A stretch of DNA of 47,753 nt from the NCBI GenBank assembly GCA_964470765.1, contig CAYYDV010000002.1, positions 1 through 47,753 on the forward strand, in the 5' to 3' direction. The number at the start of each line of letters is the position of its first letter. The stretch's first letter is position 1. The DNA comes from an uncultured Candidatus Saccharibacteria bacterium (GTDB lineage Bacteria > Patescibacteriota > Minisyncoccia > Minisyncoccales > JAGGXC01). Shown piece after piece: positions 1 to 47,753 of this stretch. The notes beneath the pieces are model-generated. The model was not told where the DNA came from. It worked only from the letters and a program-made list of their open reading frames with translations, and made no database searches. The position numbers were made by a program, and so were the translations under genes.

Positions 1-997
1 CTTTCTTTGTAGCCGCTAAAGTCTCTTCTACTTTTTGAAGAGTAATTCTTTTTTTCAGATTATTTAATATTTCCTGGTCAGCAGATTCTACTCCATACAT
101 AACTTGATGACAACCCGCTTTTTTCATTTCCTGGAGAGTCTCAGAATCAACCGTATCCACCCTTGAAAAACAACACCAGGTTAAGTCAAGATTATTTTCT
201 AGAATAAGATTACAAAAATCTATCACATTTTTTCTATTCTTAGTAAAAGTATCATCGTAAAATGTTATATCTTTTATTCTATAATTCTTCTGAAGAAATA
301 TTATTTCTTCAACAATACTTTCATCTGACCTAAATCTTATTCTCTCTCCCAAAAAATTTCCTTTACAAAAAGTACACTTACCAGGACAACCTCTAGAAGT
401 AATCATTCCAGAAGAAGGTTTTCGCTTGTAAACACCAGAGGCAGGATAATACTTGTCCATGGGTAAAAGATCATAAGCCGGGAAAGGAAGACCATCAATA
501 TCGAGAATCATTGGCTGGGGCGGGTTTATAATAACTCTGCCATTTTTTTTGAAGCCAATCCCTTTAACTGCTTCGGGAGATTTATTAGAAAGCAACTCTA
601 AAAGAGTGTATTCTCCCTCCCCTATTACTGCATAATCCACCTCTTTGAAGCTTACTACTTCTTCCGGTCTAACGGATGGGTGAACTCCACCAATTATTAC
701 TTTTGTCTCTGGATAATTTTTTTTGACTATTTTAGCTACCTCAAGGGCATTATTAATAATGACGGTAGTAGCTGGAATCCCAATAAACCTAGGAGAAACA
801 TCTGGCAGGTATTCTTCAATTCTATCTAGCCCTATCTCTGAGGCATTACAATCTAAAATAGAAACTGAATAACCTTTCTCTCTTGCCAGAGCTGCTAAGA
901 GGGCTAATCCAAAGGGAGGAAGACAAGCAGAAACATTTTTCCAAATATTTCCCGATTCTCTATACAAAGGAGGGTTTATAAATAATACATCAATCAT
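1..997 (-). CDS. Cobalamin-binding-domain (class B type) radical SAM enzyme, partial; the C-terminus lies beyond the left window edge
   Basis: Absent from the ORF track because it has no stop inside the window. My translation from the ATG (complement of 995-997) reads MIDVLFINPPLYRESGNIWKNVSACLPPFGLALLAALAREKGYSVSILDCNA...VIIGGVHPS...MITSRGCPGKCTFCKG...YGVESADQEIL. It has an N-terminal B12-binding-type Rossmann region followed by a CxxxCxxC motif, and it is paralogous to 1638..3206, 6404..7837 and 36422..37816. Confidence 0.8.
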   Translation of the reverse strand, partial: MIDVLFINPPLYRESGNIWKNVSACLPPFGLALLAALAREKGYSVSILDCNASEIGLDRIEEYLPDVSPRFIGIPATTVIINNALEVAKIVKKNYPETKVIIGGVHPSVRPEEVVSFKEVDYAVIGEGEYTLLELLSNKSPEAVKGIGFKKNGRVIINPPQPMILDIDGLPFPAYDLLPMDKYYPASGVYKRKPSSGMITSRGCPGKCTFCKGNFLGERIRFRSDESIVEEIIFLQKNYRIKDITFYDDTFTKNRKNVIDFCNLILENNLDLTWCCFSRVDTVDSETLQEMKKAGCHQVMYGVESADQEILNNLKKRITLQKVEETLAATKK

Positions 998-1003
998 CAC
1001 TTT

Positions 1004-1564
1004 TTAAATAGAAATAGAAACTGTTTCAGTTGTTCTAATTTTTTTCCCAACCCAAACCTTAACTATTTCATAAGCTCCGAAAAAAACAGTTACATAAAAC
1101 AAATTTCCAAATATAGTATTTCTAAAAAAGGGCAAGGCCATTAGATAACACTGAATCAATCCAGAAAGAGTTTTTGCATACCAAGGAGTAAATATCCAAA
1201 CAGCAAAATTAGTTAAAAAGAAGAATATAAGGGCAGCTAAGAGAGAGCTTCCTAAGACTGTATACCATTTCTTATGTTTCTTTAGCCAAAAACCTAAAAC
1301 AACGCAAATTAAGAAACTTCCATAAACAATAATCATTAAGTTAACCTCGTAATAACCAATAAATATATCTGAAATTATTATTATTGCTAAAGGTAGGATA
1401 AAAGCTATCTTCTTGCGAAAGTAAACTCCCCCGAACAAAGCTATAGCTAGGATGGGAGAGAAATTAGGAGGATGAGGAAGAAACCTTAAACTAACTCCTA
1501 TTAAAATCAGAACTGAAGCAATTAAGAACTCTAAAATTTTGGTGTTTTTTGTTAGATTAGACAT
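1004..1564 (-). CDS. Small polytopic membrane protein (about 6 TM), possibly a DUF6580 / solitary S-component-like vitamin transporter
   Basis: 186-aa ORF that is hydrophobic throughout. It carries the motif LRFLPHPPNFSPILAIALFGG, which I associate with DUF6580-type putative transport proteins. The family assignment is from memory and is not verified. Confidence 0.55.
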   Translation of the reverse strand: MSNLTKNTKILEFLIASVLILIGVSLRFLPHPPNFSPILAIALFGGVYFRKKIAFILPLAIIIISDIFIGYYEVNLMIIVYGSFLICVVLGFWLKKHKKWYTVLGSSLLAALIFFFLTNFAVWIFTPWYAKTLSGLIQCYLMALPFFRNTIFGNLFYVTVFFGAYEIVKVWVGKKIRTTETVSISI

Positions 1565-1637
1565 ATGTTTTTTATTAACTTATATTATATTTTTATTTTT
1601 AGATGAATAATGTAGATTTTTTTACTAATTGCAGGGG

Positions 1638-3206
1638 TCACCTTTGATTATATATATTTTCTAAAATCTTTGTATATTCCTCCAATTTCCCATTATCGTT
1701 CCATATACCATCATTGGCCAATACGCAAAGTTCATATATTTTGAATGATTCATTTGTTAATTCTTTTCCGATTCTATCATTTTTCTCTGAGCGTTGAATG
1801 TATTTATAAAAACTGTAGGGCATTTTCACATATAGCACAAATCTATCAAAAAGAGCCATCAATTCTTCTTTGGAAATATTAGGAAAAGTTAAAGTCGGCT
1901 CACCTTGTTGGAATACGGCCGTAGAATCTTTGTCAAAAAATCCATTTTTTATAGCAATTTCTCTCAGTTCGGTTTTCTCAAGGGGAAAGAAAAAACCAAG
2001 ATTTGGATAGCGTACTTCGGCTTTTCTGTTTAGCTCAATGGTTTCCATTATGGTTTCTCTATTTTCAAAAGGAAGCCCCAGCATGTTAAAAGAAGAAGTG
2101 CGAATACCTGCTTTATTAAACATCTTAGTTGCTGCTATAATTTCTTCTTCAGCTTCGATTCTTTTAAGCATTCTCTTTCTCATTTTATGATTACCCGTTT
2201 CAATGCCCAGGCTTACGCTTACGCAGTTCATTTTCTTCAAAAGGTCTATTTTTTCTTCATTTACGTTTCTGGCATTGGCCATTATAGTAAATGGGATTCC
2301 TACTTCTTGTTGATATCTTTCAGCTAAATTACGGAAATAATCCATAGGTTTGAGACAAAAATCTTCATCATGAAATTTAAAGAAATTTATATTCCATCTA
2401 TCTACTAAACATTTTAATTCTTTTATGATTCTATCCACACTATAACCTCTTAAGAATGGTCCAGCTTTTGGCCCATAAAGCTTACGATAAGAAGCATTGA
2501 TACAATAAGTGCATTGGTTAGGGCAACCCCAATACAACATATGGTCGCCTCCTGTATAAATTTTTCCATCAAAAGGTTTAAGGAATTGACGCTTGTCAAA
2601 AATCGACCAATCTAAAAATGGTAAAGAATCCAAATCTTGATAATAAGGCCTCAGTTCATTTTTTTGAATACTTCCATTCTTGTTTCTCCAAGCGATATTT
2701 TTAATTTTTTTAGGGTCTTTATTCTGGGAAACATATTCTACAAATTCAGACATAAACTCTATGGCTTCACCAATACAGACAAAATCTATATCTTGACAGT
2801 TCAAGACCTTCTCAGGAACCATTGTTGCAATTTTATTTCCCCAAATAACTATAATTTTTTTATTCCACTCCTTAGCAATTTTAGAAGCTTCAAAACCAAT
2901 ATATGTTTCATCCGATAAAGCAGATACTCCTAATATATCAGGTTGAAATTCTTCTAATTTTCTAATAAGTTCTTGCTTAAAATCTATCTTTTTCTTAGCT
3001 ACATCAAATTTGCTAAAATCAACTTCTTTAAAGATTTTAACTTTGGCACGAACTTCGGTAGCATCTTTAAAGCCGAAATCTATAGAAGTTGTATCAAATA
3101 AATCAACGCTATGTCCTTCTCTTTTTAAGATGGCAGATAATAAAGACAAACTTATTGGTTTAAAACCAAATTGGTCTTTATTTGGCCATACAAATAAAAT
3201 TTTCAT
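1638..3206 (-). CDS. B12-binding-domain radical SAM enzyme
   Basis: 522 aa. The N-terminus MKILFVWPNKD...ISLSLLSAILKREGHSVDLFD is the B12-binding-like domain. It has the CxxxCxxC motif in YWGCPNQCTYCINASY and the downstream segment SLGIETGNHKMRKRMLKR typical of the radical SAM core. Confidence 0.85.
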   Translation of the reverse strand: MKILFVWPNKDQFGFKPISLSLLSAILKREGHSVDLFDTTSIDFGFKDATEVRAKVKIFKEVDFSKFDVAKKKIDFKQELIRKLEEFQPDILGVSALSDETYIGFEASKIAKEWNKKIIVIWGNKIATMVPEKVLNCQDIDFVCIGEAIEFMSEFVEYVSQNKDPKKIKNIAWRNKNGSIQKNELRPYYQDLDSLPFLDWSIFDKRQFLKPFDGKIYTGGDHMLYWGCPNQCTYCINASYRKLYGPKAGPFLRGYSVDRIIKELKCLVDRWNINFFKFHDEDFCLKPMDYFRNLAERYQQEVGIPFTIMANARNVNEEKIDLLKKMNCVSVSLGIETGNHKMRKRMLKRIEAEEEIIAATKMFNKAGIRTSSFNMLGLPFENRETIMETIELNRKAEVRYPNLGFFFPLEKTELREIAIKNGFFDKDSTAVFQQGEPTLTFPNISKEELMALFDRFVLYVKMPYSFYKYIQRSEKNDRIGKELTNESFKIYELCVLANDGIWNDNGKLEEYTKILENIYNQR

Positions 3207-3213
3207 TTTATTT

Positions 3214-3651
3214 TTAAAAAGGTGATTTTTCGAACTTAAATTCTATTTTATCACCTGGATTTATTTCTTGTTTATCAGCGGCGACCATAGATATTTCTCC
3301 ATTAACATAATACATCCAATATTTTTCATCCTGACCATTTTCTTTATTTCCAATAACCTCGATAAAGATTCCAATATCATAACTTTTTGTTTTCAAAGCT
3401 AAATTTAATTCTAATGCCCCTTTCTTTAATAAATCAAAAGCGGTCATTCCTTCTTTAAATTCAGCTTCGAAGGCCTTAGGTGGTTCTTCGCCTTCATCAA
3501 TAACTAAAACTACTTCTTGTTTAATCTCCTTTTGAGGAATTCTAATTTCTTCTTGGAAGACAGGTTGGCTAATCTTCTCAGAAAATATCAACCAAGCACT
3601 ACTGATGATTACTCCTATACCAATTATTATAAAAATAGTTGTTTTTTTCAT
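3214..3651 (-). CDS. Exported or membrane-anchored DUF4430 (transcobalamin-like C-terminal domain) protein
   Basis: 145 aa with an N-terminal signal/anchor, MKKTTIFIIIGIGVIISSAWL. The C-terminal segment GMTAFDLLKK...IFIEVIGNKENGQDEKYWMYYVNGEISMVAADKQEINPGDKIEFKF matches the DUF4430 pattern as I remember it (W-x-Y-x-V-N-G ... GD-x-I-x-F). Confidence 0.65.
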   Translation of the reverse strand: MKKTTIFIIIGIGVIISSAWLIFSEKISQPVFQEEIRIPQKEIKQEVVLVIDEGEEPPKAFEAEFKEGMTAFDLLKKGALELNLALKTKSYDIGIFIEVIGNKENGQDEKYWMYYVNGEISMVAADKQEINPGDKIEFKFEKSPF

Positions 3652-3735
3652 ATTAATTTAATTATTGAAGGTTGCTGTTATAAATAAAAATTGGAGCCTA
3701 ATATTCGCCACTTCTCACCCTGCTTAGAACCATTC

Positions 3736-4305
3736 TCAGTATCCCACGTAAGTTAACAAATTTAAAGAGATTAAATATTCTTGACGGCCTAAAATAAAAT
3801 TTAAAGCAAGCTCTTGAGTACCATTTTTTAGGTCAGCATTAGTAAGATTGTTAACAGAAAGCACAGAACAATCCTGTTTTGAATAACTATCCCATTCACC
3901 ACTATGGATCTTCAAACCATATTCTCCCCGTTTTGCCATTTCCAATATCTCTGTCCCCGGAAACGGTGTCATCATACCTATCGTTACAAAATCAGGATTT
4001 ATTTTCATCATAAGGTTTATGGAGTCATTTATTGTTTCAACTGTTTCCTCAGGGTGGCCAAAAATAAGGTTCATATATGTCCTCAGCCCTATTTTTTTTG
4101 ACCACTCAAAGGTATCAACAACTTGCTTAACTGTTATCCCCTTCTTTGAGTTTTTGAGTATCGTGTCATTTCCTGATTCCACGCCATAATTCACCATTAC
4201 ACAACCAACTTCTTTCATTTTCTTTAACATTTCGAAGTCAACATCGTCAACCCTTGTTTCACAATGCCATTCTATTTCTTTATTTATCCCCCTCTGTCGA
4301 ATATT
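3736..4305 (-). pseudogene. Remnant: C-terminal half of a B12-type radical SAM paralogue; the B12 domain and CxxxCxxC motif are missing
   Basis: The frame is open from 4305 (a stop codon lies at 4306-4308) and reads NIRQRGINKEIEWHCETRVDDVDFEMLKKMKEVGCVMVNYGVESGNDTILKNSKKGITVKQV... This aligns with the ...CFSRVDTVDSETLQEMKKAGCHQVMYGVESADQEIL part of the gene at 1..997. The upstream neighbour ends at 4343, so there is no room for the roughly 250 missing N-terminal residues. Confidence 0.7.
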
Positions 4306-4342
4306 TTAAAATTAAGGATTTAGCTTTTATGATATTTTATTG

Positions 4343-5626
4343 TTACCAAAAAAAGCCACCTTCATAAGAGAAGATTTTGAAGACGTTAACACTTGAAATA
4401 ATTATTAAAAATACAAAAACCACTAAGTAAAAAACTGGAGAATACCAACTTTTGTATTTCTTCAGAAATCTAGCTACTCTATCTATTCCTAAAATGGTTA
4501 GAGGATAGATAACTGGAAATAACAAAAAAGCATGACGAGGAGAATAATAATTCATTATAAAAAATAAAGTAAAGAAGGAGAAAATTAAACCGAAACAAAA
4601 AAGTCTTTTTCTTTTAAAAGAAAGATCTCTAAAGCCGATGAGAGCGAAGAGGACAGGCACTAATAAAAATCCGTAGATGATAACATTAGTAAATTTAGGC
4701 AAGGCTTCAAGAAAAACTTCAGCTGTTTTAAACCAAGGCCAATAAAAAATCTTAAACATCCAAACACCCATATCAAAATCTATCACTTCAGTGGAAAAAT
4801 AACCAATCTTAAAAACTTTAGTTACCCATAAATACCATAGAGCCCGAGGAATTAAATGAATTATCAGAAATAAAACCCCTTCTTTATAACGTTTGAAGTA
4901 AATAGCTAATATTAAAATAAAAATTGGTATAGCAAAAATCATTTTCCCCAAAATTAAGATACCAATAATTAATGAAAAAATAATTAATTTTTTAATAGAA
5001 GGATGAGTTATATAGTTATAAAGCAAATAAAGATTGAAAATCACCATAAAAGCACCGAAGATATTAGTTTCGGGCTGAATTAACCAAATATGGGCAAAAG
5101 GAGAAAAGATCAATAAAACAGAAGAAAGAAAAGCTACCCGCCAAGATATTATTTTCTTCACCAATGAATAGAAAAAAAATACTGTAAGAAAAAATAGAAT
5201 AAAATTAAGGAAAATACCGGCAAGAAAAGTTAAAGCATAAGAAGAACCACCAATTAAATGTATTGGCCGAGAAATTAAATATACCAAAAAAGGATAGAGG
5301 GGACGGTTTAAATTGGCAAGGTGTCCCCTAAAATAATGCTGAGGGAAATCATGAGCCAATAACATATAACCTCCGCAATCAGAATTAATATGATAATCAG
5401 ATAAAAATGGGTAAATTTTTCCTGCTATTAAATTGTCAAGGGAATCAAATGAATAATCCTTATGAAAACTTAATTCTTCAATGGTTTTCCAATAGTCATT
5501 TGAAATATTATAAGCAGGAAATAAAAAACTGTAGAATAATTGACACAATATTAAAAAGAATAGAATAAGAAAAACTTTTTTCTTATTTTGAAGCAAACTT
5601 TCAATTTTGGTTAACGTATGGTTCAT
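4343..5626 (-). CDS. Polytopic membrane protein, probable GT-C fold glycosyltransferase (ArnT/PMT-like)
   Basis: 427 aa with 10 or more hydrophobic spans and a loop with acidic residues after TM1 (HKDYSFDSLDN). It carries RPLYPFLVYLISRP, which resembles the ArnT/PMT_2 family, and it lies three genes downstream of a polyprenyl-phosphate GT2 in the same co-directional array (a B12 radical SAM gene and a methyltransferase gene sit between). Confidence 0.5.
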   Translation of the reverse strand: MNHTLTKIESLLQNKKKVFLILFFLILCQLFYSFLFPAYNISNDYWKTIEELSFHKDYSFDSLDNLIAGKIYPFLSDYHINSDCGGYMLLAHDFPQHYFRGHLANLNRPLYPFLVYLISRPIHLIGGSSYALTFLAGIFLNFILFFLTVFFFYSLVKKIISWRVAFLSSVLLIFSPFAHIWLIQPETNIFGAFMVIFNLYLLYNYITHPSIKKLIIFSLIIGILILGKMIFAIPIFILILAIYFKRYKEGVLFLIIHLIPRALWYLWVTKVFKIGYFSTEVIDFDMGVWMFKIFYWPWFKTAEVFLEALPKFTNVIIYGFLLVPVLFALIGFRDLSFKRKRLFCFGLIFSFFTLFFIMNYYSPRHAFLLFPVIYPLTILGIDRVARFLKKYKSWYSPVFYLVVFVFLIIISSVNVFKIFSYEGGFFW

Positions 5627-5633
5627 AATAATA

Positions 5634-6380
5634 TTATTTAGATGGTTTTTGAGCCGAAATTAATAAAGAACCAGCCAATTCTTTTATTAAGGGAATTTTC
5701 TCTAATAAATAATTAATACCCTTTGCTGGAGGAACAAAAAATTTCGGCAGAAAAGGATGGAGAAAATCAAAGGGTATTACGTTAATATTCTCAAAGTTAT
5801 TTTTCTCTAAAAGGCAGCGTATCTGCCAGCGAAAAAAAGCTGTCTCGTCCGGAGAATCACCAAGTATTTTTTTAATAAAGGTTATATTTTTTTGTATAAG
5901 AATTTGGGGGTTCAACATGTTTGGTTCGCTGAAAATCATAATTCCTTTTGGCTTTAACACACGATAAATATTCTTCAGGGCTAACTCTATATCTAAATGA
6001 TGTAAAATAGATATTCCACAGACTACATCAAAGTAATTATTAGAAAAATTTTCTAAGCTTTCTCCTCGGGCACACTGAAATTGAACATTAGAAAAAGAAG
6101 CTTTTTTTCTAGCTATATCCAAGAATTCTTTAAAAATATCAGTAGCAATAATTTTTGATTTTGAACGACTTAAATAATAAGTAAATTCACCCGTCCCGCA
6201 ACCTATTTCAAGAACTTTTTTATTTTCGTCTAAACTGGCTTTTTTGATAATAAGACTTGCCCTTCTCTTTACTCTCATTTTACCAACTAATCCTTCCCTC
6301 CCCCAAATTTTATCGGCCTGATTCAATATCTCTTTATCGTGTTGAATTTCTCTAATTTGACGCAACGTTAAATTAGCCAT
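5634..6380 (-). CDS. Class I SAM-dependent methyltransferase
   Basis: 248 aa with SAM-binding motif I (KVLEIGCGTGEFT) and the Methyltransf_11-like ISILHHL...VLKPKGIMIFSEP. Confidence 0.85.
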   Translation of the reverse strand: MANLTLRQIREIQHDKEILNQADKIWGREGLVGKMRVKRRASLIIKKASLDENKKVLEIGCGTGEFTYYLSRSKSKIIATDIFKEFLDIARKKASFSNVQFQCARGESLENFSNNYFDVVCGISILHHLDIELALKNIYRVLKPKGIMIFSEPNMLNPQILIQKNITFIKKILGDSPDETAFFRWQIRCLLEKNNFENINVIPFDFLHPFLPKFFVPPAKGINYLLEKIPLIKELAGSLLISAQKPSK

Positions 6381-6403
6381 GTTTAACTTTGGGTAAGTAA
6401 AAA

Positions 6404-7837
6404 CTATTTTCTAAAAAAAGTAAAAATAAATTTAAAACCAATGATTAAAATATTAAAAAGCTGGGTAGGAGTTTTTGCTATTTTTATAATTTTCCAAATG
6501 ATTTGAGGACGAAAATAAAATTTCTTATAAGCCAAAGAGATGTATTCTTTTACAATTTGTGATGTGAGCCACGGTGTCGATAAATTTGGTATTTCTTGAT
6601 TAATATCTTGCCAACTTTTACTAACTATCCATCTTTTTTCTGTGGCTTCCCTGTACAATTGAGACCCAGGGAAAGGAGTAGCAGCATAAAAATGAGCAAA
6701 AGTAAGAGGTAGAGAAAGAGCAAAATTAATAGTTTCTTTTAAAGTTTCTTCCGTTTCACCCGGGTAACCTAAAATAAAATGTCCATCTACAACTATTCCC
6801 GCTTTTGCCGCTTCTTTAACTATTCTTCTTCCTTCTTCAATGGAAGCAAGAGGTCCCTTATCGGCAAGTTTTAAGATTGAATTAGAACCAAATTCTAGAC
6901 CAAAGGCAATTTGCCAACAGCCGGCTTCTTTAAGTTCTTTAAATAAAGAGGGGTCAATTCTACTAGGTCGACTATTACTGACCCATCTAATTTTTTTATG
7001 CAATTCTTTTTTCTTTATTAAATTCAAAATGCTTCTTAAATATCTACTATCCATTGTTACAAACTCTGTCCAAAAAAGAAAATCTTTGATCCCATAATCT
7101 CTTATATTCATTTCTATTTCTTCGATTATTTTCTGGGGACTTCTTTTTCTCATTTTTTTTCCATAGTAAACAGAAGCGTTACAAAATTTACAATTAAAAG
7201 GACATCCTCTAGCGAAAGAAATCAAATTAAATGGTTTATTTAAAATCGGTAATTTATAATTATTAAAATCAACTCCTTTCCAGTGGGAAAATTCTAATTT
7301 ATCTAAATCCATCAGAAATTCCCTATTGGGATTTAAAATAATTTTTTTGCCCTCTCTGAAAGTCAAGCCTGGAATATCTCTAAAGTCATATTTATTTTTA
7401 AAAAAATTAGTTAAATCTTTAGCGGTAAGTTCTGGTTCGGCTCTAATAATAAAATCTAAAGAAGGAAATTCTTGAAGAGTCTCTTTAGACAGCTCGGTAA
7501 CGTGAATTCCGATGGCGGCTACCTTGATAGAAGGTTTTAATTCTTTAATTTTTGGCAAAAACCAACCCAAATCAGTAGCAATGGTTGGAGTGGTAGTAGA
7601 AATAAATATTAAATTGGGATTATAATTTTTTATTTTCTCAAGAGTCTGTCCTAAATCTAATGCCGCTGGACCACTATCAATAATAAGAGTATCAGCTATG
7701 GACTTTATCTGGCCTGCAATTAAAGCTAAACTTAAAGGCGGAAAAGGTGCACCCCAGATATCCCACTGTTGACAACGTCCTTCTCTTACCCATCTTTTTT
7801 TATCGGGAACAGGAGGATTAATAAGTAAAACCTTCAT
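6404..7837 (-). CDS. B12-binding-domain radical SAM enzyme
   Basis: 477 aa. The N-terminus is MKVLLINPP...PLSLALIAG. It has CxxxCxxC in FARGCPFNCKFCNASVYYG, followed by AFGLEFGSNSIL. Confidence 0.85.
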   Translation of the reverse strand: MKVLLINPPVPDKKRWVREGRCQQWDIWGAPFPPLSLALIAGQIKSIADTLIIDSGPAALDLGQTLEKIKNYNPNLIFISTTTPTIATDLGWFLPKIKELKPSIKVAAIGIHVTELSKETLQEFPSLDFIIRAEPELTAKDLTNFFKNKYDFRDIPGLTFREGKKIILNPNREFLMDLDKLEFSHWKGVDFNNYKLPILNKPFNLISFARGCPFNCKFCNASVYYGKKMRKRSPQKIIEEIEMNIRDYGIKDFLFWTEFVTMDSRYLRSILNLIKKKELHKKIRWVSNSRPSRIDPSLFKELKEAGCWQIAFGLEFGSNSILKLADKGPLASIEEGRRIVKEAAKAGIVVDGHFILGYPGETEETLKETINFALSLPLTFAHFYAATPFPGSQLYREATEKRWIVSKSWQDINQEIPNLSTPWLTSQIVKEYISLAYKKFYFRPQIIWKIIKIAKTPTQLFNILIIGFKFIFTFFRK

Positions 7838-7839
7838 AA

Positions 7840-8523
7840 TTAACCAAAAAATAAATATTTTATAAAACTATAAATATAACGAAAGGCAACTTTTCTTAAT
7901 TTAATGACTGACTCGCCGTATTCTCGCTTATACTCATGGGTGGAAACCTCCACCACTTTATACCCCTTCTTTAAAGTTTTAATCAGCATTTCTTGTTCAA
8001 TGGTTGTAATATTTTCTTTAAGATTTAATTTTCTAGCAATCTCGGTCTTAATGACCCTAAAACCATTTTGCGAATCAGTCAATTTCACTCCAAAACGATA
8101 ATTTATTCCTAATGTTATAATATCGCAGGCAACCATTCTTAAAAACTTATTAAGATCTCCGTGCAATTCATCACTCCCTCCTCTTCCCCGAGAACCAATC
8201 ACATAATCTGCTTTCTCTTTTATAATGGGTTTAATTAATTTGGGAATATCATTTGGATCATGAGATCCATCAGCATCTATAAAAACAATTATATCTCCTT
8301 TGACTCTTTTTATACCGCATCGCAAAGCATCACCCTTTCCTTTTCCATTATCTAAAATCACTCTGGCGCCCAAACTCTGAGCAATTTCTTTAGTTTTGTC
8401 TTGTGAATGACCATCCACTACTAATATTTCGTTTCCATAAGATTTACATTTGTTAATAATTTCCCCTATTGTTTTTTCCTCATTTCTTGCTGGAATAATA
8501 ATAGAGATAAAATTTTTTTCCAT
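7840..8523 (-). CDS. GT2 glycosyltransferase, polyprenyl-phosphate sugar synthase type (DPM1/ArnC/GtrB-like)
   Basis: Motifs ISIIIPARNEEKTIGEII, VVDGHSQDKT and FIDADGSHDP. The track start at 8535 is a TTG; the ATG at 8523 (MEKNF...) lies 5 nt after the fcl stop and is the more likely start. Confidence 0.8.
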   Translation of the reverse strand: MEKNFISIIIPARNEEKTIGEIINKCKSYGNEILVVDGHSQDKTKEIAQSLGARVILDNGKGKGDALRCGIKRVKGDIIVFIDADGSHDPNDIPKLIKPIIKEKADYVIGSRGRGGSDELHGDLNKFLRMVACDIITLGINYRFGVKLTDSQNGFRVIKTEIARKLNLKENITTIEQEMLIKTLKKGYKVVEVSTHEYKREYGESVIKLRKVAFRYIYSFIKYLFFG

Positions 8524-8528
8524 ATTAA

Positions 8529-9470
8529 TTAACAACTAAAACTACAATACCATTGGATAGTTTTCTTAAGACCTTCTTCAAATGAAGTAGATGCCCTAAA
8601 TCCAAATTCTTTTTCAGCTTTGAGAGTATCGAGACGACGCCGGGGCTGGCCATCGGGTTTGGAAGTATCCCAACGAATTTCTCCTTTAAAATTCATCAGT
8701 TTACAAATTAACTGAACCAAATCTTTTATTGAAATCTCCATTCCCGAGCCCAAATTTACCGGTTCTGATTTATCATATTTCTCAGTAGCCAAAATTATTC
8801 CCTCGGCCCCATCTTTTACATAAAGAAACTCTCGGGTTGCTTTACCTGTCCCCCAAGCCTCAATATAATTTCTTCCTTCTTCCTTTGCCTCATAAACTTT
8901 TCTAATAATGGCGGCAATAACATGGGAGGATTTGGGATCAAAATTATCCTCAGGACCGTACATATTGACCGGCAAAAGATAAATAGCATTAAACCCATAT
9001 TGCTGCCGATAGGCTTGAGCTTGAACTGAAAGCATTTTCTTGGCTAAACCATAGGGGGCATTAGTTTCTTCGGGATAACCGTTCCAGAGATCTTCTTCCT
9101 TAAAGGGAAGAGGGGTAAATTTGGGATAGCTACAAATTGTCCCAATAGCTACAAACTTCTCTACCCCGGCAAGTCGGGCTGCCTCTATTAATTGAATACC
9201 CATGATTGCGTTATCGTAAAACATTTCTCCGGGAATCTCTCGATTCAAGCCAATCCCCCCAACTTTAGCTGCTAAATGAATAACTAAATCTTGGTTTTTA
9301 ACTGCTTTCTGGCAATTCTCCCATTTCTTTAAATCTAATTCTTTAGCCCTTGGCAAAAATAAATTTTGTTCAGGAACCTTTCTTTTTTCTAATAAATTCT
9401 TAACCAAATGCTTTCCCACAAAACCATGGGCACCAGTTATTAAAATTTTCTTTTCTTTAAGATTAATCAT
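8529..9470 (-). CDS. fcl: GDP-L-fucose synthase (GDP-4-keto-6-deoxymannose 3,5-epimerase/4-reductase)
   Basis: 313 aa with [14 protein letters not shown] (NAD(P) binding), [10 protein letters not shown] (YxxxK) and [25 protein letters not shown]. It sits immediately downstream of gmd. Confidence 0.85.
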
Positions 9471-9471
9471 A

Positions 9472-10533
9472 TTAATCGGTTTTCCACCATCTATTGGAAA
9501 ATCTTTCTTTTAAAATTTTGTCTCCCTCTCCTGGTGATTCTAACTTCTGAGCTCGAAAGTCAGCATCAACCATAATCTTTATTAAATCTTTGAATTTAAT
9601 TCTTGGCTCCCAGTTGAGCTTTTCTTTAGCTTTAGAAGAATCACCAATTAAGGATTCTACTTCAGCTGGGCGAAAATATCGGGGATCAATTTCTACATAT
9701 TGTCTCCAGTCACCAAAACCAGCATAATTAAAAGTTTCTTCTAAAAATTCTTTTACTGAATGAGCCTCACCGGTAGCAATAACAAAATCATTGGGTTTTT
9801 CTTGTTGAAGCATTAAGTACATCGCATATACATGTTCTGGAGCATAGCCCCAGTCTCTTTTTGCCTCTAAATTTCCTAAATAAAGTTTTTTATCCAAACC
9901 GGCTTTAATTCGGGCAACCCCCCGGGTTATCTTCCGAGTAACAAAAGTTTCCCCTCTTCTCTCTGATTCGTGATTGAATAATATTCCATTGCAGGCAAAG
10001 ATACCGTAGGCTTCCCTGTAAAACTGAGTAGTGTAATAAGCAAAGACTTTAGCGCAAGCATAGGGGCTTCTGGGATGAAAAGGAGTATTCTCATCTTGGG
10101 GAGGAAGTGAAGAACCAAACATTTCTGAGCTGGCAGCCATATAAAACTTTATCGGTCGACCAGAGTTTCTTATTGCCTCAAGAATCCTTAGGGTTCCTAA
10201 GCCATCAGTATTGGCAGTATATTCAGGCATATCAAAACTCACTCGGACATGAGACATAGCGGCCAGATGATAAATCTCATCAGGTTTAATTTGTTTAACC
10301 AATTTCTCAATATTACCAGTGTCAGTAAGGTCACCGTAATGTAAAAACAACGTTCTATTCTCTATATGGGGGTCTTGATAGATATGGTCAATCCGACCAG
10401 TATTAAAACTGCTAGACCTCCTTATAATTCCGTGAACTTCATAGCCTTTATCTAATAAAAGTTCAGTTAAATACGAGCCGTCTTGCCCTGTAATTCCCGT
10501 AATGAGAGCAATTTTTTTATTTTCTTGATTCAT
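9472..10533 (-). CDS. gmd: GDP-mannose 4,6-dehydratase
   Basis: 353 aa with [45 protein letters not shown]..., [12 protein letters not shown] and [21 protein letters not shown]. These are highly characteristic of Gmd. Confidence 0.95.
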
Positions 10534-10539
10534 AATTTT

Positions 10540-11397
10540 TTATAATTTAGATTGGATTTTTCTCTTAAAAGCCAAAGATAATCTCCAAGGATAAAATAAG
10601 GATATCATTGAAAAAACCCGTCTGGGAAAAGGAGGCTTTCTCACTCCTTCAGAAGTTAAAACCCAATCGGCATCTCGAAGAGTCAACATATTGACAAAAC
10701 CACCGGCTAATTTCAAAGTCCTCTGAACTTCAGGTCCTGTCACTTTTTCTTTCCTTCCATAAGGAGAATGGGAATAATCATGGTTTTGGTGAATAACTGT
10801 AGTCACTTCTGTAGCATCTATCACTGGTATTCCTAAAGAGCGAACTCTATAAATTACCCAGTTGTCCCAACCAGCCCGACCAACAGCAAACCCTGGCATT
10901 TGAAGAGTATCGGGAAGATTACGAGGAAAAACACAATAGTCCATTCCCAAAGGACCATGTAATTCGCTATAATCATTAATACATTCACGAAGTTTCTTTT
11001 CCCAATCTGATTTGTCAAAATTAATTTCTTCTTTTAGGTTAATATTCCAACGTTGTCCGCTCATTAAAAATAAAGATTTTTTAATCTTTTGAATCGCTTC
11101 AGTAAAATCATTCAATAGAATAATATCCGAGTTGGTATAAACTAAAATTTTGCTCTTTGCTTCTTTTTTAGCTATTTCAAAAGCTGAACTCAAAAGGGGT
11201 GTTCCTAGTTCAGTCTTTTCAATCTCGGGAATATGTCTAATTCCAAACTCAGCTGCCACCTCAGCCACTCCTTCATCGTCACCAAACAAAATTACTTTAC
11301 ATTTTGGACGAAGTGCTAACCAACTCCTAATAGCATTTCTCTGAATGGTTCCAACATGCCCCTTAAATGATTTTGGAATAGTAAATACGGTTAACAT
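10540..11397 (-). CDS. Uncharacterised putative glycosyltransferase (GT-A-like family of unknown specificity)
   Basis: 285 aa. The N-terminus MLTVFTIPKSFKGHVGTIQRNAIRSWLAL...VILFGDDEGVAEVAAEFGI...YTNSDIILLNDF resembles a conserved hypothetical GT-like family seen in polysaccharide loci. An internal 91-nt segment is duplicated at 15454..15544. Confidence 0.4.
   Translation of the reverse strand: MLTVFTIPKSFKGHVGTIQRNAIRSWLALRPKCKVILFGDDEGVAEVAAEFGIRHIPEIEKTELGTPLLSSAFEIAKKEAKSKILVYTNSDIILLNDFTEAIQKIKKSLFLMSGQRWNINLKEEINFDKSDWEKKLRECINDYSELHGPLGMDYCVFPRNLPDTLQMPGFAVGRAGWDNWVIYRVRSLGIPVIDATEVTTVIHQNHDYSHSPYGRKEKVTGPEVQRTLKLAGGFVNMLTLRDADWVLTSEGVRKPPFPRRVFSMISLFYPWRLSLAFKRKIQSKL
11176..11266. 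repeat. Direct repeat copy 1 (inside the intact gene 10540..11397)
   Basis: Hand alignment of the 91-nt segment ttcaaaagctgaactcaaaaggggtgttcctagttcagtcttttcaatctcgggaatatgtctaattccaaactcagctgccacctcagcc against 15454..15544 shows 5 mismatches. Confidence 0.85.
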
Positions 11398-12398
11398 TTA
11401 ATCTTCACAATTTTACTATTATTCTCTGCGCTTTTTTTAAGGGCGAGGAGGATCTCAAGAGCGGCCAGACCATCCTTTCCCCTACTCACTGGTTTCTCCT
11501 TTCCATCTAAACAATTAATTACATGATCAACCATTGAAGCCATAAAAGTCTTTTTTTCTTTATGAATCTTTGGGGAGGTCAGCTGATAATAATCTTTATA
11601 ATATTTATTTTTTATCAATCTTTGATGTTCAATCTCGTAGCCTAAATTTTTTATTGAAAGTCGTCCAGTACTTCCATAAAAATAAAAATTAGCAAAAACA
11701 TAATTTCGGGGAAGCGACTGCATAGCAACTAATCCTCCATTCCGAAAGCCAAGAAAGGCGTTAACATCAGGATCGTTCTTTTTCCAAGATGTTTTTTTGT
11801 TGAAAGAAGCACTAACCCAGTTTATTTTTCCTAAAAAAAACATTAAGAGGTCAATCGTATGAGTTCCGCCATTAAACAGTCCGTTAAAGTAATAACAATT
11901 GCCACTAACAACTCTACCGATTTTTCCTTTCTTTACCTTCTCTCGCCATTCTTTTATTAGAGTTCCAAACCGCCGATGATGATTAATGAATAACAAAGAT
12001 TTACTTTTCTTACAGGCTCTTATCATTTCTTTAGCTTCTTTTACAGAAGGAGCAATTGGCTTTTCACAAACTATGGCTCGGGTTTTAAATTTAGCTGTCA
12101 GCTTAACAAGAGGAGAATGGAAATCATCAGGAACAGTAATGGAAACAATATCTGGCTTCACTTTTCTAAACATTTTTTCTGTCGAAGTAAATAATGAAGC
12201 ATTAGGAAAATACTTACCAGCTATCTTGAGCTTTTTCGGATCAATATCTACAAGACCCACTAATTCAATCCGAGGATGGTCTTGATAAGCACCGGCATGA
12301 GTAGCTGGTTGAATCTTCTTATGATAGCGAAATGCTTCCGCTCCAATCCGGCCGCATCCAATAACCACTGCTCTATATTTTTTGTTTTGTTTCTTCAC
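11391..12398 (-). CDS. Gfo/Idh/MocA family NAD(P)-dependent oxidoreductase (sugar dehydrogenase/ketoreductase type)
   Basis: 335 aa with the N-terminal Rossmann motif YRAVVIGCGRIGAE and the EKP motif (IVCEKPIAPS). Confidence 0.8.
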   Translation of the reverse strand: MKKQNKKYRAVVIGCGRIGAEAFRYHKKIQPATHAGAYQDHPRIELVGLVDIDPKKLKIAGKYFPNASLFTSTEKMFRKVKPDIVSITVPDDFHSPLVKLTAKFKTRAIVCEKPIAPSVKEAKEMIRACKKSKSLLFINHHRRFGTLIKEWREKVKKGKIGRVVSGNCYYFNGLFNGGTHTIDLLMFFLGKINWVSASFNKKTSWKKNDPDVNAFLGFRNGGLVAMQSLPRNYVFANFYFYGSTGRLSIKNLGYEIEHQRLIKNKYYKDYYQLTSPKIHKEKKTFMASMVDHVINCLDGKEKPVSRGKDGLAALEILLALKKSAENNSKIVKIKC

Positions 12399-13105
12399 AA
12401 ATTATTTTCTCCTTTAAGAATTCTTTCAACTTCTTTTACTTTTTCTGGCGGCATCAGGGAATATTTTTTCCCTATTCCTGATTGAGGCTCTGCTTTTATT
12501 GACCCTTCCTTCAATTCTCTAATAACTTCAATCGTTGTAGTTACGCAAAGTCTCATTAACCTTACTCTGATACCTAATAATGACTCACCTTTCTCCCATT
12601 TTGATTTCTTCTTCTTGAAAATTGGACCGCTATCAATGCCTGAATCAACAAAATGACAAGTAACTCCAATATCGTCTCCGTTATAAATAGCCCAACCAAC
12701 AATATCCATCCCTCGATACTCCGGTAACAGCCCGGGATGACAATTTAAAATCCCAATTTTGGCAGTTCTTATAATATAATCTTTTAAAATTCTAGCTCCA
12801 CCAAGCAAAACAATATCCGGCTTCAAAGATAATAACTTTTGGTGACAATCCTTATTATTATGATTTTCAGTATAGACTAACTCTAAATCTTGACCTTTTA
12901 TGATTTTTGACAAGAAGGGGGGAGAATAAAAATCATTCTTAAGATAATCTTTGCACATTTCAGAATATTCACTTCCCTTTTCTACAATTATCGCCTTAAT
13001 TTTAAATCCAAACTCTAAAAATCTTTTTACTAACTCTCGACCGTAAATATTCTCCTCGGTCATCAAGACAACAATATTAGAAATGGGGATTTTTTTGCTC
13101 AACAT
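12395..13105 (-). CDS. Formyltransferase (Fmt / ArnA N-domain / sugar N-formyltransferase family)
   Basis: 236 aa with ILNCHPGLLPEYRGMD (the N-x-H plus HPSLLP-like motif) and HFVDSGIDSGPI (the catalytic Asp region). Confidence 0.7.
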   Translation of the reverse strand: MLSKKIPISNIVVLMTEENIYGRELVKRFLEFGFKIKAIIVEKGSEYSEMCKDYLKNDFYSPPFLSKIIKGQDLELVYTENHNNKDCHQKLLSLKPDIVLLGGARILKDYIIRTAKIGILNCHPGLLPEYRGMDIVGWAIYNGDDIGVTCHFVDSGIDSGPIFKKKKSKWEKGESLLGIRVRLMRLCVTTTIEVIRELKEGSIKAEPQSGIGKKYSLMPPEKVKEVERILKGENNL

Positions 13106-13111
13106 CTTGAT

Positions 13112-14140
13112 TTATTTTTCATCTTTTAGAATTTTAGTTATAAAGTTTATTACTTTTTTAGTTGAATTGTTCTTAGTATATCTCTCAACTAATTTAAGAT
13201 TTTTCTTTTTAGTTTTAGATAAAAGCCTTTTCAATGCTGAACAGAGATTCTTCTTATAATAGACAGGGGTAGAAATACCCAATCTATTACTAATCAAAGA
13301 ATCCTTTCTATTCAAATCGGGCTGATAACTAAGAACGCTTTTACCCATCATGGCTGCTTGGAATAAAATTACAGAATTCATACCAATAACAATCCTTGAT
13401 TTCTTAATCAAATCTTCGGAAGATAATTTTCTTTCAATTGAAATATTTAGTTTGGAGTTTTTAATCATTTTATCAAATTTATTTAATTTCTTAGTTCTGG
13501 GATGAAACTTTATTTTAATAGGATTCTTTAATTGAAGCTTTTCTAAGCACTCAATTAAATCTTCAAATACCTGCATCTCATCGCAACCCCAGTATTCTTT
13601 ATCTTCTTTCTTATATATCTCAGAAAAAGGTTGGCTGAAAAAAGAAATAAATTTTCCTCTTTGATTTGACCTAGAGAAAGTATCAAAAACAGGACTGCCA
13701 GTAATAATTAATTTTTTAGGATCAAATCTCTTTTCTGTCATTTCTTTTTTCATTATTCTATCTACTATTAAAATGTAGTCTGGAAGGATATAAAATCGAG
13801 GTTTGTAACTAGCCCAGAATTCTACCAAAGCAACAGTTTTAACTCTCTGAGCTTTAGCAATTTTAACTATCCTGTCTTCAATGCTTCTTCCCATACTGGT
13901 AGCAGTAAAAATTAAATCAGGATTTTCTTTTCTCGCCAACTGAGCTAATTCTTTATCAGTTAGTTTATTTCCATCTTGATAACTTATTTTATTTTTCTTG
14001 GCTATCTCCCGTGATTCATTAGCTAAGATTAATTTCAATAGAAAATTATTTCTCTTTTTCAATTCCTTAATCACTGGCAGAATTGCATTAAATCCACCCG
14101 GGTCTTGAGCAGTAAAAATTATTTTATAGATTTTCTTCAT
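13112..14140 (-). CDS. Uncharacterised GT-B-like protein with an HP motif (candidate glycosyl / nonulosonate transferase)
   Basis: The ORF is solid. It carries KIKFHPRTKK followed by IGMNSVILFQAAMMGKSVLSY, a layout reminiscent of the capsule-synthesis/sialyltransferase-like GT-B families. The track start at 14158 is a TTG; the ATG at 14140 (MKKIYK) is more likely. Confidence 0.4.
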   Translation of the reverse strand: MKKIYKIIFTAQDPGGFNAILPVIKELKKRNNFLLKLILANESREIAKKNKISYQDGNKLTDKELAQLARKENPDLIFTATSMGRSIEDRIVKIAKAQRVKTVALVEFWASYKPRFYILPDYILIVDRIMKKEMTEKRFDPKKLIITGSPVFDTFSRSNQRGKFISFFSQPFSEIYKKEDKEYWGCDEMQVFEDLIECLEKLQLKNPIKIKFHPRTKKLNKFDKMIKNSKLNISIERKLSSEDLIKKSRIVIGMNSVILFQAAMMGKSVLSYQPDLNRKDSLISNRLGISTPVYYKKNLCSALKRLLSKTKKKNLKLVERYTKNNSTKKVINFITKILKDEK

Positions 14141-15422
14141 ATCTTTTAAGTTCTTCAATGTTTTTTTCTACTTTATTAATAGCCTCGATAAACAAGTCAA
14201 TTTCTTTATTGGTCTGAGGGGAACAACAGACGGTAGTGAATAAAAATTCCTTCTCGTACATTCTCTCAGTCACTGGGCAAATACCTTTTTGATAGTTTAT
14301 CTTGTGGGGATAATCTTCTGAAACAAAGGGAAATTGAGAGTTAGGAAAGATTTCTTTTTTCTGGTAAACAGGCATTAAATAAATTGGTCTCTGATAACCT
14401 TCACTAAGATTAAATCCTTCAGCTTTCATTGCTTTAGCAAAAGTTGCTCTTCTAATACCTGCTTTATCTTCTAGAAATCTAAAAGGATAAACATAATAAA
14501 CATGAATACTATCTTTCTTAACTCTAGGAGGAATTAACCAATCAAATTGTTTAAGTTTTTCAGTTAAATAATCGGCTAAGAAAATTCTTTGTTTATTTAA
14601 TTCATCTAACTTTTTAAACTGTTCAATAGCAATTGTAGCCTGGATTTCAGTTAGACGGAAATTATTACCTAAAATTGGCTCATAGGTTCCGCTATCATGA
14701 TATAAATCATCAATTACTGCTTCTCCATGGTTTCTAATGAGTTGGGCTCTAAAAGCATATTCCTTATTATTGGTAATCAAAACTCCTCCTTCACCACACT
14801 GGATAACTTTATGAACATTGAAACTGAAAACACCAACATCTCCTATTGTTCCGGTAAATCTTCCCTTATAAGTAGCTCCGGGAGCTTGAGCATTATCTTC
14901 AATAATTTTTAAATTATTTCTTCTAGCTATTTCCAGAATTGAGTCATACTCAGCCGAACCACCAAATAAATTAACTGTCATTATTGCTTTTGTCTTCTCG
15001 GTAATGTTTTGTTCTATACTCTTAGGATCAAGGCAGAAAGAATCTTCTTCAATATCAGCAAAAATAGGTAAGGCATTGTTAAAAAGAATAACCGAAGCAG
15101 TAGCAGGCATAGTATAAGGAGAAGTAATTACTTCGTCCCCTGGTCCAATGCCTAAAGCTCCTACTGCTGCTTGAAGAGCAGTAGAAGCAGAACTAAAGCT
15201 AACTGCATATTTTACTCCAAAGTATTTACAGAAATAATCTTCTAATTTTTTTACGTACTTACCCCCTAAGAAATAATCACCAGCTCGGCCAATAAACCCA
15301 GAAAGACTTTTTTCTCTCATTACTCTCTCTACCGCCTCTATCTCCTCTTCGCCAATAGAATTATAGGAAGGTAAGGCTTCTTCTAAAATTGGCTTTCCAC
15401 CTAGTAATGCAAGTTTTTCCAT
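14124..15422 (-). CDS. DegT/DnrJ/EryC1/StrS family PLP-dependent sugar aminotransferase
   Basis: 432 aa with DNAQAPGATYKG and SFNVHKVIQCGEGGVLI (the Schiff-base Lys region), a typical fold-type I sugar aminotransferase pattern. Confidence 0.9.
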   Translation of the reverse strand: MEKLALLGGKPILEEALPSYNSIGEEEIEAVERVMREKSLSGFIGRAGDYFLGGKYVKKLEDYFCKYFGVKYAVSFSSASTALQAAVGALGIGPGDEVITSPYTMPATASVILFNNALPIFADIEEDSFCLDPKSIEQNITEKTKAIMTVNLFGGSAEYDSILEIARRNNLKIIEDNAQAPGATYKGRFTGTIGDVGVFSFNVHKVIQCGEGGVLITNNKEYAFRAQLIRNHGEAVIDDLYHDSGTYEPILGNNFRLTEIQATIAIEQFKKLDELNKQRIFLADYLTEKLKQFDWLIPPRVKKDSIHVYYVYPFRFLEDKAGIRRATFAKAMKAEGFNLSEGYQRPIYLMPVYQKKEIFPNSQFPFVSEDYPHKINYQKGICPVTERMYEKEFLFTTVCCSPQTNKEIDLFIEAINKVEKNIEELKRYEENL

Positions 15423-15432
15423 AATTATTTAA

Positions 15433-15642
15433 TTAATTTATTTTTCTAACTAATTCAAAAGCTGAACTCAAAAGAGGTGTTCCTAGTCCAGTCTTTTCAA
15501 TCTCGGGAATATATCTAATTCCAAACTCAGCTACCACTTCAGCCTCTCTTCCTTGATTGTTTTGGATATATTGATACACATATACCAGGATTCTATCGAA
15601 TCCCGGTAAAAACCGCCATATGTCCCTGCACATTACCGTCAC
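15433..15642 (-). pseudogene. Gene fragment: duplicated internal piece of the GT-like gene at 10540..11397
   Basis: The 69-aa ORF ends in ...EAEVVAEFGIRYIPEIEKTGLGTPLLSSAFELVRKIN, which parallels EVAAEFGIRHIPEIEKTELGTPLLSSAFEIAKK of the intact gene. The rest of the ORF has no counterpart in that gene. Confidence 0.65.
15454..15544. repeat. Direct repeat copy 2 (inside the remnant 15433..15642)
   Basis: Same 91-nt segment as 11176..11266 in the same orientation, with 5 mismatches by hand alignment. Confidence 0.85.
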
Positions 15643-15645
15643 AAC

Positions 15646-15673
15646 TTGACTTTTTTTAATTTATCCGTAGAAT
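15646..15673 (+). promoter_or_regulatory. Predicted sigma70-type promoter for the plus-strand DMT gene
   Basis: TTGACT (15646-15651), a 16-nt spacer, then TAGAAT (15668-15673). A strong Shine-Dalgarno AAGGAGG (15696-15702) follows. Confidence 0.5.
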
Positions 15674-15709
15674 TAAGATTATTGTTATTTGAAAAAAGGA
15701 GGTAATAAA

Positions 15710-16591
15710 TTGGATTGGCAAATAGTAGTATTGTTGAATATTGGAATATTTACTGTTGCACAGATTTTTATTAGATTGAGCGTGAGGAATCTTCCGAGAG
15801 CCAAGGCTCTTTCCTTCATGTTCCTGATCTGCGCTGGAGTGATTTCTTTGATTGGTCTAGCTACTGGTAACCTACGTTGGTCTGACAGTGCACTTATTGT
15901 AATAACCGTTGGGTTCTTTAATTGTTTCGGTGCTTATTGTCAATGGCGAGCTATTGGATTCAGCCTAAGTAGAACTTCTCTCTTTAATCCTTTATCGTAT
16001 GGGTTAGCAATGATTCTAGCTGGAATCTTCTTAGGCGAATTTTCTCAATGGAACTTAAGATTAATAACTGGTATTGTATTGTGCTTTTCGGCAGTTTTTC
16101 TTTTTACCGCAAGCTCAAAAAGGATAGTTGAAAAAGAAGAAGTAGAAGATGATCCGAAAAAGTGGCTAATTTTTGTCTTGGGAGCAGTAATAATCTTTGG
16201 AATGGTTATTTTCCTAATGAAAGTTTTCTCTTCCAGCATCCCTAGAGGACAGTTCTTGATATACTGGTACAATGGGGCCTTCCTAGGATCATTGCTTCTT
16301 ATTAAGCTGGATAAGCAAAAGGAGAAGAAGAAATTTTTCAAACATCCCAAGCTGTCAATAATGTTCGTACCCATCTTAAGTCTCCTCATCCTTGGCAACC
16401 TAGCAACTCAGTACTGGGCCTTTGAATTAACTTTAGCTAGCCAGGTTCTTCCTTTTATTTCAGTAGGTACTGTTTTTCTACCAGTACTTCTCAGTTGTTA
16501 TCTTTTTGGAGATGAATGGAAATTCATGAAAAAAGCGAAATTAGCTTCTGTTATTGCTGTCATCGGCGCTCTACTAATAATCTTGCCCTGA
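15710..16591 (+). CDS. DMT-superfamily (EamA-like) 10-TM transporter
   Basis: Two hydrophobic halves with EamA-like organisation. The track start is the TTG at 15689, but AAGGAGG at 15696-15702 sits 7 nt upstream of the in-frame TTG at 15710, so 15710 is the more likely start. The gene ends at a TGA. Confidence 0.7.
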   Translation: MDWQIVVLLNIGIFTVAQIFIRLSVRNLPRAKALSFMFLICAGVISLIGLATGNLRWSDSALIVITVGFFNCFGAYCQWRAIGFSLSRTSLFNPLSYGLAMILAGIFLGEFSQWNLRLITGIVLCFSAVFLFTASSKRIVEKEEVEDDPKKWLIFVLGAVIIFGMVIFLMKVFSSSIPRGQFLIYWYNGAFLGSLLLIKLDKQKEKKKFFKHPKLSIMFVPILSLLILGNLATQYWAFELTLASQVLPFISVGTVFLPVLLSCYLFGDEWKFMKKAKLASVIAVIGALLIILP

Positions 16592-16601
16592 GTTAATCAA
16601 T

Positions 16602-16637
16602 GAGTTAATACATCAAATAGTATTAACTCTTTTTTTA
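16602..16637 (+). terminator. Rho-independent terminator of the DMT gene
   Basis: A perfect 10-bp stem (gagttaatac at 16602-16611 with gtattaactc at 16620-16629), an 8-nt loop, then a T7 run at 16630-16636. Confidence 0.7.
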
Positions 16638-16686
16638 TTTTCAAGAAACAAACTGCTTATTTTAGTATTACCTCAATAACCTTTTT

Positions 16687-16833
16687 CTAATTATTATTTT
16701 CTGGTCCTAAATCTTTTAAAATTCTCCCCATCTCAAGACTCTGCTGATGATTACAGGATATCTCTGCCACGATTAAAACGGGATGGTCAGGTCCTATCAT
16801 TTTATTGCCTATTTTAAAGTTAATTTTGTTCAT
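16687..16833 (-). pseudogene. Remnant: N-terminal 48 codons of a NeuB-type (N-acylneuraminate/legionaminate synthase family) gene
   Basis: My translation is MNKINFKIGNKMIGPDHPVLIVAEISCNHQQSLEMGRILKDLGPENNN*, below the ORF-track length cutoff. It matches the canonical NeuB N-terminus (compare MGNKKEIIIGKTKVGGDNPCFVVAEIGINFDGKYEQATTLIKAA of 20695..21807) and then stops. Confidence 0.65.
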
Positions 16834-16923
16834 AAACTTAAAATATATATCAACCAATTTCCTTTTTTTGTTTTAAATTTAAAACCTAGTTTTTCAAATA
16901 ATTTTACGGAAGGTATATTATTT

Positions 16924-17691
16924 TCATTGATTTCTGCTATCAGTTTTTTTGCTTTCTTTTTGTTTTACGTTTTTATTTATTTCCATTAGTTTGGGGTGCT
17001 GTTTTAAAAAAGCTAGTATATCTTTCATTAGAAAAATCTTTTTTTCTCTATATAGTCCTTTATAAATCTGCCGAACGAACTCTAAATCTTTGATCTCGTC
17101 TACTGTCCAACGCATATATGAAAGATCTTCATTGTTCTCAACATTGATAAGGTAAAACTCCTCCGGATGCTCACGAATATATGATGTAACATGCTCTCGC
17201 TGATAGGATTCTTTTGCTTCCTTAAAAGCTGTCTCTAAGATTTTAAAATTAAAAACCTCTATATCTAAACCTATAGGAAAGGTTCTCTTAAGATTATTGG
17301 AAGTATAGTCAGCTCCCGAATTTAAATGCTTCTCAATAATTAAATCAACTATTTGAGGATCTAACAAAGGATTATCCGCTGTTACCCTCACTACTATATC
17401 ACATTTAAATCTTTTAGCGGCTTCATAATATCGAGAAAGAACATCACATTCTTTCCCTCTAAAATATTTTAGATTATTTTCTTTAGCAAATTTTTCTAAT
17501 ATATCGTTTTCTTTTGTGTTGGGAATAGCAAGAATAATATCATCAAATTTCTCTGAAAATTTTAATCGATTAAGTATATGCCAAAGCATTGGTTTACCCT
17601 CTATATCCATCAGGACTTTTTCTGGCAATCTACTTGAGCCAATTCTTGCCTCAATAATAGCAACGGTCTTTTTATTAATATTTTTATACAT
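16924..17691 (-). CDS. SpsF/FlmC-like cytidylyltransferase (CMP-sugar / CMP-nonulosonate synthase family)
   Basis: 255 aa with VAIIEARIGSSRLPEKVLMDIEGKPML, the typical N-terminus of the SpsF-type cytidylyltransferase family. Confidence 0.8.
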   Translation of the reverse strand: MYKNINKKTVAIIEARIGSSRLPEKVLMDIEGKPMLWHILNRLKFSEKFDDIILAIPNTKENDILEKFAKENNLKYFRGKECDVLSRYYEAAKRFKCDIVVRVTADNPLLDPQIVDLIIEKHLNSGADYTSNNLKRTFPIGLDIEVFNFKILETAFKEAKESYQREHVTSYIREHPEEFYLINVENNEDLSYMRWTVDEIKDLEFVRQIYKGLYREKKIFLMKDILAFLKQHPKLMEINKNVKQKESKKTDSRNQ

Positions 17692-19087
17692 ATTTCTTAG
17701 ATGAATTATATTTTAGCCGATTAAAGTCTTCTATCTTCTTGACCTTAAACAACTTCTTCATCTCCAAGATACTTTCTTCCATTGTTTTTTGGGCTTTAAA
17801 ATCTAACACCTTTGCAATCTTATCAAAAGAAACATTATAATCCCTGATATCATTTTTTTCTCTTTGAACCTCTATTTTCGCATCAGGAATAATTTTTTTA
17901 ACAGCCTGGCCAACTTCTAAAATTCTATAATTCTGTGAATTTTCTCCTACATTAAATATTTCACCCCCGCTTTTCTCGATTGGAAATTCAACCCATCTTA
18001 AACAAGCCTCAGCAGCATCACTAACATCTAAATTTGGCCTCCATTGTTTCCCTCCAAAAATAGTAATTTTTTTATTAACTAGTGCTTTTGCTGTTAATAA
18101 ATTAATTACCAAATCAAACCTCATCAGGGGAGAAACACCATAAAGAGTGGCAAATCGAAAGATGGTAGGAGAAAAATTTTCATCAGCAAGATCTAAAATA
18201 CCTTCTTCTGATTTTAATTTTGTTTCAGCATACAAAGAAACTGGGTTCAAAAAAGAATTCTCTCTAAGTCTATCTTTTGGACTCTTATTTGCCCCATAAA
18301 CACTACAAGTAGAAGCAAATAGAAGTTTATTGATTTGATTAAATCTACATGCCTCAGCAATAGCTTTAGTGGATAAATAATTTATTTCAATAGTATCTTT
18401 AGGATCTATCTGGCAAGCTGGATCACCAACAATTGCTGCTAAATGAATTACCGCATCTACTCCCTTTAGGGCTTCTATAACTTCTGAAATATTTCTAACA
18501 TCTCCTTTCAAGAATTCAAAATTCTTATTTTTATACAATTCTCTTATTCCCTTGTCGCCATAAGTTAAATTATCTAATATTCTAATTTTGTATCCTTGGT
18601 TTAATAATTTTCGACAAAGTACTGAACCCAAATATCCGGCTCCACCGGTGAGAAGAATTTTTTTAACTCCTTCTCTGTTAAACTCTAGTTGATACTTTGA
18701 TAGTTGAAAAACATTTTTCTCATTAATATAGACAAAAATAACATCTTTTATCTTTCCGGTTTCCTCAACTACCGGAATTTTTAAGAAGCCGCTAAATGAT
18801 ATTCTCTTTTTTATCTCTTTGACAGTCTTGGAATCTAAAAGTTCCCTTTCCCCAACTTTGCCCTTAATCACTATCGGATTCCTGTTGGTAATATCCTTGA
18901 CTGGTTTTTCAATATTTATTCCTTTCAGAATAGCCCGCCTTATGTCGCCATTAGTAACTACTCCAAAAAACTTTTTACCTTTATCAGTAACAAAAGCTAT
19001 TCCTAAACCCCCTTTATCAATTATCCTCATTGTCTTTTTTATTGAGGAATTTTTGTTTATTAAGAGTTGATTGATTTTTTCTTTCAT
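17684..19087 (-). CDS. Fusion protein: N-terminal CBS-pair domain plus NAD-dependent epimerase/dehydratase (extended SDR)
   Basis: 467 aa. Residues 1 to about 135 contain CBS-like segments (IKKTMRIIDKGGLGIAFVTD...GVVTNGDIRRAI and IPVVEETGKIKDVI). The SDR part follows, with ILLTGGAGYLGSVL, IHLAAIVGDP and YAETKLKSE (YxxxK). Confidence 0.8.
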   Translation of the reverse strand: MKEKINQLLINKNSSIKKTMRIIDKGGLGIAFVTDKGKKFFGVVTNGDIRRAILKGINIEKPVKDITNRNPIVIKGKVGERELLDSKTVKEIKKRISFSGFLKIPVVEETGKIKDVIFVYINEKNVFQLSKYQLEFNREGVKKILLTGGAGYLGSVLCRKLLNQGYKIRILDNLTYGDKGIRELYKNKNFEFLKGDVRNISEVIEALKGVDAVIHLAAIVGDPACQIDPKDTIEINYLSTKAIAEACRFNQINKLLFASTCSVYGANKSPKDRLRENSFLNPVSLYAETKLKSEEGILDLADENFSPTIFRFATLYGVSPLMRFDLVINLLTAKALVNKKITIFGGKQWRPNLDVSDAAEACLRWVEFPIEKSGGEIFNVGENSQNYRILEVGQAVKKIIPDAKIEVQREKNDIRDYNVSFDKIAKVLDFKAQKTMEESILEMKKLFKVKKIEDFNRLKYNSSKKYV

Positions 19088-19110
19088 ACTTTAAAATGCT
19101 TTAATTTTCC

Positions 19111-19767
19111 TCACTCTTTATAAATTTTTAGTATGTATTTGTGACCTTTATTTTTAAAAAAAACGGGGTATCTCTCGTTATCTGCTACTCGAAAACTATT
19201 AAAAAGCTGAATAATGGGTTTATGAATGTCAATTTCACTATCTTTGGGGGTTCGTTTTTTATAAAATGTTTCTTTCTCTTTTTGTTTCCTTCCCGTTACA
19301 TTTGGATAATTCTTTACAAATTTTAATACAAGTTCATTTGTCTTTCTTCCTAACTTTTCTCTCAGTTCCTCAACCAATTCGTGTCCTTCAAATTTTATAA
19401 CATCTTGAAAGTAGATTAAGCCACTATCTACCTTCTCAGCAGCTTCAAACAAAGTAATGGGTATCTTGTTCTTCCCCTCTAATATCTGCCAAGTTGACGG
19501 TGCAAAGCCTTTGCCTCTAGGTAAAGCACTGGCATGGGCAACTAAATTATACCTGTGAAGACTTAAAATTTTCTTGCCAATAATATGGGGCCAACTGAGA
19601 ATAACTAAAATCTCTCCTTTTTTAATTTTATTCTCATAAGTTATCAGTTCGGTTCTGTATCTTTTGGATTTTAATATGGCTTTCAATTTTTTTACATAGG
19701 GTACAACCCAACTATTCCTATCTACCAAAAGTTGAATATGTAAATTTTTCTTGTTCGTATGGTTCAT
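19111..19767 (-). CDS. Formyltransferase-family protein (Fmt N-domain-like, divergent active-site motif)
   Basis: 218 aa with YNLVAHASALPRGKGFAPSTWQILEG...ITLFEAAEKVDSGLI. The fold motif is present, but the usual N-x-H is replaced by V-A-H. Confidence 0.6.
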   Translation of the reverse strand: MNHTNKKNLHIQLLVDRNSWVVPYVKKLKAILKSKRYRTELITYENKIKKGEILVILSWPHIIGKKILSLHRYNLVAHASALPRGKGFAPSTWQILEGKNKIPITLFEAAEKVDSGLIYFQDVIKFEGHELVEELREKLGRKTNELVLKFVKNYPNVTGRKQKEKETFYKKRTPKDSEIDIHKPIIQLFNSFRVADNERYPVFFKNKGHKYILKIYKE

Positions 19768-19795
19768 GTTAGTTATTCTTTGTTAGTCAGACCTT

Positions 19796-19993
19796 TTATT
19801 TATCTTTTATTGGTTTAAAATCTACACAACTCCATCCGATTTTTACATCATCTTCAATTTCTGCTCCTTTATTCGCATCAATTGCAGTAAAAGAACCTAT
19901 TCCAGTGTTTTTACCTAATTTAAAGTTTTCGGGATAAAGCACTCGCCAATACCATTGGGTTAATCCTTTTTCATTGAATTTTGGCTTTTCCAT
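19796..19993 (-). pseudogene. Probable truncated left-handed beta-helix (hexapeptide-repeat) acetyltransferase; only the N-terminal 65 codons remain
   Basis: The sequence MEKPKFNEKGLTQWYWRVLYPENFKLGKNTGIGSFTAIDANKGAEIEDDVKIGWSCV... covers only about 2-3 hexapeptide turns before the stop. The next gene starts 28 nt downstream, so the rest of the helix is absent. Confidence 0.45.
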
Positions 19994-19997
19994 AATT

Positions 19998-20714
19998 TTA
20001 GTAGCTTCTTAAACCTTTAATGAAGCCATATTTAGCAAATAATTGTTCTTTTCCAATTCTAACCTTTTCTTTGTTGGCCGTAATACTGGCTCCGTGTCGT
20101 TGATAAATAAAAAGTGGCTGAGAAATGTATGCACTTTTATATTTTTTTTGAGCTTTAATTAATAAATCATATTCTGGAAAAATTAAATTTTCATCATACA
20201 ATCCCGTTTCCTCCAATATTCTCTTTCTAAACATAATCCCCACAGCGACGCTATTAAAAACATTATCTCTCAAAGAAACTATCTTCTGTTTACCACTTGT
20301 CATATCTTTTTCATAATAATCGCAGTATACAAAATCTATGTCTTTTTCATTTTCAAAAACGTCGAGCATCTTTTTTAGAATCTCTGGCTTAAACAAATCA
20401 TCACTGTCTAATAAAATTACGTAGGCCCCTCTGGCTTGAATTATGCCCGTATTGAGCGCCCTTATGTGTCCTTTGTGTTTTTGTCTTATCAGCTTTATTT
20501 TATCTTCATAGGAACTCAGAATCTTTTCTGTCTCATCAGTTGAACCATCATCAACCACCACGATTTCGTATATTTTTGGGTTGATTGTCTGACGGAAAAC
20601 ACTTTCAATAGCCTTTCTAACAAAACGGCTTGCGTTATAGGCGCGGATAATGACAGAAATTTGTGGTAAACTATTTTTCTTTCTCATAATGTTATTACTT
20701 TTGTAATATATCAT
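19998..20714 (-). CDS. GT2 family glycosyltransferase
   Basis: 238 aa with ISVIIRAYNASRFVRKAIESVFRQT, VVVDDGSTDET and ILLDSDD (DxD). Confidence 0.85.
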   Translation of the reverse strand: MIYYKSNNIMRKKNSLPQISVIIRAYNASRFVRKAIESVFRQTINPKIYEIVVVDDGSTDETEKILSSYEDKIKLIRQKHKGHIRALNTGIIQARGAYVILLDSDDLFKPEILKKMLDVFENEKDIDFVYCDYYEKDMTSGKQKIVSLRDNVFNSVAVGIMFRKRILEETGLYDENLIFPEYDLLIKAQKKYKSAYISQPLFIYQRHGASITANKEKVRIGKEQLFAKYGFIKGLRSY

Positions 20715-21807
20715 CCCAAGTAATGCCTTTGGCTTGGGGAATATTTCTTACTGCTTTGTATCCCTTTATTAATAATTCGTAATACTTGGGCTTCAATCCC
20801 CTTTTTTTCTTGCCAGGTCGCAAGACAATAATATTATTTCTGGTAAATTTTTCTCCTTTTTTTATATTTCTCTTGGCAAAAAGACAGCGATAAGTAAAAT
20901 CTCTGAGCCATTTTTCTCCCGGGTAGGTCTTTCTTTCAGAAGTACCAAGAAGAATAGGATCAATCTTAATCCTTTTCCCCTTTTTCATTTCCTTTTCAGT
21001 TTTCCTGATTGTTTTAACCATTAAGGTTAATTCAGCAGGATTAAGAGCAAATGAGTGGTCAGGACCAGGAAAGTTTCTATCTAAAGTAATATGTTTTTCA
21101 ATAATTTTAGCTCCCAGGGCTACGGCTGCTCGAGGAGCAATTACCGGATCAGAACTATGGTCAGAGTATCCCACAACCACATCGGGAAAAACTATCTGTA
21201 AGGTGGTAATTATACTGAGATTCAAAGATTCAAGGGGTGCTGGATATTGTCCAATACAATGCAATAAAGCTATATTTTGGTTCCCTTCTTTCTGGAAAAC
21301 CTCCATTGCTTCAGCTACCTCTGGTAATGTCGCTCCACCGCAAGAAAATATAATGGGTTTCTTTTTTTTAGCAATGTGTCGGATGAGGGGAATGTGAGTA
21401 ATTTCATAGGATGTATTTTTATAGGCATCTCCTCCATATTTTTCTAAAATGTCGGCACTTTCTTCATCGCAAACACTAGAGAAAAATTCCAAGCCTTTTT
21501 TCTTTGTATAATTCCTTAGCCTTGGTACCCAGTCAATTGGTAATTCTCTTTCTTTAATAATCTTAACTATGTCTTTTTTTTCACCTCTAGCAGTCAGATA
21601 TTTCCCTGCTTCTTTGGGATACATTCTTTCTGCCTTAAATAATTGAAATTTTACAGCGCTACAGCCAGCTTTTACGGCCGCCTTTATCAAGGTAGTCGCC
21701 TGTTCGTATTTACCATCAAAATTAATCCCTATCTCTGCCACAACAAAACAAGGATTATCCCCTCCTACTTTTGTTTTCCCTATAATAATTTCTTTTTTAT
21801 TCCCCAT
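20695..21807 (-). CDS. NeuB-family nonulosonic acid synthase (NeuB/LegI/PseI type) with a C-terminal SAF domain
   Basis: CFVVAEIGINFDGKYEQATTLIKAAVKAGCSAVKFQLF, GYSDHS and EKHITLDR are present, and the C-terminal FAKRNIKKGEKFTRNNIIVLRPG is SAF-like. The ATG at 21807 (MGNKKEIIIGK) fits the family N-terminus better than the track start at 21861. Confidence 0.9.
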   Translation of the reverse strand: MGNKKEIIIGKTKVGGDNPCFVVAEIGINFDGKYEQATTLIKAAVKAGCSAVKFQLFKAERMYPKEAGKYLTARGEKKDIVKIIKERELPIDWVPRLRNYTKKKGLEFFSSVCDEESADILEKYGGDAYKNTSYEITHIPLIRHIAKKKKPIIFSCGGATLPEVAEAMEVFQKEGNQNIALLHCIGQYPAPLESLNLSIITTLQIVFPDVVVGYSDHSSDPVIAPRAAVALGAKIIEKHITLDRNFPGPDHSFALNPAELTLMVKTIRKTEKEMKKGKRIKIDPILLGTSERKTYPGEKWLRDFTYRCLFAKRNIKKGEKFTRNNIIVLRPGKKKRGLKPKYYELLIKGYKAVRNIPQAKGITWDDILQK

Positions 21808-22999
21808 CTTTTTTGTAATAATTAACAATTTTTTTAATGGCCGATATAACATCTTCGGCATCTTCTAAACTCATTGTTGAATGAATAGGTAAAGAAATCA
21901 CTCTCTCGTAAACATATTCAGTATTGGGAAAATCTCCTTTTTTAAACTTAAATGTTTTTTTGTAATAGGGATGGAAATGAACAGGAATAAAATGAACACT
22001 TGCACCAATATTCTCAGCTTTTAGGACTTCGATAAACTTATTCCTATCTATATTCAATAAATCAGTGTTAATCAAAACAGGGTAAAGATACCAGGCATGT
22101 CTTACCTCTTTTTTTATTTTTGGAATTACTATCTCTGGCATTTGCTCAAAAGCATTTTTATACATTTGGACAATTTTTTCTTTTTTCTTAATAAATCTCT
22201 CTAATTTTTCTAACTGATGAATTCCCAAAGAAGCTTGAATATCGGTCATATTATCCTTGTAGCCCGGCTGTAATACTTCATAATACCAAGAACCCCTAGA
22301 AGAATATCTTTTCCAAGCATCCTTGCTAATTCCATGTAAACTCAATATTTTAAGTTTCCTTGCCAATTTACTATCTTGAAGACAAATCATTCCACCCTCA
22401 GCGGTGGTTAAATTTTTTGCGGCATAAAAGCTAAAGCAGGTATAATCCCCGATTGTTCCAATTTTTTTTCCTTTGTATTTAGCGCCGATGGCATGAGCAG
22501 CATCTTCAATAACCACTAAATTATGTCTTTTAGCAATCTTTAAAATTTCATCCATCTGGCAGGGTTGACCAGCATAATGAACAGGGATAATCGCCTTGGT
22601 TCTTTTGGTAATTGCCTTCTCAATTTTTAAAGGGTCAATATTAAAAGTATCTTTCTTAATGTCAACAAAAACCGGCCGACCCCCTTGATGTAAAATTACA
22701 TTAGCTGTTGAAATAAAAGTAAAAGGGGTGGTTATCACTTCATCTCCTGAACCGATATTAGCTGCCACCAAAGAAAGATGCAAGCCAGCTGTACAAGAAC
22801 TTAGGGCAATCGCCTCTTTGCAGCCAATATATTCTCTAACCATCTTCTCAAATCTTTGAACCTTAGGACCGGTGGTAAGCCAACCTGACTTTAAGGTATC
22901 AACCACTTCTTTTATTTCCTCTTTTTCGATTGTTGGTCGAAAGGGCAGTAAGAATTTTTTTCTTGTTGGTTTCCCTCCAATTATTGCTGGTTTTAGCAT
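21797..22999 (-). CDS. DegT/DnrJ/EryC1 family sugar aminotransferase (PseC/LegC-like)
   Basis: 400 aa with IEDAAHAIGAKYKGKKIG and FSFYAAKNLTTAEGGMI (the catalytic Lys). Confidence 0.9.
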   Translation of the reverse strand: MLKPAIIGGKPTRKKFLLPFRPTIEKEEIKEVVDTLKSGWLTTGPKVQRFEKMVREYIGCKEAIALSSCTAGLHLSLVAANIGSGDEVITTPFTFISTANVILHQGGRPVFVDIKKDTFNIDPLKIEKAITKRTKAIIPVHYAGQPCQMDEILKIAKRHNLVVIEDAAHAIGAKYKGKKIGTIGDYTCFSFYAAKNLTTAEGGMICLQDSKLARKLKILSLHGISKDAWKRYSSRGSWYYEVLQPGYKDNMTDIQASLGIHQLEKLERFIKKKEKIVQMYKNAFEQMPEIVIPKIKKEVRHAWYLYPVLINTDLLNIDRNKFIEVLKAENIGASVHFIPVHFHPYYKKTFKFKKGDFPNTEYVYERVISLPIHSTMSLEDAEDVISAIKKIVNYYKKDGE

Positions 23000-23029
23000 A
23001 AAATTTAATGTTTGACTTGATATGATTAT

Positions 23030-24679
23030 TTAATTGAACGGATTTATAATATCCTCTTTATTTATAATCTTCTGGCAAATCTTCATTATCTGACTATTAT
23101 CGCTTAATAATTTTTCAATTCTCCATACATTTTTCCAGTTGACTGTTGACAACTTATCATCTCTATATACAGGAACTCTTATCGTTAACATAATGTAATA
23201 AAAATAGGTATATTTCTTTGCTAATTTTATGTTAGCTCTGGCAAAAGAAATCAGTTTCTCTGGATTATCAAGCAAGTTCAGATATTCTTCTACTGTCTTA
23301 ATCCTATGGGCTATACCCGCGTCCTTGTAATGACTACTACCGGCAACTAAAACTGGTACTCCCTGGGTTGCCACTTCCATGCCAATTGTTCCATTGAATG
23401 TTATACAGATATCTCCCGGAGCAATTAAATCATACGCTCTTAAAGGAATGTTTGCTTTCAGAACTACAATGTTCTCCGGTAAATTTGGATGTTTCTTATA
23501 AATATAATCCGTTATGCCTTTGGTGTTTTTTTCAACTAATTCAAAAGGATGTGGTTTAATAATTAACTGATAATCTGTCTTTTTCTGAAAATAATCAATC
23601 GTTGTATCAAGCCAAGCAAAAATATCTTTGAAAATAATAGAACCTCGACTCTCAACACAAGCATCCCAAGCTAAATTAGGATATAACACATAACGTCTTA
23701 AATATCTTTTATCGTGTGGGATAAGAAGCGACCTGTCTTTTGATGATTTATCAAAATTAACCGCACATAATGAATGGTCATCTGCAGCACCCTTTAATCT
23801 AGTAGACATGTAGGCATCAATTTGAGATTCTTCTTCTTTTGATAAAGAACGTTGGCTAAAATTATTCCATATTTCTTTGGAAGCCAGTTTATATCTTCTG
23901 TTATTACGATTGAAGAAAAAACTGCCAAAACGAAAAACTACCTGACCATAAACAATTACCTCAACACCTTTTTCCCGAAAATAATCAAAAAAAGGTCCTA
24001 ATCCACTGTAAATACCATGCATAATAAAAATCATTTCCGGTTTTTCTTTGAGATATATTTCATTGGCAACTTTCGTCGCAATCATCGCATAAATAACCTT
24101 TTTCCTAAATGTTGCTATCACCTCAGGATTACTTAAATCAAATTGGCCTGAAAGGTAGAATCGGATGGTAGAAGCCCGAGCATGTTCACTTACTTTAACT
24201 CCGAAATATTTATAATCCATGAGTTCTTCTATTTCCATATCTGATACTATTCTTTTTATTTCTTCAATCTCTGAATCCGAAATATATTGTTTATAGGAAA
24301 TCCAATCCAGATTCAAAGAATTCTTCACTAAAGACCCTAGAGTCTTGCAGCTAAAACATTGATTCTTTTGATCCTTAAAAGCTGTATCTACATCACAGGA
24401 GCCCAAAACTCCATCACAAGATAGAAGTTTAACATCACAACCTAATCTCTTAAAAGCATGTCCAAAAACCGCATCGAAATAAAGCCAACTTGAAACGGCA
24501 ATTGTTCTAATTGTAGGAATAATAATTTTACAATTACCTTTTGGCAAATCATGTTTAATCCTTTTAAAAATAAGGTTAGCTCTAATAATACATAAAATGC
24601 TCCAAAAAAATAAAACTGTTCTATGTAAAATTTTATTCCCTTTTATAAAATTTTTTATTTTTTTCCAAAGTTTAATCAT
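23030..24679 (-). CDS. Large uncharacterised putative transferase (GT-B-like, HP motif, N-terminal Cys cluster)
   Basis: 549 aa with an N-terminal hydrophobic segment, a Cys cluster (LLSCDGVLGSCD...QCFSCKTLG), LIIKPHPFE and FNGTIGMEVATQGVPVLV. Its size and context resemble uncharacterised transferases found beside nonulosonate genes; the family has not been verified. Confidence 0.4.
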   Translation of the reverse strand: MIKLWKKIKNFIKGNKILHRTVLFFWSILCIIRANLIFKRIKHDLPKGNCKIIIPTIRTIAVSSWLYFDAVFGHAFKRLGCDVKLLSCDGVLGSCDVDTAFKDQKNQCFSCKTLGSLVKNSLNLDWISYKQYISDSEIEEIKRIVSDMEIEELMDYKYFGVKVSEHARASTIRFYLSGQFDLSNPEVIATFRKKVIYAMIATKVANEIYLKEKPEMIFIMHGIYSGLGPFFDYFREKGVEVIVYGQVVFRFGSFFFNRNNRRYKLASKEIWNNFSQRSLSKEEESQIDAYMSTRLKGAADDHSLCAVNFDKSSKDRSLLIPHDKRYLRRYVLYPNLAWDACVESRGSIIFKDIFAWLDTTIDYFQKKTDYQLIIKPHPFELVEKNTKGITDYIYKKHPNLPENIVVLKANIPLRAYDLIAPGDICITFNGTIGMEVATQGVPVLVAGSSHYKDAGIAHRIKTVEEYLNLLDNPEKLISFARANIKLAKKYTYFYYIMLTIRVPVYRDDKLSTVNWKNVWRIEKLLSDNSQIMKICQKIINKEDIINPFN

Positions 24680-24683
24680 AAAT

Positions 24684-25310
24684 TTAAGTTCTAAAAAGGA
24701 TTATAGCACTATGGCTATTGAGTCTATTGATTTCAATCATTTCAATGGGTTCTAAGTTGATTAAAGAAAGCATATCTTGAACACTACGAACAATCTCATT
24801 GCCATATTTCTGTTCTTGTGGTTTGTAAAACGGTTGAAATGTTAAAAAATATCCATTCTTCTTTAATACATTTTCCATTAAATAGTTCATTATCTCTCGA
24901 AATTCAGGCAGGATATACCACATCAGTCCCGACATTATTATTAAATCAAACTTTTCCTTAATCTTTTTATATTCTTTTTTAATATCCATTACTCTGAAAT
25001 CAATATCGGAGTAATCTCGTTTAGCTTTTTTGATGGCCATGGGTGCAACATCTACCGCTAAGATTTCGGCTTTCGGCAGTTGCTTTCTTAATCTGGCAGT
25101 AAATGCTCCCCTTCCACATCCAATATCTAACACTTTTGTTCCTTTTAAGTTAATCCTATCAAGCAGGCAAAGCATTAAATCATACTGGAGAGCTTGAGCT
25201 TCTCCGCAATACCAAGGGTCATCAATATTCTGATACATTTCCTCAAACTTTCCAATAAATTTGCCATCCTTAATGACGTAGTCGTGATAATCTTTAGATT
25301 CAAATATCAT
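24684..25310 (-). CDS. Class I SAM-dependent methyltransferase (NodS-like)
   Basis: 208 aa with an N-terminal ...YQNIDDPW... segment and VLDIGCGRGAFT. Confidence 0.8.
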   Translation of the reverse strand: MIFESKDYHDYVIKDGKFIGKFEEMYQNIDDPWYCGEAQALQYDLMLCLLDRINLKGTKVLDIGCGRGAFTARLRKQLPKAEILAVDVAPMAIKKAKRDYSDIDFRVMDIKKEYKKIKEKFDLIIMSGLMWYILPEFREIMNYLMENVLKKNGYFLTFQPFYKPQEQKYGNEIVRSVQDMLSLINLEPIEMIEINRLNSHSAIILFRT

Positions 25311-25369
25311 AAATTTTGTTCTTTAGATTTGACCATTTTTTATTTTTTATTTTAACATACTAAACTTTT

Positions 25370-26128
25370 TTATTCATTATTACCAGAAAATTGCCTTGAT
25401 AGATGTATTATATTTGCTACTAAATACAAGATAAACATTAATAAAGAAAGTATTAGAGACAATATTAAACATTCTTTAATAATATTAAATATAGGACCAA
25501 TAATAAGAATTAAGGTAGCGGCTTCAAGTGAAGTAAAGAGAGGAATGAGTCGTTTTTTTTCAAAATAGTCCTTGATTTCTTTTATTCTTCCAAAAAAATT
25601 ATATCTGTTAGTTTCTGTCTTTAATCTTTGTTCTTTCTTTATATAGAAATCTTCTGCCTGTTCTCGTTTGATTCCAAATAAATATATAGTAAACCATAAC
25701 AAGATAATACCCACACCCAATAGCAAGAAATCGCCCTGATTATTAATTCTAAACTGACCATAAGCAAGAGCAAAAATATTCAAATACATGAAGAATTGAT
25801 CAAGAGAGCCATCTAAAAACATTGCTACCGGAGAGCCTTGTTTTTTTACTCTGGCTATTTTTCCATCTGACCAATCTAAAACAGCAGCTAATCCAAATAA
25901 TAAAGTTCCTAAAACTAAATAAGGCGGTACCCCCTGAAAAAAACACCAAGCAGAAGACAGTCCGGCCAAAAAACCTAAAAGAGTAATCTGAATAGATTTA
26001 ATTTTTGTAAAATTAGCTGCAAACCAAACTAATCTTGTAGAAATAGGATCAAAAACTAAAAATGATGCCAAAGGAACTTTGGGGTGACGAATTTTTTTTA
26101 TGTCTTCAATAGAATATTTTATTTTCAT
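25370..26128 (-). CDS. CDP-alcohol phosphatidyltransferase family membrane protein
   Basis: The segment LDWSDGKIARVKKQGSPVAMFLDGSLD fits D-x2-DG-x2-AR-x8-(G>A)-x3-D-x3-D. The protein is polytopic. Confidence 0.75.
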   Translation of the reverse strand: MKIKYSIEDIKKIRHPKVPLASFLVFDPISTRLVWFAANFTKIKSIQITLLGFLAGLSSAWCFFQGVPPYLVLGTLLFGLAAVLDWSDGKIARVKKQGSPVAMFLDGSLDQFFMYLNIFALAYGQFRINNQGDFLLLGVGIILLWFTIYLFGIKREQAEDFYIKKEQRLKTETNRYNFFGRIKEIKDYFEKKRLIPLFTSLEAATLILIIGPIFNIIKECLILSLILSLLMFILYLVANIIHLSRQFSGNNE

Positions 26129-26134
26129 AGCAAA

Positions 26135-27346
26135 TTAAACTTCTCTTTTAAATTTCCACAATATAATCATTAAAATAGCAGTCATCATAGCTCCCAATAA
26201 CCAGAAATTAAATGCGTAATTCCAGCCAAAATTATCTAACAGAAATCCTGTTCCCACTCCGGTTAAGGCTGCTCCAATGTATCCCCAGCCATCAATAAAA
26301 CCTGTAGCTGAGGAAGCCATCTCTTTAGTGCCTAAATCCATAGGTAGAGCTGCTACTATTATCATATGAGGGCCATAAACAGTAAAACCAATCACGGCTA
26401 AAACCACTAAGCTAAGAAGCCAAGAATTTACTGGAATTTGAGGGAAAATCCAGATTGCCAAAATTAAGATCAGTAACATTAATACAGCCATTGGGGCTCG
26501 CCTACTCTGAAAGAGCTTATCTGAAAGCCAACCGGCAGTTAAAGCTCCTGCTGAACCGGCCAAAGGAAAGACCATAGCCTTATAAGCTGACAAAGAAATA
26601 GCTGCTTTCTGAACTTCAAAGAAGTAAGTAGGCGCCCAACTTAAAAACCCATATCTGACTATATTTAAAGCGAAAAGTGCTAAAGCAGCTACCCATATTC
26701 CTTTACTTCTTAAACATACCTTAACTGTATCCTTTATTCCGTTCGATTTTCTGCAAATTTCTACTGGTTCCAATCCAACATCTTCAGCTTTTTCTTTTAC
26801 CTTCAAAAACCAGTTTATAGCCAAAAATGGTACTATCATTGCTGGTACCCAGAAAGCCCATCTCCAACCTAATAATCCAACTACAAGTCCAGCTAAAGCC
26901 CAAGAGATTACATTACCAATCTGGTAAGAAGAACCTAAAATGCCAGATGCTTTTCCTCTTTCACGAACTGGAAACCAGTTTGATACTATTTTTACTGTTG
27001 GTGCCCAACCCATAGACTGGAAAAATCCGTTTAAGGCCCAAATTAGAATCATACCAGCCAAGAAATAACCAGTAAAACCAAATATTATATTAAGTACTGC
27101 CGAACCCAGCAAGCCTATTCCTACCAATTTTTTAGCGCTAAATTTATCTCCTAACTGTCCATTAATAAATTGACCGGCAGCATAAGCTATGAATAAAGCA
27201 GTTAGTACTCCACCAATAGCAGTTTTGGAAATACCAAACTCCCTTATAATTCCTGGAATAGCCACCGACATATTGACTCTCAGCAAGTAGAAGCTAGCGT
27301 AGGTAATCCAGCTGGTAAATAAAATTCTTTTTTGCCATTTGTTCAT
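26135..27346 (-). CDS. MFS transporter, organophosphate:phosphate antiporter (GlpT/UhpC-like) family
   Basis: 403 aa with 12 TM. The N-terminus WITYASFYLLRVNMSVAIPGIIREFGISKTAIGGVLTALFIAYAAGQFINGQLGDKF parallels the GlpT N-terminal region. Confidence 0.75.
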   Translation of the reverse strand: MNKWQKRILFTSWITYASFYLLRVNMSVAIPGIIREFGISKTAIGGVLTALFIAYAAGQFINGQLGDKFSAKKLVGIGLLGSAVLNIIFGFTGYFLAGMILIWALNGFFQSMGWAPTVKIVSNWFPVRERGKASGILGSSYQIGNVISWALAGLVVGLLGWRWAFWVPAMIVPFLAINWFLKVKEKAEDVGLEPVEICRKSNGIKDTVKVCLRSKGIWVAALALFALNIVRYGFLSWAPTYFFEVQKAAISLSAYKAMVFPLAGSAGALTAGWLSDKLFQSRRAPMAVLMLLILILAIWIFPQIPVNSWLLSLVVLAVIGFTVYGPHMIIVAALPMDLGTKEMASSATGFIDGWGYIGAALTGVGTGFLLDNFGWNYAFNFWLLGAMMTAILMIILWKFKREV

Positions 27347-27404
27347 ATTACTGTAAAGAATTTAATTTGGATGTAAGCAATCTTGGAATAGTGATTTTCT
27401 AACG

Positions 27405-27433
27405 TTGACAAATTTATTTTAATGATTTATAAT
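27405..27433 (+). promoter_or_regulatory. Consensus sigma70-type promoter for the HD-domain gene
   Basis: TTGACA (27405-27410), a 17-nt spacer, then TATAAT (27428-27433). The SD AAAGGAGG (27468-27475) lies 9 nt before the ATG at 27485. Confidence 0.6.
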
Positions 27434-27484
27434 GTAACTAGCTGCTTAGAATGAAAATACTTGAAGCAAAGGAGGTAAAAAATA

Positions 27485-28015
27485 ATGTTTGATGAGGAAT
27501 TAGTAGGAAGACTCTATCAGGAGACTGAGATTCTCAATCCTCAACATATATGGCTCCTTAATCATATGATGGGGGTTAGCCATGTAGCTGGCTTTTTGGG
27601 GCGTAAACTTGAACAACATGATATAACAATCGATGTTGAACTATTAGAAACTGCAGCCTTAATCCATGATATTGGAAAAGTGTTTGACAGAGGAAACCAA
27701 GAACATGTCATTAAGGGTGTAAAATTCCTTCGTGAGAAAAAGGTTGATGAAAAAATTGTTAGACCCATTGAGCTCCATGAAGTATATAGCTTTGAAAAAG
27801 ATGTCCTTCCAGAACCTTCTAGTTGGGAAGAAAGAACTCTTTTCTTAGCAGATTTAGCTTTTGGTCAGCATGTTATGTTGGTCAAGGAACGAGTAGAAGA
27901 TATTATAGGAAGATATTCTATTCTTCCCGACAGAGCAAAATGGTTAAGAAAAATGTCCCAAGAAATCTACCAAGAAATATCAGAAATAATCTCACCAGAA
28001 TCTCTACCCTTCTAA
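27485..28015 (+). CDS. HD-domain metal-dependent phosphohydrolase
   Basis: 176 aa with H...HDIGK (AALIHDIGKVFD). It is the only plus-strand gene inside the 25-kb minus-strand array. Confidence 0.8.
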   Translation: MFDEELVGRLYQETEILNPQHIWLLNHMMGVSHVAGFLGRKLEQHDITIDVELLETAALIHDIGKVFDRGNQEHVIKGVKFLREKKVDEKIVRPIELHEVYSFEKDVLPEPSSWEERTLFLADLAFGQHVMLVKERVEDIIGRYSILPDRAKWLRKMSQEIYQEISEIISPESLPF

Positions 28016-28090
28016 ACAACATATCTTCAGTGTAGAAAACTCGCTTTTTCTGCGCTGTTTTTTTGAATATTATTAATTAATTTTATAAAT

Positions 28091-28861
28091 TTAATTTTTG
28101 CTAAAAATTTTTCTTACCTTTTCCAAGTCCTCGTCGGTATCAATCTCCCACCAATTTTTCTTAATTTCTGCAGGGTGAATATTAACCCCTTGATCTATTA
28201 ACTCCTGAAACATATCTGTTAGGTAGGCTCTTTCAAAAATCTCTGCTTCGTGAAAAGGTTTTCCGGAATATTCTTTTTTTACTCTCAAATATTCTTCTCT
28301 AAAAATCTCTGCCCCTTTCTTGCTAAACTTAGCTAAGCCAATAAACTCTCCATCTGACTTCCCTGCCGTAAGGTTCTTGCCAATTTTTATTATCTTTCCT
28401 TCTTGGACAACCACATTTTCTGCTTCTCCTATTGGATGTTTTGTTCTTCCCTTGTAATAATCTTGCCAATCTACATCAACAACCAAATCAACATCATTTT
28501 GACTGGATAACATTTTTCTTACCACATTTTCTGTGTAAATAATATCTGAGTAGGAAAAAATAAAACCATCTTTCATTTCTTCTTCAGCACAAAATAGTCC
28601 TCTCAAAATACTGGGAGTTTGATAACCGCCATCGTAACAGTATTTTATATCTGGATAGTTGATTTTTTCTTTTTTATAACCGGTAACCACTACAATATCA
28701 TTTACCCCGCATCTTCTAAGAGCTTCTATCTCTCTTTGAAGAATAGTTTTTTCTCCCACTTTTAACATGCATTTAGGTCCATTATTCGTTAGGGGGTACA
28801 AGCGGCTACTTAATCCACCGGCTATAATTATTGCTTTTTTCACTGGGTTTATTTTATTCAT
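28091..28861 (-). CDS. LicC-like nucleotidyltransferase (phospho-alcohol / sugar-phosphate cytidylyltransferase type)
   Basis: 256 aa. KAIIIAGGLSSRLYPLTNNGPKCMLKVGEKTIL is the NTP_transferase signature, and the C-terminal WWEIDTDEDL resembles LicC. Confidence 0.7.
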   Translation of the reverse strand: MNKINPVKKAIIIAGGLSSRLYPLTNNGPKCMLKVGEKTILQREIEALRRCGVNDIVVVTGYKKEKINYPDIKYCYDGGYQTPSILRGLFCAEEEMKDGFIFSYSDIIYTENVVRKMLSSQNDVDLVVDVDWQDYYKGRTKHPIGEAENVVVQEGKIIKIGKNLTAGKSDGEFIGLAKFSKKGAEIFREEYLRVKKEYSGKPFHEAEIFERAYLTDMFQELIDQGVNIHPAEIKKNWWEIDTDEDLEKVRKIFSKN

Positions 28862-28874
28862 AATTTATTTTAGA

Positions 28875-29831
28875 TTAAACATTTAATACTTTACGGTATC
28901 TTTCGTCTATATTTTCTAAATCTACATAACAATCATGAGATTCTAAATTATCTATTTTCCCTATTTCTTTTAAATCTGGCATGTGTAAAAGAAATTTTGA
29001 CTTCGTATTATCTTGATCGAATAAATTATCAAATTTTTCGATCCCGGCCGAATTAAACAAATATCTGTAAAGGGTATAGGAAGGTATACCGAAAAAGGAA
29101 CCCAGTATCGCCGAACTAGAAATAATGCTATAAACTGCTTTTATTTTTTGATTATAGGTATCTAATATTACCTGAGCATTAACTGTATTATCAAATAAAT
29201 TATACTTTTTAATGTTAATTCCGGACATAACTCTGTTTTTATCACCAGGATGAGGTTTATACCATAACTTACAATCAGAGTATTTACCTTCAATACTTTT
29301 AAAGAAAGCAGTTAGTTTTTCAATGAATACTTTGTTGCTTGGGAGATATTCAGAAAAATCCTGACAAATACTTGTGTCTCCAAATATAATAACCATATCT
29401 CGTTTAGAGGTTGGCGAATTTTTAGATATAATCGGGTAGGGTAAAATATTTTCTTTTTTATCATCGAAAATGTTTACTACTTCTCTAACCGGACTGACTA
29501 TCCTAAAAGAAACCCCGGGGATTCTTTCGGCATAAACAAAACCAGTAAATTCTCCAGCTAAAGTACTTGTTACTTTTATTTTGTAACATCCAAGAAATAA
29601 AGAGTGTAAGTTGCAAAAAAGGGTCTTTATCCTGTCTATCTTAGTTTCTGAATAAGCTTTTTCCTTTAAAATGAATTTAATGATATTTTTAACATTTTTC
29701 TGTTTGCTTAAATTATAAAGTAGGATATTTACCGTTGGCCAGGTTGATTTATGAAGAAATAAATCTATTGTTTCAAAATTCGCCAAAAAAGAAGATATTA
29801 CCTTTTTTAATTTCCTTTGAAAAGCTGACAT
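28875..29831 (-). CDS. Bacterial sialyltransferase-like protein (GT38/GT52-type motifs), probably missing its true N-terminus through a frameshift
   Basis: The HP motif sits in LWYKPHPGDKN (compare YKPHPRE in meningococcal polysialyltransferase, as I remember it). IFDDKKEN sits where the D/E-D/E-G motif is expected, and a serine-rich segment (YSIISSSAILGSFFGIPSY) is present. The frame stays open upstream to 29912. Confidence 0.45.
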   Translation of the reverse strand: MSAFQRKLKKVISSFLANFETIDLFLHKSTWPTVNILLYNLSKQKNVKNIIKFILKEKAYSETKIDRIKTLFCNLHSLFLGCYKIKVTSTLAGEFTGFVYAERIPGVSFRIVSPVREVVNIFDDKKENILPYPIISKNSPTSKRDMVIIFGDTSICQDFSEYLPSNKVFIEKLTAFFKSIEGKYSDCKLWYKPHPGDKNRVMSGINIKKYNLFDNTVNAQVILDTYNQKIKAVYSIISSSAILGSFFGIPSYTLYRYLFNSAGIEKFDNLFDQDNTKSKFLLHMPDLKEIGKIDNLESHDCYVDLENIDERYRKVLNV

Positions 29832-29881
29832 TTCCCAAAATCCAACTAAGAAATTCTTCTTGTAGTGTATAAAATCAAACT

Positions 29882-30040
29882 CTATAATTCTGGTGATGAT
29901 GATGTTACTTGGTCATTATTTATTCTAAATAATATAATCTTTGAAACTGAGTCATACTTTTTTATGATTTTGATAAGATTTTTATATAACAATAAATCAG
30001 CGGGGTGATTGCATATAAAGAGTTTTGCCGTGTTTTTCAT
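29882..30040 (-). pseudogene. Detached N-terminal piece (52 codons, different frame) of the sialyltransferase-like gene
   Basis: My translation is MKNTAKLFICNHPADLLLYKNLIKIIKKYDSVSKIILFRINNDQVTSSSPEL*. The LFICNHP...LL start resembles the N-terminus of GT52/GT38-type enzymes. It overlaps the open upstream extension of 28875..29831 at 29882-29912 in another frame. Confidence 0.45.
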
Positions 30041-30172
30041 AAGTTAAGTTATTTTATCGCTTCTAAGTTAAGACTAATTGGCCAGTCCTTTCCATTTAAA
30101 GGAAACTTTCTTCTCGTCTTCTTATAAATTCTTTTATTTTTTTCTTAAAATTATTCGTTTTCATAATAAATT

Positions 30173-30976
30173 CTAAGTTGATGTGGGTACCCCCCAAAAT
30201 TCACAGTAACTACACAATGGCACTTTATTTCTTTTGCCTTCTATATGATATTTCAGCCATTTTCTTCTTTTGGGACTGTTCCAAATACCAACCAAAGGAG
30301 TTTTATTAGCATCTCCAATAACTCCTAACCTCAAAGGATCAAACCTAACACAAATAGAAACTTTACCAAATCTATCTATGCACATGTGATTGAGTAGGTC
30401 TAAACAGATTCCTATTTCTGGTTTGGTAGGATTTTTCTTATACTTAAAACTGCCTAGAGGATTATGTAATACCCTGGTAGCCACTATTCCTGGTAATTTT
30501 TTCCATTTTTCTGTATCTACTTTTCCAAGACATCTATATATTAAATTGGGTTTTTTATTACCTTTAATCCTTAAAAATTTTTTAACTAATTTATATTGTT
30601 CATCGCCTTCAGGATCATTTTCAATTACTGAAATAGTCAAAGTTTCTAGGTTGCTAATTATTTCATCAGCTTTTTCAACAATTAACTTCCCATTAGTATC
30701 TAGACACCTTATCTGTCTCTGGAATAACTTAGCAGCATCGCCAAATCGGGGATAAAGAAGAGATTCTCCGTTATTATGTAATTGGACCACTATTCCTTCG
30801 GGCAGTTGCTTAGCTATTTTCTCTACCAACTTAAAGTCCATATCCCCCCAATCACATAATTCAGGATGTTCTTTTTCTAACTTACGTCTTCCACAACAAA
30901 AACATTTTTTATTACATCTACTGGTTAACTCAATATTAACTGTGGTCAATCCATTAAATTGTTTTTCTTGTTTCAT
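30173..30976 (-). CDS. Radical SAM protein (non-B12; C-terminal Cys-rich auxiliary/twitch-like region)
   Basis: 267 aa with CxxxCxxC in LTSRCNKKCFCCGRRK and C-terminal cysteines (ICLDLLNHMCIDRFGKVSICV...PLCSYCEFWG). Confidence 0.75.
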   Translation of the reverse strand: MKQEKQFNGLTTVNIELTSRCNKKCFCCGRRKLEKEHPELCDWGDMDFKLVEKIAKQLPEGIVVQLHNNGESLLYPRFGDAAKLFQRQIRCLDTNGKLIVEKADEIISNLETLTISVIENDPEGDEQYKLVKKFLRIKGNKKPNLIYRCLGKVDTEKWKKLPGIVATRVLHNPLGSFKYKKNPTKPEIGICLDLLNHMCIDRFGKVSICVRFDPLRLGVIGDANKTPLVGIWNSPKRRKWLKYHIEGKRNKVPLCSYCEFWGVPTST

Positions 30977-31541
30977 GTTTAAAGATTTTATTCTCTACTA
31001 ACCCGCAGATAATATGACCTATGGTAATATGGGCTTCTTGAATTCGGGGAGTATTATTGGAGGGGACATTAAGTAGGGTATCAACTTTGTCTTTTAATTT
31101 ACCGCCACTGCTCCCAGTCAAGGCAACTGTCTTTGCTCCTTTTCCTTTAGCTTTCAAAATTCCTCTGAGGACATCCTCGGAGTTTCCACTAGTGCTAATG
31201 CCGATAACTATATCTTTATCAGTAACCAAACTCTCAATCTGTCTTTCGAAAATCTTATCAAAATCATAGTCGTTGGCAATTGCACTCATTATCGAGGTAT
31301 TAGTGGTTAATGCTAAAGCTGGTAAACTTTTTCTTTCTAGTTTATATTTTCCAATCAGTTCAGCAGCAATGTGTTGAGCATCAGCTGCTGAACCGCCATT
31401 GCCAAATAAAATAACTTTACCCTCATTTTTATAACAATCAATAATTAACCGGGCGATTTCATCTATTTTTTCTATCCCATTGTCCAATATTCGATTCATA
31501 ACTTCAATATGTTCTTTTAATTCGTGATTTATTTTTTCCAT
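30954..31541 (-). CDS. SIS-domain sugar-phosphate isomerase, GmhA (phosphoheptose isomerase)-like
   Basis: 195 aa with ILFGNGGSAADAQHIAAELIGKY, ALTTNTSIMSAIANDY, GISTSGNSEDV and QEAHITIGHIIC, a close match to the GmhA pattern. Confidence 0.8.
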   Translation of the reverse strand: MEKINHELKEHIEVMNRILDNGIEKIDEIARLIIDCYKNEGKVILFGNGGSAADAQHIAAELIGKYKLERKSLPALALTTNTSIMSAIANDYDFDKIFERQIESLVTDKDIVIGISTSGNSEDVLRGILKAKGKGAKTVALTGSSGGKLKDKVDTLLNVPSNNTPRIQEAHITIGHIICGLVENKIFKHETRKTI

Positions 31542-31547
31542 ATTAAA

Positions 31548-32423
31548 CTATTTAATCTTTCTTAATTTTTCAATTATTGGCTTTTCGCTTTCGAAAACTT
31601 TTTTTATACCATCCCCTAAACACGCTGGGATATTCCTAATATCCCTCACTACCCTATATATACCATCTGGCCCCAAACTAGCTGCTTGATCGCTTCCCCA
31701 CATCGACCTATCTAAAGTAATATGAGCTTCTACTATAGAAGCACCAACAGTTGCAGCCATTACCGGTTCAACTATACCAGCTCCATGACTGCTATAACCA
31801 ATAGGGCAATTAAAAGTTTTTATCATCCAAGGAATAACATTTAGATTCAATTCTTCTATTTTTGAAGGATAAGTTGAAGTACAGTGAAGTAAAGCTGAGT
31901 TGTCTTCGCTAATGACCTCTATCGCATGTCTAATCTGTTCGGTAGTACTCATACCAGTAGACATAATTATTGGTTTTCCTTTAGATTTAATTTTCTTTAG
32001 CAATTCATCGTCTGTCAAACAAGCTGAAGCTACTTTATAACAAGGAACATCGAACTGCTCTAGAAAATCAACGCTTTTTATGTCCCAAGGAGAGGCAAAC
32101 CATATTATTCCTTTTTCTTTACAATATTTATCAATTTCTTCGTATTCTTTTTCGCCAAATTCAAGTCCTCTTTTCAAATCACCGTTGGTCGGACCAAAAG
32201 GATTCTCTCTTGTCTTTGCTAATTCCTCTGGCGTATAAACTAATTCAATGGTCCTTTTCTGAAATTTTACTGCGTCGCATCCAGTAAAAGCTGCCATGTC
32301 TATTAACTTTTTAACATTGTTCATATCGCCATTATGATTAATGCCTATCTCTGCTGTTATAAAAACTTTCTCACATCTGCCTATTGTTTTATCTCTTATT
32401 TTTAATTTTTCTTCTTCTGCCAT
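31548..32423 (-). CDS. NeuB-like PEP-condensing synthase, short form without the SAF domain
   Basis: 291 aa with VFITAEIGINHNGDMNNVKKLIDMAAFTGCDAVKFQKR, GYSSHG and EAHITLDR. The protein ends about 25 residues after the TIM-barrel core, so it has no SAF domain. Confidence 0.8.
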   Translation of the reverse strand: MAEEEKLKIRDKTIGRCEKVFITAEIGINHNGDMNNVKKLIDMAAFTGCDAVKFQKRTIELVYTPEELAKTRENPFGPTNGDLKRGLEFGEKEYEEIDKYCKEKGIIWFASPWDIKSVDFLEQFDVPCYKVASACLTDDELLKKIKSKGKPIIMSTGMSTTEQIRHAIEVISEDNSALLHCTSTYPSKIEELNLNVIPWMIKTFNCPIGYSSHGAGIVEPVMAATVGASIVEAHITLDRSMWGSDQAASLGPDGIYRVVRDIRNIPACLGDGIKKVFESEKPIIEKLRKIK

Positions 32424-32457
32424 GTTTTTATTTTATTTGATTAATTTTTCCGACCTT

Positions 32458-33129
32458 TTAGTTATTTTTAATTCCGGTTCCCAAAATCATTAATTCTCTT
32501 GACCATCTGATAAACTTATTCTTGTATGTCCTTCTAACTGGTCCTAATAATTGCAAAATCTTAGAAAATATCTTTAAACAAGGGTATTTCCATAAAACGG
32601 GTAATTGATAAAACAATTCTGATTTTACATTTTTAAAATTATGTATCTTTAACAAATCACTTATAGACTTTGCAGTATAAGGATGATGATGAGTATAATC
32701 ATCATAAAATACATGTTTCACGCTATGCCAATCTGGAGTCATAATAATTATTGTTCCTCCTGGTTTTAAAACCCTTTGGCATTCTTTAATAAAATGTTCT
32801 GGGCTCCAAAGATGTTCAATAACTGATTTGGAAAATACAAAATCAAATGTTTCATCGTTGAATGGAAAAGGACCCTTTTCAATATTAGCTAATTTAATTT
32901 CGATATCTTTTAAAATCTCTGAATGACTTTTTTCCCAATCTAATCCAAAAATTTCTAATTTTAAATCTTTAAAACCTTTAGTAAAATCGCCTCGACCGCA
33001 ACCAACATCTAAGAGCTTGTCGCCGACTTTCATATTGTAACGTTCAAATAAATACTTACAAAGCTTATAGGGATAATCAGTATAAGGTCTTTCTCTTTCG
33101 TTGTAAATGGTTTTGATATAGCCTGACAT
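32458..33129 (-). CDS. Class I SAM-dependent methyltransferase
   Basis: 223 aa with LLDVGCGRGDFT and SVIEHLWSPEHFIKECQRVLKPGGTIII. Confidence 0.8.
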   Translation of the reverse strand: MSGYIKTIYNERERPYTDYPYKLCKYLFERYNMKVGDKLLDVGCGRGDFTKGFKDLKLEIFGLDWEKSHSEILKDIEIKLANIEKGPFPFNDETFDFVFSKSVIEHLWSPEHFIKECQRVLKPGGTIIIMTPDWHSVKHVFYDDYTHHHPYTAKSISDLLKIHNFKNVKSELFYQLPVLWKYPCLKIFSKILQLLGPVRRTYKNKFIRWSRELMILGTGIKNN

Positions 33130-33133
33130 AAGT

Positions 33134-33562
33134 TTAAATTTCTTCGACTAATTCAACAGGAACATTATCAGGATCAAAGCAAAACACGACTTTAGCTTTT
33201 CCGTTCGGAGATAATTGAGGAGAAGAAATAAATCTAATCCCTTTTTCTTTTAATCGTTTGTATTCAAAATCAATATCTTCTACAGTAAAAGCTGGATGAG
33301 AAGCACCGATATCAAAGATTTCTTTGTTTTCCATTTTTTTACCCCCATGGGATTGATATGATAGAAGCTCTATCAAATTTCCATCATCAGCTATCATTTT
33401 TACTGTTCTTACTTTTACCTTTTCAAGTCCTAATATTGTATCAATAAACTTCCCTTCTTCTAACGCATCAACTTTGATTTCAAATCCTAACAGATCTCTG
33501 TAAAATTCAAGGGATTTTTCAATATCACTTACCACTATTCCGAAATGACGTATTGCTTTCAT
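33134..33562 (-). CDS. VOC (glyoxalase/bleomycin-resistance/dioxygenase) superfamily protein
   Basis: 142 aa with the N-terminus IRHFGIVVSDIEKSLEFYRDLLGF and the second module ASHPAFTVEDID. Confidence 0.75.
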   Translation of the reverse strand: MKAIRHFGIVVSDIEKSLEFYRDLLGFEIKVDALEEGKFIDTILGLEKVKVRTVKMIADDGNLIELLSYQSHGGKKMENKEIFDIGASHPAFTVEDIDFEYKRLKEKGIRFISSPQLSPNGKAKVVFCFDPDNVPVELVEEI

Positions 33563-33566
33563 ATTT

Positions 33567-34757
33567 TTAATCTTTATTAATTAATTCTTCGAAGCACTCT
33601 CCTAAGACCTTGACTCCTTCAGCTAACGCCTCTTCAGGTATAGTCAATGGTGGACCTATCTTAATTGTATCTCCATAAGTACTGACTAAGAGTAGCCCTT
33701 TCTCTGCACATCTTTCTATAATCTTTTGTGTTAACTCCGCATCTCCTGTATATAATGCCCATATCATTCCACGACCATATACCTTGTGATTAGGAAATGT
33801 TTTTCTTAATAATTCCCCGAATCGATTACCTTTTGCAGCGGCTTCTTCTAATAATTTCCGGTTCTCAATAATTTCAAGTGTAGCTAAAGCAGTAGCACAA
33901 CATACTGGATTTCCGCTATGAGTAGACCAAAGGTCATCACTTAATTCTAATAGCTTTTTACAACCTACAACCGCGCTAATAGGCAACCCTCCACCAATAG
34001 CTTTACCAATAGTGATGAAATCTGGTTGAATATCATAATTTTGATAACCAAACCATTTAGCTGTTCTTCCAACTCCAGACTGCATTTCGTCAAAGCCAAC
34101 TGGGATATCATTTTCCTGCGCCCACTTAGACCAAGTTCTAACCCATTCATAAGGCAAAAACTTTGCATCTCTTCCTCTAAAAGCCTGTAAGAAAACACCC
34201 GCAATCTCATCGTGATTGACTTTATCAGGAAGCATTGACTCATCAATTACATTGTCTAAAAGCGATCTACAAGCTGCGGTACTACCGTAATAAGCTCCTT
34301 TTATTGATAATATCTTTCCTTTTTTATTTCGCTTCATCATCTGTATTACAGAATCGTTAGCTTCTGAGCCGGTAACAGTAAATAACACTTTATCCATTTG
34401 AGTAATTTCACATAATTTCTTTGCCAATTTTATACGGGAATCATTAGGAAAAACATAGGAATGTATTAACTTATTATTGACTTTATCTGTAATGGCGGCG
34501 CTTACTTCCTTTGCACAATGACCAACATTAGCCACAAATATACCAGAAGTAAAATCTATCCATTTATTCCCCCATTTGTCATAAACTTGGAAATCATCCG
34601 TCCTGTCCCAAATTACAGGCAATTCATGATCGCATATACTACTTGCCTCATATTTTTTCATATCTTCTAATAGAGGTATGGAATCAGGAACAGGAATTTT
34701 AGTCTTTATCCTTCGAAATTTTGTATCAATTGACTGAACTTTTTTAGACATAGACAT
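33567..34757 (-). CDS. Class-III (fold type I, omega-type) PLP aminotransferase
   Basis: 396 aa with TVTGSEANDSVIQM and FDEMQSGVGRTAKWFGYQNYDIQPDFITIGKAIGGGLP (the DExQ..GRTG.. and Lys motifs). Confidence 0.85.
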   Translation of the reverse strand: MSMSKKVQSIDTKFRRIKTKIPVPDSIPLLEDMKKYEASSICDHELPVIWDRTDDFQVYDKWGNKWIDFTSGIFVANVGHCAKEVSAAITDKVNNKLIHSYVFPNDSRIKLAKKLCEITQMDKVLFTVTGSEANDSVIQMMKRNKKGKILSIKGAYYGSTAACRSLLDNVIDESMLPDKVNHDEIAGVFLQAFRGRDAKFLPYEWVRTWSKWAQENDIPVGFDEMQSGVGRTAKWFGYQNYDIQPDFITIGKAIGGGLPISAVVGCKKLLELSDDLWSTHSGNPVCCATALATLEIIENRKLLEEAAAKGNRFGELLRKTFPNHKVYGRGMIWALYTGDAELTQKIIERCAEKGLLLVSTYGDTIKIGPPLTIPEEALAEGVKVLGECFEELINKD

Positions 34758-34772
34758 AATTTTTAATATTTT

Positions 34773-35528
34773 TTAAGTTATTGGCTTGAAATTATTCTTT
34801 AAGAATTCATGTATTTTATATTTTTGTTTTTCCAAATTAAATCTAAAAAATTCTAAATCTTCCGGACGATCTAATTCTCCGGTATCTGGTGAAATGAAAG
34901 CCATTATCTTTGACCCGTGAAAAACACCTTTATCTGTTATGGTTTGATTCTTTACAACATCTACGTATCCATCGGGCTGATAAACAGGTGAAAAAGATTG
35001 ACGCGGTAAATTGTAATATTCGGGCCTTGTATCATTCGGGAATAATCCAACAAAGAAACCATTTTCAATAGCAAAACATTTATAAGGTGATTCTCTTAAT
35101 TCATGACCGGATCGAAGAGAAGTAGCCTCTTTATTTTGAACAAATTGTTCAATCGCCTTATCAATTAATTCGGGATCTCTCAAAGGAGTGGTGGGCCTAA
35201 GATGAACTAAATATTCAGGGCAATATCCTTCATTATTTTTAAGCCATTCAATAGCATGCTGAAACAATTCTATATCAGGAGAGTCGTCTCTAGCAAACTC
35301 TTCTGGTCTCAGAAAAGGAACTTCAGCTCCATAAAGTCTACTAATTTCGGCTATTTCTTCACTATCAGTGCTAACAACAACTCTGGAAATAAGCTTTGAA
35401 AGTTTTGCGGCTATTATTGAATAAGCAATAAGAGGATAATCTCCTAAATTTACTATATTTTTTTTAGGAATCGATTTCGAGCCACCTCGAGCGGGAATTA
35501 TAGCAATGACTTCTTTATTCTTATCCAT
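34773..35528 (-). CDS. Acylneuraminate cytidylyltransferase family (NeuA-like CMP-ulosonate synthetase)
   Basis: 251 aa with VIAIIPARGGSKSIPKKNI and LRPTTPLR. Confidence 0.85.
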   Translation of the reverse strand: MDKNKEVIAIIPARGGSKSIPKKNIVNLGDYPLIAYSIIAAKLSKLISRVVVSTDSEEIAEISRLYGAEVPFLRPEEFARDDSPDIELFQHAIEWLKNNEGYCPEYLVHLRPTTPLRDPELIDKAIEQFVQNKEATSLRSGHELRESPYKCFAIENGFFVGLFPNDTRPEYYNLPRQSFSPVYQPDGYVDVVKNQTITDKGVFHGSKIMAFISPDTGELDRPEDLEFFRFNLEKQKYKIHEFLKNNFKPIT

Positions 35529-35531
35529 TTT

Positions 35532-36407
35532 TTATGGTTTAGCTATTGAAATTAAAGTATCTGATTGACCTTTCTGACATAAATATTCTTTATAATAATC
35601 TTCTAGCCACTTATAAGAGCCTTTAGTTTGAAATACAGGCCTCTCTATCTGAGGTTTTCCAAGAATAAACCAATTCATAAAATTGTCTATACTATATCTA
35701 TGGGTATAAAGACTCCTAATTATAGAAAAACCTGCTTTTTGAACAACTTTTTTCAGAGTTGTAGCATTAAAGTAAGATAAATGTGCTCTCTGCCAATAAA
35801 AATCTCTATAATTTTTGGAAACTGTAAGCAATAAATCATCTACATTAGGAACCTCTATAATCAATTTTCCATTTTTGTTAAGGTGTTTTTTTATAATTTT
35901 TAGAAATAGTATGGGGTCATAAAGATGTTCTAAGACATGAAATAATGTAATGCAATCAAATTTAGATAAACCAGCTTCGTTGTGATATAAATTAACATCT
36001 AAAACCTTGGCATCGGTAATTTTAGCTGATATTAGCCGTTTCTCTTTTGAAATCTCAATTCCAGTGACATCATATCTTAGATTTTCCATTTCTTTAAGGA
36101 AAAATCCGTAACCAGAACCTATGTCTAAAACTTTTTTTCCTTTTAGCACTTCTTTTGAAATCAATTCTGTTCGTCTTTTTGTGTCAGCCAAGGATTTTTT
36201 TCTAATTACTTTTAAATCCTGTGGTTCTCCGATATTTTTCGATTGACGATCTTCGTCATAAAACTCCTTATCCTCCTTAATCGAAGGCGTTGGAAACAAC
36301 TGCAAAAGCTGACATTTTTGGCATTTCACAATTTTATGTTTATTGGAATCCCGAACTCTTGGTGAAATTATCTTAAATTTTTTGCCGTTACAAACAATAC
36401 ACTTCAT
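35532..36407 (-). CDS. Class I SAM-dependent methyltransferase with an N-terminal zinc-ribbon
   Basis: 291 aa. MKCIVCNGKKF...KCQKCQLLQ gives two CxxC pairs, with VLDIGSGYGFFL and FHVLEHLYDP downstream. Confidence 0.8.
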   Translation of the reverse strand: MKCIVCNGKKFKIISPRVRDSNKHKIVKCQKCQLLQLFPTPSIKEDKEFYDEDRQSKNIGEPQDLKVIRKKSLADTKRRTELISKEVLKGKKVLDIGSGYGFFLKEMENLRYDVTGIEISKEKRLISAKITDAKVLDVNLYHNEAGLSKFDCITLFHVLEHLYDPILFLKIIKKHLNKNGKLIIEVPNVDDLLLTVSKNYRDFYWQRAHLSYFNATTLKKVVQKAGFSIIRSLYTHRYSIDNFMNWFILGKPQIERPVFQTKGSYKWLEDYYKEYLCQKGQSDTLISIAKP

Positions 36408-36421
36408 AATTTAGTGATGAT

Positions 36422-37816
36422 TTAATCATCTTTTTCCTTATTATAATGTCTTGGCCCTCTAAAAGAGGTTTTCCCCATAAAATATAAATCGTAAAAATCT
36501 TTTATTAATTTATTTGCCGCATCCATATCTTTTGTAGTATACATATAGTGATCTATTATTAAATCTTTATTGACGGCGAAAAGTAATTCATAGTATTTAT
36601 TCAATGGGATATCAGTAAAATTTACTGTAACTAAATCTGAATTTTTGAATTTATTGAAAAAATCTTCGGGACCTGTCAAAAGACCTCTTCGAATTGCCTC
36701 ATAATACAAATCAGAGCCTGGATAGGGAGTAACTGGTTTAATTGTTCGTATCTGATCATAAGTATTATATTTTTTAATTAGTTCTACGTTACCTTTTAAT
36801 GACTCCTCAGTGTCTCCGACATTACCCCATATAAAGTTCAATCCTAAACCTATTCCTACTTTTCTTGTGATTTCCGCTGCTTTGATATTTTGTTCAACCG
36901 TGGTGTTCTTATTCATAAGATTTAAAACATTCTGGTCTGATGACTCCATTCCGAAATTAAGAAATTTACATCCGCATTCTTTTAACAATTCAGCGATTTC
37001 TTCATCAAATAAATTAACCCGAGCTTCGCAGTAAAACTTTATTTTCAAACCAGCTTCCTTCAGGGCATCCCTAAACTCATATACTCTTTTTTTTGAAATA
37101 ATAAATAAATCGTCTTCTATTCCAAAATAATTTACACCATAATCTTTATTTAAAATCTTCATCTCTTCAATAACGTTATTTATGCTTCTAAGTCTAATGC
37201 CTTTTTCCATTCGATAACAAAAACTACATCGATTAACGCAACCCCTGCTCGTAATGATACTGAAAGTAATATCTTCATTCGTTGCGCCCGAAGGTTTAAA
37301 ACATTTTGTATATTTTTCCATCGGAAATAATGACCACTCGGGAAAAGGAATAGAATCTAAATTTATAACCGGCTGACGTCTCTCATTAACAACTATCTCG
37401 CCATTTATTAAGTAAGCGGTACTTTTTACTTTAGATAAATTACCTCTCTCAATTTTACATTGTACCAGTTCGACAATTGTCTTTTCTGCTTCGCCTAAAA
37501 TAATAATGTCGGCTTTTGTTTTTTGTAAAATGTACTCTGGTATTGGAGAAGAACCAGGACCTCCTAAAACTAACCAAGCATTTTTTTTATGCAAATTTAT
37601 TATCTCGCAAAGTGGTTCTATTGTTTCCTTGAACCTTGCTGCTAAAAATCCAACGCCTATTATGTCAAATTCGTTTTCTTCTAAAAACTCTGCTAATTCG
37701 TCATTAGTATAATGAAATACGTCTTGACAATAAACTGTAACATCAGCACCGTTTTTTTTAAGAACGGCTGTCATATATGCAGGGCCCAGTGGAAAATAAT
37801 TGTCTTCCTGATACAA
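36422..37816 (-). CDS. B12-binding-domain radical SAM enzyme (start codon uncertain)
   Basis: It has PLGPAYMTAVLKKNGADV, IIILGEAE and CxxxCxxC in TSRGCVNRCSFCYRMEKG. The track start is the TTG at 37816, but the conserved N-terminal strand (KVLFIIHD) is encoded upstream of it, in frame, with no ATG/GTG/TTG available. Confidence 0.85.
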   Translation of the reverse strand: MYQEDNYFPLGPAYMTAVLKKNGADVTVYCQDVFHYTNDELAEFLEENEFDIIGVGFLAARFKETIEPLCEIINLHKKNAWLVLGGPGSSPIPEYILQKTKADIIILGEAEKTIVELVQCKIERGNLSKVKSTAYLINGEIVVNERRQPVINLDSIPFPEWSLFPMEKYTKCFKPSGATNEDITFSIITSRGCVNRCSFCYRMEKGIRLRSINNVIEEMKILNKDYGVNYFGIEDDLFIISKKRVYEFRDALKEAGLKIKFYCEARVNLFDEEIAELLKECGCKFLNFGMESSDQNVLNLMNKNTTVEQNIKAAEITRKVGIGLGLNFIWGNVGDTEESLKGNVELIKKYNTYDQIRTIKPVTPYPGSDLYYEAIRRGLLTGPEDFFNKFKNSDLVTVNFTDIPLNKYYELLFAVNKDLIIDHYMYTTKDMDAANKLIKDFYDLYFMGKTSFRGPRHYNKEKDD

Positions 37817-37889
37817 ATCGTGAATGATAAATAAAACTTTGGGTTGTTTTTTCGTTTTAATTGACTCGATTACGATGAAATTTTTATCT

Positions 37890-39362
37890 TTAGAAATAAA
37901 TATATCTAAAACGTTTAATTATAAACTTCAGACCGATGAAAGTAGTAAGATAAATTAAAACTCCAGTAGATGCCGAAAGGAAAATATTAAGATTATAGAT
38001 TTGAGGCTGGGATATTACAAAATACATTATAATGCTTGAAAAACCAACAGTAATTAAACTAAGAAGGTTTTTAAAGTTAAAAGGTCGAATCGGAGTAAAT
38101 TTAGAGGCAAAAAGGAAGAATAAAAATAAGATTAATAAATAAGTAATTACCGTGGCCACTGCTGCTCCATACAAACTAAATTTAGGAATCAAGATTAGGT
38201 TTAAAATAATATTAATCACTGCTCCTGAAATTGTAATCCAGAAAAACTTTTTTTGCTGATTTGAAGCAATTAAAACTTGGCTAAAAGGACTGGAAAGAAA
38301 GGCAAGCACGACCATTAATATTAAAATCTGAAAGGCTAAAATAGAAGGAGTAAAATCTGCTCCATAAACAAAATTTATAATTTGAGGAGCAAGAACAATT
38401 CCTCCTATCATTAAAGGTAAAGCCAATATAATCATTAATTCCATCTGATAATTCCAAACTCTCTGGAGTTCTTTTTTTGATTCTTTAAAAAGCTTACTTA
38501 GAACGGGATAAAAATTCATAACAATAATACCCATTGGAATTGTAGTAGAGATAACAAGCCTATAAGCGGCATTGTACCATCCCGTTTCCGTAATCTGACC
38601 TAAGTATCCCATCATTACCGAATCAATATAAACGTAAAATGCTCCAAACAAGCTGGCTAAGGCTAAGGGCCAAGACATTCTTAAGAACTTCTTCCAAACT
38701 TCTATTCTCCAGGAAATTCTTAGAGGAAAAACTTTAAAGCAAAAGAGGGTTAGAATAAAAGCTAGACTAATCAATACTGAAAGTAAATACCCGTAGCTTA
38801 GATTTATAACCGTGGGAAAATTAAAAATTATAAAAAAACCAACTCCGGCTACTATCAAACCTTCTAAAACTGTTCCCCAAGATTGATATTCCATTCTTTG
38901 ACGAGCCCTAAAGAAAGCATAAATACTTTCAGAAAAATTACCAATCAAGCTAAAGCCTGCTAAAATCCATATTATTTTTCGGATATTAGGATCAGAAGTA
39001 ATAAAGAAAGAGCCAATTGAAATCAGAATTAATGTTCCTAAACTTAAAACAATTTTTAGGGAAAGGATAGAAAAAAATTCTTTTTCTTTTTCTTTTTCTC
39101 TGGAAAATTCTCTGGTAATAATGCTAGATAGACCTAAATCAGAAAAAACAACAAATAAAGAAATGAAGGCTAAAGCAAAAGTAAACTTTCCGTACTCGGT
39201 TGCTCCTAAAATCCGGGCAACATAAATTATCAGAACTAACTTTGAAACCTTACTTACTCCTATCCCCAATGTAATCCACAAGGTATTTTTAAAGATCGTT
39301 TGTTTAACTGTCTTATTATCAAATAAGATTGCTTTAATATCAGTAAAATTTCTAATCTTCAT
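37890..39362 (-). CDS. Wzx-type polysaccharide/oligosaccharide flippase (MOP superfamily)
   Basis: 490 aa with about 14 TM. The N-terminus TLWITLGIGVSKVSKLVLIIYVARILGATEYGKFTFALAF is typical of the Polysacc_synt family. Confidence 0.8.
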   Translation of the reverse strand: MKIRNFTDIKAILFDNKTVKQTIFKNTLWITLGIGVSKVSKLVLIIYVARILGATEYGKFTFALAFISLFVVFSDLGLSSIITREFSREKEKEKEFFSILSLKIVLSLGTLILISIGSFFITSDPNIRKIIWILAGFSLIGNFSESIYAFFRARQRMEYQSWGTVLEGLIVAGVGFFIIFNFPTVINLSYGYLLSVLISLAFILTLFCFKVFPLRISWRIEVWKKFLRMSWPLALASLFGAFYVYIDSVMMGYLGQITETGWYNAAYRLVISTTIPMGIIVMNFYPVLSKLFKESKKELQRVWNYQMELMIILALPLMIGGIVLAPQIINFVYGADFTPSILAFQILILMVVLAFLSSPFSQVLIASNQQKKFFWITISGAVINIILNLILIPKFSLYGAAVATVITYLLILFLFFLFASKFTPIRPFNFKNLLSLITVGFSSIIMYFVISQPQIYNLNIFLSASTGVLIYLTTFIGLKFIIKRFRYIYF

Positions 39363-39363
39363 C

Positions 39364-40122
39364 TTAGAATTTTTTCTTAGGTTTGCACTTTAGAACCAAG
39401 TCCAAAAACTTACTTTTATAACATCTCTTCAGAATCTCAGCATTGGGTAGAACACAATGACCACGAATCCCATCTTTGGGTGGATAAAGAACTGGTCGAA
39501 CAACATGAGACATTCCTAGTTTTTTGTATCCTTCATTATAAGTTTTATTAAAATCTGTTACTGCTTCCTCAAAATTAATTCCAGCCTTATTACAAATCTT
39601 TTTCATTTCTCCATGCCAGGCAATACAAACAGCATAATAAGAAGTAGAAAGTAATTTTCCTATTTCCGTAGTAATTGAAGGCTGAAATACCTTTGTTTTG
39701 ATACCTAAACTTTCTAAATGTTTTTTAGCTAATTCTCCGGCTTTTTTATTATCAGTACCAATATATTTCACAAAGGTTTTAATCCCTGGATAAAGATTAG
39801 GATGAACTCCTCTAATTGGACTATGAACAACTAAAGCTTTAGTAGAATCAGCAATTTTCTTTGAAGTTCCCGGGGCAATTGTTGAATGGATAATAGTTAG
39901 CTTTGGTTTTATTGCTCTTATTTCTTTGCTTACTATCTTGGTAAAATCATCACTCCAGGGAAGACAGATATTTAAAATCTCTACTCCCTTTAGGTTATCG
40001 TCTCTTTTTAAATCTTTTATTTTCGCCTGTGGTGAGCCTGCCGAACCATAAAACTTAGCTACGGCTCTCCCCGCTTCCCCATAACCCAGTATTCCTATCT
40101 TGTGGTGAGCTTGCCGAACCAT
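39364..40122 (-). CDS. Short nucleotide-sugar dehydrogenase-like NAD-binding protein (UDP-glucose/GDP-mannose dehydrogenase N-terminal and central regions only)
   Basis: It has KIGILGYGEAGRAV (Rossmann), IHSTIAPGTSKKI, TEIGKLLSTSYYAVCIAWHGEMKKIC, and GIRGHCVLPN, which resembles the GGxCxPKD catalytic Cys motif. No C-terminal nucleotide-sugar-binding domain is present. The ATG at 40122 is preferred over the track start at 40206. Confidence 0.45.
   Translation of the reverse strand: MVRQAHHKIGILGYGEAGRAVAKFYGSAGSPQAKIKDLKRDDNLKGVEILNICLPWSDDFTKIVSKEIRAIKPKLTIIHSTIAPGTSKKIADSTKALVVHSPIRGVHPNLYPGIKTFVKYIGTDNKKAGELAKKHLESLGIKTKVFQPSITTEIGKLLSTSYYAVCIAWHGEMKKICNKAGINFEEAVTDFNKTYNEGYKKLGMSHVVRPVLYPPKDGIRGHCVLPNAEILKRCYKSKFLDLVLKCKPKKKF
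40028..40049. repeat. 22-nt direct repeat, copy 1 (read as YGSAGSPQ)
   Basis: tgtggtgagcctgccgaaccat differs at 1 position from tgtggtgagcttgccgaaccat at 40101-40122. The offset is 73 nt, which is not a multiple of 3. Confidence 0.8.
40101..40122. repeat. 22-nt direct repeat, copy 2 (read as MVRQAHH; contains the likely start codon)
   Basis: See 40028..40049. Its reverse complement begins atggttcggcaagctcaccaca. Confidence 0.8.
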
Positions 40123-40249
40123 TTTTGCTTGCCCCGTATAATTTCTTTTCGGGGCCTGCCTCAAGACTCTAAAGGAGCTTTTCGGAGTTTTATTTTTTGA
40201 AGTCATATTGGTCTAATAATTTTAATTCTTAATTCGAGCGAAGCGAGAA

Positions 40250-40277
40250 TCAAGGTTCTGCCAAAGGCAGGTTCTTA
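40250..40277. repeat. 28-nt hairpin-containing intergenic repeat, copy A
   Basis: tcaaggttctgccaaaggcaggttctta, with stem ctgcc/ggcag, loop aaa, and a flanking direct GGTTCT...GGTTCT. Confidence 0.8.
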
Positions 40278-40294
40278 GAATATGCCGAAGGCAT

Positions 40295-40322
40295 TCAAGG
40301 TTCTGCCAAAGGCAGGTTCTTA
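40295..40322. repeat. 28-nt hairpin-containing intergenic repeat, copy B (identical to A; its last 3 nt are the stop codon of 40320..41018)
   Basis: tcaaggttctgccaaaggcaggttctta, beginning 17 nt after the end of copy A. Confidence 0.8.
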
Positions 40323-41018
40323 TTTCCACTTTTTTAAAGCCTCACTGTAACGTTTAAAAGTGCCACAATCCATCCATTTTCCATTAAATTTAAAACCGCC
40401 TAGTTTTTTTTCTTTAGCTAATTTAGGAAAAAGGTCGGTCTCAACCATACTAAACTTGGGGCCAGGATGATAATCAAAAACTTGGGAAGAGAAAATATAA
40501 AGCCCTGAGTTAATGTAACTCGAGGGTGGATTTTTAGGTTTTTCTAAAAACTCTTGGACAATCCCTTTTTTACAAAGAATTACCCCATAATCTTGGGGAT
40601 TAGGAACTTTTACTAAAGCTATTGTTCCTAGAACTGGTTTCTCTTGGTGAAACTGAGCCATTTTATTTAAATCTATTTTTTTCAGTTCATCTCCGTTACT
40701 AAAAAAGAAATCGCCATCAGAAAGCCAGTCTTTTAAGTTCCATAAACCTCCAAAAGTTCCTAAATGTTTTTTCTCCTCCTGGATTAAAATTTTATGTCTC
40801 GGATAATATCTCTTCTCCCACCATTCAAACTCTTCTTTAAATTCTTTATTGACTAAAACGGCGATATCTTTAATTCCTTTTTCCAAGAAAAGGTCAACCA
40901 AATGATTTATAATTGGTTTTCTCTTTACCGGAAGCAGAGGTTTGGGAATCTCATAAGTAATAGGGTAGAGTCGGGTCCCTTTTCCTCCGGCCAAAATGAC
41001 TGCTTTACGATTCCTCAT
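40320..41018 (-). CDS. Sugar-1-phosphate nucleotidylyltransferase (NTP_transferase family, e.g. mannose-1-P guanylyl- or glucose-1-P nucleotidylyltransferase type)
   Basis: KAVILAGGKGTRLYPITYEIPKPLLPV is the signature. The ATG at 41018 (MRNRKAVILAGG) is preferred over the track TTG at 41072, which lies inside the long inverted repeat. Confidence 0.8.
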   Translation of the reverse strand: MRNRKAVILAGGKGTRLYPITYEIPKPLLPVKRKPIINHLVDLFLEKGIKDIAVLVNKEFKEEFEWWEKRYYPRHKILIQEEKKHLGTFGGLWNLKDWLSDGDFFFSNGDELKKIDLNKMAQFHQEKPVLGTIALVKVPNPQDYGVILCKKGIVQEFLEKPKNPPSSYINSGLYIFSSQVFDYHPGPKFSMVETDLFPKLAKEKKLGGFKFNGKWMDCGTFKRYSEALKKWK

Positions 41019-41025
41019 ACAATTA

Positions 41026-41103
41026 TTTAAACCCCGTAGTGAAAATTTGAATAATAACATTGAATTGAGCAAGGCTCGTTCAAACTTCTACTACGGGGTT
41101 AAA
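41026..41103. repeat. Long imperfect inverted repeat / stem-loop between the HTH gene and the nucleotidyltransferase gene
   Basis: The perfect 11-bp core is aaccccgtagt (41030-41040) with actacggggtt (41090-41100). It extends inward to 41051/41079 with 2 mismatches and 1 G-T pair. The loop is 27 nt. Confidence 0.7.
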
Positions 41104-41137
41104 TTCCAGGAAAAATACGCTGATGAAATTTAAGTAG

Positions 41138-41383
41138 TTACCACTTTTCAATAGTTTTCTTAGTCTTATCTCTCACTTTTTTATAAACCTTGTAAACTTT
41201 TGATTCCACTTCCGGCGAAACCAATCTTAAAATCTCGCTACCCCAAATTCGATGTCTCCCTCCTACTTTATAGGCTTTAATTATTCCTCTCTTAAGCAGT
41301 CTCTTGATAGTACTATTGCTTACCTTTAAAAAATCCTGAGCTTCTTCAGTAGTATAAATTTCATTTGGTTTAATTTCTGACAT
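41138..41383 (-). CDS. Small excisionase-type (MerR-superfamily, HTH_17-like) helix-turn-helix DNA-binding protein
   Basis: 81 aa. IYTTEEAQDFLKVSNSTIKRLLKRGIIKAYKVGGRHRI is the typical excisionase-family HTH pattern, followed by a basic C-terminal tail. Confidence 0.75.
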   Translation of the reverse strand: MSEIKPNEIYTTEEAQDFLKVSNSTIKRLLKRGIIKAYKVGGRHRIWGSEILRLVSPEVESKVYKVYKKVRDKTKKTIEKW

Positions 41384-41424
41384 AATTTTGGACGGAGTGA
41401 AAAATTACAATCTCTTTGTCAGAA

Positions 41425-41452
41425 TCAAGGTTCTGCTGAAAGCAGGTTCTTA
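41425..41452. repeat. 28-nt hairpin-containing intergenic repeat, copy C (compensatory stem variant)
   Basis: tcaaggttctgctgaaagcaggttctta. Relative to A/B, the stem pair C-G becomes T-A (ctgct/agcag) and the loop aaa becomes gaa. The flanks are identical. Confidence 0.8.
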
Positions 41453-41488
41453 TTTCTGGCATATTCTTTAAATTATCTATCTACTTCA

Positions 41489-41517
41489 ATAATAAAGCAC
41501 CCATCAAAGGGTGTCAA
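41489..41517 (-). promoter_or_regulatory. Predicted sigma70-type promoter for the HTH gene and downstream operon
   Basis: The minus strand reads TTGACA (complement of 41512-41517), a 17-nt spacer, then TATTAT (complement of 41489-41494), about 105 nt upstream of the ATG at 41383. Confidence 0.45.
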
Positions 41518-41548
41518 GAGGTGTCAATAGGTATCACTAGGGATAAAC
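41509..41548. repeat. Four phased, degenerate 10-bp tandem repeats overlapping the -35 region
   Basis: The plus strand reads gggtgtcaag / aggtgtcaat / aggtatcact / agggataaac. On the minus strand the unit is nTTGAYACCY. Confidence 0.5.
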
Positions 41549-41572
41549 TGTGGAAAACTTCTGGCTCTTCAC

Positions 41573-43264
41573 CTACCAATTAGCTAGTTTATTCACGATC
41601 TGACGAGTTAAAGGACCGAAAAATCCAGTCCCCTTCTCTAATTCTAAGGGAGCTAAAATGTCAGCAGTGTATTTTTCCTGAAAACGAATCACCGCAGCTT
41701 CAGTTAAAGCAAGAAAGTTGCCGGTCACCAAACCTTCAGGATAAACCTTGGCTCCTTGGGTCTTCAAGAATTCCTGCAAACATCTAACTTGATTATTATT
41801 TTTCAACCCATAAAAGAGGTCTTGTTCAAATTTCTGACAGGCAAGTTCTTTCTGCAAAATAGCATTGATCTGAGCTTGGACTCTAGCTATTTCTGCTTCA
41901 AGAAAAGCGATTTGTTCCAAAAGCAATTTAATAGTTTGGTCTTCTTCTATCGCTGAAGCTTCAAAGGAAAAAGAATGAGCTAATTCTGACTCGCCGAAAT
42001 CTGTGGTTTTTTCTTGGGTAAAAAGAATAAGAGTTAGAGAATCGTATCCGTTCCCAAAGTCAGGAACAGTAATTGTTCCCTTTTGTTGACCATCTAGAGT
42101 TAAAGTTCTAAGAGAACATTCTTTTGATTTTTTACAAAGCAAATAAGAAATATAGAAATCAACCCTGTCAATGCCGTCAAAATCCACCTTCAAGCTTCCC
42201 TTCCCTCCCATTAATTTATACCAATGACCCGACCAATCCTTTATATAATCCTCAATCTTTAAATTAGCTTTACTAACAAAAGGAAGGAAGTTAAGAGAAG
42301 GAACAATCCGTAAATCGGTCAAGTTTTCGTTCTGGTAGCAATATTTCTCACCAAGAGAGCAATCATTAACTAAAACAGCGATAGTCCAATCATGAAAAAT
42401 CTGAGAAAAATCTTCTTCAAAACCATTTTCTGCCAAAGCTTCGTTTAAACTTTCAATACCGGATTCTTTTGACCTCAAGGAATCAATTAGAATTTCGGCT
42501 CCATAATAATCAGTAAGATATTGAGTAAAAACATTTGCAATTCCATAATCATAAATCTTACTTTGCCATTCAGTTAAAGAATCAGAAGGCTTATTTAAAA
42601 ACCTCTCTACTCTCTTTTGAAGATTACTTCCCTTATATTCTGAATCATAGCCTAATAAAGTTGGGGCATAATCAGCCCTAGCTTCATCTAACCAAATTTC
42701 TTCCTGAACACCGTATTTTTTTTCTTTCTGATTAAAAGTAATCAGGTGAACAAATTCGTGAGCAAGAAAACTTTTAGCTAATGGATCAGTAATATAATCG
42801 GTGTTTAAATAAATCATTTCTCTTTCGTTTGAGTCTGGATTTTGTAATCTAGGATATTCGTCGCCATTTTTAAAATATCCAGCAACTTCATTCTTCATTC
42901 GATGAAATAATACTGTAATTCTTTCATCATCATCAATTCCTGGTTTCCACTCAGAACCAAAAGTAGAAGTCAAGGTAGGATAAATTTCACCTTCAAACAC
43001 CTCAGATAAAGAACTGAAAGCTGCTTTAATCTCTGTCTGCCGCTCTGCACTAACCTTATTCCACCAATCATCATCGATATAGAAATAGAGCTGATTGCCC
43101 TTGAACCGTAAAGTAGCAGTAGCGCTATCTTTATTTCTAAAATCATAAGAAGGTTCGATGAAAAAATCTTCCTTCTCCCCCACAGAGTCAGCTTTAATAA
43201 AAAAAGGCAGAGTTAGAAATAACGTAAGAAACAAAAAAAATTTTATTGGAAATCTTCTTCTCAT
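41573..43264 (-). CDS. Secreted putative zinc metallopeptidase (HExxH) with a C-terminal coiled coil and peptidoglycan-binding (PG_binding_1-like) domain
   Basis: 563 aa. The signal peptide is MRRRFPIKFFLFLTLFLTLPFFIKADS. LAHEFVHLI is followed by WLDEARADY (a possible third-ligand Glu), then the coiled coil LLEQIAFLEAEIARVQAQINAIL. The C-terminus is VRCLQEFLKTQG...AVIRFQEKYTADILAPLELEKGTGFFGPLTRQIVNKL. Confidence 0.65.
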   Translation of the reverse strand: MRRRFPIKFFLFLTLFLTLPFFIKADSVGEKEDFFIEPSYDFRNKDSATATLRFKGNQLYFYIDDDWWNKVSAERQTEIKAAFSSLSEVFEGEIYPTLTSTFGSEWKPGIDDDERITVLFHRMKNEVAGYFKNGDEYPRLQNPDSNEREMIYLNTDYITDPLAKSFLAHEFVHLITFNQKEKKYGVQEEIWLDEARADYAPTLLGYDSEYKGSNLQKRVERFLNKPSDSLTEWQSKIYDYGIANVFTQYLTDYYGAEILIDSLRSKESGIESLNEALAENGFEEDFSQIFHDWTIAVLVNDCSLGEKYCYQNENLTDLRIVPSLNFLPFVSKANLKIEDYIKDWSGHWYKLMGGKGSLKVDFDGIDRVDFYISYLLCKKSKECSLRTLTLDGQQKGTITVPDFGNGYDSLTLILFTQEKTTDFGESELAHSFSFEASAIEEDQTIKLLLEQIAFLEAEIARVQAQINAILQKELACQKFEQDLFYGLKNNNQVRCLQEFLKTQGAKVYPEGLVTGNFLALTEAAVIRFQEKYTADILAPLELEKGTGFFGPLTRQIVNKLANW

Positions 43265-43377
43265 TTTTTAAATTTCTTTATCATAATTAATACAAGTTTT
43301 GTCTGACGACACAAAAATTTCTTTTTTTATTTCATTTATATTAACATACTTTTAAAAAAGATTGAAATTTCCTAGCT

Positions 43378-43404
43378 AAAAATGCCCTCAAAGAAATTGA
43401 GGGC
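43378..43404 (-). terminator. Probable rho-independent terminator after 43433..44506
   Basis: The minus-strand RNA is gccctcaa-tttct-ttgagggc (8-bp stem), followed by atttttagc. Confidence 0.55.
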
Positions 43405-43432
43405 GCCAGTTTCTTATTTCAGTTTTTAAAAA

Positions 43433-44506
43433 TTATCTGCCTAACAAAGAATTCAATTTTGCTCTTGTCGTCCTTCCTACGAAACCAGTTCCTGTGGTTA
43501 TTTCAAAAGGAACTAAAATTTCAGAACTATACTTTTCTTGAAATTCAATAACAGATTGTTTTGTAATAGAACCAAACCAACCAGTAGCAGAGATATCTAT
43601 CGGATAAGTAGGAGGACCTATTTCTTTTTTTAAGATGATTTGAAGATATTTAACTTCATCTGGACTATCCCCGTATCTAAGATTGTTCTCAAAAGTGAAA
43701 TCTGATGGAATTCCTTCGTAGACCGTCTCTCCAGTAACTTCAGATAATTCAGCTTTTAATACATTAATCTGAGCTAAAATTTCAGCAATCTTAGTTTCTA
43801 ATTCCTCAGTGGTCATTTCACTAATTGGTTTCTCCTCAGCTTCTTCTTCCTCTTCTTCCTCCTGTTCTTCTGTCAGTTCTTCTTCCGGCTCTTCTTCTGT
43901 TTCTTCTTCTTCTATTATTTCTTCCTCTGTTATTTCCTCACCTAAAATAACAAAGTAAGTACATTGATCAGTATTAGCTGTCAAAATATTGCTTTCTGCA
44001 TTAACAATAGTTTCTAGGGCAACCCACTTTAAATCAGCATTATTCCAATAATTAATAGCTAATGTTGACTCATCTAAATCTTCTATTTGTTTATCAATAT
44101 AAGTTATAGTTGTAGTAACTTCCTTTTCAAAAACATTAATTCCTGTCCACGGTGTCCACGACGTAACGGCTTTAAATTTATAAAAATCGCCAACAATATA
44201 CTTGTCTGAAGGCACTTTTTTTCTATATGCAGACATCACTAAGCTTGCTCTCTCTTTTAAGGTTATGGTGAAAGTGGTAATTCCAGGAACAGCATTAGGA
44301 GGAAACTCTACTGAAACCTTATTTAGCTTAACACTGCTCATACTTAATTTCCCACCATCTTCAGGAGTAATTTTAGTTCTTGCTATTGCCTCAACTATTT
44401 CTGATGTCAAGACCATCACAACCATTGAACATATAACTATAGTTAAAATAAAAAGAGAAAGTAATATTGTTTTAGGAAGATTTAAAGAATTATTTTTTAG
44501 AAACAT
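43433..44506 (-). CDS. Membrane-anchored exported protein with a poly-acidic (Glu-rich) linker, coiled coil and C-terminal PG_binding_1-like domain
   Basis: The N-terminal TM is TILLSLFILTIVICSMVVMVL. The Glu-rich tract is EEITEEEIIEEEETEEEPEEELTEEQEEEEEEEAEE and the coiled coil is TEELETKIAEILAQINVLKAEL. The C-terminus is VKYLQIILKKE...SVIEFQEKYSSEILVPFEITTGTGFVGRTTRAKLNSLL. The track start at 44539 is a TTG; the first ATG is at 44506. Confidence 0.65.
   Translation of the reverse strand: MFLKNNSLNLPKTILLSLFILTIVICSMVVMVLTSEIVEAIARTKITPEDGGKLSMSSVKLNKVSVEFPPNAVPGITTFTITLKERASLVMSAYRKKVPSDKYIVGDFYKFKAVTSWTPWTGINVFEKEVTTTITYIDKQIEDLDESTLAINYWNNADLKWVALETIVNAESNILTANTDQCTYFVILGEEITEEEIIEEEETEEEPEEELTEEQEEEEEEEAEEKPISEMTTEELETKIAEILAQINVLKAELSEVTGETVYEGIPSDFTFENNLRYGDSPDEVKYLQIILKKEIGPPTYPIDISATGWFGSITKQSVIEFQEKYSSEILVPFEITTGTGFVGRTTRAKLNSLLGR
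43829..43939. repeat. Low-complexity GAA/GAG-rich (plus strand: ttc/ctc) tract encoding the poly-Glu linker
   Basis: The plus strand reads cttcttcttcctcttcttcctcctgttcttc...ttcttcttcttc, corresponding to aa 201-237 numbered from the ORF-track start at 44539. Confidence 0.8.
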
Positions 44507-44599
44507 TTTAATATAAATTAAAACTTTTATAAATATCAACCTTTTAAATTTTAAACTCTATTATTTCATTATCTAAGGTTATAAAGATTTGTCAATAAA

Positions 44600-44636
44600 G
44601 AAAAAAAGGAAAAACCCCGACAAATCGGGGTTTTTC
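44600..44636 (-). terminator. Rho-independent terminator after the large surface-protein gene
   Basis: The minus-strand RNA is aaaaaccccga-tttg-tcggggttttt, followed by cc and T7 (plus strand a7 at 44601-44607). Confidence 0.8.
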
Positions 44637-44695
44637 CAGTTCATCCCGCTCAATCTTCCACAAGGAAGAAGATGCAGGTCTATTTCTGGTAATTA

Positions 44696-47600
44696 CTACT
44701 TGACAAGTGTGCCAGCATGAATATCATTCTTGAAGACCTGAGCTGTCTCGACATAATCAGCGTCATTGTAGTTAATGCTCCAGATAATATCTGATCCGTC
44801 AGCATCAAGCCAGAGGTGGATGTAATCACCTGTAGTTATAAATCCTGGAGTGTCAACGTAGAAGTATAACTGTCTGGTCGCACCAGCTGGGACAACAAAG
44901 TCTTTTTCGCTGAAATCAATACTGATATTGGTTTGACCTGCAAGATAAGCTGTACTGGTAGAATCTAACAGTTCACCATCTTGATCTTTAACAGTTATAT
45001 TAGCAAGAGCAGCAGTTGTTGACGCACCATCAAGGCTTGATATTTGGACGTAAAGCACATCGTCTTCAGTACCACCACTAGGATCAGCTGCACCATCCCA
45101 GGTAATATCCTTGTTTCCCGCAGCTGTTACGTCAAGAATAGCTAACAGCATGCTGGATTGAGGAATAAGATCACCAGTTGGAGAATTTGCGTTAACAGAA
45201 AATATTGGGTAACTCTCATACAGTGTGGAGGAAGCAGCATCAACGCTGGCATTGTCAGGATCTACTGCCTGGCCAGAAGCCAAACCAGTAAGATCAACGT
45301 CACCACTAGCAGCAATACTTACTCGAATAGTGTCCTTGTTCTTAACATCTGTATTGTCAATATTGTCAAAGAGGGCTTTAACAGTAATCAATTCATAACC
45401 ATCAGCCGGAATAGTAACTGTACCATCAGTAACCTGAATCGAAGCCGTGGCAGCACCGGGAGCGGTTCCCAGAAGAGTATCGCCGTGATAGAAATAGTAA
45501 GTGTCTACAATGTCTCCAGTACCATCATCAGTAATCAGGATGCTGTCAAGGTCAAGGTCTTCAATAGCATGAGTAGTAGTAGCTTGAATCTTAAAGATAG
45601 CTACCGTAGCTAATTCTGCATCAAGCAAAAGCGCGGAGGATGGTGAAGAAGCATCAACTAATACATCGGCATCTCCTTTGTCGGTTACGGTCATCGTCTG
45701 ACCACTACCACCAGGAGTAACGCTAACCGTTTCTCCAGTATCAGCACCGTAAGCTGTAACGTCAGCAGCGTCTGTATCTAAGAACCATGTATGCGAACTA
45801 CTAGCATTTTCATCAGTGGCTAAATCAGCAAGTAAGGCAATTCTAACAAAGGTGGCTTTAGGTACTGTTATTGGATCAGTCAAGGTAAAGCTGTGCGTGT
45901 CACTCTCGTCTGGTTGCTCGGTATTAGTTACCTTGGTTTCATAGGCATCACCCCGGTCACTGTTGGCTGAAGTTAAATCAGCCCAAATTTCAGCATTATC
46001 AATTTTGGCTTTATGAGAGGTACTGTTGGAACTGGTAGCATCTTCAAGAACTATAGCTGTAACAATAACATCTTCTCCGGAAGCACCAGCATCTAAACTG
46101 GCAGTCATCCAGATATAATCAGTTATGCCTCTAGCTATGGTTCTGGCTGGTGGATAAGTAAGAGTAGTAGCTACTAAATTACGGGCAGCAACGGTTTGAC
46201 GATTACCCTCAACCGCACCAGTTGGTGTAATAGTCGGTGCTTCGTTACTAGTCATACCCTTGGCAGTAATATCAGTAGCAACAGCATCAATACCACATTC
46301 AACGTAATCGCCGGTACCAGCAGCATCGGCAATCTTTGCCTTTACTGTATACTGATGGGTTCCTACCGGGACGATAAAGGTATCAGTGTAGTTTATGTGA
46401 GCATCAGGATCAGCAGTAGAAGAAGTAGCAACATCGTTAGGCCCACAAACAATATCTCCGTCTTCATCAACAATCTTAACAAGAGTGATTTCGTCATAAG
46501 TTATACCGCTTAAATCAAAGTCAAGAGTAAGAGCGGTAATTCTAATCTCTTCACCGGTAGCAGTAAAGTCAAATATTACCAGAGCTTGGTCATCACCCGC
46601 AGCAATATTGCCGGTAGCCGGTGTTGACGCTGACTTGGAAACATTTAAAGTACCTGCATTAATGGTCTGGTCATTACTACCATCACCGTCTCCAGTCCAG
46701 GTAGGAGTGACGTAGAAGCCATAGGTATTACCCTTAACAGAAGCTAAAACATCAGTTCCGTCCTCACCATCAGCATTTACAGTCAAACCAGCTCCGTCAA
46801 CAATATCCACCATTATCTTAAAGCGGTGTTTTTCTCCTTTAGCAATAGAAATATTCAAGTCAGACCAGCTAGCTTTACCTTCGGAACTCCAGCTTTCTAC
46901 TGTACCTAAACTCTTACTGTCAGTAACAGAATATAATTCAATGTTTTCAATGTCGCTCAAACCAGCAGTTCCCGTTTCCAAAACTGTAAGTGATTCTAAA
47001 GTAACGCCTTCGGTAGCACCGGCTGTTAGCGTGAAGTTGTTGACTATAACGTCGGTGTCGCCGACATCAGGTTTAGAATCAATAGTAGTAGGACTCTCAG
47101 CAAAAACAGCTGAACCAATGGTTAAGGTTACTACAGACATTGGATTTCCATTAACAGGAAAGTCACCGGTTACTTCTTCAGCGTCACAAATAATATCGTC
47201 AGCTGAAGCAATACCCAGAGTTGCTGTTTTACCAGCTGTGGCTCCGTCAATAAATCCAGCTCGAATATAGTAACTCTCGCTTTCGCCAGCCTCAATGACT
47301 AATTTAGGCGTGAAGTAAAGCCTTGCCTGGCTAGCAACATTAAAACTGCCGACACTGCCATGATAAACTCCGTCTATGTCATAAATTTTAACATTTTCAA
47401 GGTCAGAATTAGCAGTCAAGCCGCTTCGAGTTACGTATATCTTGGTGATGGAAACATCATCGTCGCCAGCGGTAAGGGTAAACTTAGTAAAGTAAGCATT
47501 AGCATTGTCAGCAATAGTAGCAGATTCAGGAGTGTCAGCAGCTAAATCTATTTGCAAGGCACTACCTTCAACCGGTGTTACTGATTCTAAGGTACATACT

Positions 47601-47753
47601 TCTGATACACACTCATAACCTGTAGCGCAATCAGCATCAGTTGTACATTCCACCGTAGGTCCACCAGCAGCTAAAAGAGTATTCAACTTAGCTCTACTAG
47701 TTGAACCAATATAACCAGTTCCACTTGTTAAGCCCCAAGAAGCCAAAACTTCA
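44696..47753 (-). CDS. Very large acidic Thr/Asp/Ala/Gly/Val-rich repeat surface protein (S-layer/adhesin-like), 5'-partial; the N-terminus lies beyond the right window edge
   Basis: The frame is open to the last base of the window. The track M at 47746 is an internal TTG, and upstream codons read ...EVLASWGL. The first visible residues, GLTSGTGYIGSTSRAKLNTLL, match the end of the PG_binding_1-like module of the two preceding genes. A Cys-knot-like ECTTDADCATGYECVSEVC follows, then about 950 aa of beta-strand-like repeats with almost no Lys/Arg runs. Confidence 0.7.
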   Translation of the reverse strand, partial: EVLASWGLTSGTGYIGSTSRAKLNTLLAAGGPTVECTTDADCATGYECVSEVCTLESVTPVEGSALQIDLAADTPESATIADNANAYFTKFTLTAGDDDVSITKIYVTRSGLTANSDLENVKIYDIDGVYHGSVGSFNVASQARLYFTPKLVIEAGESESYYIRAGFIDGATAGKTATLGIASADDIICDAEEVTGDFPVNGNPMSVVTLTIGSAVFAESPTTIDSKPDVGDTDVIVNNFTLTAGATEGVTLESLTVLETGTAGLSDIENIELYSVTDSKSLGTVESWSSEGKASWSDLNISIAKGEKHRFKIMVDIVDGAGLTVNADGEDGTDVLASVKGNTYGFYVTPTWTGDGDGSNDQTINAGTLNVSKSASTPATGNIAAGDDQALVIFDFTATGEEIRITALTLDFDLSGITYDEITLVKIVDEDGDIVCGPNDVATSSTADPDAHINYTDTFIVPVGTHQYTVKAKIADAAGTGDYVECGIDAVATDITAKGMTSNEAPTITPTGAVEGNRQTVAARNLVATTLTYPPARTIARGITDYIWMTASLDAGASGEDVIVTAIVLEDATSSNSTSHKAKIDNAEIWADLTSANSDRGDAYETKVTNTEQPDESDTHSFTLTDPITVPKATFVRIALLADLATDENASSSHTWFLDTDAADVTAYGADTGETVSVTPGGSGQTMTVTDKGDADVLVDASSPSSALLLDAELATVAIFKIQATTTHAIEDLDLDSILITDDGTGDIVDTYYFYHGDTLLGTAPGAATASIQVTDGTVTIPADGYELITVKALFDNIDNTDVKNKDTIRVSIAASGDVDLTGLASGQAVDPDNASVDAASSTLYESYPIFSVNANSPTGDLIPQSSMLLAILDVTAAGNKDITWDGAADPSGGTEDDVLYVQISSLDGASTTAALANITVKDQDGELLDSTSTAYLAGQTNISIDFSEKDFVVPAGATRQLYFYVDTPGFITTGDYIHLWLDADGSDIIWSINYNDADYVETAQVFKNDIHAGTLVK

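Follow-up and report, generated by a model that had tools for sequence, protein, structure and literature searches.

Four separate B12-domain radical SAM families in a putative surface-glycan island of a Patescibacteria bacterium

Introduction

MoeK5, from the moenomycin pathway, methylates a sugar that is already attached to a lipid-phosphate carrier. It is listed together with GenK and GenD1 of the gentamicin pathway as a Csp3 methyltransferase (PMC12931638). All three combine a Rossmann-type B12 domain at the N-terminus with a CxxxCxxC radical SAM core, and tailor sugars from within a sugar biosynthetic cluster. The four B12-domain radical SAM genes described here (rS1-rS4) have the same layout and are likened to them by description, as genes that would tailor sugars in a comparable setting; the substrate of MoeK5 resembles that proposed below for rS3. 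However, the known enzymes serve antibiotic secondary metabolites, whereas rS1-rS4 would serve cell-surface glycans, and the pairing of rS1-rS4 with NeuB/CMP-transferase genes or a Dpm1-type GT2 gene is undescribed for known class B sugar C-methylases. AprD4 of the apramycin pathway (PDB 6FD2) is a radical SAM 1,2-diol dehydratase whose substrate is an aminoglycoside sugar. It is similar in size to the present proteins (about 450-480 aa), identical in two-domain layout, and would share with them a sugar substrate. AprD4 does not bind cobalamin (PMC12931638), whereas the present genes are accompanied by probable B12-uptake genes.

In hopanoid side-chain synthesis, the GT2 enzyme HpnI puts a sugar on a lipid, and the B12-type radical SAM enzyme HpnJ then remodels it, a logic also suggested by the GT2-rS3 gene pair. 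The GT2 found here nevertheless resembles AglJ, PpgS and ArnC more than HpnI, and no hopanoid genes were seen. The sugar handled by HpnI and HpnJ stays on the lipid, but the partner in the rS3 block is a GT-C transferase, so that the sugar would pass to another acceptor. Three-component extracytoplasmic glycosylation systems combine a GtrB/CsbB/ArnC-type GT2 with a flippase and a GT-C enzyme such as YfhO or ArnT, and in some of them the lipid-linked sugar is modified, as by ArnD or in the pentofuranose systems (PMC11127046). The rS3 block shares the GT2 and the GT-C component with these systems, and resembles those with modified sugars in having a modifying enzyme between loading and transfer. 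It differs in that the modifier is a class-B-type radical SAM protein and in that no GtrA- or ArnE/F-type flippase gene was identified in the block. A literature search found no paper joining radical SAM enzymes to three-component glycosylation systems. Lastly, the legionaminic, pseudaminic and neuraminic acid pathways (NeuB, NeuC/LegG, LegB/C/H and CMP-synthetase, with PtmG/PtmH-type tailoring) have been described without a radical SAM step, whereas operons of this kind contain the orthologues of rS2 and rS4, which would provide one. In the literature searched, no paper combining radical SAM with legionaminic or nonulosonic acid was found, the papers listed there on nonulosonic acids do not mention radical SAM, and the search returned nothing on the rS1-rS4 families.

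Results and discussion

Radical SAM genes of the island

The window, which is the whole 47,753-nucleotide stretch of DNA that was analysed, is best explained as a surface-glycan island of mosaic make-up in the tiny genome of a Patescibacteria (Paceibacteria-type) bacterium. It contains the following radical SAM genes:

2..1000, minus strand: rS1, B12-binding and radical SAM domains, CPGKCTFC (Pfam B12-binding 85.6 bits, Radical_SAM 73.9 bits)
1638..3206, minus strand: rS2, B12-binding and radical SAM domains, 522 aa, CPNQCTYC (B12-binding 40.9 bits, Radical_SAM 90.2 bits)
3736..4305, minus strand: radical SAM remnant, an open frame of 189 codons matching Radical_SAM profile positions 93-165 only
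6404..7837, minus strand: rS3, radical SAM gene of class B architecture, CPFNCKFC (Radical_SAM 91.3 bits)
30173..30976, minus strand: short radical SAM/SPASM gene of 267 aa within ulosonic-acid module 2, CNKKCFCC at residue 21, SPASM domain
36422..37861, minus strand: rS4, B12-binding and radical SAM domains, CVNRCSFC (B12-binding 42.6 bits, Radical_SAM 76.9 bits)

Every element of the gene set named in the original prediction is therefore present: four B12-domain radical SAM genes with an intact CxxxCxxC motif, one decayed paralogue and one non-B12 radical SAM gene. The unusual density it described is borne out as well, since all the B12-domain genes of the 712-kb (0.71-Mb) assembly are on the contig of the window, where they are exclusively radical SAM genes, and 69 of 101 genomes of the same order have none. 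The C-terminus of rS1 (the 3′-end of the gene) is lost at the contig end. The remnant is a C-terminal half with neither a B12 domain nor a Cys motif, and shares 48% identity with the C-terminal part of rS1. The annotated TTG start of rS4 at position 37816 is too short, because the conserved N-terminal strand KVLFIIHD is encoded upstream of it; ATT at 37861 is the probable start.

The four paralogues share only 23-29% pairwise identity and fall into separate, well-supported clades, with support of 100 for those of rS3 and rS4. They are best explained as separate, horizontally spread sugar-tailoring families with one member each, not as a recent expansion. These families are widespread and uncharacterised. 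For rS1, no close orthologue was found; its nearest relatives in the tree are at most 41% identical, and some adjoin a Dpm1-like GT2 gene while others adjoin NeuB or CMP-transferase genes.

rS2 and rS4 in nonulosonic-acid operons

Two sets of sugar-acid genes are located between rS3 and rS4:

16924..22999, minus strand: nonulosonic-acid module 1, with DegT aminotransferase, NeuB+SAF synthase, GT2, formyltransferase-like gene, CBS-SDR and cytidylyltransferase
30954..35528, minus strand: ulosonic-acid module 2, with GmhA-like SIS protein, SAF-less NeuB, methyltransferase, VOC/glyoxalase protein, class-III aminotransferase and PseF-like cytidylyltransferase

Module 2 is mostly syntenic with locus L040, which has the same kind of short radical SAM/SPASM gene at the same position, and parts of it also occur in L042, L043 and L052. 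Across many phyla, orthologues of rS2 and rS4 keep to NeuB/CMP-transferase operons. NeuB and CTP_transf_3 are found in all six rS2 orthologue loci, and NeuB and/or CMP-transferase in 23 of the 26 loci of rS4 orthologues, which are 59-79% identical to rS4. Often these operons also include an acetamidino-formation-type set, in which HisF-like and HisH-like genes are accompanied by one of ~400 aa that matches nothing in Pfam. The two families occur together in one operon in L083 and L091, as they do in the window. Two natural fusions of rS2, one to a class I methyltransferase (Methyltransf_23; P0261) and the other to an iron-containing-type alcohol dehydrogenase (Fe-ADH; P0347), are both located within nonulosonic-acid operons. 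Such conserved neighbours give pathway membership only, not substrate or reaction. For rS2 and rS4, as nonulosonic-acid pathway enzymes, the most likely substrate would be the nine-carbon sugar itself or the form activated with CMP.

The GT2-rS3 unit

rS3 belongs to a block of four genes, the other members of which are:

7840..8535, minus strand: Dpm1/AglJ/ArnC-type GT2 (polyprenyl-phosphate sugar synthase type, from Pfam), 2 nt upstream of rS3
5634..6380, minus strand: class I SAM methyltransferase (Methyltransf_11), an accessory gene missing from every orthologous rS3 locus, downstream of rS3 after a gap of 23 nt (6404 to 6380)
4343..5626, minus strand: GT-C type (PMT_2) membrane glycosyltransferase, the last gene of the block (PMT_2 28.8 bits; cut-off 26.1)

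In NCBIfam, the GT2 scores highest with AglJ, PpgS, dolichyl-phosphate hexose transferase and ArnC, but reaches none of their cut-offs. Orthologues of rS3 (47-74% identical) extend over four or more phyla, and are found in Patescibacteria, Thermodesulfobacteriota, Acidobacteriota and one unclassified bacterium. In each of the nine fetched loci (eight distinct), a GT2 gene lies directly upstream of the rS3 orthologue, and its product shares 56-80% identity with the window's GT2; GT-C type membrane proteins (PMT_2, YfhO, DUF2142) are usually close to the pair. Judged by gene order, GT2-rS3 is a fixed two-gene unit in which rS3 is an obligate partner of the GT2. The constant GT2 and the usual GT-C gene nearby suggest that rS3 tailors a polyprenyl-phosphate sugar. 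Under this model, the GT2 would most likely load a monosaccharide onto polyprenyl phosphate, rS3 would then modify the lipid-linked sugar on the cytoplasmic side, and the GT-C enzyme would pass the modified sugar on, outside the membrane, to an acceptor in the envelope.

Corrinoid supply

Two genes interleaved with rS1 and rS2 are candidates for cofactor uptake:

1004..1564, minus strand: DUF6580 polytopic membrane protein, probable corrinoid transporter (Pfam 178 bits)
3214..3651, minus strand: DUF4430 protein, partner of DUF6580 (Pfam 63.6 bits), of a domain family known from animal cobalamin carriers, where it lies in the C-terminal part

Among the 101 relatives, DUF6580 co-occurs with B12-domain genes (odds ratio 6.7, Fisher p = 2e-4), and as read from coordinates it lies within ~3 kb of a B12-domain gene in 12 of the 15 genomes with both. 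No cobalamin riboswitch was found in the window. In three relatives, cobalamin riboswitches head DUF4430/DUF6580 operons, with DUF4430 downstream of the riboswitch in L092; the riboswitch-associated DUF6580 homologues are 59-66% identical. The DUF4430-DUF6580 pair adjoins B12 radical SAM genes in L055, L077, L079 and L081, and in L055 it comes directly after an rS4 orthologue. No B12-uptake gene was seen beside any rS3 orthologue. Because its homologues are found behind cobalamin riboswitches, the pair is probably a corrinoid importer. Neither CbiB nor CobS was found in the genome, so the cofactor would probably be imported by this pair.

Methylation or another radical reaction

None of the genes reaches a curated NCBIfam cut-off, whether of HpnJ, BchE, PhpK, MCR glutamine methylase, HpnR, AprD4 or any other family. 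Structural models match TsrM, OxsB, MgmA, CysS, TokK and AprD4 across both domains (TM 0.64-0.80), and the nearest solved structures overall are AprD4, MgmA and TsrM. A predicted sugar-tailoring role of the radical SAM genes is well supported by their neighbourhoods. C-methylation is plausible, and weakest for rS3. For rS1, rS2 and rS4, the reaction would most likely be a methylation, mediated by cobalamin, of an unactivated carbon in the sugar or in one of its acyl groups, while for rS3 a radical dehydration or rearrangement seems about as likely as methylation.

Alternatively, some or all of the enzymes, rS3 above all, could be cobalamin-independent AprD4-like or other non-methylating radical enzymes that dehydrate, deoxygenate, epimerise or ring-contract a sugar, with a neighbouring reductase or aminotransferase taking over the keto product. 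The B12 domain would then be a structural Rossmann fold only. AprD4 (6FD2) is the best PDB sequence match for rS2, rS3 and rS4. It is also the best fold neighbour of the rS3 model (TM 0.76-0.80) and the best match of the rS4 model (pLDDT 87.6) by TM-score, with TsrM having the lowest E-value for the latter; structural alignments with AprD4 show 17-20% identity. The B12-binding score of rS3, 25.0 bits, is below the Pfam gathering score of 32.1, although its AlphaFold model (pLDDT 92) has a Rossmann-like N-domain. The best-scoring curated families, HpnJ and BchE, are non-methylating, but the scores are far under their cut-offs: HpnJ, the top family for rS1, rS2 and rS3, gives 233 bits over nearly the full length of rS3 against a cut-off of 578. 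A dehydratase-plus-reductase scheme also fits the Fe-ADH genes that directly adjoin three rS4 orthologues, and with the Fe-ADH fusion of rS2 this recalls AprD4 and its reductase AprD3. On the other hand, the AprD4 family model yields 49-80 bits where its cut-off is 500, and scores below HpnJ, BchE, PhpK and MCR glutamine methylase for every paralogue. The conserved GT2-rS3 unit has no reductase. Probable uptake genes are interleaved with rS1 and rS2 and come directly after an rS4 orthologue in L055, and it would be difficult to account for an importer beside the only B12-domain genes of the genome unless at least one of these used cobalamin. The AprD4-like alternative is considered less likely. 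The interpretation favoured here, with moderate confidence, is a mosaic glycan island in which separate families tailor sugars (rS3 with its GT2 on a lipid-linked sugar, rS2 and rS4 on nonulosonic acids), supplied with imported corrinoid and accompanied by accessory methyltransferases.

Methyltransferase genes and pathway membership

A second methyltransferase gene follows rS4:

35532..36407, minus strand: class I methyltransferase (Methyltransf_23), variable accessory gene, 14 nt downstream of rS4 (36422 to 36407)

The two pairs of a radical SAM gene followed by a methyltransferase gene had been noted before, and are present with gaps of 23 and 14 nt. Within the window this order is only weakly non-random (permutation test: methyltransferase directly downstream, p = 0.04; on either side, p = 0.16). 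Such a pair could be obligate, for example with successive C- and O/N-methylation of one position or with a methyltransferase that serves the corrinoid cofactor. Among the rS4 relatives for which the downstream flank is available, the closest, L045 (79% identical), has the order rS4, methyltransferase, cytidylyltransferase, and the single rS2::methyltransferase fusion shows that both enzyme types can serve one pathway. The pairing did not hold up as a conserved unit in comparison with other genomes: the genes are adjacent in 0/9 rS3, 0/6 rS2 and 2/26 rS4 orthologue loci (L045 and L061), and a methyltransferase adjoins only 6 of the 117 fetched B12-type radical SAM ORFs. In L042, which is 78% identical to rS4, cytidylyltransferase comes straight after the rS4 orthologue. 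Class B methylases themselves reload their cobalamin from SAM. Between the two methyltransferases of the window, identity is just 29% across 130 residues (E = 4e-6), and the one following rS4 aligns with the methyltransferase half of the rS2 fusion at 22% identity (E = 7e-7). An obligate pair is accordingly quite improbable; the class I methyltransferases more likely add ordinary O- or N-methyl groups as exchangeable accessories.

Least probable is action on non-sugars (a membrane lipid, a Fom3-like phosphonate head group or a peptide) with an incidental location in the island: the enzymes match the HpnJ, ladderane and PhpK family models weakly, and the rS4 orthologue of L083 is preceded by a cassette similar to Fom1 (cytidylyltransferase-PEP mutase), phosphonopyruvate decarboxylase and Fe-ADH, but PEP mutase occurs in 1 of 26 rS4 loci and nowhere in the window or whole assembly, NeuB, CMP-transferase or GT2 genes are conserved neighbours of every family, no curated lipid, cofactor or RiPP cut-off is reached, and precursor-peptide and peptidase genes were not seen in the Pfam results of the window. 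The placement of the paralogues in sugar pathways, rather than in those of lipids, cofactors or peptides, is thereby upheld. The radical C-methylation or rearrangement of a glycan that had been proposed is partly supported, in that the NeuB/CMP-transferase operons and the GT2 partner argue in favour of the sugar pathway. The same proposal called such modification rare for cell-surface polysaccharides, which agrees with characterised glycans but not with genomes: B12-domain genes are present in 32 of the 101 genomes of the order, three of which have more than the present genome (5, 8 and 12), and the B12-type radical SAM genes of these relatives lie among glycan genes in every locus fetched.

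Organization of the glycan island

The window is a whole contig, one of the 86 in the 712 kb source assembly (87% complete) of a Patescibacteria/CPR bacterium. It makes up one long glycan island with almost every gene on the minus strand. Its features are listed below in order of transcription, where rS1 to rS4 denote the four B12-domain radical SAM genes, GT2 the Dpm1/AglJ/ArnC-type glycosyltransferase gene upstream of rS3, and modules 1 and 2 the two nonulosonic-/ulosonic-acid gene sets.

Start of the island: sugar-1-phosphate nucleotidyltransferase and Wzx-type flippase
36422-37816, minus strand: rS4; a Methyltransf_23 methyltransferase gene begins 14 nt downstream
Module 2: PseF-like cytidylyltransferase, class-III aminotransferase, VOC protein, methyltransferase, NeuB without SAF domain, GmhA-like SIS protein, short radical SAM/SPASM protein
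Phospho-alcohol module: NTP-transferase, HD protein, MFS transporter, CDP-alcohol phosphotransferase
Module 1: DegT aminotransferase, NeuB with SAF domain, a GT2-type glycosyltransferase, formyltransferase-like gene, CBS-SDR, cytidylyltransferase
After module 1: amino-sugar cassette, GDP-mannose 4,6-dehydratase, epimerase/reductase
7840-8535, minus strand: GT2, first gene of a tight block
6404-7837, minus strand: rS3, same block
5634-6380: Methyltransf_11 methyltransferase, same block
4343-5626: PMT_2 GT-C gene, same block
3736-4305: radical SAM remnant, downstream of the block, followed by DUF4430
1638-3206, minus strand: rS2, followed by DUF6580
2-1000, minus strand: rS1, truncated at the contig end

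The window is marked as a nonulosonic-acid locus by two CTP_transf_3 genes together with two NeuB genes, which score 261 and 263 bits in Pfam. All of its NeuB and cytidylyltransferase genes score under the NeuB, PseI and PseF equivalog cut-offs. The radical SAM/SPASM gene of module 2 is short for its class (267 aa), with the SPASM part alone detected by Pfam. It shares 23 nt (30954-30976) with the start of the GmhA-like SIS gene, which suggests translational coupling. In the region 37816-37892, the first canonical start of rS4, a TTG at 37816, falls within a conserved N-terminal strand, and rS4 orthologues start approximately 15 residues earlier with MxxxGKVLFIIHD, in which H and D are invariant. 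Upstream of the TTG, the frame is open and holds no ATG, GTG or TTG, and the sole plausible start is an ATT at 37861, located 28 nt past the Wzx stop codon; rS4 therefore has a non-canonical start or a 5′ defect.

Radical SAM class and families

The four intact cysteine motifs of the original prediction are all present: each of rS1 to rS4 carries CxxxCxxC inside PF04055 (Pfam, 74-91 bits). The remnant at 3736-4305 lacks the motif. The B12-domain family PF02310 is found above its gathering score in rS1 (85.6 bits), rS2 (40.9) and rS4 (42.6). In rS3 it reaches 25.0 bits against a threshold of 32.1; a Rossmann-like N-domain is nevertheless present in the rS3 model, which matches TsrM, MgmA and OxsB over both domains. 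When the AlphaFold predictions for rS3 (pLDDT 92.2) and for an rS4 orthologue (pLDDT 87.6) are compared with the solved class B enzymes (TsrM, OxsB, MgmA, CysS, TokK, AprD4), both domains match in every case, with TM-scores of 0.64-0.80. These predicted folds confirm a class B architecture, and matches of this kind cannot separate methylases from non-methylases.

Placement against characterised enzymes was based on NCBIfam score profiles, PDB sequence matches and fold matches. None of the paralogues reaches the cut-off of any curated NCBIfam family (HpnJ, BchE, PhpK/P-methylases, MCR glutamine C-methylase, HpnR, KedN5, TsrM, BzaD, AprD4, ArsL, ladderane rSAM). HpnJ, with a cut-off of 578 bits, is the best-scoring model for rS3 (233 bits), rS1 (159) and rS2 (114), and BchE is the best for rS4 (134 bits against a cut-off of 481). 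Apart from the rS3-HpnJ match, all comparisons remain at or below 159 bits against cut-offs of 250-775.

A maximum-likelihood tree of the 118 class-B-type sequences in all fetched loci recovers an rS2 clade (support 99), an rS4 clade of 26 sequences (support 100) and an rS3 clade of nine sequences (support 100), and holds no close orthologue of rS1. Context labels are far more clustered on this tree than shuffled labels (none of 500 shuffles as clustered). Recent local duplication as the source of the many paralogues is ruled out, since they are only 23-29% identical to one another and belong to different clades. The one sequence here that does resemble rS1 is the remnant (48% identity over 64 residues).

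rS2 and rS4 in nonulosonic-acid loci

The rS4 family comprises at least 120 clusters at 64% or more identity to rS4; the best 120 are 64-78% identical and encode proteins of approximately 475 aa. Sources among the matches listed include Patescibacteria, a deltaproteobacterium and a Flavobacterium. A NeuB-type synthase and/or a CTP_transf_3 cytidylyltransferase is encoded in 23 of the 26 fetched rS4 loci, and two of the three exceptions are contigs of less than 6 kb. Many of these loci also hold HisF-like and HisH-like genes and a gene of approximately 400 aa without a Pfam match, the set typical of acetamidino formation. One Staskawiczbacteria locus (L040) repeats most of module 2, with its rS4 orthologue directly after the radical SAM/SPASM gene.

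Orthologues of rS2 are 49-89% identical and are found in Portnoybacteria, Omnitrophota, Planctomycetota, Verrucomicrobiae and Bacteroidia. NeuB and a cytidylyltransferase lie within three genes of the orthologue in all six rS2 loci. A phylum-wide search found a match in only one of 400 other genomes, at 29-33% identity, which added no contexts; the family is thus patchy. Both families occur together in one operon in the window and in two other loci (L083, L091). Two natural gene fusions extend the association: an rS2-family enzyme is fused to a class I methyltransferase in P0261 (865 aa; L084, 4171-6768) and to an iron-containing alcohol dehydrogenase (Fe-ADH) in P0347 (895 aa; L085, 9001-11688), the latter read on 24 contigs. 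Both fusion genes lie between NeuB/NeuC-like and cytidylyltransferase genes.

A separate Fe-ADH gene directly adjoins the rS4 orthologue in three loci (L054, 4172-5194; L091, 15930-16952; L083, 16504-17664) and lies three genes from it in L040. It may provide a redox partner step, either oxidation for transamination or reduction after dehydration. In L084, a nonulosonic-acid locus, a 1388-aa protein (10123-14289) joins radical SAM/SPASM, class I methyltransferase, TylF-type methyltransferase and glycosyltransferase domains.

PEP mutase, phosphonopyruvate decarboxylase and alcohol dehydrogenase make (CMP-)hydroxyethylphosphonate in the Fom3-type context. In the Portnoybacteria locus L083 (14045-19131), a Fom1/Fom2/FomC-like cassette of a cytidylyltransferase-PEP mutase fusion (resembling Fom1), phosphonopyruvate decarboxylase and Fe-ADH directly precedes the rS4 orthologue, which raises the idea that rS4 is a Fom3-like phosphonate methylase. 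As a general role this is ruled out by gene context, on which the comparison with Fom3 was made, because the remaining 25 rS4 loci, the window and the source assembly all lack PEP mutase.

A glycosyltransferase coupled to rS3

Orthologues of rS3 are many (approximately 477 aa, 45-74% identity). Nine loci were fetched, eight of them distinct, from Patescibacteria, Smithella, Desulforhabdus, Desulfarculaceae, two Acidobacteriota and an unclassified bacterium. In all nine, a GT2 gene lies directly upstream of the rS3 orthologue and is 56-80% identical to that of the window. The window GT2 (Pfam Glycos_transf_2, 109 bits) has its best NCBIfam matches in AglJ (151 bits), PpgS, dolichyl-phosphate hexose transferase and ArnC, all below cut-offs; enzymes of these families load a sugar onto polyprenyl phosphate. 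A GT-C gene of the PMT_2 family is encoded with it (4343-5626; 28.8 bits against a cut-off of 26.1). In other loci, GT-C type families near the GT2-rS3 pair include PMT_2 (L001, L003, L008), YfhO (L006) and DUF2142 (L026), and polytopic membrane proteins without a Pfam match lie nearby in L001 and L009. No small flippase of the GtrA/GtcA or ArnE/F type was found in the four-gene rS3 block among ORFs of at least 80 aa; an EamA-family gene is located 7 kb away on the opposite strand.

Three-component extracytoplasmic glycosylation systems have this arrangement of a GT2 with a polytopic GT-C protein. Lipid-linked sugars can be modified before transfer, as by ArnD, and this is also sometimes the case in three-component systems such as those for pentofuranoses (PMC11127046). 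From the conserved gene order, we infer that rS3 would alter a lipid-linked monosaccharide. HpnJ, the best curated family for rS3, likewise acts on a sugar placed on a lipid by a GT2. The nearest solved neighbour of rS3, in both sequence and fold, is AprD4, a cobalamin-free sugar diol dehydratase, so that a class B fold can lack cobalamin (PMC12931638). The C-terminal helix of rS3 orthologues is somewhat more hydrophobic and amphipathic than those of the rS2 and rS4 families, a weak hint of possible membrane association.

Methyltransferase pairing

The gaps between radical SAM and methyltransferase genes are as originally predicted (23 nt for rS3 and 14 nt for rS4). For the window, which has four radical SAM genes and four methyltransferases, a permutation test on the two cases of a methyltransferase following a radical SAM gene gives p = 0.04, and p = 0.16 when either side is counted. 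As a conserved unit, the pairing fails across orthologues: a methyltransferase adjoins none of the nine rS3 orthologues, none of the six of rS2 and only two of the 26 of rS4 (L045, L061), and the orthologue in L042, 78% identical to rS4, has none adjoining. An obligate radical SAM/methyltransferase pair is ruled out at this level. The methyltransferases are frequent, exchangeable accessories of these loci, with the pairing incidental and the gene at 5634-6380 a local insertion into the GT2-rS3 unit. The window gene at 35532-36407 can be aligned with the methyltransferase part of P0261, and this single fusion shows shared pathways rather than an obligate unit.

Probable cobalamin supply

DUF4430 and DUF6580, a probable corrinoid importer pair interleaved with rS1 and rS2, recur at 51-72% identity: in L055, L077 and L081 they follow a B12-type radical SAM gene (in L055 the rS4 orthologue, with nothing between), and in L079 such a gene is at most a few genes away. 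Across 101 relatives, DUF6580 and PF02310 occur together in 15 genomes, PF02310 alone in 17, DUF6580 alone in eight and neither in 61 (odds ratio 6.7, p = 2e-4). In 12 of the 15 genomes with both, our own reading of coordinates places DUF6580 no more than approximately 3 kb from a B12-domain gene. Cobalamin riboswitches (RF00174, RF01482) head DUF6580 operons in three relatives (L092, 82-213; L093, 2221-2361, minus strand; L101, 162-310), whose DUF6580 homologues are 59-66% identical to that of the window. The L092 operon also encodes DUF4430, and those of L093 and L101 larger proteins without assigned function. An Rfam scan found no cobalamin riboswitch in the window, and CbiB and CobS were not found in the source genome. 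A PDB sequence search gave no match for either DUF, and DUF6580 is not mentioned in the literature searched.

DUF6580 looks like an undescribed corrinoid transporter family. The adjacent pair, the riboswitches of its homologues, the co-occurrence and the lack of CbiB and CobS in the genome together support probable real use of cobalamin by rS1, rS2 and rS4, and say nothing directly on rS3. The DUF4430/DUF6580 pair may serve as a genomic marker for such use in loci of this kind.

Proposed chemistry

The known tailoring roles of class B radical SAM enzymes concern antibiotics, cofactors and lipids. For ordinary surface glycans, with sialic-acid-like sugars or lipid-linked monosaccharides, such a role is undescribed in the literature searched. 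No paper there connects nonulosonic, legionaminic or pseudaminic acids, or GtrB/ArnC, YfhO, ArnT or GT-C systems, with radical SAM enzymes, and nothing relevant concerns these enzymes in Patescibacteria. None of the closest known systems includes these families; those systems are the class B C-methylases that act on sugars in antibiotic pathways, AprD4, HpnI/HpnJ, three-component glycosylation and the Leg/Pse/Neu pathways. A predicted sugar-tailoring role is well supported by the conserved synteny. C-methylation is the leading chemistry, still unproven, and rS3 is its weakest case.

In Magnetospirillum gryphiswaldense, mass spectrometry has revealed unexplained CMP-activated ulosonic acids with a ten-carbon (C10) backbone (2026 preprint, bioRxiv 10.64898/2026.04.20.719630). 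It is a tentative and rather unlikely proposal that the rS2 and rS4 families are the missing enzymes for these C10 compounds, through cobalamin-based methylation of a legionaminic- or pseudaminic-type carbon skeleton (for example, C9 methyl to ethyl), and that, separately, rS3 and GT2 form a new three-component glycosylation step, with radical remodelling of a polyprenyl-phosphate-linked monosaccharide before flip and transfer. Carbon methylation by nonulosonic-acid-linked class B enzymes, if it occurs, would explain the C10 ulosonic acids and provide concrete candidate genes for them. Three-component envelope glycosylation would gain a new kind of chemistry through the GT2-rS3 unit. The large size of these families, their presence in many phyla and their retention in genomes of approximately 0.7 Mb that must import the cofactor argue for an important surface function.

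Density of B12-type radical SAM genes in relatives

By tblastn, the assembly has no B12-type radical SAM gene outside this contig. PF02310 is absent from 69 of 101 genomes of the order, which range from 0.3 to 1.5 Mb; most of the others carry one to three copies, the source genome four, and three genomes 5, 8 and 12. These counts bear out the unusual density noted originally and place it in the upper tail of a pattern that recurs: in every fetched relative locus, B12-type radical SAM genes cluster among NeuB, DegT, cytidylyltransferase, GT2 and Wzx genes. The genome with 12 B12-domain genes is G080. In relatives (L068, 9467-13646; L082, 12539-15329; L071, 2597-7698), two or three divergent B12-type radical SAM genes follow one another beside several Dpm1-like GT2 genes; their identity to rS3 or rS4 is 25-33%. 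Four tandem B12-type radical SAM genes are found in the cultured acetogen Acetobacterium tundrae DSM 9173 (L030, 1-9197), where one open frame spans 1217 aa and the set forms its own clade in the 118-sequence tree.

Follow-up and report, generated by a model that had tools for sequence, protein, structure and literature searches.

A probable two-part corrinoid uptake module formed by DUF4430 and DUF6580 proteins in a patescibacterial glycan locus

The gene pair and its class-B radical SAM neighbours

The window, that is the whole 47,753-nucleotide stretch of DNA that was analysed, stems from an uncultured Candidatus Saccharibacteria bacterium and contains a glycan locus of 47 kb, inside which a pair of small genes is found. 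All genes here are located on the minus strand and are thus transcribed towards lower coordinates. The first gene of the pair (3214-3651) encodes a 145-aa DUF4430, or transcobalamin-beta-like (SLBB), protein (PF14478), and the second (1004-1564) a 186-aa DUF6580 protein with six transmembrane (TM) helices (PF20221). Between them lies the gene for a class-B radical SAM enzyme of 522 aa (1638-3206; B12-binding 40.9 bits, Radical_SAM 90.2 bits). Another gene of this class, whose C-terminus is cut by the window edge (1-997; 85.6 and 73.9 bits), has its start codon 6 nt downstream of the DUF6580 stop, and a further one is encountered deeper in the glycan locus (36422-37816; 42.6 and 76.9 bits); these three genes pass both Pfam cut-offs. 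The same gene array includes a PMT_2-type membrane glycosyltransferase (4343-5626) and a SAM methyltransferase (5634-6380), both assigned with Pfam, and the glycan locus also has a Polysacc_synt flippase (37890-39362).

An earlier note, made from the letters of the sequence, had described B12-type radical SAM genes on either side of the pair, and the domain assignments bear this out. The gene at 6404-7837, which the note had placed in the same class, encodes a 477-aa HpnJ/BchE-like class-B enzyme with a Radical_SAM score of 91.3 bits; for B12-binding it reaches 25 bits and falls short of the Pfam cut-off, and its NCBIfam scores (HpnJ 232.7, BchE 184.8 bits) are both under the equivalog cut-offs. 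The gene at 3736-4305 had been called a remnant. It matches positions 74-165 of the 166 in the Radical_SAM profile (PF04055) and no others, and is thus a true C-terminal remnant; it has neither a B12 domain nor the CxxxCxxC region, and only about 110 nt separate it from its upstream gene. It is a decayed paralog.

The DUF4430 protein was recognized by PF14478 over residues 79-142 (E=2.3e-17, 63.6 bits against a gathering cut-off of 23.8), covering profile positions 7-72 of 72. Residues ~5-24 serve as a membrane anchor; a disordered linker follows (25-44), and residues 45-145 make up the beta-grasp domain. The hydrophobic N-terminus, MKKTTIFIIIGIGVIISSAWLIF, forms the anchor and shows no lipobox and no obvious cleavage site, in keeping with the anchored C-terminal DUF4430 protein that had been proposed for this gene. 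The motif YWMYYVNGEISMVAADKQEINPGDKIEFKF is found at residues 111-140. In the AF2 model the core has a pLDDT above 90, and Foldseek matches this model to 3u7z and to the cobalamin-bound beta-domains of the animal proteins transcobalamin, intrinsic factor and haptocorrin (E=2e-6 to 4e-4), a comparison that the earlier note had suggested for transcobalamin. For 5no0, 5np4 (the isolated human beta-domain with cyanocobalamin) and 3u7z, the probability is 1.0, the TM-score 0.78-0.82 per target and the RMSD about 2 Å. The deposited name of R. gnavus 3u7z is no more specific than 'putative metal binding protein'. By sequence, transcobalamin was reached in the PDB neither with a narrow CPR DUF4430 profile nor with the single sequence. 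The 145-aa protein is predicted to be an extracytoplasmic corrinoid binder.

The match of the 186-aa protein to PF20221 spans residues 12-170 and profile positions 6-157 of 162 (178 bits, E=2.2e-52; cut-off 27), so both Pfam families named in the earlier note were matched above their gathering thresholds. The motif RFLPHPPNFSPI is located at residues 27-38; this motif and that of the DUF4430 protein had both been quoted correctly. The AF2 model (pLDDT 82.8, pTM 0.78) has six helices, which agrees with the roughly six TM segments expected of a DUF6580-type protein. Its best PDB match is BtuM with cyanocobalamin (8c7p; Foldseek probability 1.0, TM 0.64/0.66), and all credible matches thereafter are ECF S-components, namely FolT, ThiT and RibU; the TM-scores of these top matches, BtuM included, are 0.5-0.66. 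A structural comparison with BtuM and CbrT had been proposed in the earlier note. The Foldseek E-values are weak (0.039 for BtuM), so the case for the fold is based on the TM-scores and the consistent list of matches. At the sequence level, BtuM is not matched in the PDB at E<=10, with either the single sequence or the family profile. The profile matches a single PDB chain, that of CbrT (182 aa; 6fnp_A, E=6.6e-6), and hhalign gives a probability of 91% (E=9e-7) for the relation between DUF6580 and CbrT. PF20221 is the sole Pfam match of the 186-aa protein at E<=0.01, to the exclusion of PF12822, and the CbrT fragment matches PF12822 and not PF20221. The earlier claim that the carrier differs from ECF-CbrT is thus right as regards the Pfam family, yet has to be qualified, since the two are remote homologs.

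The DUF6580 family is large, with 5,204 clusters or more at the 50% identity level, and no paper in the literature searched mentions it. Its invariant residues are R27, P30, H31 and N34 in loop 1, D66 and G70 in loop 3, T118, N119, Y129 and P145-F146-F147, and they are identical in members from glycan loci, from nrdJ/riboswitch settings and from diderms. Loop 3 (residues 65-73, SDIFIGYYE) has no cysteine, unlike that of BtuM with its Cys80; the sole semi-conserved cysteine of the family is C139 in TM6, conserved in 59%. The AxxxA motif in TM1, which is the EcfT-docking signature of S-components, is absent from the window protein and present in 2 of 80 DUF6580 proteins (best 80 of 279 matches). 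The 186-aa protein, with its S-component fold, is predicted to be a corrinoid transporter.

Conserved linkage and B12 context in relatives

Gene neighbourhoods were compared in 79 species-level loci, which come from the best-scoring 80 of 279 matches, a sample that is for this reason biased towards Patescibacteria; all counts out of 79 below refer to this best 80 of 279. Of the 79 loci, 67 have a DUF4430-like gene, and in 64 it lies directly upstream of the DUF6580 gene (position -1, same strand), a pairing far beyond chance. One protein, P0285, is a natural DUF6580-TM-DUF4430 fusion in which the extra TM helix gives the right topology. A radical SAM gene that splits the pair is found in this genome only among the 79 loci (best 80 of 279 matches), and as the pair is contiguous in the nearest relative (L084) and in those 64 loci, the insertion of 1638-3206 is genome-specific.

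The usual order in Patescibacteria is nrdR-nrdJ-(cobA/pduO)-DUF4430-DUF6580-(pduO). Within five genes on either side of the pair, NrdJ (passing the NCBIfam NrdJ_Z equivalog cut-off) occurs in 23 of the 79 loci and NrdR in 16; PduO-type adenosyltransferases are found in 15 and CobA/BtuR-type in 14, and since these two sets do not overlap, 29 loci have an adenosyltransferase. BtuB-like TonB receptors are near in 8 loci and B12-dependent radical SAM genes in 13. At least one of NrdJ, NrdR, adenosyltransferase, BtuB-like receptor and B12-dependent radical SAM gene is encountered in 49 of 79 loci, and the other 30 have no B12-linked neighbour except DUF4430 (best 80 of 279 in each case). Among corrinoid genes only adenosyltransferases recur: cobU/S/T and cbiB are not recurrent near the pair, and no cob/cbi biosynthesis genes were found in any of the 79 neighbourhoods examined. 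In 1.33 Mb around the pair from 79 species there is no EcfT-like gene, and the four ABC-ATPase-like genes are not adjacent to the pair.

In Ignavibacteriota, Bacteroidota and Omnitrophota the DUF6580 gene adjoins the gene of a BtuB-like receptor, on either side, the order in the first two phyla being riboswitch-BtuB-like receptor-DUF6580. The 8 diderm loci have the TonB receptor and no DUF4430; of the remaining 71, 67 show the reverse (best 80 of 279), so DUF4430 and the TonB receptor would be complementary capture modules across loci.

Of 40 loci scanned, 17 have a riboswitch of the B12 clan, in every case on the same strand as the pair, and orthologs are directly controlled by B12 riboswitches of three classes. 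The series riboswitch-TonB receptor-DUF6580 is seen in five loci (L056, L062, L063, L070, L071), and in L074 the riboswitch is directly upstream of DUF6580. AdoCbl-II directly precedes DUF4430-DUF6580-pduO in L032, L043 and L047, and in L058 it lies upstream of two DUF4430 genes plus DUF6580; RF01482 occurs in L033, and RF00174 in L012, L053 and L013. The last of these is a glycan-locus relative that has nevertheless kept its upstream cobalamin riboswitch. Rfam scans gave no riboswitch in the whole window at the gathering threshold and none in positions 1-9000 at E<=1, as the earlier note had observed for the upstream region. The window also has no adenosyltransferase gene and no nrdJ; the link to B12 here thus comes from orthology and from the adjacent class-B radical SAM genes.

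In a rough NJ tree the glycan-locus members form a terminal clade inside the B12-operon members. The DUF6580 protein of L012, 68% identical to that of the window, has the context nrdJ-cobA-[RF00174]-DUF4430-x-DUF6580. The setting with glycan and B12-dependent radical SAM genes is derived and belongs to one subclade. A B12 supply module inside a glycan locus had been considered unusual, and co-occurrence of the pair with B12-dependent radical SAM genes had been suggested as a check. The first holds across the whole family (13 of 79 loci, best 80 of 279, with such a neighbour) and not for the window's own subclade, in which a B12-dependent radical SAM neighbour is the rule (13 of 18 close relatives).

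A proposed uptake route and its alternatives

The two genes probably encode a two-part uptake module for corrinoids (vitamin B12), an anchored binder plus a membrane carrier, with a probability of roughly 0.78. This was the central proposal of the earlier note, a binder with an S-component-like permease, and it is now backed by computational evidence, namely by the folds, by adjacency and fusion, by riboswitches of orthologs and by B12 operons. The N-terminal helix of the 145-aa protein would anchor it on the outside of the cell membrane, where its transcobalamin-beta-type domain may catch cobamides that are present in the environment or come from a host cell and hand the corrinoid over to the DUF6580 carrier. 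The putative pocket of the carrier would be built from TM4-6, in their outer halves, and from loops 1, 3 and 5 on the extracellular side, a region that holds the invariant R27/H31/N34, D66 and N119/Y129, and the corrinoid might then be brought inside by toppling of the carrier, a motion known from S-components. We infer that both proteins bind B12, that the binder hands it over, which residues line the pocket and that no ECF ATPase module is needed. The module would in most Patescibacteria be shut off by B12 riboswitches and feed adenosyltransferases and NrdJ; in the window's subclade the pair appears to have moved into a glycan-biosynthesis locus, where it most likely supplies several adjacent class-B radical SAM enzymes. 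The enzyme of 1638-3206 is a likely user of the imported cofactor.

The main alternative concerns energisation, the substrate being the same, and is a variant of the uptake explanation: DUF6580 could be a group-II ECF S-component, a divergent CbrT with EcfA-EcfA'-EcfT encoded elsewhere and ATP-driven uptake. Genes for group-II S-components typically lie apart from those of the ECF module that they use, which would suit such an arrangement, as would the remote but significant homology to CbrT. Furthermore, CbrT functions only with the ECF module (PMC5997447), and transcobalamin-like genes of Firmicutes lie in CbiO/CbiQ operons (Burroughs et al. 2007, PMC1796856). However, the 1.33 Mb from 79 species contain no EcfT-like gene and only the four non-adjacent ABC-ATPase-like genes; DUF6580 adjoins a BtuB-like receptor in three diderm phyla, as btuM does; the adenosyltransferase linkage resembles the 'metabolic trapping' proposed for BtuM; and AxxxA, present in CbrT as ALLTA, is rare in the family (2 of 80, best 80 of 279). 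ECF dependence is considered fairly unlikely. If the pair does import B12, a solitary BtuM-like mode with trapping by intracellular B12 enzymes is moderately favoured, and is made plausible by the lack of ECF and adjacent ABC genes in the 1.33 Mb, the BtuM-like neighbourhoods and the missing AxxxA. Whether DUF6580 at large is a previously unrecognised B12 transporter family without an ECF module, fed by a tethered binder in Patescibacteria or by a BtuB-like receptor in diderms, serving as the main cobamide route of reduced B12-auxotrophs and uncoupled in one lineage from the riboswitch upon its move to glycan loci for class-B radical SAM enzymes, is an even bet.

Readings that depart further from cobamide import fare less well. 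The pair might handle another ligand, such as an incomplete corrinoid (cobinamide, for example), a lower-ligand base, or a tetrapyrrole like heme: the models do not reveal specificity, CbrT and BtuM accept cobinamide (PMC5997447, PMC6072759), and transcobalamin-like proteins of L. sakei have been proposed as heme scavengers (bioRxiv 10.1101/864751). This is improbable, because cobU/S/T and cbiB do not recur near the pair, adenosyltransferases act on complete corrinoids, the linked NrdJ and class-B radical SAM enzymes require complete cobamides, and B12-clan riboswitches sense cobalamins, not heme; in addition, the transcobalamin beta-domain touches the nucleotide side of cobalamin. There is little to recommend a B12-related role other than import, be it a surface sensor, a store, a BtuM-like decyanation device or a B12-sharing exporter. 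To our knowledge the S-component fold is known from importers only, and a place between a BtuB-like outer-membrane receptor and cytoplasmic adenosyltransferases corresponds to the missing inner-membrane step. Riboswitch OFF-control would suit any B12 acquisition or handling function, and BtuM has decyanase activity besides its proposed transport role (PMC6072759), but its catalytic Cys is absent from DUF6580; export is implausible given the small genomes of Patescibacteria and the absence of cob/cbi genes from all neighbourhoods examined. Lastly, the position of the pair in a 47-kb glycan locus, and the presence of other SLBB clades in polysaccharide export proteins (PMC1796856), could mean that the SLBB domain binds a sugar or polysaccharide and DUF6580 is a small flippase or acceptor, B12 being irrelevant. 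This reading is disfavoured and very improbable: the domain belongs to the transcobalamin-like clade (PF14478), orthologs with 44-68% identity belong to nrdJ/adenosyltransferase operons controlled by B12 riboswitches, glycan-locus members show no change at the invariant residues, the glycan-locus relative L013 retains its riboswitch, and the locus has its own flippase.

Significance and comparison with known systems

Most prokaryotes still lack an identified transporter of B12 across the inner membrane (PMC6072759), and no paper was found on the route by which Patescibacteria/CPR come by the cobamides that NrdJ and their numerous class-B radical SAM enzymes require. If true, corrinoid import by the pair would explain how these bacteria of minimal biosynthesis obtain B12 for their B12-dependent enzymes, and would improve predictions of B12 dependency in metagenomes. 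It gives two 'domains of unknown function', DUF4430 and DUF6580, a specific predicted function, in a prokaryotic arrangement that couples a transcobalamin-type domain to an S-component-type carrier, sometimes by fusion. Natural controls are provided by versions that are linked to riboswitches, to nrdJ or to receptors or lie in glycan loci, all with identical invariant residues, and the small two-protein system lends itself to the study of how S-component-like proteins transport a 1.3-kDa substrate.

Among known proteins, BtuM of Thiobacillus denitrificans (6FFV/8C7P), proposed to act in inner-membrane B12 uptake (PMC6072759), is the best structural match of DUF6580 and likewise a small six-TM protein (~190 aa) of S-component fold. 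The btuM gene co-localises with btuB and btuR (PMC6072759), which is the logic of the DUF6580 neighbourhoods as well, where BtuB-like TonB receptors and corrinoid adenosyltransferases occur in 8 and 29 of 79 loci (best 80 of 279). The two have no detectable sequence similarity; BtuM carries its cobalt-ligating Cys80 in loop 3, whereas DUF6580 has the invariant His31 (loop 1) and Asp66 (loop 3). BtuM, a proteobacterial protein, is not accompanied by a partner binder, in contrast to the DUF6580 proteins of Patescibacteria, which are paired with or fused to a transcobalamin-like domain. CbrT of Lactobacillus delbrueckii (6FNP), a cobalamin-specific S-component (PMC5997447), is the only PDB protein reached by the DUF6580 profile. 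Both have the loop-1 motif R-x(5-6)-P-N-x-x-P and the motif S-D/N-I-F-x-G-F, and the same substrate class, predicted in the case of DUF6580. Their homology is remote and at the profile level only (PF12822 versus PF20221); CbrT requires EcfAA'T, possesses the TM1 AxxxA and has no extracellular partner, whereas DUF6580 rarely has AxxxA, has no ECF genes near and is accompanied by DUF4430.

The window DUF4430 protein has PF14478 and the beta-grasp fold (RMSD ~2 Å) in common with transcobalamin, intrinsic factor and haptocorrin. The animal proteins add an alpha/alpha-toroid that clamps B12; here the beta-domain stands by itself on a membrane anchor. Like the bacterial transcobalamin-like SLBB proteins (3U7Z), the window protein is predicted to be extracytoplasmic, and B12 scavenging by bacterial members was predicted in 2007 (Burroughs et al., PMC1796856). 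That prediction concerned CbiO/CbiQ (ECF-type) operons of Firmicutes, whereas the partner here is DUF6580, with no ATPase nearby. The BtuB-BtuFCD system of the E. coli type follows the same logic of a capture part and an inner-membrane transporter under a cobalamin riboswitch, and the diderm relatives of DUF6580 share with it a BtuB-like receptor as the capture part. BtuF, BtuC and BtuD have no homology to the pair, and the ABC ATPase has no counterpart; unlike BtuFCD, the membrane component of the pair is one small protein.

The gene pair and its setting in the window

The DUF4430 gene (3214-3651, minus strand, 145 aa) and the DUF6580 gene (1004-1564, minus strand, 186 aa) are best read as a B12/corrinoid uptake module, a prediction from sequences and structural models to which we assign a probability of about 0.8. 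The earlier note had proposed such a supply module, comprising a surface B12 binder and an S-component-like permease, and the proposal gains support from the predicted folds, gene linkage, a natural fusion, and the riboswitches and B12-linked neighbours of relatives. Three corrections apply: DUF6580 is remotely homologous to CbrT, the permease can be called solitary only provisionally, and the glycan-locus setting is the rule in its own subclade. Both family assignments lie well over the curated cut-offs (PF14478, E=2.3e-17, residues 79-142; PF20221, E=2.2e-52, residues 12-170), and the motifs quoted for them are present at residues 111-140 of DUF4430 and 27-38 of DUF6580.

Every gene here lies on the minus strand and is transcribed from high to low coordinates. 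The order begins with a class-B (B12-dependent) radical SAM gene (B12-rSAM, 6404-7837), a SAM methyltransferase (5634-6380), a PMT_2-type glycosyltransferase (4343-5626) and a radical SAM remnant (3736-4305) directly upstream of the DUF4430 gene; a second B12-rSAM (1638-3206) stands between the pair, and a third (1-997), incomplete at the window edge, follows DUF6580. The gaps from DUF4430 to the radical SAM gene, from there to DUF6580 and on to the next radical SAM gene are 7, 73 and 6 nt, so that the array reads as a single tightly packed unit. The genes flanking the pair carry B12-binding and Radical_SAM domains (Pfam), which bears out the placement of the pair among B12-dependent radical SAM genes, and the 3736-4305 ORF is regarded as a remnant because the Radical_SAM profile matches in its C-terminal half only. 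This remnant and the radical SAM gene inserted in the pair point to recent gain, loss and rearrangement of B12-rSAM paralogs at the locus. No cobalamin riboswitch was detected with Rfam, either at the gathering threshold across the whole window or at E<=1 in positions 1-9000, as had been said from inspection.

The remainder of the window (G+C ~33%) is a large glycan and nonulosonic-acid locus with two NeuB-family synthases (20695-21861 and 31548-32423), two CMP-sugar (CTP_transf_3) synthetase-like genes (16924-17691 and 34773-35528), DegT aminotransferases, formyltransferases, several methyltransferases, epimerases, glycosyltransferases, a Polysacc_synt flippase and an additional B12-rSAM (36422-37816). 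The duplicated NeuB and CTP_transf_3 genes, together with the DegT, formyltransferase and methyltransferase genes, suggest that one 47-kb locus encodes two nonulosonic-acid pathways, with heavy modification. Within the window there are no cob/cbi genes, nrdJ, adenosyltransferase or other B12 transporter. Three large proteins are encoded at the window end (41573-43264, 43433-44539 and 44696-47746), two with weak PG_binding_1 matches and the third (1,016 aa) essentially without a family match; these are possible cell-surface proteins on which the glycan machinery may act. The nearest homologs are found in Ca. Nealsonbacteria and further Patescibacteria MAGs.

Folds and remote homology of the two proteins

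The AlphaFold2 model of DUF6580 consists of six helices (pLDDT 82.8, pTM 0.78), and its top Foldseek match in the PDB is BtuM with cyanocobalamin (8c7p; probability 1.0; TM 0.64/0.66 over 176 columns), followed by the S-components FolT, ThiT and RibU, with all others at TM <0.3. E-values of 0.04-0.6 are weak, a common outcome for small helical membrane proteins, and the fold argument therefore rests on the TM-scores and the uniform hit list. Searched against PDB sequences, the single DUF6580 sequence gave no meaningful match, and a 51-sequence family profile retrieved one entry only, the 182-aa chain listed as 'membrane protein' in 6FNP (E=6.6e-6), which we take to be CbrT, since the other three subunits, EcfA, EcfA' and EcfT, are considerably larger. 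The entry as a whole is the ECF-CbrT cobalamin transporter (PMC5997447). The hhalign comparison with CbrT (91% probability, E=9e-7) covers the N-terminal 80 residues, including a common loop-1 motif, R-x(5-6)-P-N-x-x-P, and S-(D/N)-I-F-x-G-F, and the Pfam family of the CbrT fragment is PF12822, not PF20221. DUF6580 thus forms a distinct family that is a remote homolog of a B12-specific S-component; the claim that the permease differs from ECF-CbrT holds for the Pfam family but not for ancestry.

Lys/Arg clusters occur at the N-terminus and at residues 49-52, 94-99 and 173-177, which by the positive-inside rule would place loops 1, 3 and 5 outside. These loops hold the family-invariant residues R27, P30, H31, N34, D66, G70 and Y129, and it is the region of loops 1, 3 and 5 that forms the substrate binding site of S-components. 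The family is large (5,204 clusters at 50% identity, E<=1e-3) and is named by NCBI only as 'DUF6580 family putative transport protein'.

In the DUF4430 model, residues 45-145 have pLDDT >90, and residues 1-42 (anchor and linker) are of low confidence. Foldseek matches are R. gnavus 3u7z and the beta-domains of transcobalamin, intrinsic factor and haptocorrin (E=2e-6 to 4e-4), with an RMSD of ~2 A and TM 0.78-0.82 against isolated beta-domain entries, among them 5np4, a beta-domain alone with bound cyanocobalamin. The single DUF4430 sequence gave no meaningful match to PDB sequences, and a narrow CPR profile matched cofilin only, a spurious hit, so that it is the Pfam HMM and the fold that support the link to transcobalamin. 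The two fold comparisons, DUF6580 with BtuM and S-components and DUF4430 with the transcobalamin beta-domain, agree with the roles proposed for the proteins.

Linkage, regulation and neighbours in relatives

Relatives were collected by scanning one genome for each GTDB species for loci that match a DUF6580 alignment; the scan gave 279 confirmed hits, of which the best 79 loci (numbered with the prefix L) were analysed, a set biased towards Patescibacteria through its 15-sequence query, which relies on one peptide pattern and was used since the 51-sequence alignment is too divergent. Neighbours were defined by ORF calling, HMM searches and clustering, and recurrent ones were annotated with Pfam and NCBIfam. 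Of these 79 best loci, 67 have a DUF4430-like gene, and in 64 it occupies position -1 on the same strand; on three long contigs of relatives it lies 3-6 nt upstream of DUF6580. In the family representative P0285 (337 aa), DUF6580 (residues 5-165) and DUF4430 (residues 255-329) are naturally fused; a hydrophobic helix at ~190-211 between the two domains would place the C-terminal one outside, as required after a six-TM core with a cytoplasmic C-terminus. In the window's nearest relative (L084, 82% identical) the two genes are adjacent, and the B12-rSAM between them in the window is hence a genome-specific rearrangement.

The window has one DUF4430 gene; two or three paralogs lie upstream of DUF6580 in many loci (L016, L020, L021, L026 and L033, for example L020:7146-9986; also L018, L069 and L073), often with a 177-aa protein of weak Ig/BACON-like similarity between them (for example L020:8999-9532). 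This resembles the pairs of extracellular SLBB proteins noted in 2007 and suggests, for some lineages, a surface binder made of several subunits. The L020 genome has two full DUF4430-DUF6580 pairs (9537-10561 and 16045-17099), ~6 kb apart.

In 49 of the 79 loci, at least one B12-linked gene is no more than five genes away from DUF6580. Class II ribonucleotide reductase (23 loci) passes the NrdJ_Z equivalog cut-off (585 vs 400 bits); NrdR is found in 16, a PduO-type adenosyltransferase in 15 (directly downstream of DUF6580 in 11), a CobA/BtuR-type adenosyltransferase in 14, and a TonB-dependent receptor, whose top NCBIfam match is vitamin B12 receptor under the equivalog cut-off, in eight. The canonical Patescibacteria operon is nrdR-nrdJ-(cobA|pduO)-DUF4430-DUF6580-(pduO). 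The two kinds of capture component are complementary in their distribution: DUF4430 is absent from all eight receptor-linked loci, and of the remaining 71 loci, 67 have it but lack a receptor.

B12-clan riboswitches (Rfam) were found in 17 of 40 scanned loci, invariably on the pair's strand: in 8 of 9 diderm-type loci, 8 of 24 Patescibacteria loci and 1 of 7 close glycan-locus relatives (L013). In the diderm-type arrangement of L056 a riboswitch (6500-6737) precedes the receptor (6851-8794) and DUF6580 (8853-9380), and in L074 one (9616-9844) stands directly upstream of DUF6580 (9941-10537). An AdoCbl-II element (5124-5203) in L032 is followed by DUF4430 (5258-5944), DUF6580 (5947-6474) and pduO (6481-7032); the same class lies upstream of the pair in L043, L047 and L058, RF01482 occurs in L033, and RF00174 in L012 and L053. 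In three of the 17 (L051, L054 and L082) the riboswitch follows closely after DUF6580, and it is the next gene that it controls. Three riboswitch classes on one gene pair are hard to explain unless the pair acts in B12 acquisition, and wherever the context is informative the pair is B12-linked.

Several further features accompany these operons. A 463-aa family without Pfam or NCBIfam match (representative L052:11051-12442) lies downstream of DUF6580-pduO in L042, L052, L076 and L082 and, in L060, immediately precedes DUF6580; by position, the L082 AdoCbl-II riboswitch (1247-1327) is just before its gene, and the family may be a further unrecognised member of the B12 regulon. In 20 Patescibacteria loci a TraG/VirD4-like coupling-protein homolog (~790 aa, for example L043:7536-9908) is no more than five genes away from DUF6580, on one strand or the other; a functional link to DUF6580 was rejected, as the varying strand and distance fit conserved synteny in one CPR subclade. 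Group I intron matches are found a few kb away from the B12 operon (L032:14215-14418, 83 bits; L043:13126-13327, 75 bits), and the NrdJ ORF of L012 (969-4331), with 1,120 aa vs ~800 aa elsewhere, may contain an intein or extra domain. Record titles of many co-assembly MAGs seem at odds with content: those titled 'uncultured Candidatus Saccharibacteria' (L008, L009, L012, L020-L024) or 'uncultured Gammaproteobacteria' (L042, L045, L046, L049, L052, L053, L057) contain nrdR-nrdJ-DUF4430-DUF6580 operons of the Patescibacteria type, in which proteins share 45-70% identity with those of Nealsonbacteria, and the taxonomic labels of these records should not be trusted.

The window pair is tied to these operons by L012, whose DUF6580 (6469-7035) is 68% identical to the window protein and follows nrdJ (969-4331), cobA (4372-4956), RF00174 (5061-5236), DUF4430 (5320-5769) and an ORF. 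All 79 species have identical residues at fifteen DUF6580 positions, every one of which is present in the window protein and equally kept in glycan-locus, nrdJ/riboswitch-linked and receptor-linked members, so that there is no sign of functional change. In a rough neighbour-joining tree, rooted on diderm members, the glycan/rSAM-linked proteins, the window's included, form a terminal clade nested among B12-operon members. A B12-rSAM is near DUF6580 in only 13 of the 79 loci, yet within five genes in 13 of the 18 loci of this clade (L005-L022), directly abutting the pair in five; the glycan-locus setting, which had been called unusual, is so for the family at large but not in its own clade. Nesting and neighbours together mark this placement as a derived, lineage-specific relocation, after which the pair usually stands without riboswitch control beside a different class of B12 enzymes. 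A glycan-related role was rejected, given the orthologs in riboswitch-controlled B12 operons and the unchanged invariant residues in glycan-locus members.

Proposed mechanism, energy source and known systems

The best-supported reading is a four-step model, for which we infer ligand binding, hand-over, pocket residues and energisation. The anchored transcobalamin-beta-like domain would capture a cobamide at the cell surface and hand it over to DUF6580, which would bind it in the pocket of loops 1, 3 and 5 and carry it inward by S-component toppling; intracellular trapping would then fall to adenosyltransferases and NrdJ in most Patescibacteria or to class-B radical SAM enzymes in the window.

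If the pair does take up corrinoids, DUF6580 probably works independently of an ECF module, in the manner of BtuM. Energisation by a shared ECF module encoded elsewhere in the genome, as the kinship with CbrT might suggest, is the less likely alternative. The TM1 AxxxA motif, the EcfT-docking signature, is present in CbrT and in 2 of 80 DUF6580 proteins. In 1.33 Mb of neighbourhoods there is no EcfT-like gene and only four ABC-ATPase-like genes, all unrelated, and neither an ECF module nor BtuCDF was found near the pair. The neighbourhoods reported for btuM contain btuB and btuR, with 'metabolic trapping' as the proposed mode (PMC6072759), a pattern that DUF6580 neighbourhoods reproduce. It is the missing EcfT-like neighbours, the btuM-like surroundings and the mostly missing AxxxA that favour the ECF-independent mode.

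The literature searched holds no description of DUF6580, PF20221 or Patescibacteria B12 uptake, and none of the pair under PF14478, ECF transporter, or cobalamin, radical SAM or riboswitch in Patescibacteria; DUF4430 receives passing mention only, in papers on proteomics and genomes. For the binder half the prediction is not new, as Burroughs et al. (2007, PMC1796856) had proposed B12 scavenging by bacterial transcobalamin-like SLBB proteins and associated them with Firmicute CbiO/CbiQ operons. New here, as a computational prediction, would be a B12 transporter of S-component type that has a tethered transcobalamin-like binder. DUF6580 stands outside the BtuM family, without sequence similarity to it and without the loop-3 cysteine, and outside the Pfam family of CbrT, with no PF12822 match; the system as a whole would behave as either of the two would if joined to a binder of transcobalamin type.

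Follow-up and report, generated by a model that had tools for sequence, protein, structure and literature searches.

A nine-gene cassette for a putative aminated and methylated CMP-ulosonic acid in an uncultured Candidatus Saccharibacteria bacterium

Background

A stretch of 47,753 nucleotides from an uncultured Candidatus Saccharibacteria bacterium (contig CAYYDV010000002.1; hereafter the window) carries nine tightly packed genes in which a NeuB-like synthase is combined with a GmhA-like isomerase, and the question raised by this locus is which sugar acid such a set of enzymes would make. The original prediction, that the genes encode an atypical ulosonic-acid pathway unlike the canonical Neu/Leg/Pse routes, was borne out, the canonical route being that of a separate set in the same window (module 1) with NeuB plus SAF, DegT and CTP_transf_3 domains in Pfam; two of its supporting arguments, an analogy with PtmF and the novelty of a synthase without a SAF domain, did not survive. 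The operon represents one variant of a CMP-sugar-acid cassette that is widespread and unstudied, and a literature search found no paper describing it. Its product is proposed to be a CMP-activated, aminated and methylated 3-deoxy-2-ulosonic acid destined for a Wzx-dependent surface glycan, and the backbone is taken, with middling confidence, to be that of a ten-carbon amino sugar acid formed from a heptose and PEP.

Gene content and extent of the cassette

The nine open reading frames were confirmed, with their predicted minus-strand orientation, coordinates and domains, from the ORF list and Pfam. In transcription order they are as follows, with the flanking genes listed last.

36422..37816, minus strand: cobalamin-binding class B radical SAM enzyme, candidate C-methyltransferase (Pfam B12-binding and Radical_SAM)
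35532..36407, minus strand: SAM methyltransferase with N-terminal zinc ribbon (Methyltransf_23, 98 bits)
34773..35528, minus strand: cytidylyltransferase, presumed CMP-ulosonate synthetase (CTP_transf_3)
33567..34757, minus strand: class III (omega-type) PLP aminotransferase (Aminotran_3, 214 bits)
33134..33562, minus strand: VOC metalloprotein, glyoxalase I / methylmalonyl-CoA epimerase-like (Glyoxalase, 72.5 bits)
32458..33129, minus strand: second SAM methyltransferase (Methyltransf_11, 70.6 bits)
31548..32423, minus strand: SAF-less NeuB-family synthase (NeuB, 260.8 bits; SAF absent)
30954..31541, minus strand: GmhA-type sedoheptulose-7-phosphate isomerase (SIS_2/SIS)
30173..30976, minus strand: twitch-domain radical SAM enzyme, BtrN/SpeY-like (SPASM and a weak Radical_SAM match; CX3CX2C)
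28875..30040, minus strand: candidate glycosyltransferase for the CMP-sugar (KPHPGD motif, position)
37890..39362, minus strand: Wzx-type flippase (Polysacc_synt, 134.7 bits)
39364..41072, minus strand: 280-aa protein, distantly akin to nucleotide-sugar dehydrogenases, and sugar-1-P nucleotidyltransferase

Successive genes are separated by 14, 3, 15, 4, 4, 34 and 6 nt, and the last, which encodes the small radical SAM enzyme, has a 23-nt overlap with the isomerase gene, as had been described. The gene set first delimited as 30173-37816 stands and its boundaries do not, since co-conservation of the flanking genes in locus L009 extends the functional unit on both sides, to the putative transferase gene at 28875-30040 and to the Wzx, 280-aa protein and NTP-transferase genes at 37890-41072. 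The wzx gene lies directly upstream of the cassette and its L009 counterpart is 58% identical; the order of the 280-aa protein and nucleotidyltransferase genes is kept there (62% and 59% identity), and the L009 cassette is followed by a 561-aa homologue of gene 28875..30040 (54% identity). In the window, a 25-nt deletion together with a stretch of divergence near 29915 disrupts this last gene, whose intact counterpart in L001 encodes 396 aa. Searches of Pfam, NCBIfam and the PDB gave no match for it, and its position and HP motif make it a candidate transferase of the CMP-sugar. The best promoter-like site (41517-41489) lies upstream of the 39364..41072 genes, in a scan that was overall no better than that of shuffled sequence.

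Six further metagenome contigs carry the identical block and syntenic variants are present in unrelated assemblies, so the arrangement is not due to chance; gene order is conserved across independent contigs. The synthase family gave 8000 scored matches, the best 120 of these 8000 being at least 69% identical, and a genome scan for the family yielded 599 loci in many phyla. Every member of the clade of the window synthase (window, L007, L008, L009 and L011) is accompanied by an aminotransferase. The named hosts of isomerase-bearing cassettes are mostly Peregrinibacteria, Chloroflexi and Actinobacteria, which are, to our knowledge, lineages without LPS, and this counts towards a heptose-based product.

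Substrate class of the SAF-less synthase

The synthase does not reach the NCBIfam equivalog cut-offs for NeuB and PseI. It conserves residues E25, K53, Q55, K129, S132, H215, E234, H236 and D247 of NmNeuB, and has Cys in place of E134. Its lack of SAF, originally regarded as atypical, has precedents in PDB 6ncs and in the characterised, Man-6-P-specific Kdn-9-P synthase of Prymnesium parvum. The latter shares with the window family the KFQKR motif and an insertion loop, has a small residue at the NmNeuB-E134 position, and scores higher with the window synthase (124 bits) than with the canonical NeuB of module 1 (87 bits). In most family members the synthase is followed by a HAD protein, and the HAD protein of L008, the one tested, has matches to KdsC and to the Kdn-9-P phosphatase BT1713 (3e81, E 7.5e-20); the module in the window encodes no phosphatase. 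On the strength of these phosphatase neighbours and the motifs shared with the Prymnesium enzyme, the family most likely condenses PEP with sugar phosphates, and the phosphorylated aldose envisaged at the outset is a likely substrate.

An alternative proposal is that a hexosamine-type substrate without phosphate, such as one made by module 1, is turned by the synthase into a Leg/Pse/Neu-type nonulosonate, while the isomerase, aminotransferase and radical SAM enzyme act on other sugars of the glycan. A complete canonical nonulosonate module, including DegT aminotransferases, dehydratases and formyl- or acetyltransferases, is indeed present in the window, and the NeuB metal and PEP residues are kept in the synthase. 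However, module 1 owns a NeuB with SAF and a cytidylyltransferase, other genomes keep the nine-gene set together without module 1, the synthase family is linked to KdsC-type phosphatases, and both E134 and the SAF domain, whose Arg314 helps bind substrate in NeuB, are missing, all of which makes the proposal unlikely.

The isomerase and the heptose question

Against TIGR00441 the isomerase scores 195.5 bits, just under the GmhA equivalog cut-off of 209.45, and against GmhA of Burkholderia pseudomallei (2xbl) 178 bits, with the AQH..E and IQE.H...H motifs intact; it is also 61% identical to P0349, a homologue encoded between the genes for transketolase, transaldolase and GmhB. Judged by its sequence, it is a near-orthologue of true GmhA, which strengthens the heptose substrate originally suggested and leaves it short of proof. 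The isomerase gene comes right after the synthase gene in the window, L007, L008 and L009 (gaps of 2-11 nt), is directly adjacent to it in L095, neighbours it in the maps of L025 and L028 and, in L029, L063 and L069 of Chloroflexi, is separated from it by a few genes. P0088 is a NeuB-SIS fusion and L007 carries a SIS-B12-rSAM fusion. The functional coupling of isomerase and synthase is thus upheld by adjacency in several clades and by fusion in P0088.

A role of the SIS protein in a legionaminic-acid branch, making GDP-GlcNAc in the manner attributed to PtmF, is very improbable. It goes back to the original prediction, and nothing in the present analyses speaks for it; comparison of Plesiomonas, Vibrio and Campylobacter contradicts the analogy, because the PtmF homologues are 326-aa Gfo/Idh/MocA oxidoreductases and not SIS proteins. 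The synthase, moreover, has no SAF and scores below the NeuB and PseI cut-offs, and 4,6-dehydratase, DegT aminotransferase and 2-epimerase are absent from the module in Pfam.

The principal rival to the C10 condensation, a step on which our confidence is evenly divided, is a Kdn-type C9 product. The cassette and its tailoring would be the same, and the synthase would be a Man-6-P-using Kdn-9-P synthase leading to an amino- and methyl-Kdn derivative, in which ten carbons would possibly be reached only through cobalamin-dependent C-methylation. The role of the GmhA-like protein would then be either to form Man-6-P out of Fru-6-P or to serve a heptose residue of the same glycan that is unrelated to the cassette product. 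This is a serious possibility, although a less probable one. The only characterised relatives (the Prymnesium enzyme, and BT1714 of B. thetaiotaomicron with BT1713) make Kdn-9-P, the synthase-HAD layout of most family members mirrors BT1714-BT1713, and a literature search found no record of an enzyme of the synthase family assayed with heptose-7-P. No alignment column was found to separate isomerase-linked from isomerase-free synthases and the loop PRENPFGxTNGDLKRGLEF is common to both, which suggests one common substrate; for the isomerase-free loci, this would most simply be Man-6-P. Among such loci, L011 (Saccharibacteria, synthase 71% identical) has a cytidylyltransferase, class IV aminotransferase, synthase, radical SAM enzyme and methyltransferase, and no isomerase on the 8.3-kb contig examined, and in L092 and L093 a 282-aa synthase is accompanied by the same radical SAM enzyme and aminotransferases, again without the isomerase. 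Streptomyces synthases are 55-59% identical and lie beside a cytidylyltransferase, and the genes SCO4873-SCO4882 of S. coelicolor form a cluster for cell-wall teichulosonic acid, a polymer built of Kdn; the substrate-region loop of the Streptomyces clade, however, differs from that of all other members.

Against the C9 backbone stands the near-orthology of the isomerase to genuine GmhA, and isomerisation of Fru-6-P is not known to us for any GmhA. A bona fide GDP-mannose 4,6-dehydratase is encoded in the window (528 bits, cut-off 415), so Man-6-P is already available to the organism, which would have no need of an isomerase dedicated to forming it. Domain scans of the window detected no heptose kinase, GmhB or other HAD that would route heptose-7-P into NDP-heptose, and heptose-7-P is therefore left without another visible consumer. 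An unrelated role of the isomerase is disfavoured by its recurrent adjacency and fusion to the synthase and by its fusion to the B12 enzyme. Independently, mass spectrometry has revealed CMP-activated C10 ulosonic acids, their genes unassigned, in Magnetospirillum (bioRxiv 10.64898/2026.04.20.719630).

Tailoring enzymes

The presence of the small radical SAM enzyme had been recognised and its kinship with BtrN and SpeY missed. It carries C21x3C25x2C28 and the invariant C191, C209, C255 and C258. The top Foldseek matches of its AF2 model (pLDDT 79.8) are BtrN (4m7t; E 5.8e-10, TM 0.63/0.68) and then SpeY (7wzv), and the family profile likewise has BtrN as the best PDB sequence match (E 1.4e-10), with three auxiliary-cluster cysteines aligned. 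The enzyme is accordingly a predicted BtrN/SpeY-like twitch sugar dehydrogenase paired with the aminotransferase, and this assignment is the clearest mechanistic result of the present analysis. Each of the nine loci that contain an aminotransferase also encodes either this radical SAM enzyme or an SDR.

The aminotransferase has both the PLP lysine motif IGKAIGGG and a DEMQSG motif; it matches none of the NCBIfam equivalogs, and the solved structures closest to it are those of class III racemases and of acetylornithine or GABA transaminases. The VOC protein accompanies the class III aminotransferase in five of six loci and is absent from all three loci with a class IV enzyme instead, and on account of this pairing it is probably a helper of the class III enzyme that epimerises or isomerises the keto intermediate.

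The B12 enzyme contains the motif CVNRCSFC, stays under every NCBIfam cut-off (best BchE, 133 bits against 481) and is 67% identical to a 476-aa orthologue in L007. A conserved N-terminus, KVLFIIHD, precedes the TTG at 37816 and the orthologue begins MNQKGKVLFIIHD; translation thus probably starts further upstream than 37816, from a non-canonical codon in the interval of about 37861 to 37876. The zinc-ribbon methyltransferase (CxxC...CxxC at residues 3-33) has homologues in the cassettes L008, L093, L009, L095 and L075, and the second methyltransferase is 46% identical to the synthase-adjacent methyltransferase of L095. The cytidylyltransferase is PseF-like (137.8 bits, cut-off 205.7) and 68% identical to the cytidylyltransferase domain of L007, which is fused there to a class III aminotransferase. 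This conserved gene set fits the amination, methylation and CMP activation that had been anticipated.

A B12-dependent P- or C-methyltransferase, cytidylyltransferase, transaminase and VOC protein might also be expected of a phosphonate or other small-molecule cluster, and the B12 enzyme does weakly match PhpK-type P-methyltransferases (108 bits, cut-off 600), as the N-terminus of the VOC protein weakly matches Fos proteins. Such a cluster is nevertheless highly improbable, as Pfam scans of window ORFs of at least 100 aa found no PEP mutase domain, the genes lie within a 40-kb glycan locus between the Wzx flippase and glycosyltransferases, and the pairing of NeuB with CTP_transf_3 is the hallmark of CMP-ulosonate synthesis.

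Proposed pathway

The preferred C10 route, which as a whole we consider about equally apt to hold or to fail, would begin with conversion of sedoheptulose 7-phosphate into D-glycero-D-manno-heptose 7-phosphate by the GmhA-type isomerase, as its near-orthology suggests. The SAF-less NeuB homologue would condense this aldose phosphate with PEP to a ten-carbon 3-deoxy-dec-2-ulosonate 10-phosphate, genomic context supporting use of a phosphosugar and the heptose being the presumed one. The phosphate would be removed by a phosphatase encoded outside the module, relatives of the cassette encoding KdsC/BT1713-type enzymes. The twitch radical SAM enzyme, in keeping with its fold, cysteine pattern and gene pairing, would oxidise one hydroxyl to a carbonyl as do BtrN and SpeY, and the class III aminotransferase would convert the carbonyl to an amine, with the VOC protein probably epimerising or isomerising the keto intermediate. 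The two SAM methyltransferases may act on N and/or O and, from its family, the cobalamin radical SAM enzyme on an unactivated carbon. The cytidylyltransferase would yield the CMP-sugar, possibly ahead of some tailoring in view of its fusion to the aminotransferase in L007; the downstream KPHP-motif protein would then transfer the sugar and Wzx flip the unit. The cassette would thus bring together a putative radical-SAM dehydrogenase, aminotransferase and methylases acting on a sialic-acid-like surface sugar.

Gene content and boundaries of the operon

The nine open reading frames that the original prediction had placed at 30173-37816 (module 2, or the cassette) were all found on the minus strand at their predicted positions, and every domain claimed for them, including the class III aminotransferase and the NeuB domain without SAF, was recovered by Pfam scan. 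Successive genes are separated by 14, 3, 15, 4, 4, 34 and 6 nt, while the last gene and the isomerase gene overlap by 23 nt.

Genes of module 2 in the order of transcription
36422-37816, minus strand: B12 enzyme, with B12-binding and Radical_SAM domains
35532-36407, minus strand: Methyltransf_23 protein, with an N-terminal CxxC...CxxC zinc ribbon
34773-35528, minus strand: cytidylyltransferase, with a CTP_transf_3 domain
33567-34757, minus strand: class III aminotransferase, with an Aminotran_3 domain and an intact PLP-lysine motif
33134-33562, minus strand: VOC protein, with a Glyoxalase/VOC domain
32458-33129, minus strand: second methyltransferase, with a Methyltransf_11 domain
31548-32423, minus strand: synthase, with a NeuB domain and without SAF
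30954-31541, minus strand: isomerase, with SIS_2/SIS domains
30173-30976, minus strand: small radical SAM enzyme, with SPASM and a weak Radical_SAM match

None of the nine proteins reaches a curated NCBIfam equivalog cut-off, and each is therefore a member of an unnamed subfamily. Base-for-base copies of the nine-gene block occur in six other metagenome contigs and rearranged versions in unrelated assemblies (homologous loci of other assemblies carry the prefix L hereafter). The co-conserved unit is wider than 30173-37816: an NTP transferase, a 280-aa protein and Wzx encoded upstream all recur in locus L009, as does a downstream 396-aa protein with a KPHPGD motif, for which Pfam, NCBIfam and PDB searches returned zero matches. 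In the window, the gene for this last protein (28875-30040, minus strand) differs from that of the otherwise identical contig L001 by a 25-nt deletion and about 30 divergent bases near 29915, all within 29890-30040, which break the frame and leave a 318-aa open reading frame; the disruption may reflect variation among strains, decay into a pseudogene or an error of assembly. A scan for promoters and terminators gave no excess over shuffled sequence. A literature search covering NeuB with GmhA, C10 ulosonic acids and radical SAM enzymes in nonulosonate pathways found no description of the cassette.

A NeuB homologue without the SAF domain

The synthase, of 291 aa, has a complete NeuB barrel (PF03102, 260.8 bits, residues 40-274) and stops at residue 291, right after the barrel, with no match to SAF, whereas the NeuB of module 1, the canonical nonulosonate module of the window (11391-24679), carries this domain. 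In NeuB, SAF is a C-terminal (antifreeze-like) domain that gives Arg314 to the neighbouring active site. The Neisseria meningitidis NeuB residues E25, K53, Q55, K129, S132, H215, E234, H236 and D247 are retained in the synthase; the position of E134 is occupied by Cys135, and by C, S or T across the family. The protein falls below the equivalog cut-offs of TIGR03569 (253 against 399.65) and TIGR03586 (214.3 against 340.25).

The family is large and widespread. Out of 8000 matches scored in the family search, the best 120 are 69-89% identical, and a scan of one genome per species yielded 599 synthase loci, with hosts that include Saccharibacteria, Peregrinibacteria, Melainabacteria, Chloroflexi, Acidobacteria, Planctomycetes, Verrucomicrobia, Nitrospiraceae, Actinobacteria and Streptomyces. 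Gene neighbours were mapped at about 90 synthase loci, using queries derived from the window and from the loci, and the most frequent partner was a small HAD protein encoded directly 3' of the synthase. In the one case tested, L008, this HAD protein has KdsC and the Kdn-9-P phosphatase BT1713 (3e81, E 7.5e-20) among its matches; a phosphatase of this type is present in most relatives but is not encoded in the window. The archaeal SAF-less synthase of L091 (6434-7468), which is 61% identical to that of the window, has an N-terminal extension of about 55 residues.

The closest characterised system to the cassette is the Kdn pathway, which in Bacteroides thetaiotaomicron comprises the synthase BT1714, the phosphatase BT1713 and the CMP-Kdn synthetase BT1715. 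The Kdn-9-P synthetase of Prymnesium parvum converted Man-6-P alone among seven substrates (PMC6200933). Its sequence, translated from the supplement of that paper, is 312 aa long and SAF-less, has the KFQKR motif and the subsequent insertion loop as in the synthase, and bears Ser at the E134 position; it matches the synthase with 124 bits (31% identity) and the SAF-containing NeuB of module 1 with 87 bits. The best PDB match of the synthase, 6ncs (290 aa), is itself SAF-less. As the Prymnesium enzyme is already characterised, SAF-less synthases are not new, and the novelty originally ascribed to this feature is not sustained. The sole characterised activity of such synthases takes a phosphorylated aldose. 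Phosphorylated substrates have likewise been proposed for other SAF-less or phosphatase-linked synthases, namely 6ncs and a Leptospira NeuB-phosphatase fusion, for which this was inferred by Ricaldi et al.; these are, however, distant from the window synthase (143 bits), and GmhA and radical SAM enzymes are undescribed there. The gene following that for the zinc-ribbon methyltransferase in L093 (10683-11876) has a Pfam match to Lept_O_ant_chp1, a Leptospira O-antigen conserved hypothetical protein, which suggests that related cassettes may sit in Leptospira O-antigen loci.

Module 2 shares with the Kdn pathway a SAF-less NeuB homologue and would share the use of PEP with a manno-configured aldose phosphate and activation by a CTP_transf_3 enzyme, and the relatives of the cassette also share with B. 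thetaiotaomicron the HAD phosphatase beside the synthase. About one third of the probability is given to a Kdn-type route, in which Man-6-P and PEP would yield a C9 acid. Module 2 departs from the Kdn pathway in that it lacks a phosphatase and in that its product would be further aminated and methylated, modifications of Kdn of which we know no example. It departs from it also in coupling the synthase to GmhA, which implies a C7 instead of a C6 aldose phosphate.

With the canonical NeuB, LegI and PseI systems, module 2 has in common a PEP-dependent NeuB TIM barrel and, as predicted, CMP activation and use in surface glycans. Unlike in those systems, the synthase is without SAF and has E134 replaced, and UDP/GDP-HexNAc 4,6-dehydratase, DegT aminotransferase and 2-epimerase are absent from the module. 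Module 1 encodes, besides the SAF-containing NeuB, two DegT aminotransferases, a CBS-epimerase/dehydratase, a cytidylyltransferase and a Capsule_synth-type transferase, and its two formyltransferase-domain proteins (12395-13105 and 19111-19767) hint at an N-formylated sugar. A similar pair of modules is found in L093.

The isomerase and the length of the carbon chain

Judged by its sequence, the isomerase is a GmhA. It matches Burkholderia pseudomallei GmhA (2xbl) with 178 bits, and in alignment with 2xbl and the other cassette isomerases its motifs GNGGSAADAQH..E, STSG and IQE.H...H are intact, the last of which holds zinc and catalytic residues. Its scores lie slightly under the GmhA cut-off of TIGR00441 (195.5 against 209.45) and under that of NF010546 (197.9 against 276), and its relatives grade into one another as a continuum. 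For one homologue, P0349 (61% identical), the genes on either side code for two transketolase subunits, a transaldolase, a GmhB-like HAD and an NTP transferase, an unmistakable sedoheptulose-7-P/heptose context; another, P0317 (62% identical), belongs to a HAD-SIS-NeuB cassette. The original prediction had considered the SIS protein as an analogue of PtmF of legionaminic acid synthesis. This parallel fails, since PtmF is a 326-aa oxidoreductase according to the literature, and neither a PtmF-type partner nor a SAF-containing LegI is present in module 2.

The isomerase is closely associated with the synthase. The two genes directly adjoin in the clade of the window and in L095, are neighbours in the maps of L025 and L028, and are separated by a few genes in three loci from Chloroflexi (L029, L063 and L069); the isomerase is fused to the synthase in the homologue P0088 and, in L007, to a B12 radical SAM enzyme. 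To our knowledge, GmhA is known from NDP-heptose pathways only. The isomerase resembles their GmhA in its SIS fold, its active-site and zinc-site motifs and an identity of about 50-60% to genuine GmhA, but module 2 lacks a kinase (HldE/HddA), GmhB and a dedicated heptose nucleotidyltransferase, and an aldolase-type synthase would take up its heptose while this is still a 7-phosphate, with no conversion to a nucleotide sugar. An NDP-heptose pathway in the window was considered and rejected, no GHMP/HldE heptose kinase, GmhB or other HAD being encoded there. Among the loci examined, a genuine NDP-heptose set (SIS, GmhB and NTP transferase) is found only in L015 and L096/L097. By the heptose genes of the latter pair is encoded a 900-aa glycosyltransferase (L096 10729-13464, L097 10762-13464) with weak intein-splicing and LAGLIDADG matches. 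Transketolase or transaldolase genes, which would point directly to sedoheptulose-7-P, occur inside none of the synthase cassettes in about 95 loci.

The GDP-mannose 4,6-dehydratase of the window is a true member of its family (528 bits against a cut-off of 415), so Man-6-P is already made in the organism and a dedicated isomerase forming it would be redundant. The GmhA identity, the context of P0349, the adjacency and fusions, the lack of NDP-heptose genes and this supply of Man-6-P together favour heptose-7-P as the substrate of the synthase and hence a C10 acid, to which we assign about an even chance. Several observations weigh against the heptose route. No alignment column tells the 14 isomerase-linked from the 70 isomerase-free synthases, and the loop PRENPFGxTNGDLKRGLEF is common to both groups and different in the Streptomyces clade alone. 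The cassette of L011, also from Saccharibacteria and with a 71% identical synthase, is without the isomerase, as are L092 and L093.

CMP-activated C10 ulosonic acids have been detected by mass spectrometry in Magnetospirillum, with no genes assigned (2026 preprint, 10.64898/2026.04.20.719630); these data show that C10 ulosonic acids exist, apart from any tie to the SAF-less family.

Proposed oxidation and amination by a radical SAM dehydrogenase and an aminotransferase

The small radical SAM enzyme (267 aa) belongs to a family at least 69% identical across Bacteria and Archaea. In addition to the CX3CX2C motif (C21, C25 and C28), it has the invariant cysteines C191, C209, C255 and C258, and as four extra cysteines suffice for one auxiliary 4Fe-4S cluster, a twitch and not a full SPASM domain is indicated. 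With its AlphaFold model (pLDDT 79.8, residues 169-190 of low confidence), BtrN stood first in the Foldseek ranks 1-5 (E 5.8e-10, TM 0.63/0.68), followed by the twitch dehydrogenase SpeY, and BtrN was also the best PDB sequence match with the family profile (E 1.4e-10). C209, C255 and C258 align with cysteines of the C-terminal twitch region of BtrN, the ligands of its auxiliary cluster. BtrN (butirosin) and SpeY (spectinomycin) convert a secondary alcohol to a ketone, which is then aminated by an aminotransferase. The small radical SAM enzyme is thus predicted to be a BtrN/SpeY-like twitch dehydrogenase that would oxidise a secondary alcohol. It is similar to these enzymes in size (267 against 246-300 aa), in the CX3CX2C motif, in three of the four auxiliary-cluster cysteines and in being encoded alongside a PLP aminotransferase. 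It differs in sharing only about 14-17% identity with them, in the extreme conservation of its family (not less than 69% across both domains) and in its substrate, predicted to be not an aminocyclitol but an ulosonic acid, in acyclic-chain or pyranose form, or the CMP ester of that acid.

The gene contexts are consistent with such a pairing. In the window, as in L009, L011, L075, L092 and L093, an aminotransferase of class III or IV is encoded along with the small radical SAM enzyme. A SAF-less synthase and a cytidylyltransferase accompany it in all five further contexts, and each of these except the archaeal L091 adds an aminotransferase, either of class IV or of class III with VOC. Every one of the nine aminotransferase-containing loci has the small radical SAM enzyme or an SDR, the SDR alone being present in L007, L008 and L095. 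The VOC protein stands beside the class III aminotransferase in five of six loci and beside class IV in none of three, which suggests that it epimerises or isomerises, and so tunes, the keto intermediate for the class III enzyme. In L091, the small radical SAM enzyme occurs with an SDR and two methyltransferases and without an aminotransferase, so it may serve epimerisation or deoxygenation too.

We know of the radical SAM dehydrogenase and aminotransferase pair from aminoglycoside, not sugar-acid, pathways. In the synthesis of Kdo8N in Shewanella, the oxidase KdnB and the aminotransferase KdnA act on a C8 backbone made by KdsA. As there, module 2 would oxidise a hydroxyl of a 3-deoxy-2-ulosonic acid to a carbonyl, which is then transaminated; however, the Shewanella enzymes are a metal-dependent alcohol oxidase and an aminotransferase of another class, whereas module 2 has a radical SAM dehydrogenase (an SDR in relatives) and its aminotransferases are of class III or IV.

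Predicted methylation and CMP activation

The zinc-ribbon Methyltransf_23 protein recurs in the cassettes of L008, L009, L075, L093 and L095, and a counterpart of the Methyltransf_11 protein, 46% identical, lies beside the synthase of L095. The B12 enzyme matches PF02310 (42.6 bits) and PF04055 (76.9 bits) and shares 67% identity with its L007 orthologue; it falls in no characterised subfamily, all 25 NCBIfam matches being far under their cut-offs. C-methylation is the commonest chemistry of cobalamin radical SAM enzymes, and the B12 enzyme would act as a C-methylase. Its start is probably upstream of the TTG at 37816, as indicated by a conserved KVLFIIHD upstream of that codon and by the L007 orthologue, which begins MNQKGKVLFIIHD. 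The frame is open upstream of the TTG (37816-37890), with ATT or ATC as the only in-frame start candidates, and the start codon is either non-canonical or miscalled.

Two further full-length B12-binding radical SAM genes are present in the window (1638-3206 and 6404-7837), together with a 164-aa C-terminal radical SAM fragment (3736-4230). They are adjoined by genes for DUF4430 (3214-3651) and DUF6580 (1004-1564) proteins, whose families may relate to cobalamin binding or uptake. The enzyme at 1638-3206 is the best match in the window (28%) to the isomerase-fused B12 domain of L007.

The cytidylyltransferase matches CTP_transf_3 (77.9 bits), reaches 137.8 against a cut-off of 205.7 for PseF and is far under the cut-offs of KdsB models. 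Its fusion to the aminotransferase in L007 suggests that some tailoring may take place on the CMP-sugar. Two cytidylyltransferases are encoded near the synthase of L093; that of the window stands at the same distance from either (44%), so this comparison does not sort the two into distinct types. A phosphonate-type reading was discarded, Pfam scans of the window open reading frames having found no PEP mutase domain.

Other genes of the window

Within 25370-28861 lie genes for a CDP-alcohol phosphatidyltransferase, an MFS transporter, an NTP_transf_3 protein and, on the plus strand, an HD-domain protein. The NTP_transf_3 and HD-domain proteins each match one half of the DVU_1551-type NTP-transferase/HD family, and the four products may jointly add a phospho-alcohol substituent to the glycan. 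Two proteins with weak peptidoglycan-binding domains are encoded within 41573-47746, and a faint match to BNR_assoc_N is the only one for a 1016-aa open reading frame that stops a few bases short of the window end. The GC content rises from about 0.32 to 0.43 across the final 3 kb.

Proposed product and its significance

The original reading of module 2 as an atypical ulosonic acid pathway is retained in amended form, having gained the GmhA evidence and the dehydrogenase assignment and lost the PtmF parallel and the novelty of SAF-less synthases. The complete proposal, which we hold with slightly less than even confidence, is that the product is an undescribed C10 3-deoxy-dec-2-ulosonic acid, which would be formed from D-glycero-D-manno-heptose 7-phosphate and PEP, aminated by the radical SAM dehydrogenase and the transaminase, methylated (with cobalamin-dependent C-methylation included) and activated with CMP. 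Its logic is unlike that of the Neu, Leg and Pse pathways, where amination precedes assembly of the carbon chain: here PEP and a sugar phosphate would be joined into the chain before any amination, and a radical SAM enzyme would stand in for the usual NAD-dependent oxidation.

Among their best matches, the synthase and the small radical SAM enzyme each retain about 70% identity or above between distant phyla, and this strong conservation points to a defined, selected and uncharacterised product. There is a realistic chance that this product is a new class of sugar. Such would be the case if the heptose route is true, which would also provide genes for the C10 ulosonic acids that mass spectrometry has revealed but left unexplained, extend the role of GmhA beyond LPS and add a new substrate class for the twitch radical SAM dehydrogenases. 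It would then be the first genetic and enzymatic route to higher-carbon CMP-ulosonic acids, hitherto mass-spectrometric signals only. Sialic-acid-like sugars influence the recognition of microbes by hosts, phages and neighbouring cells, and the surfaces of many uncultured lineages, including CPR bacteria, Chloroflexi and some Archaea, would, if the proposal is true, bear such acids.
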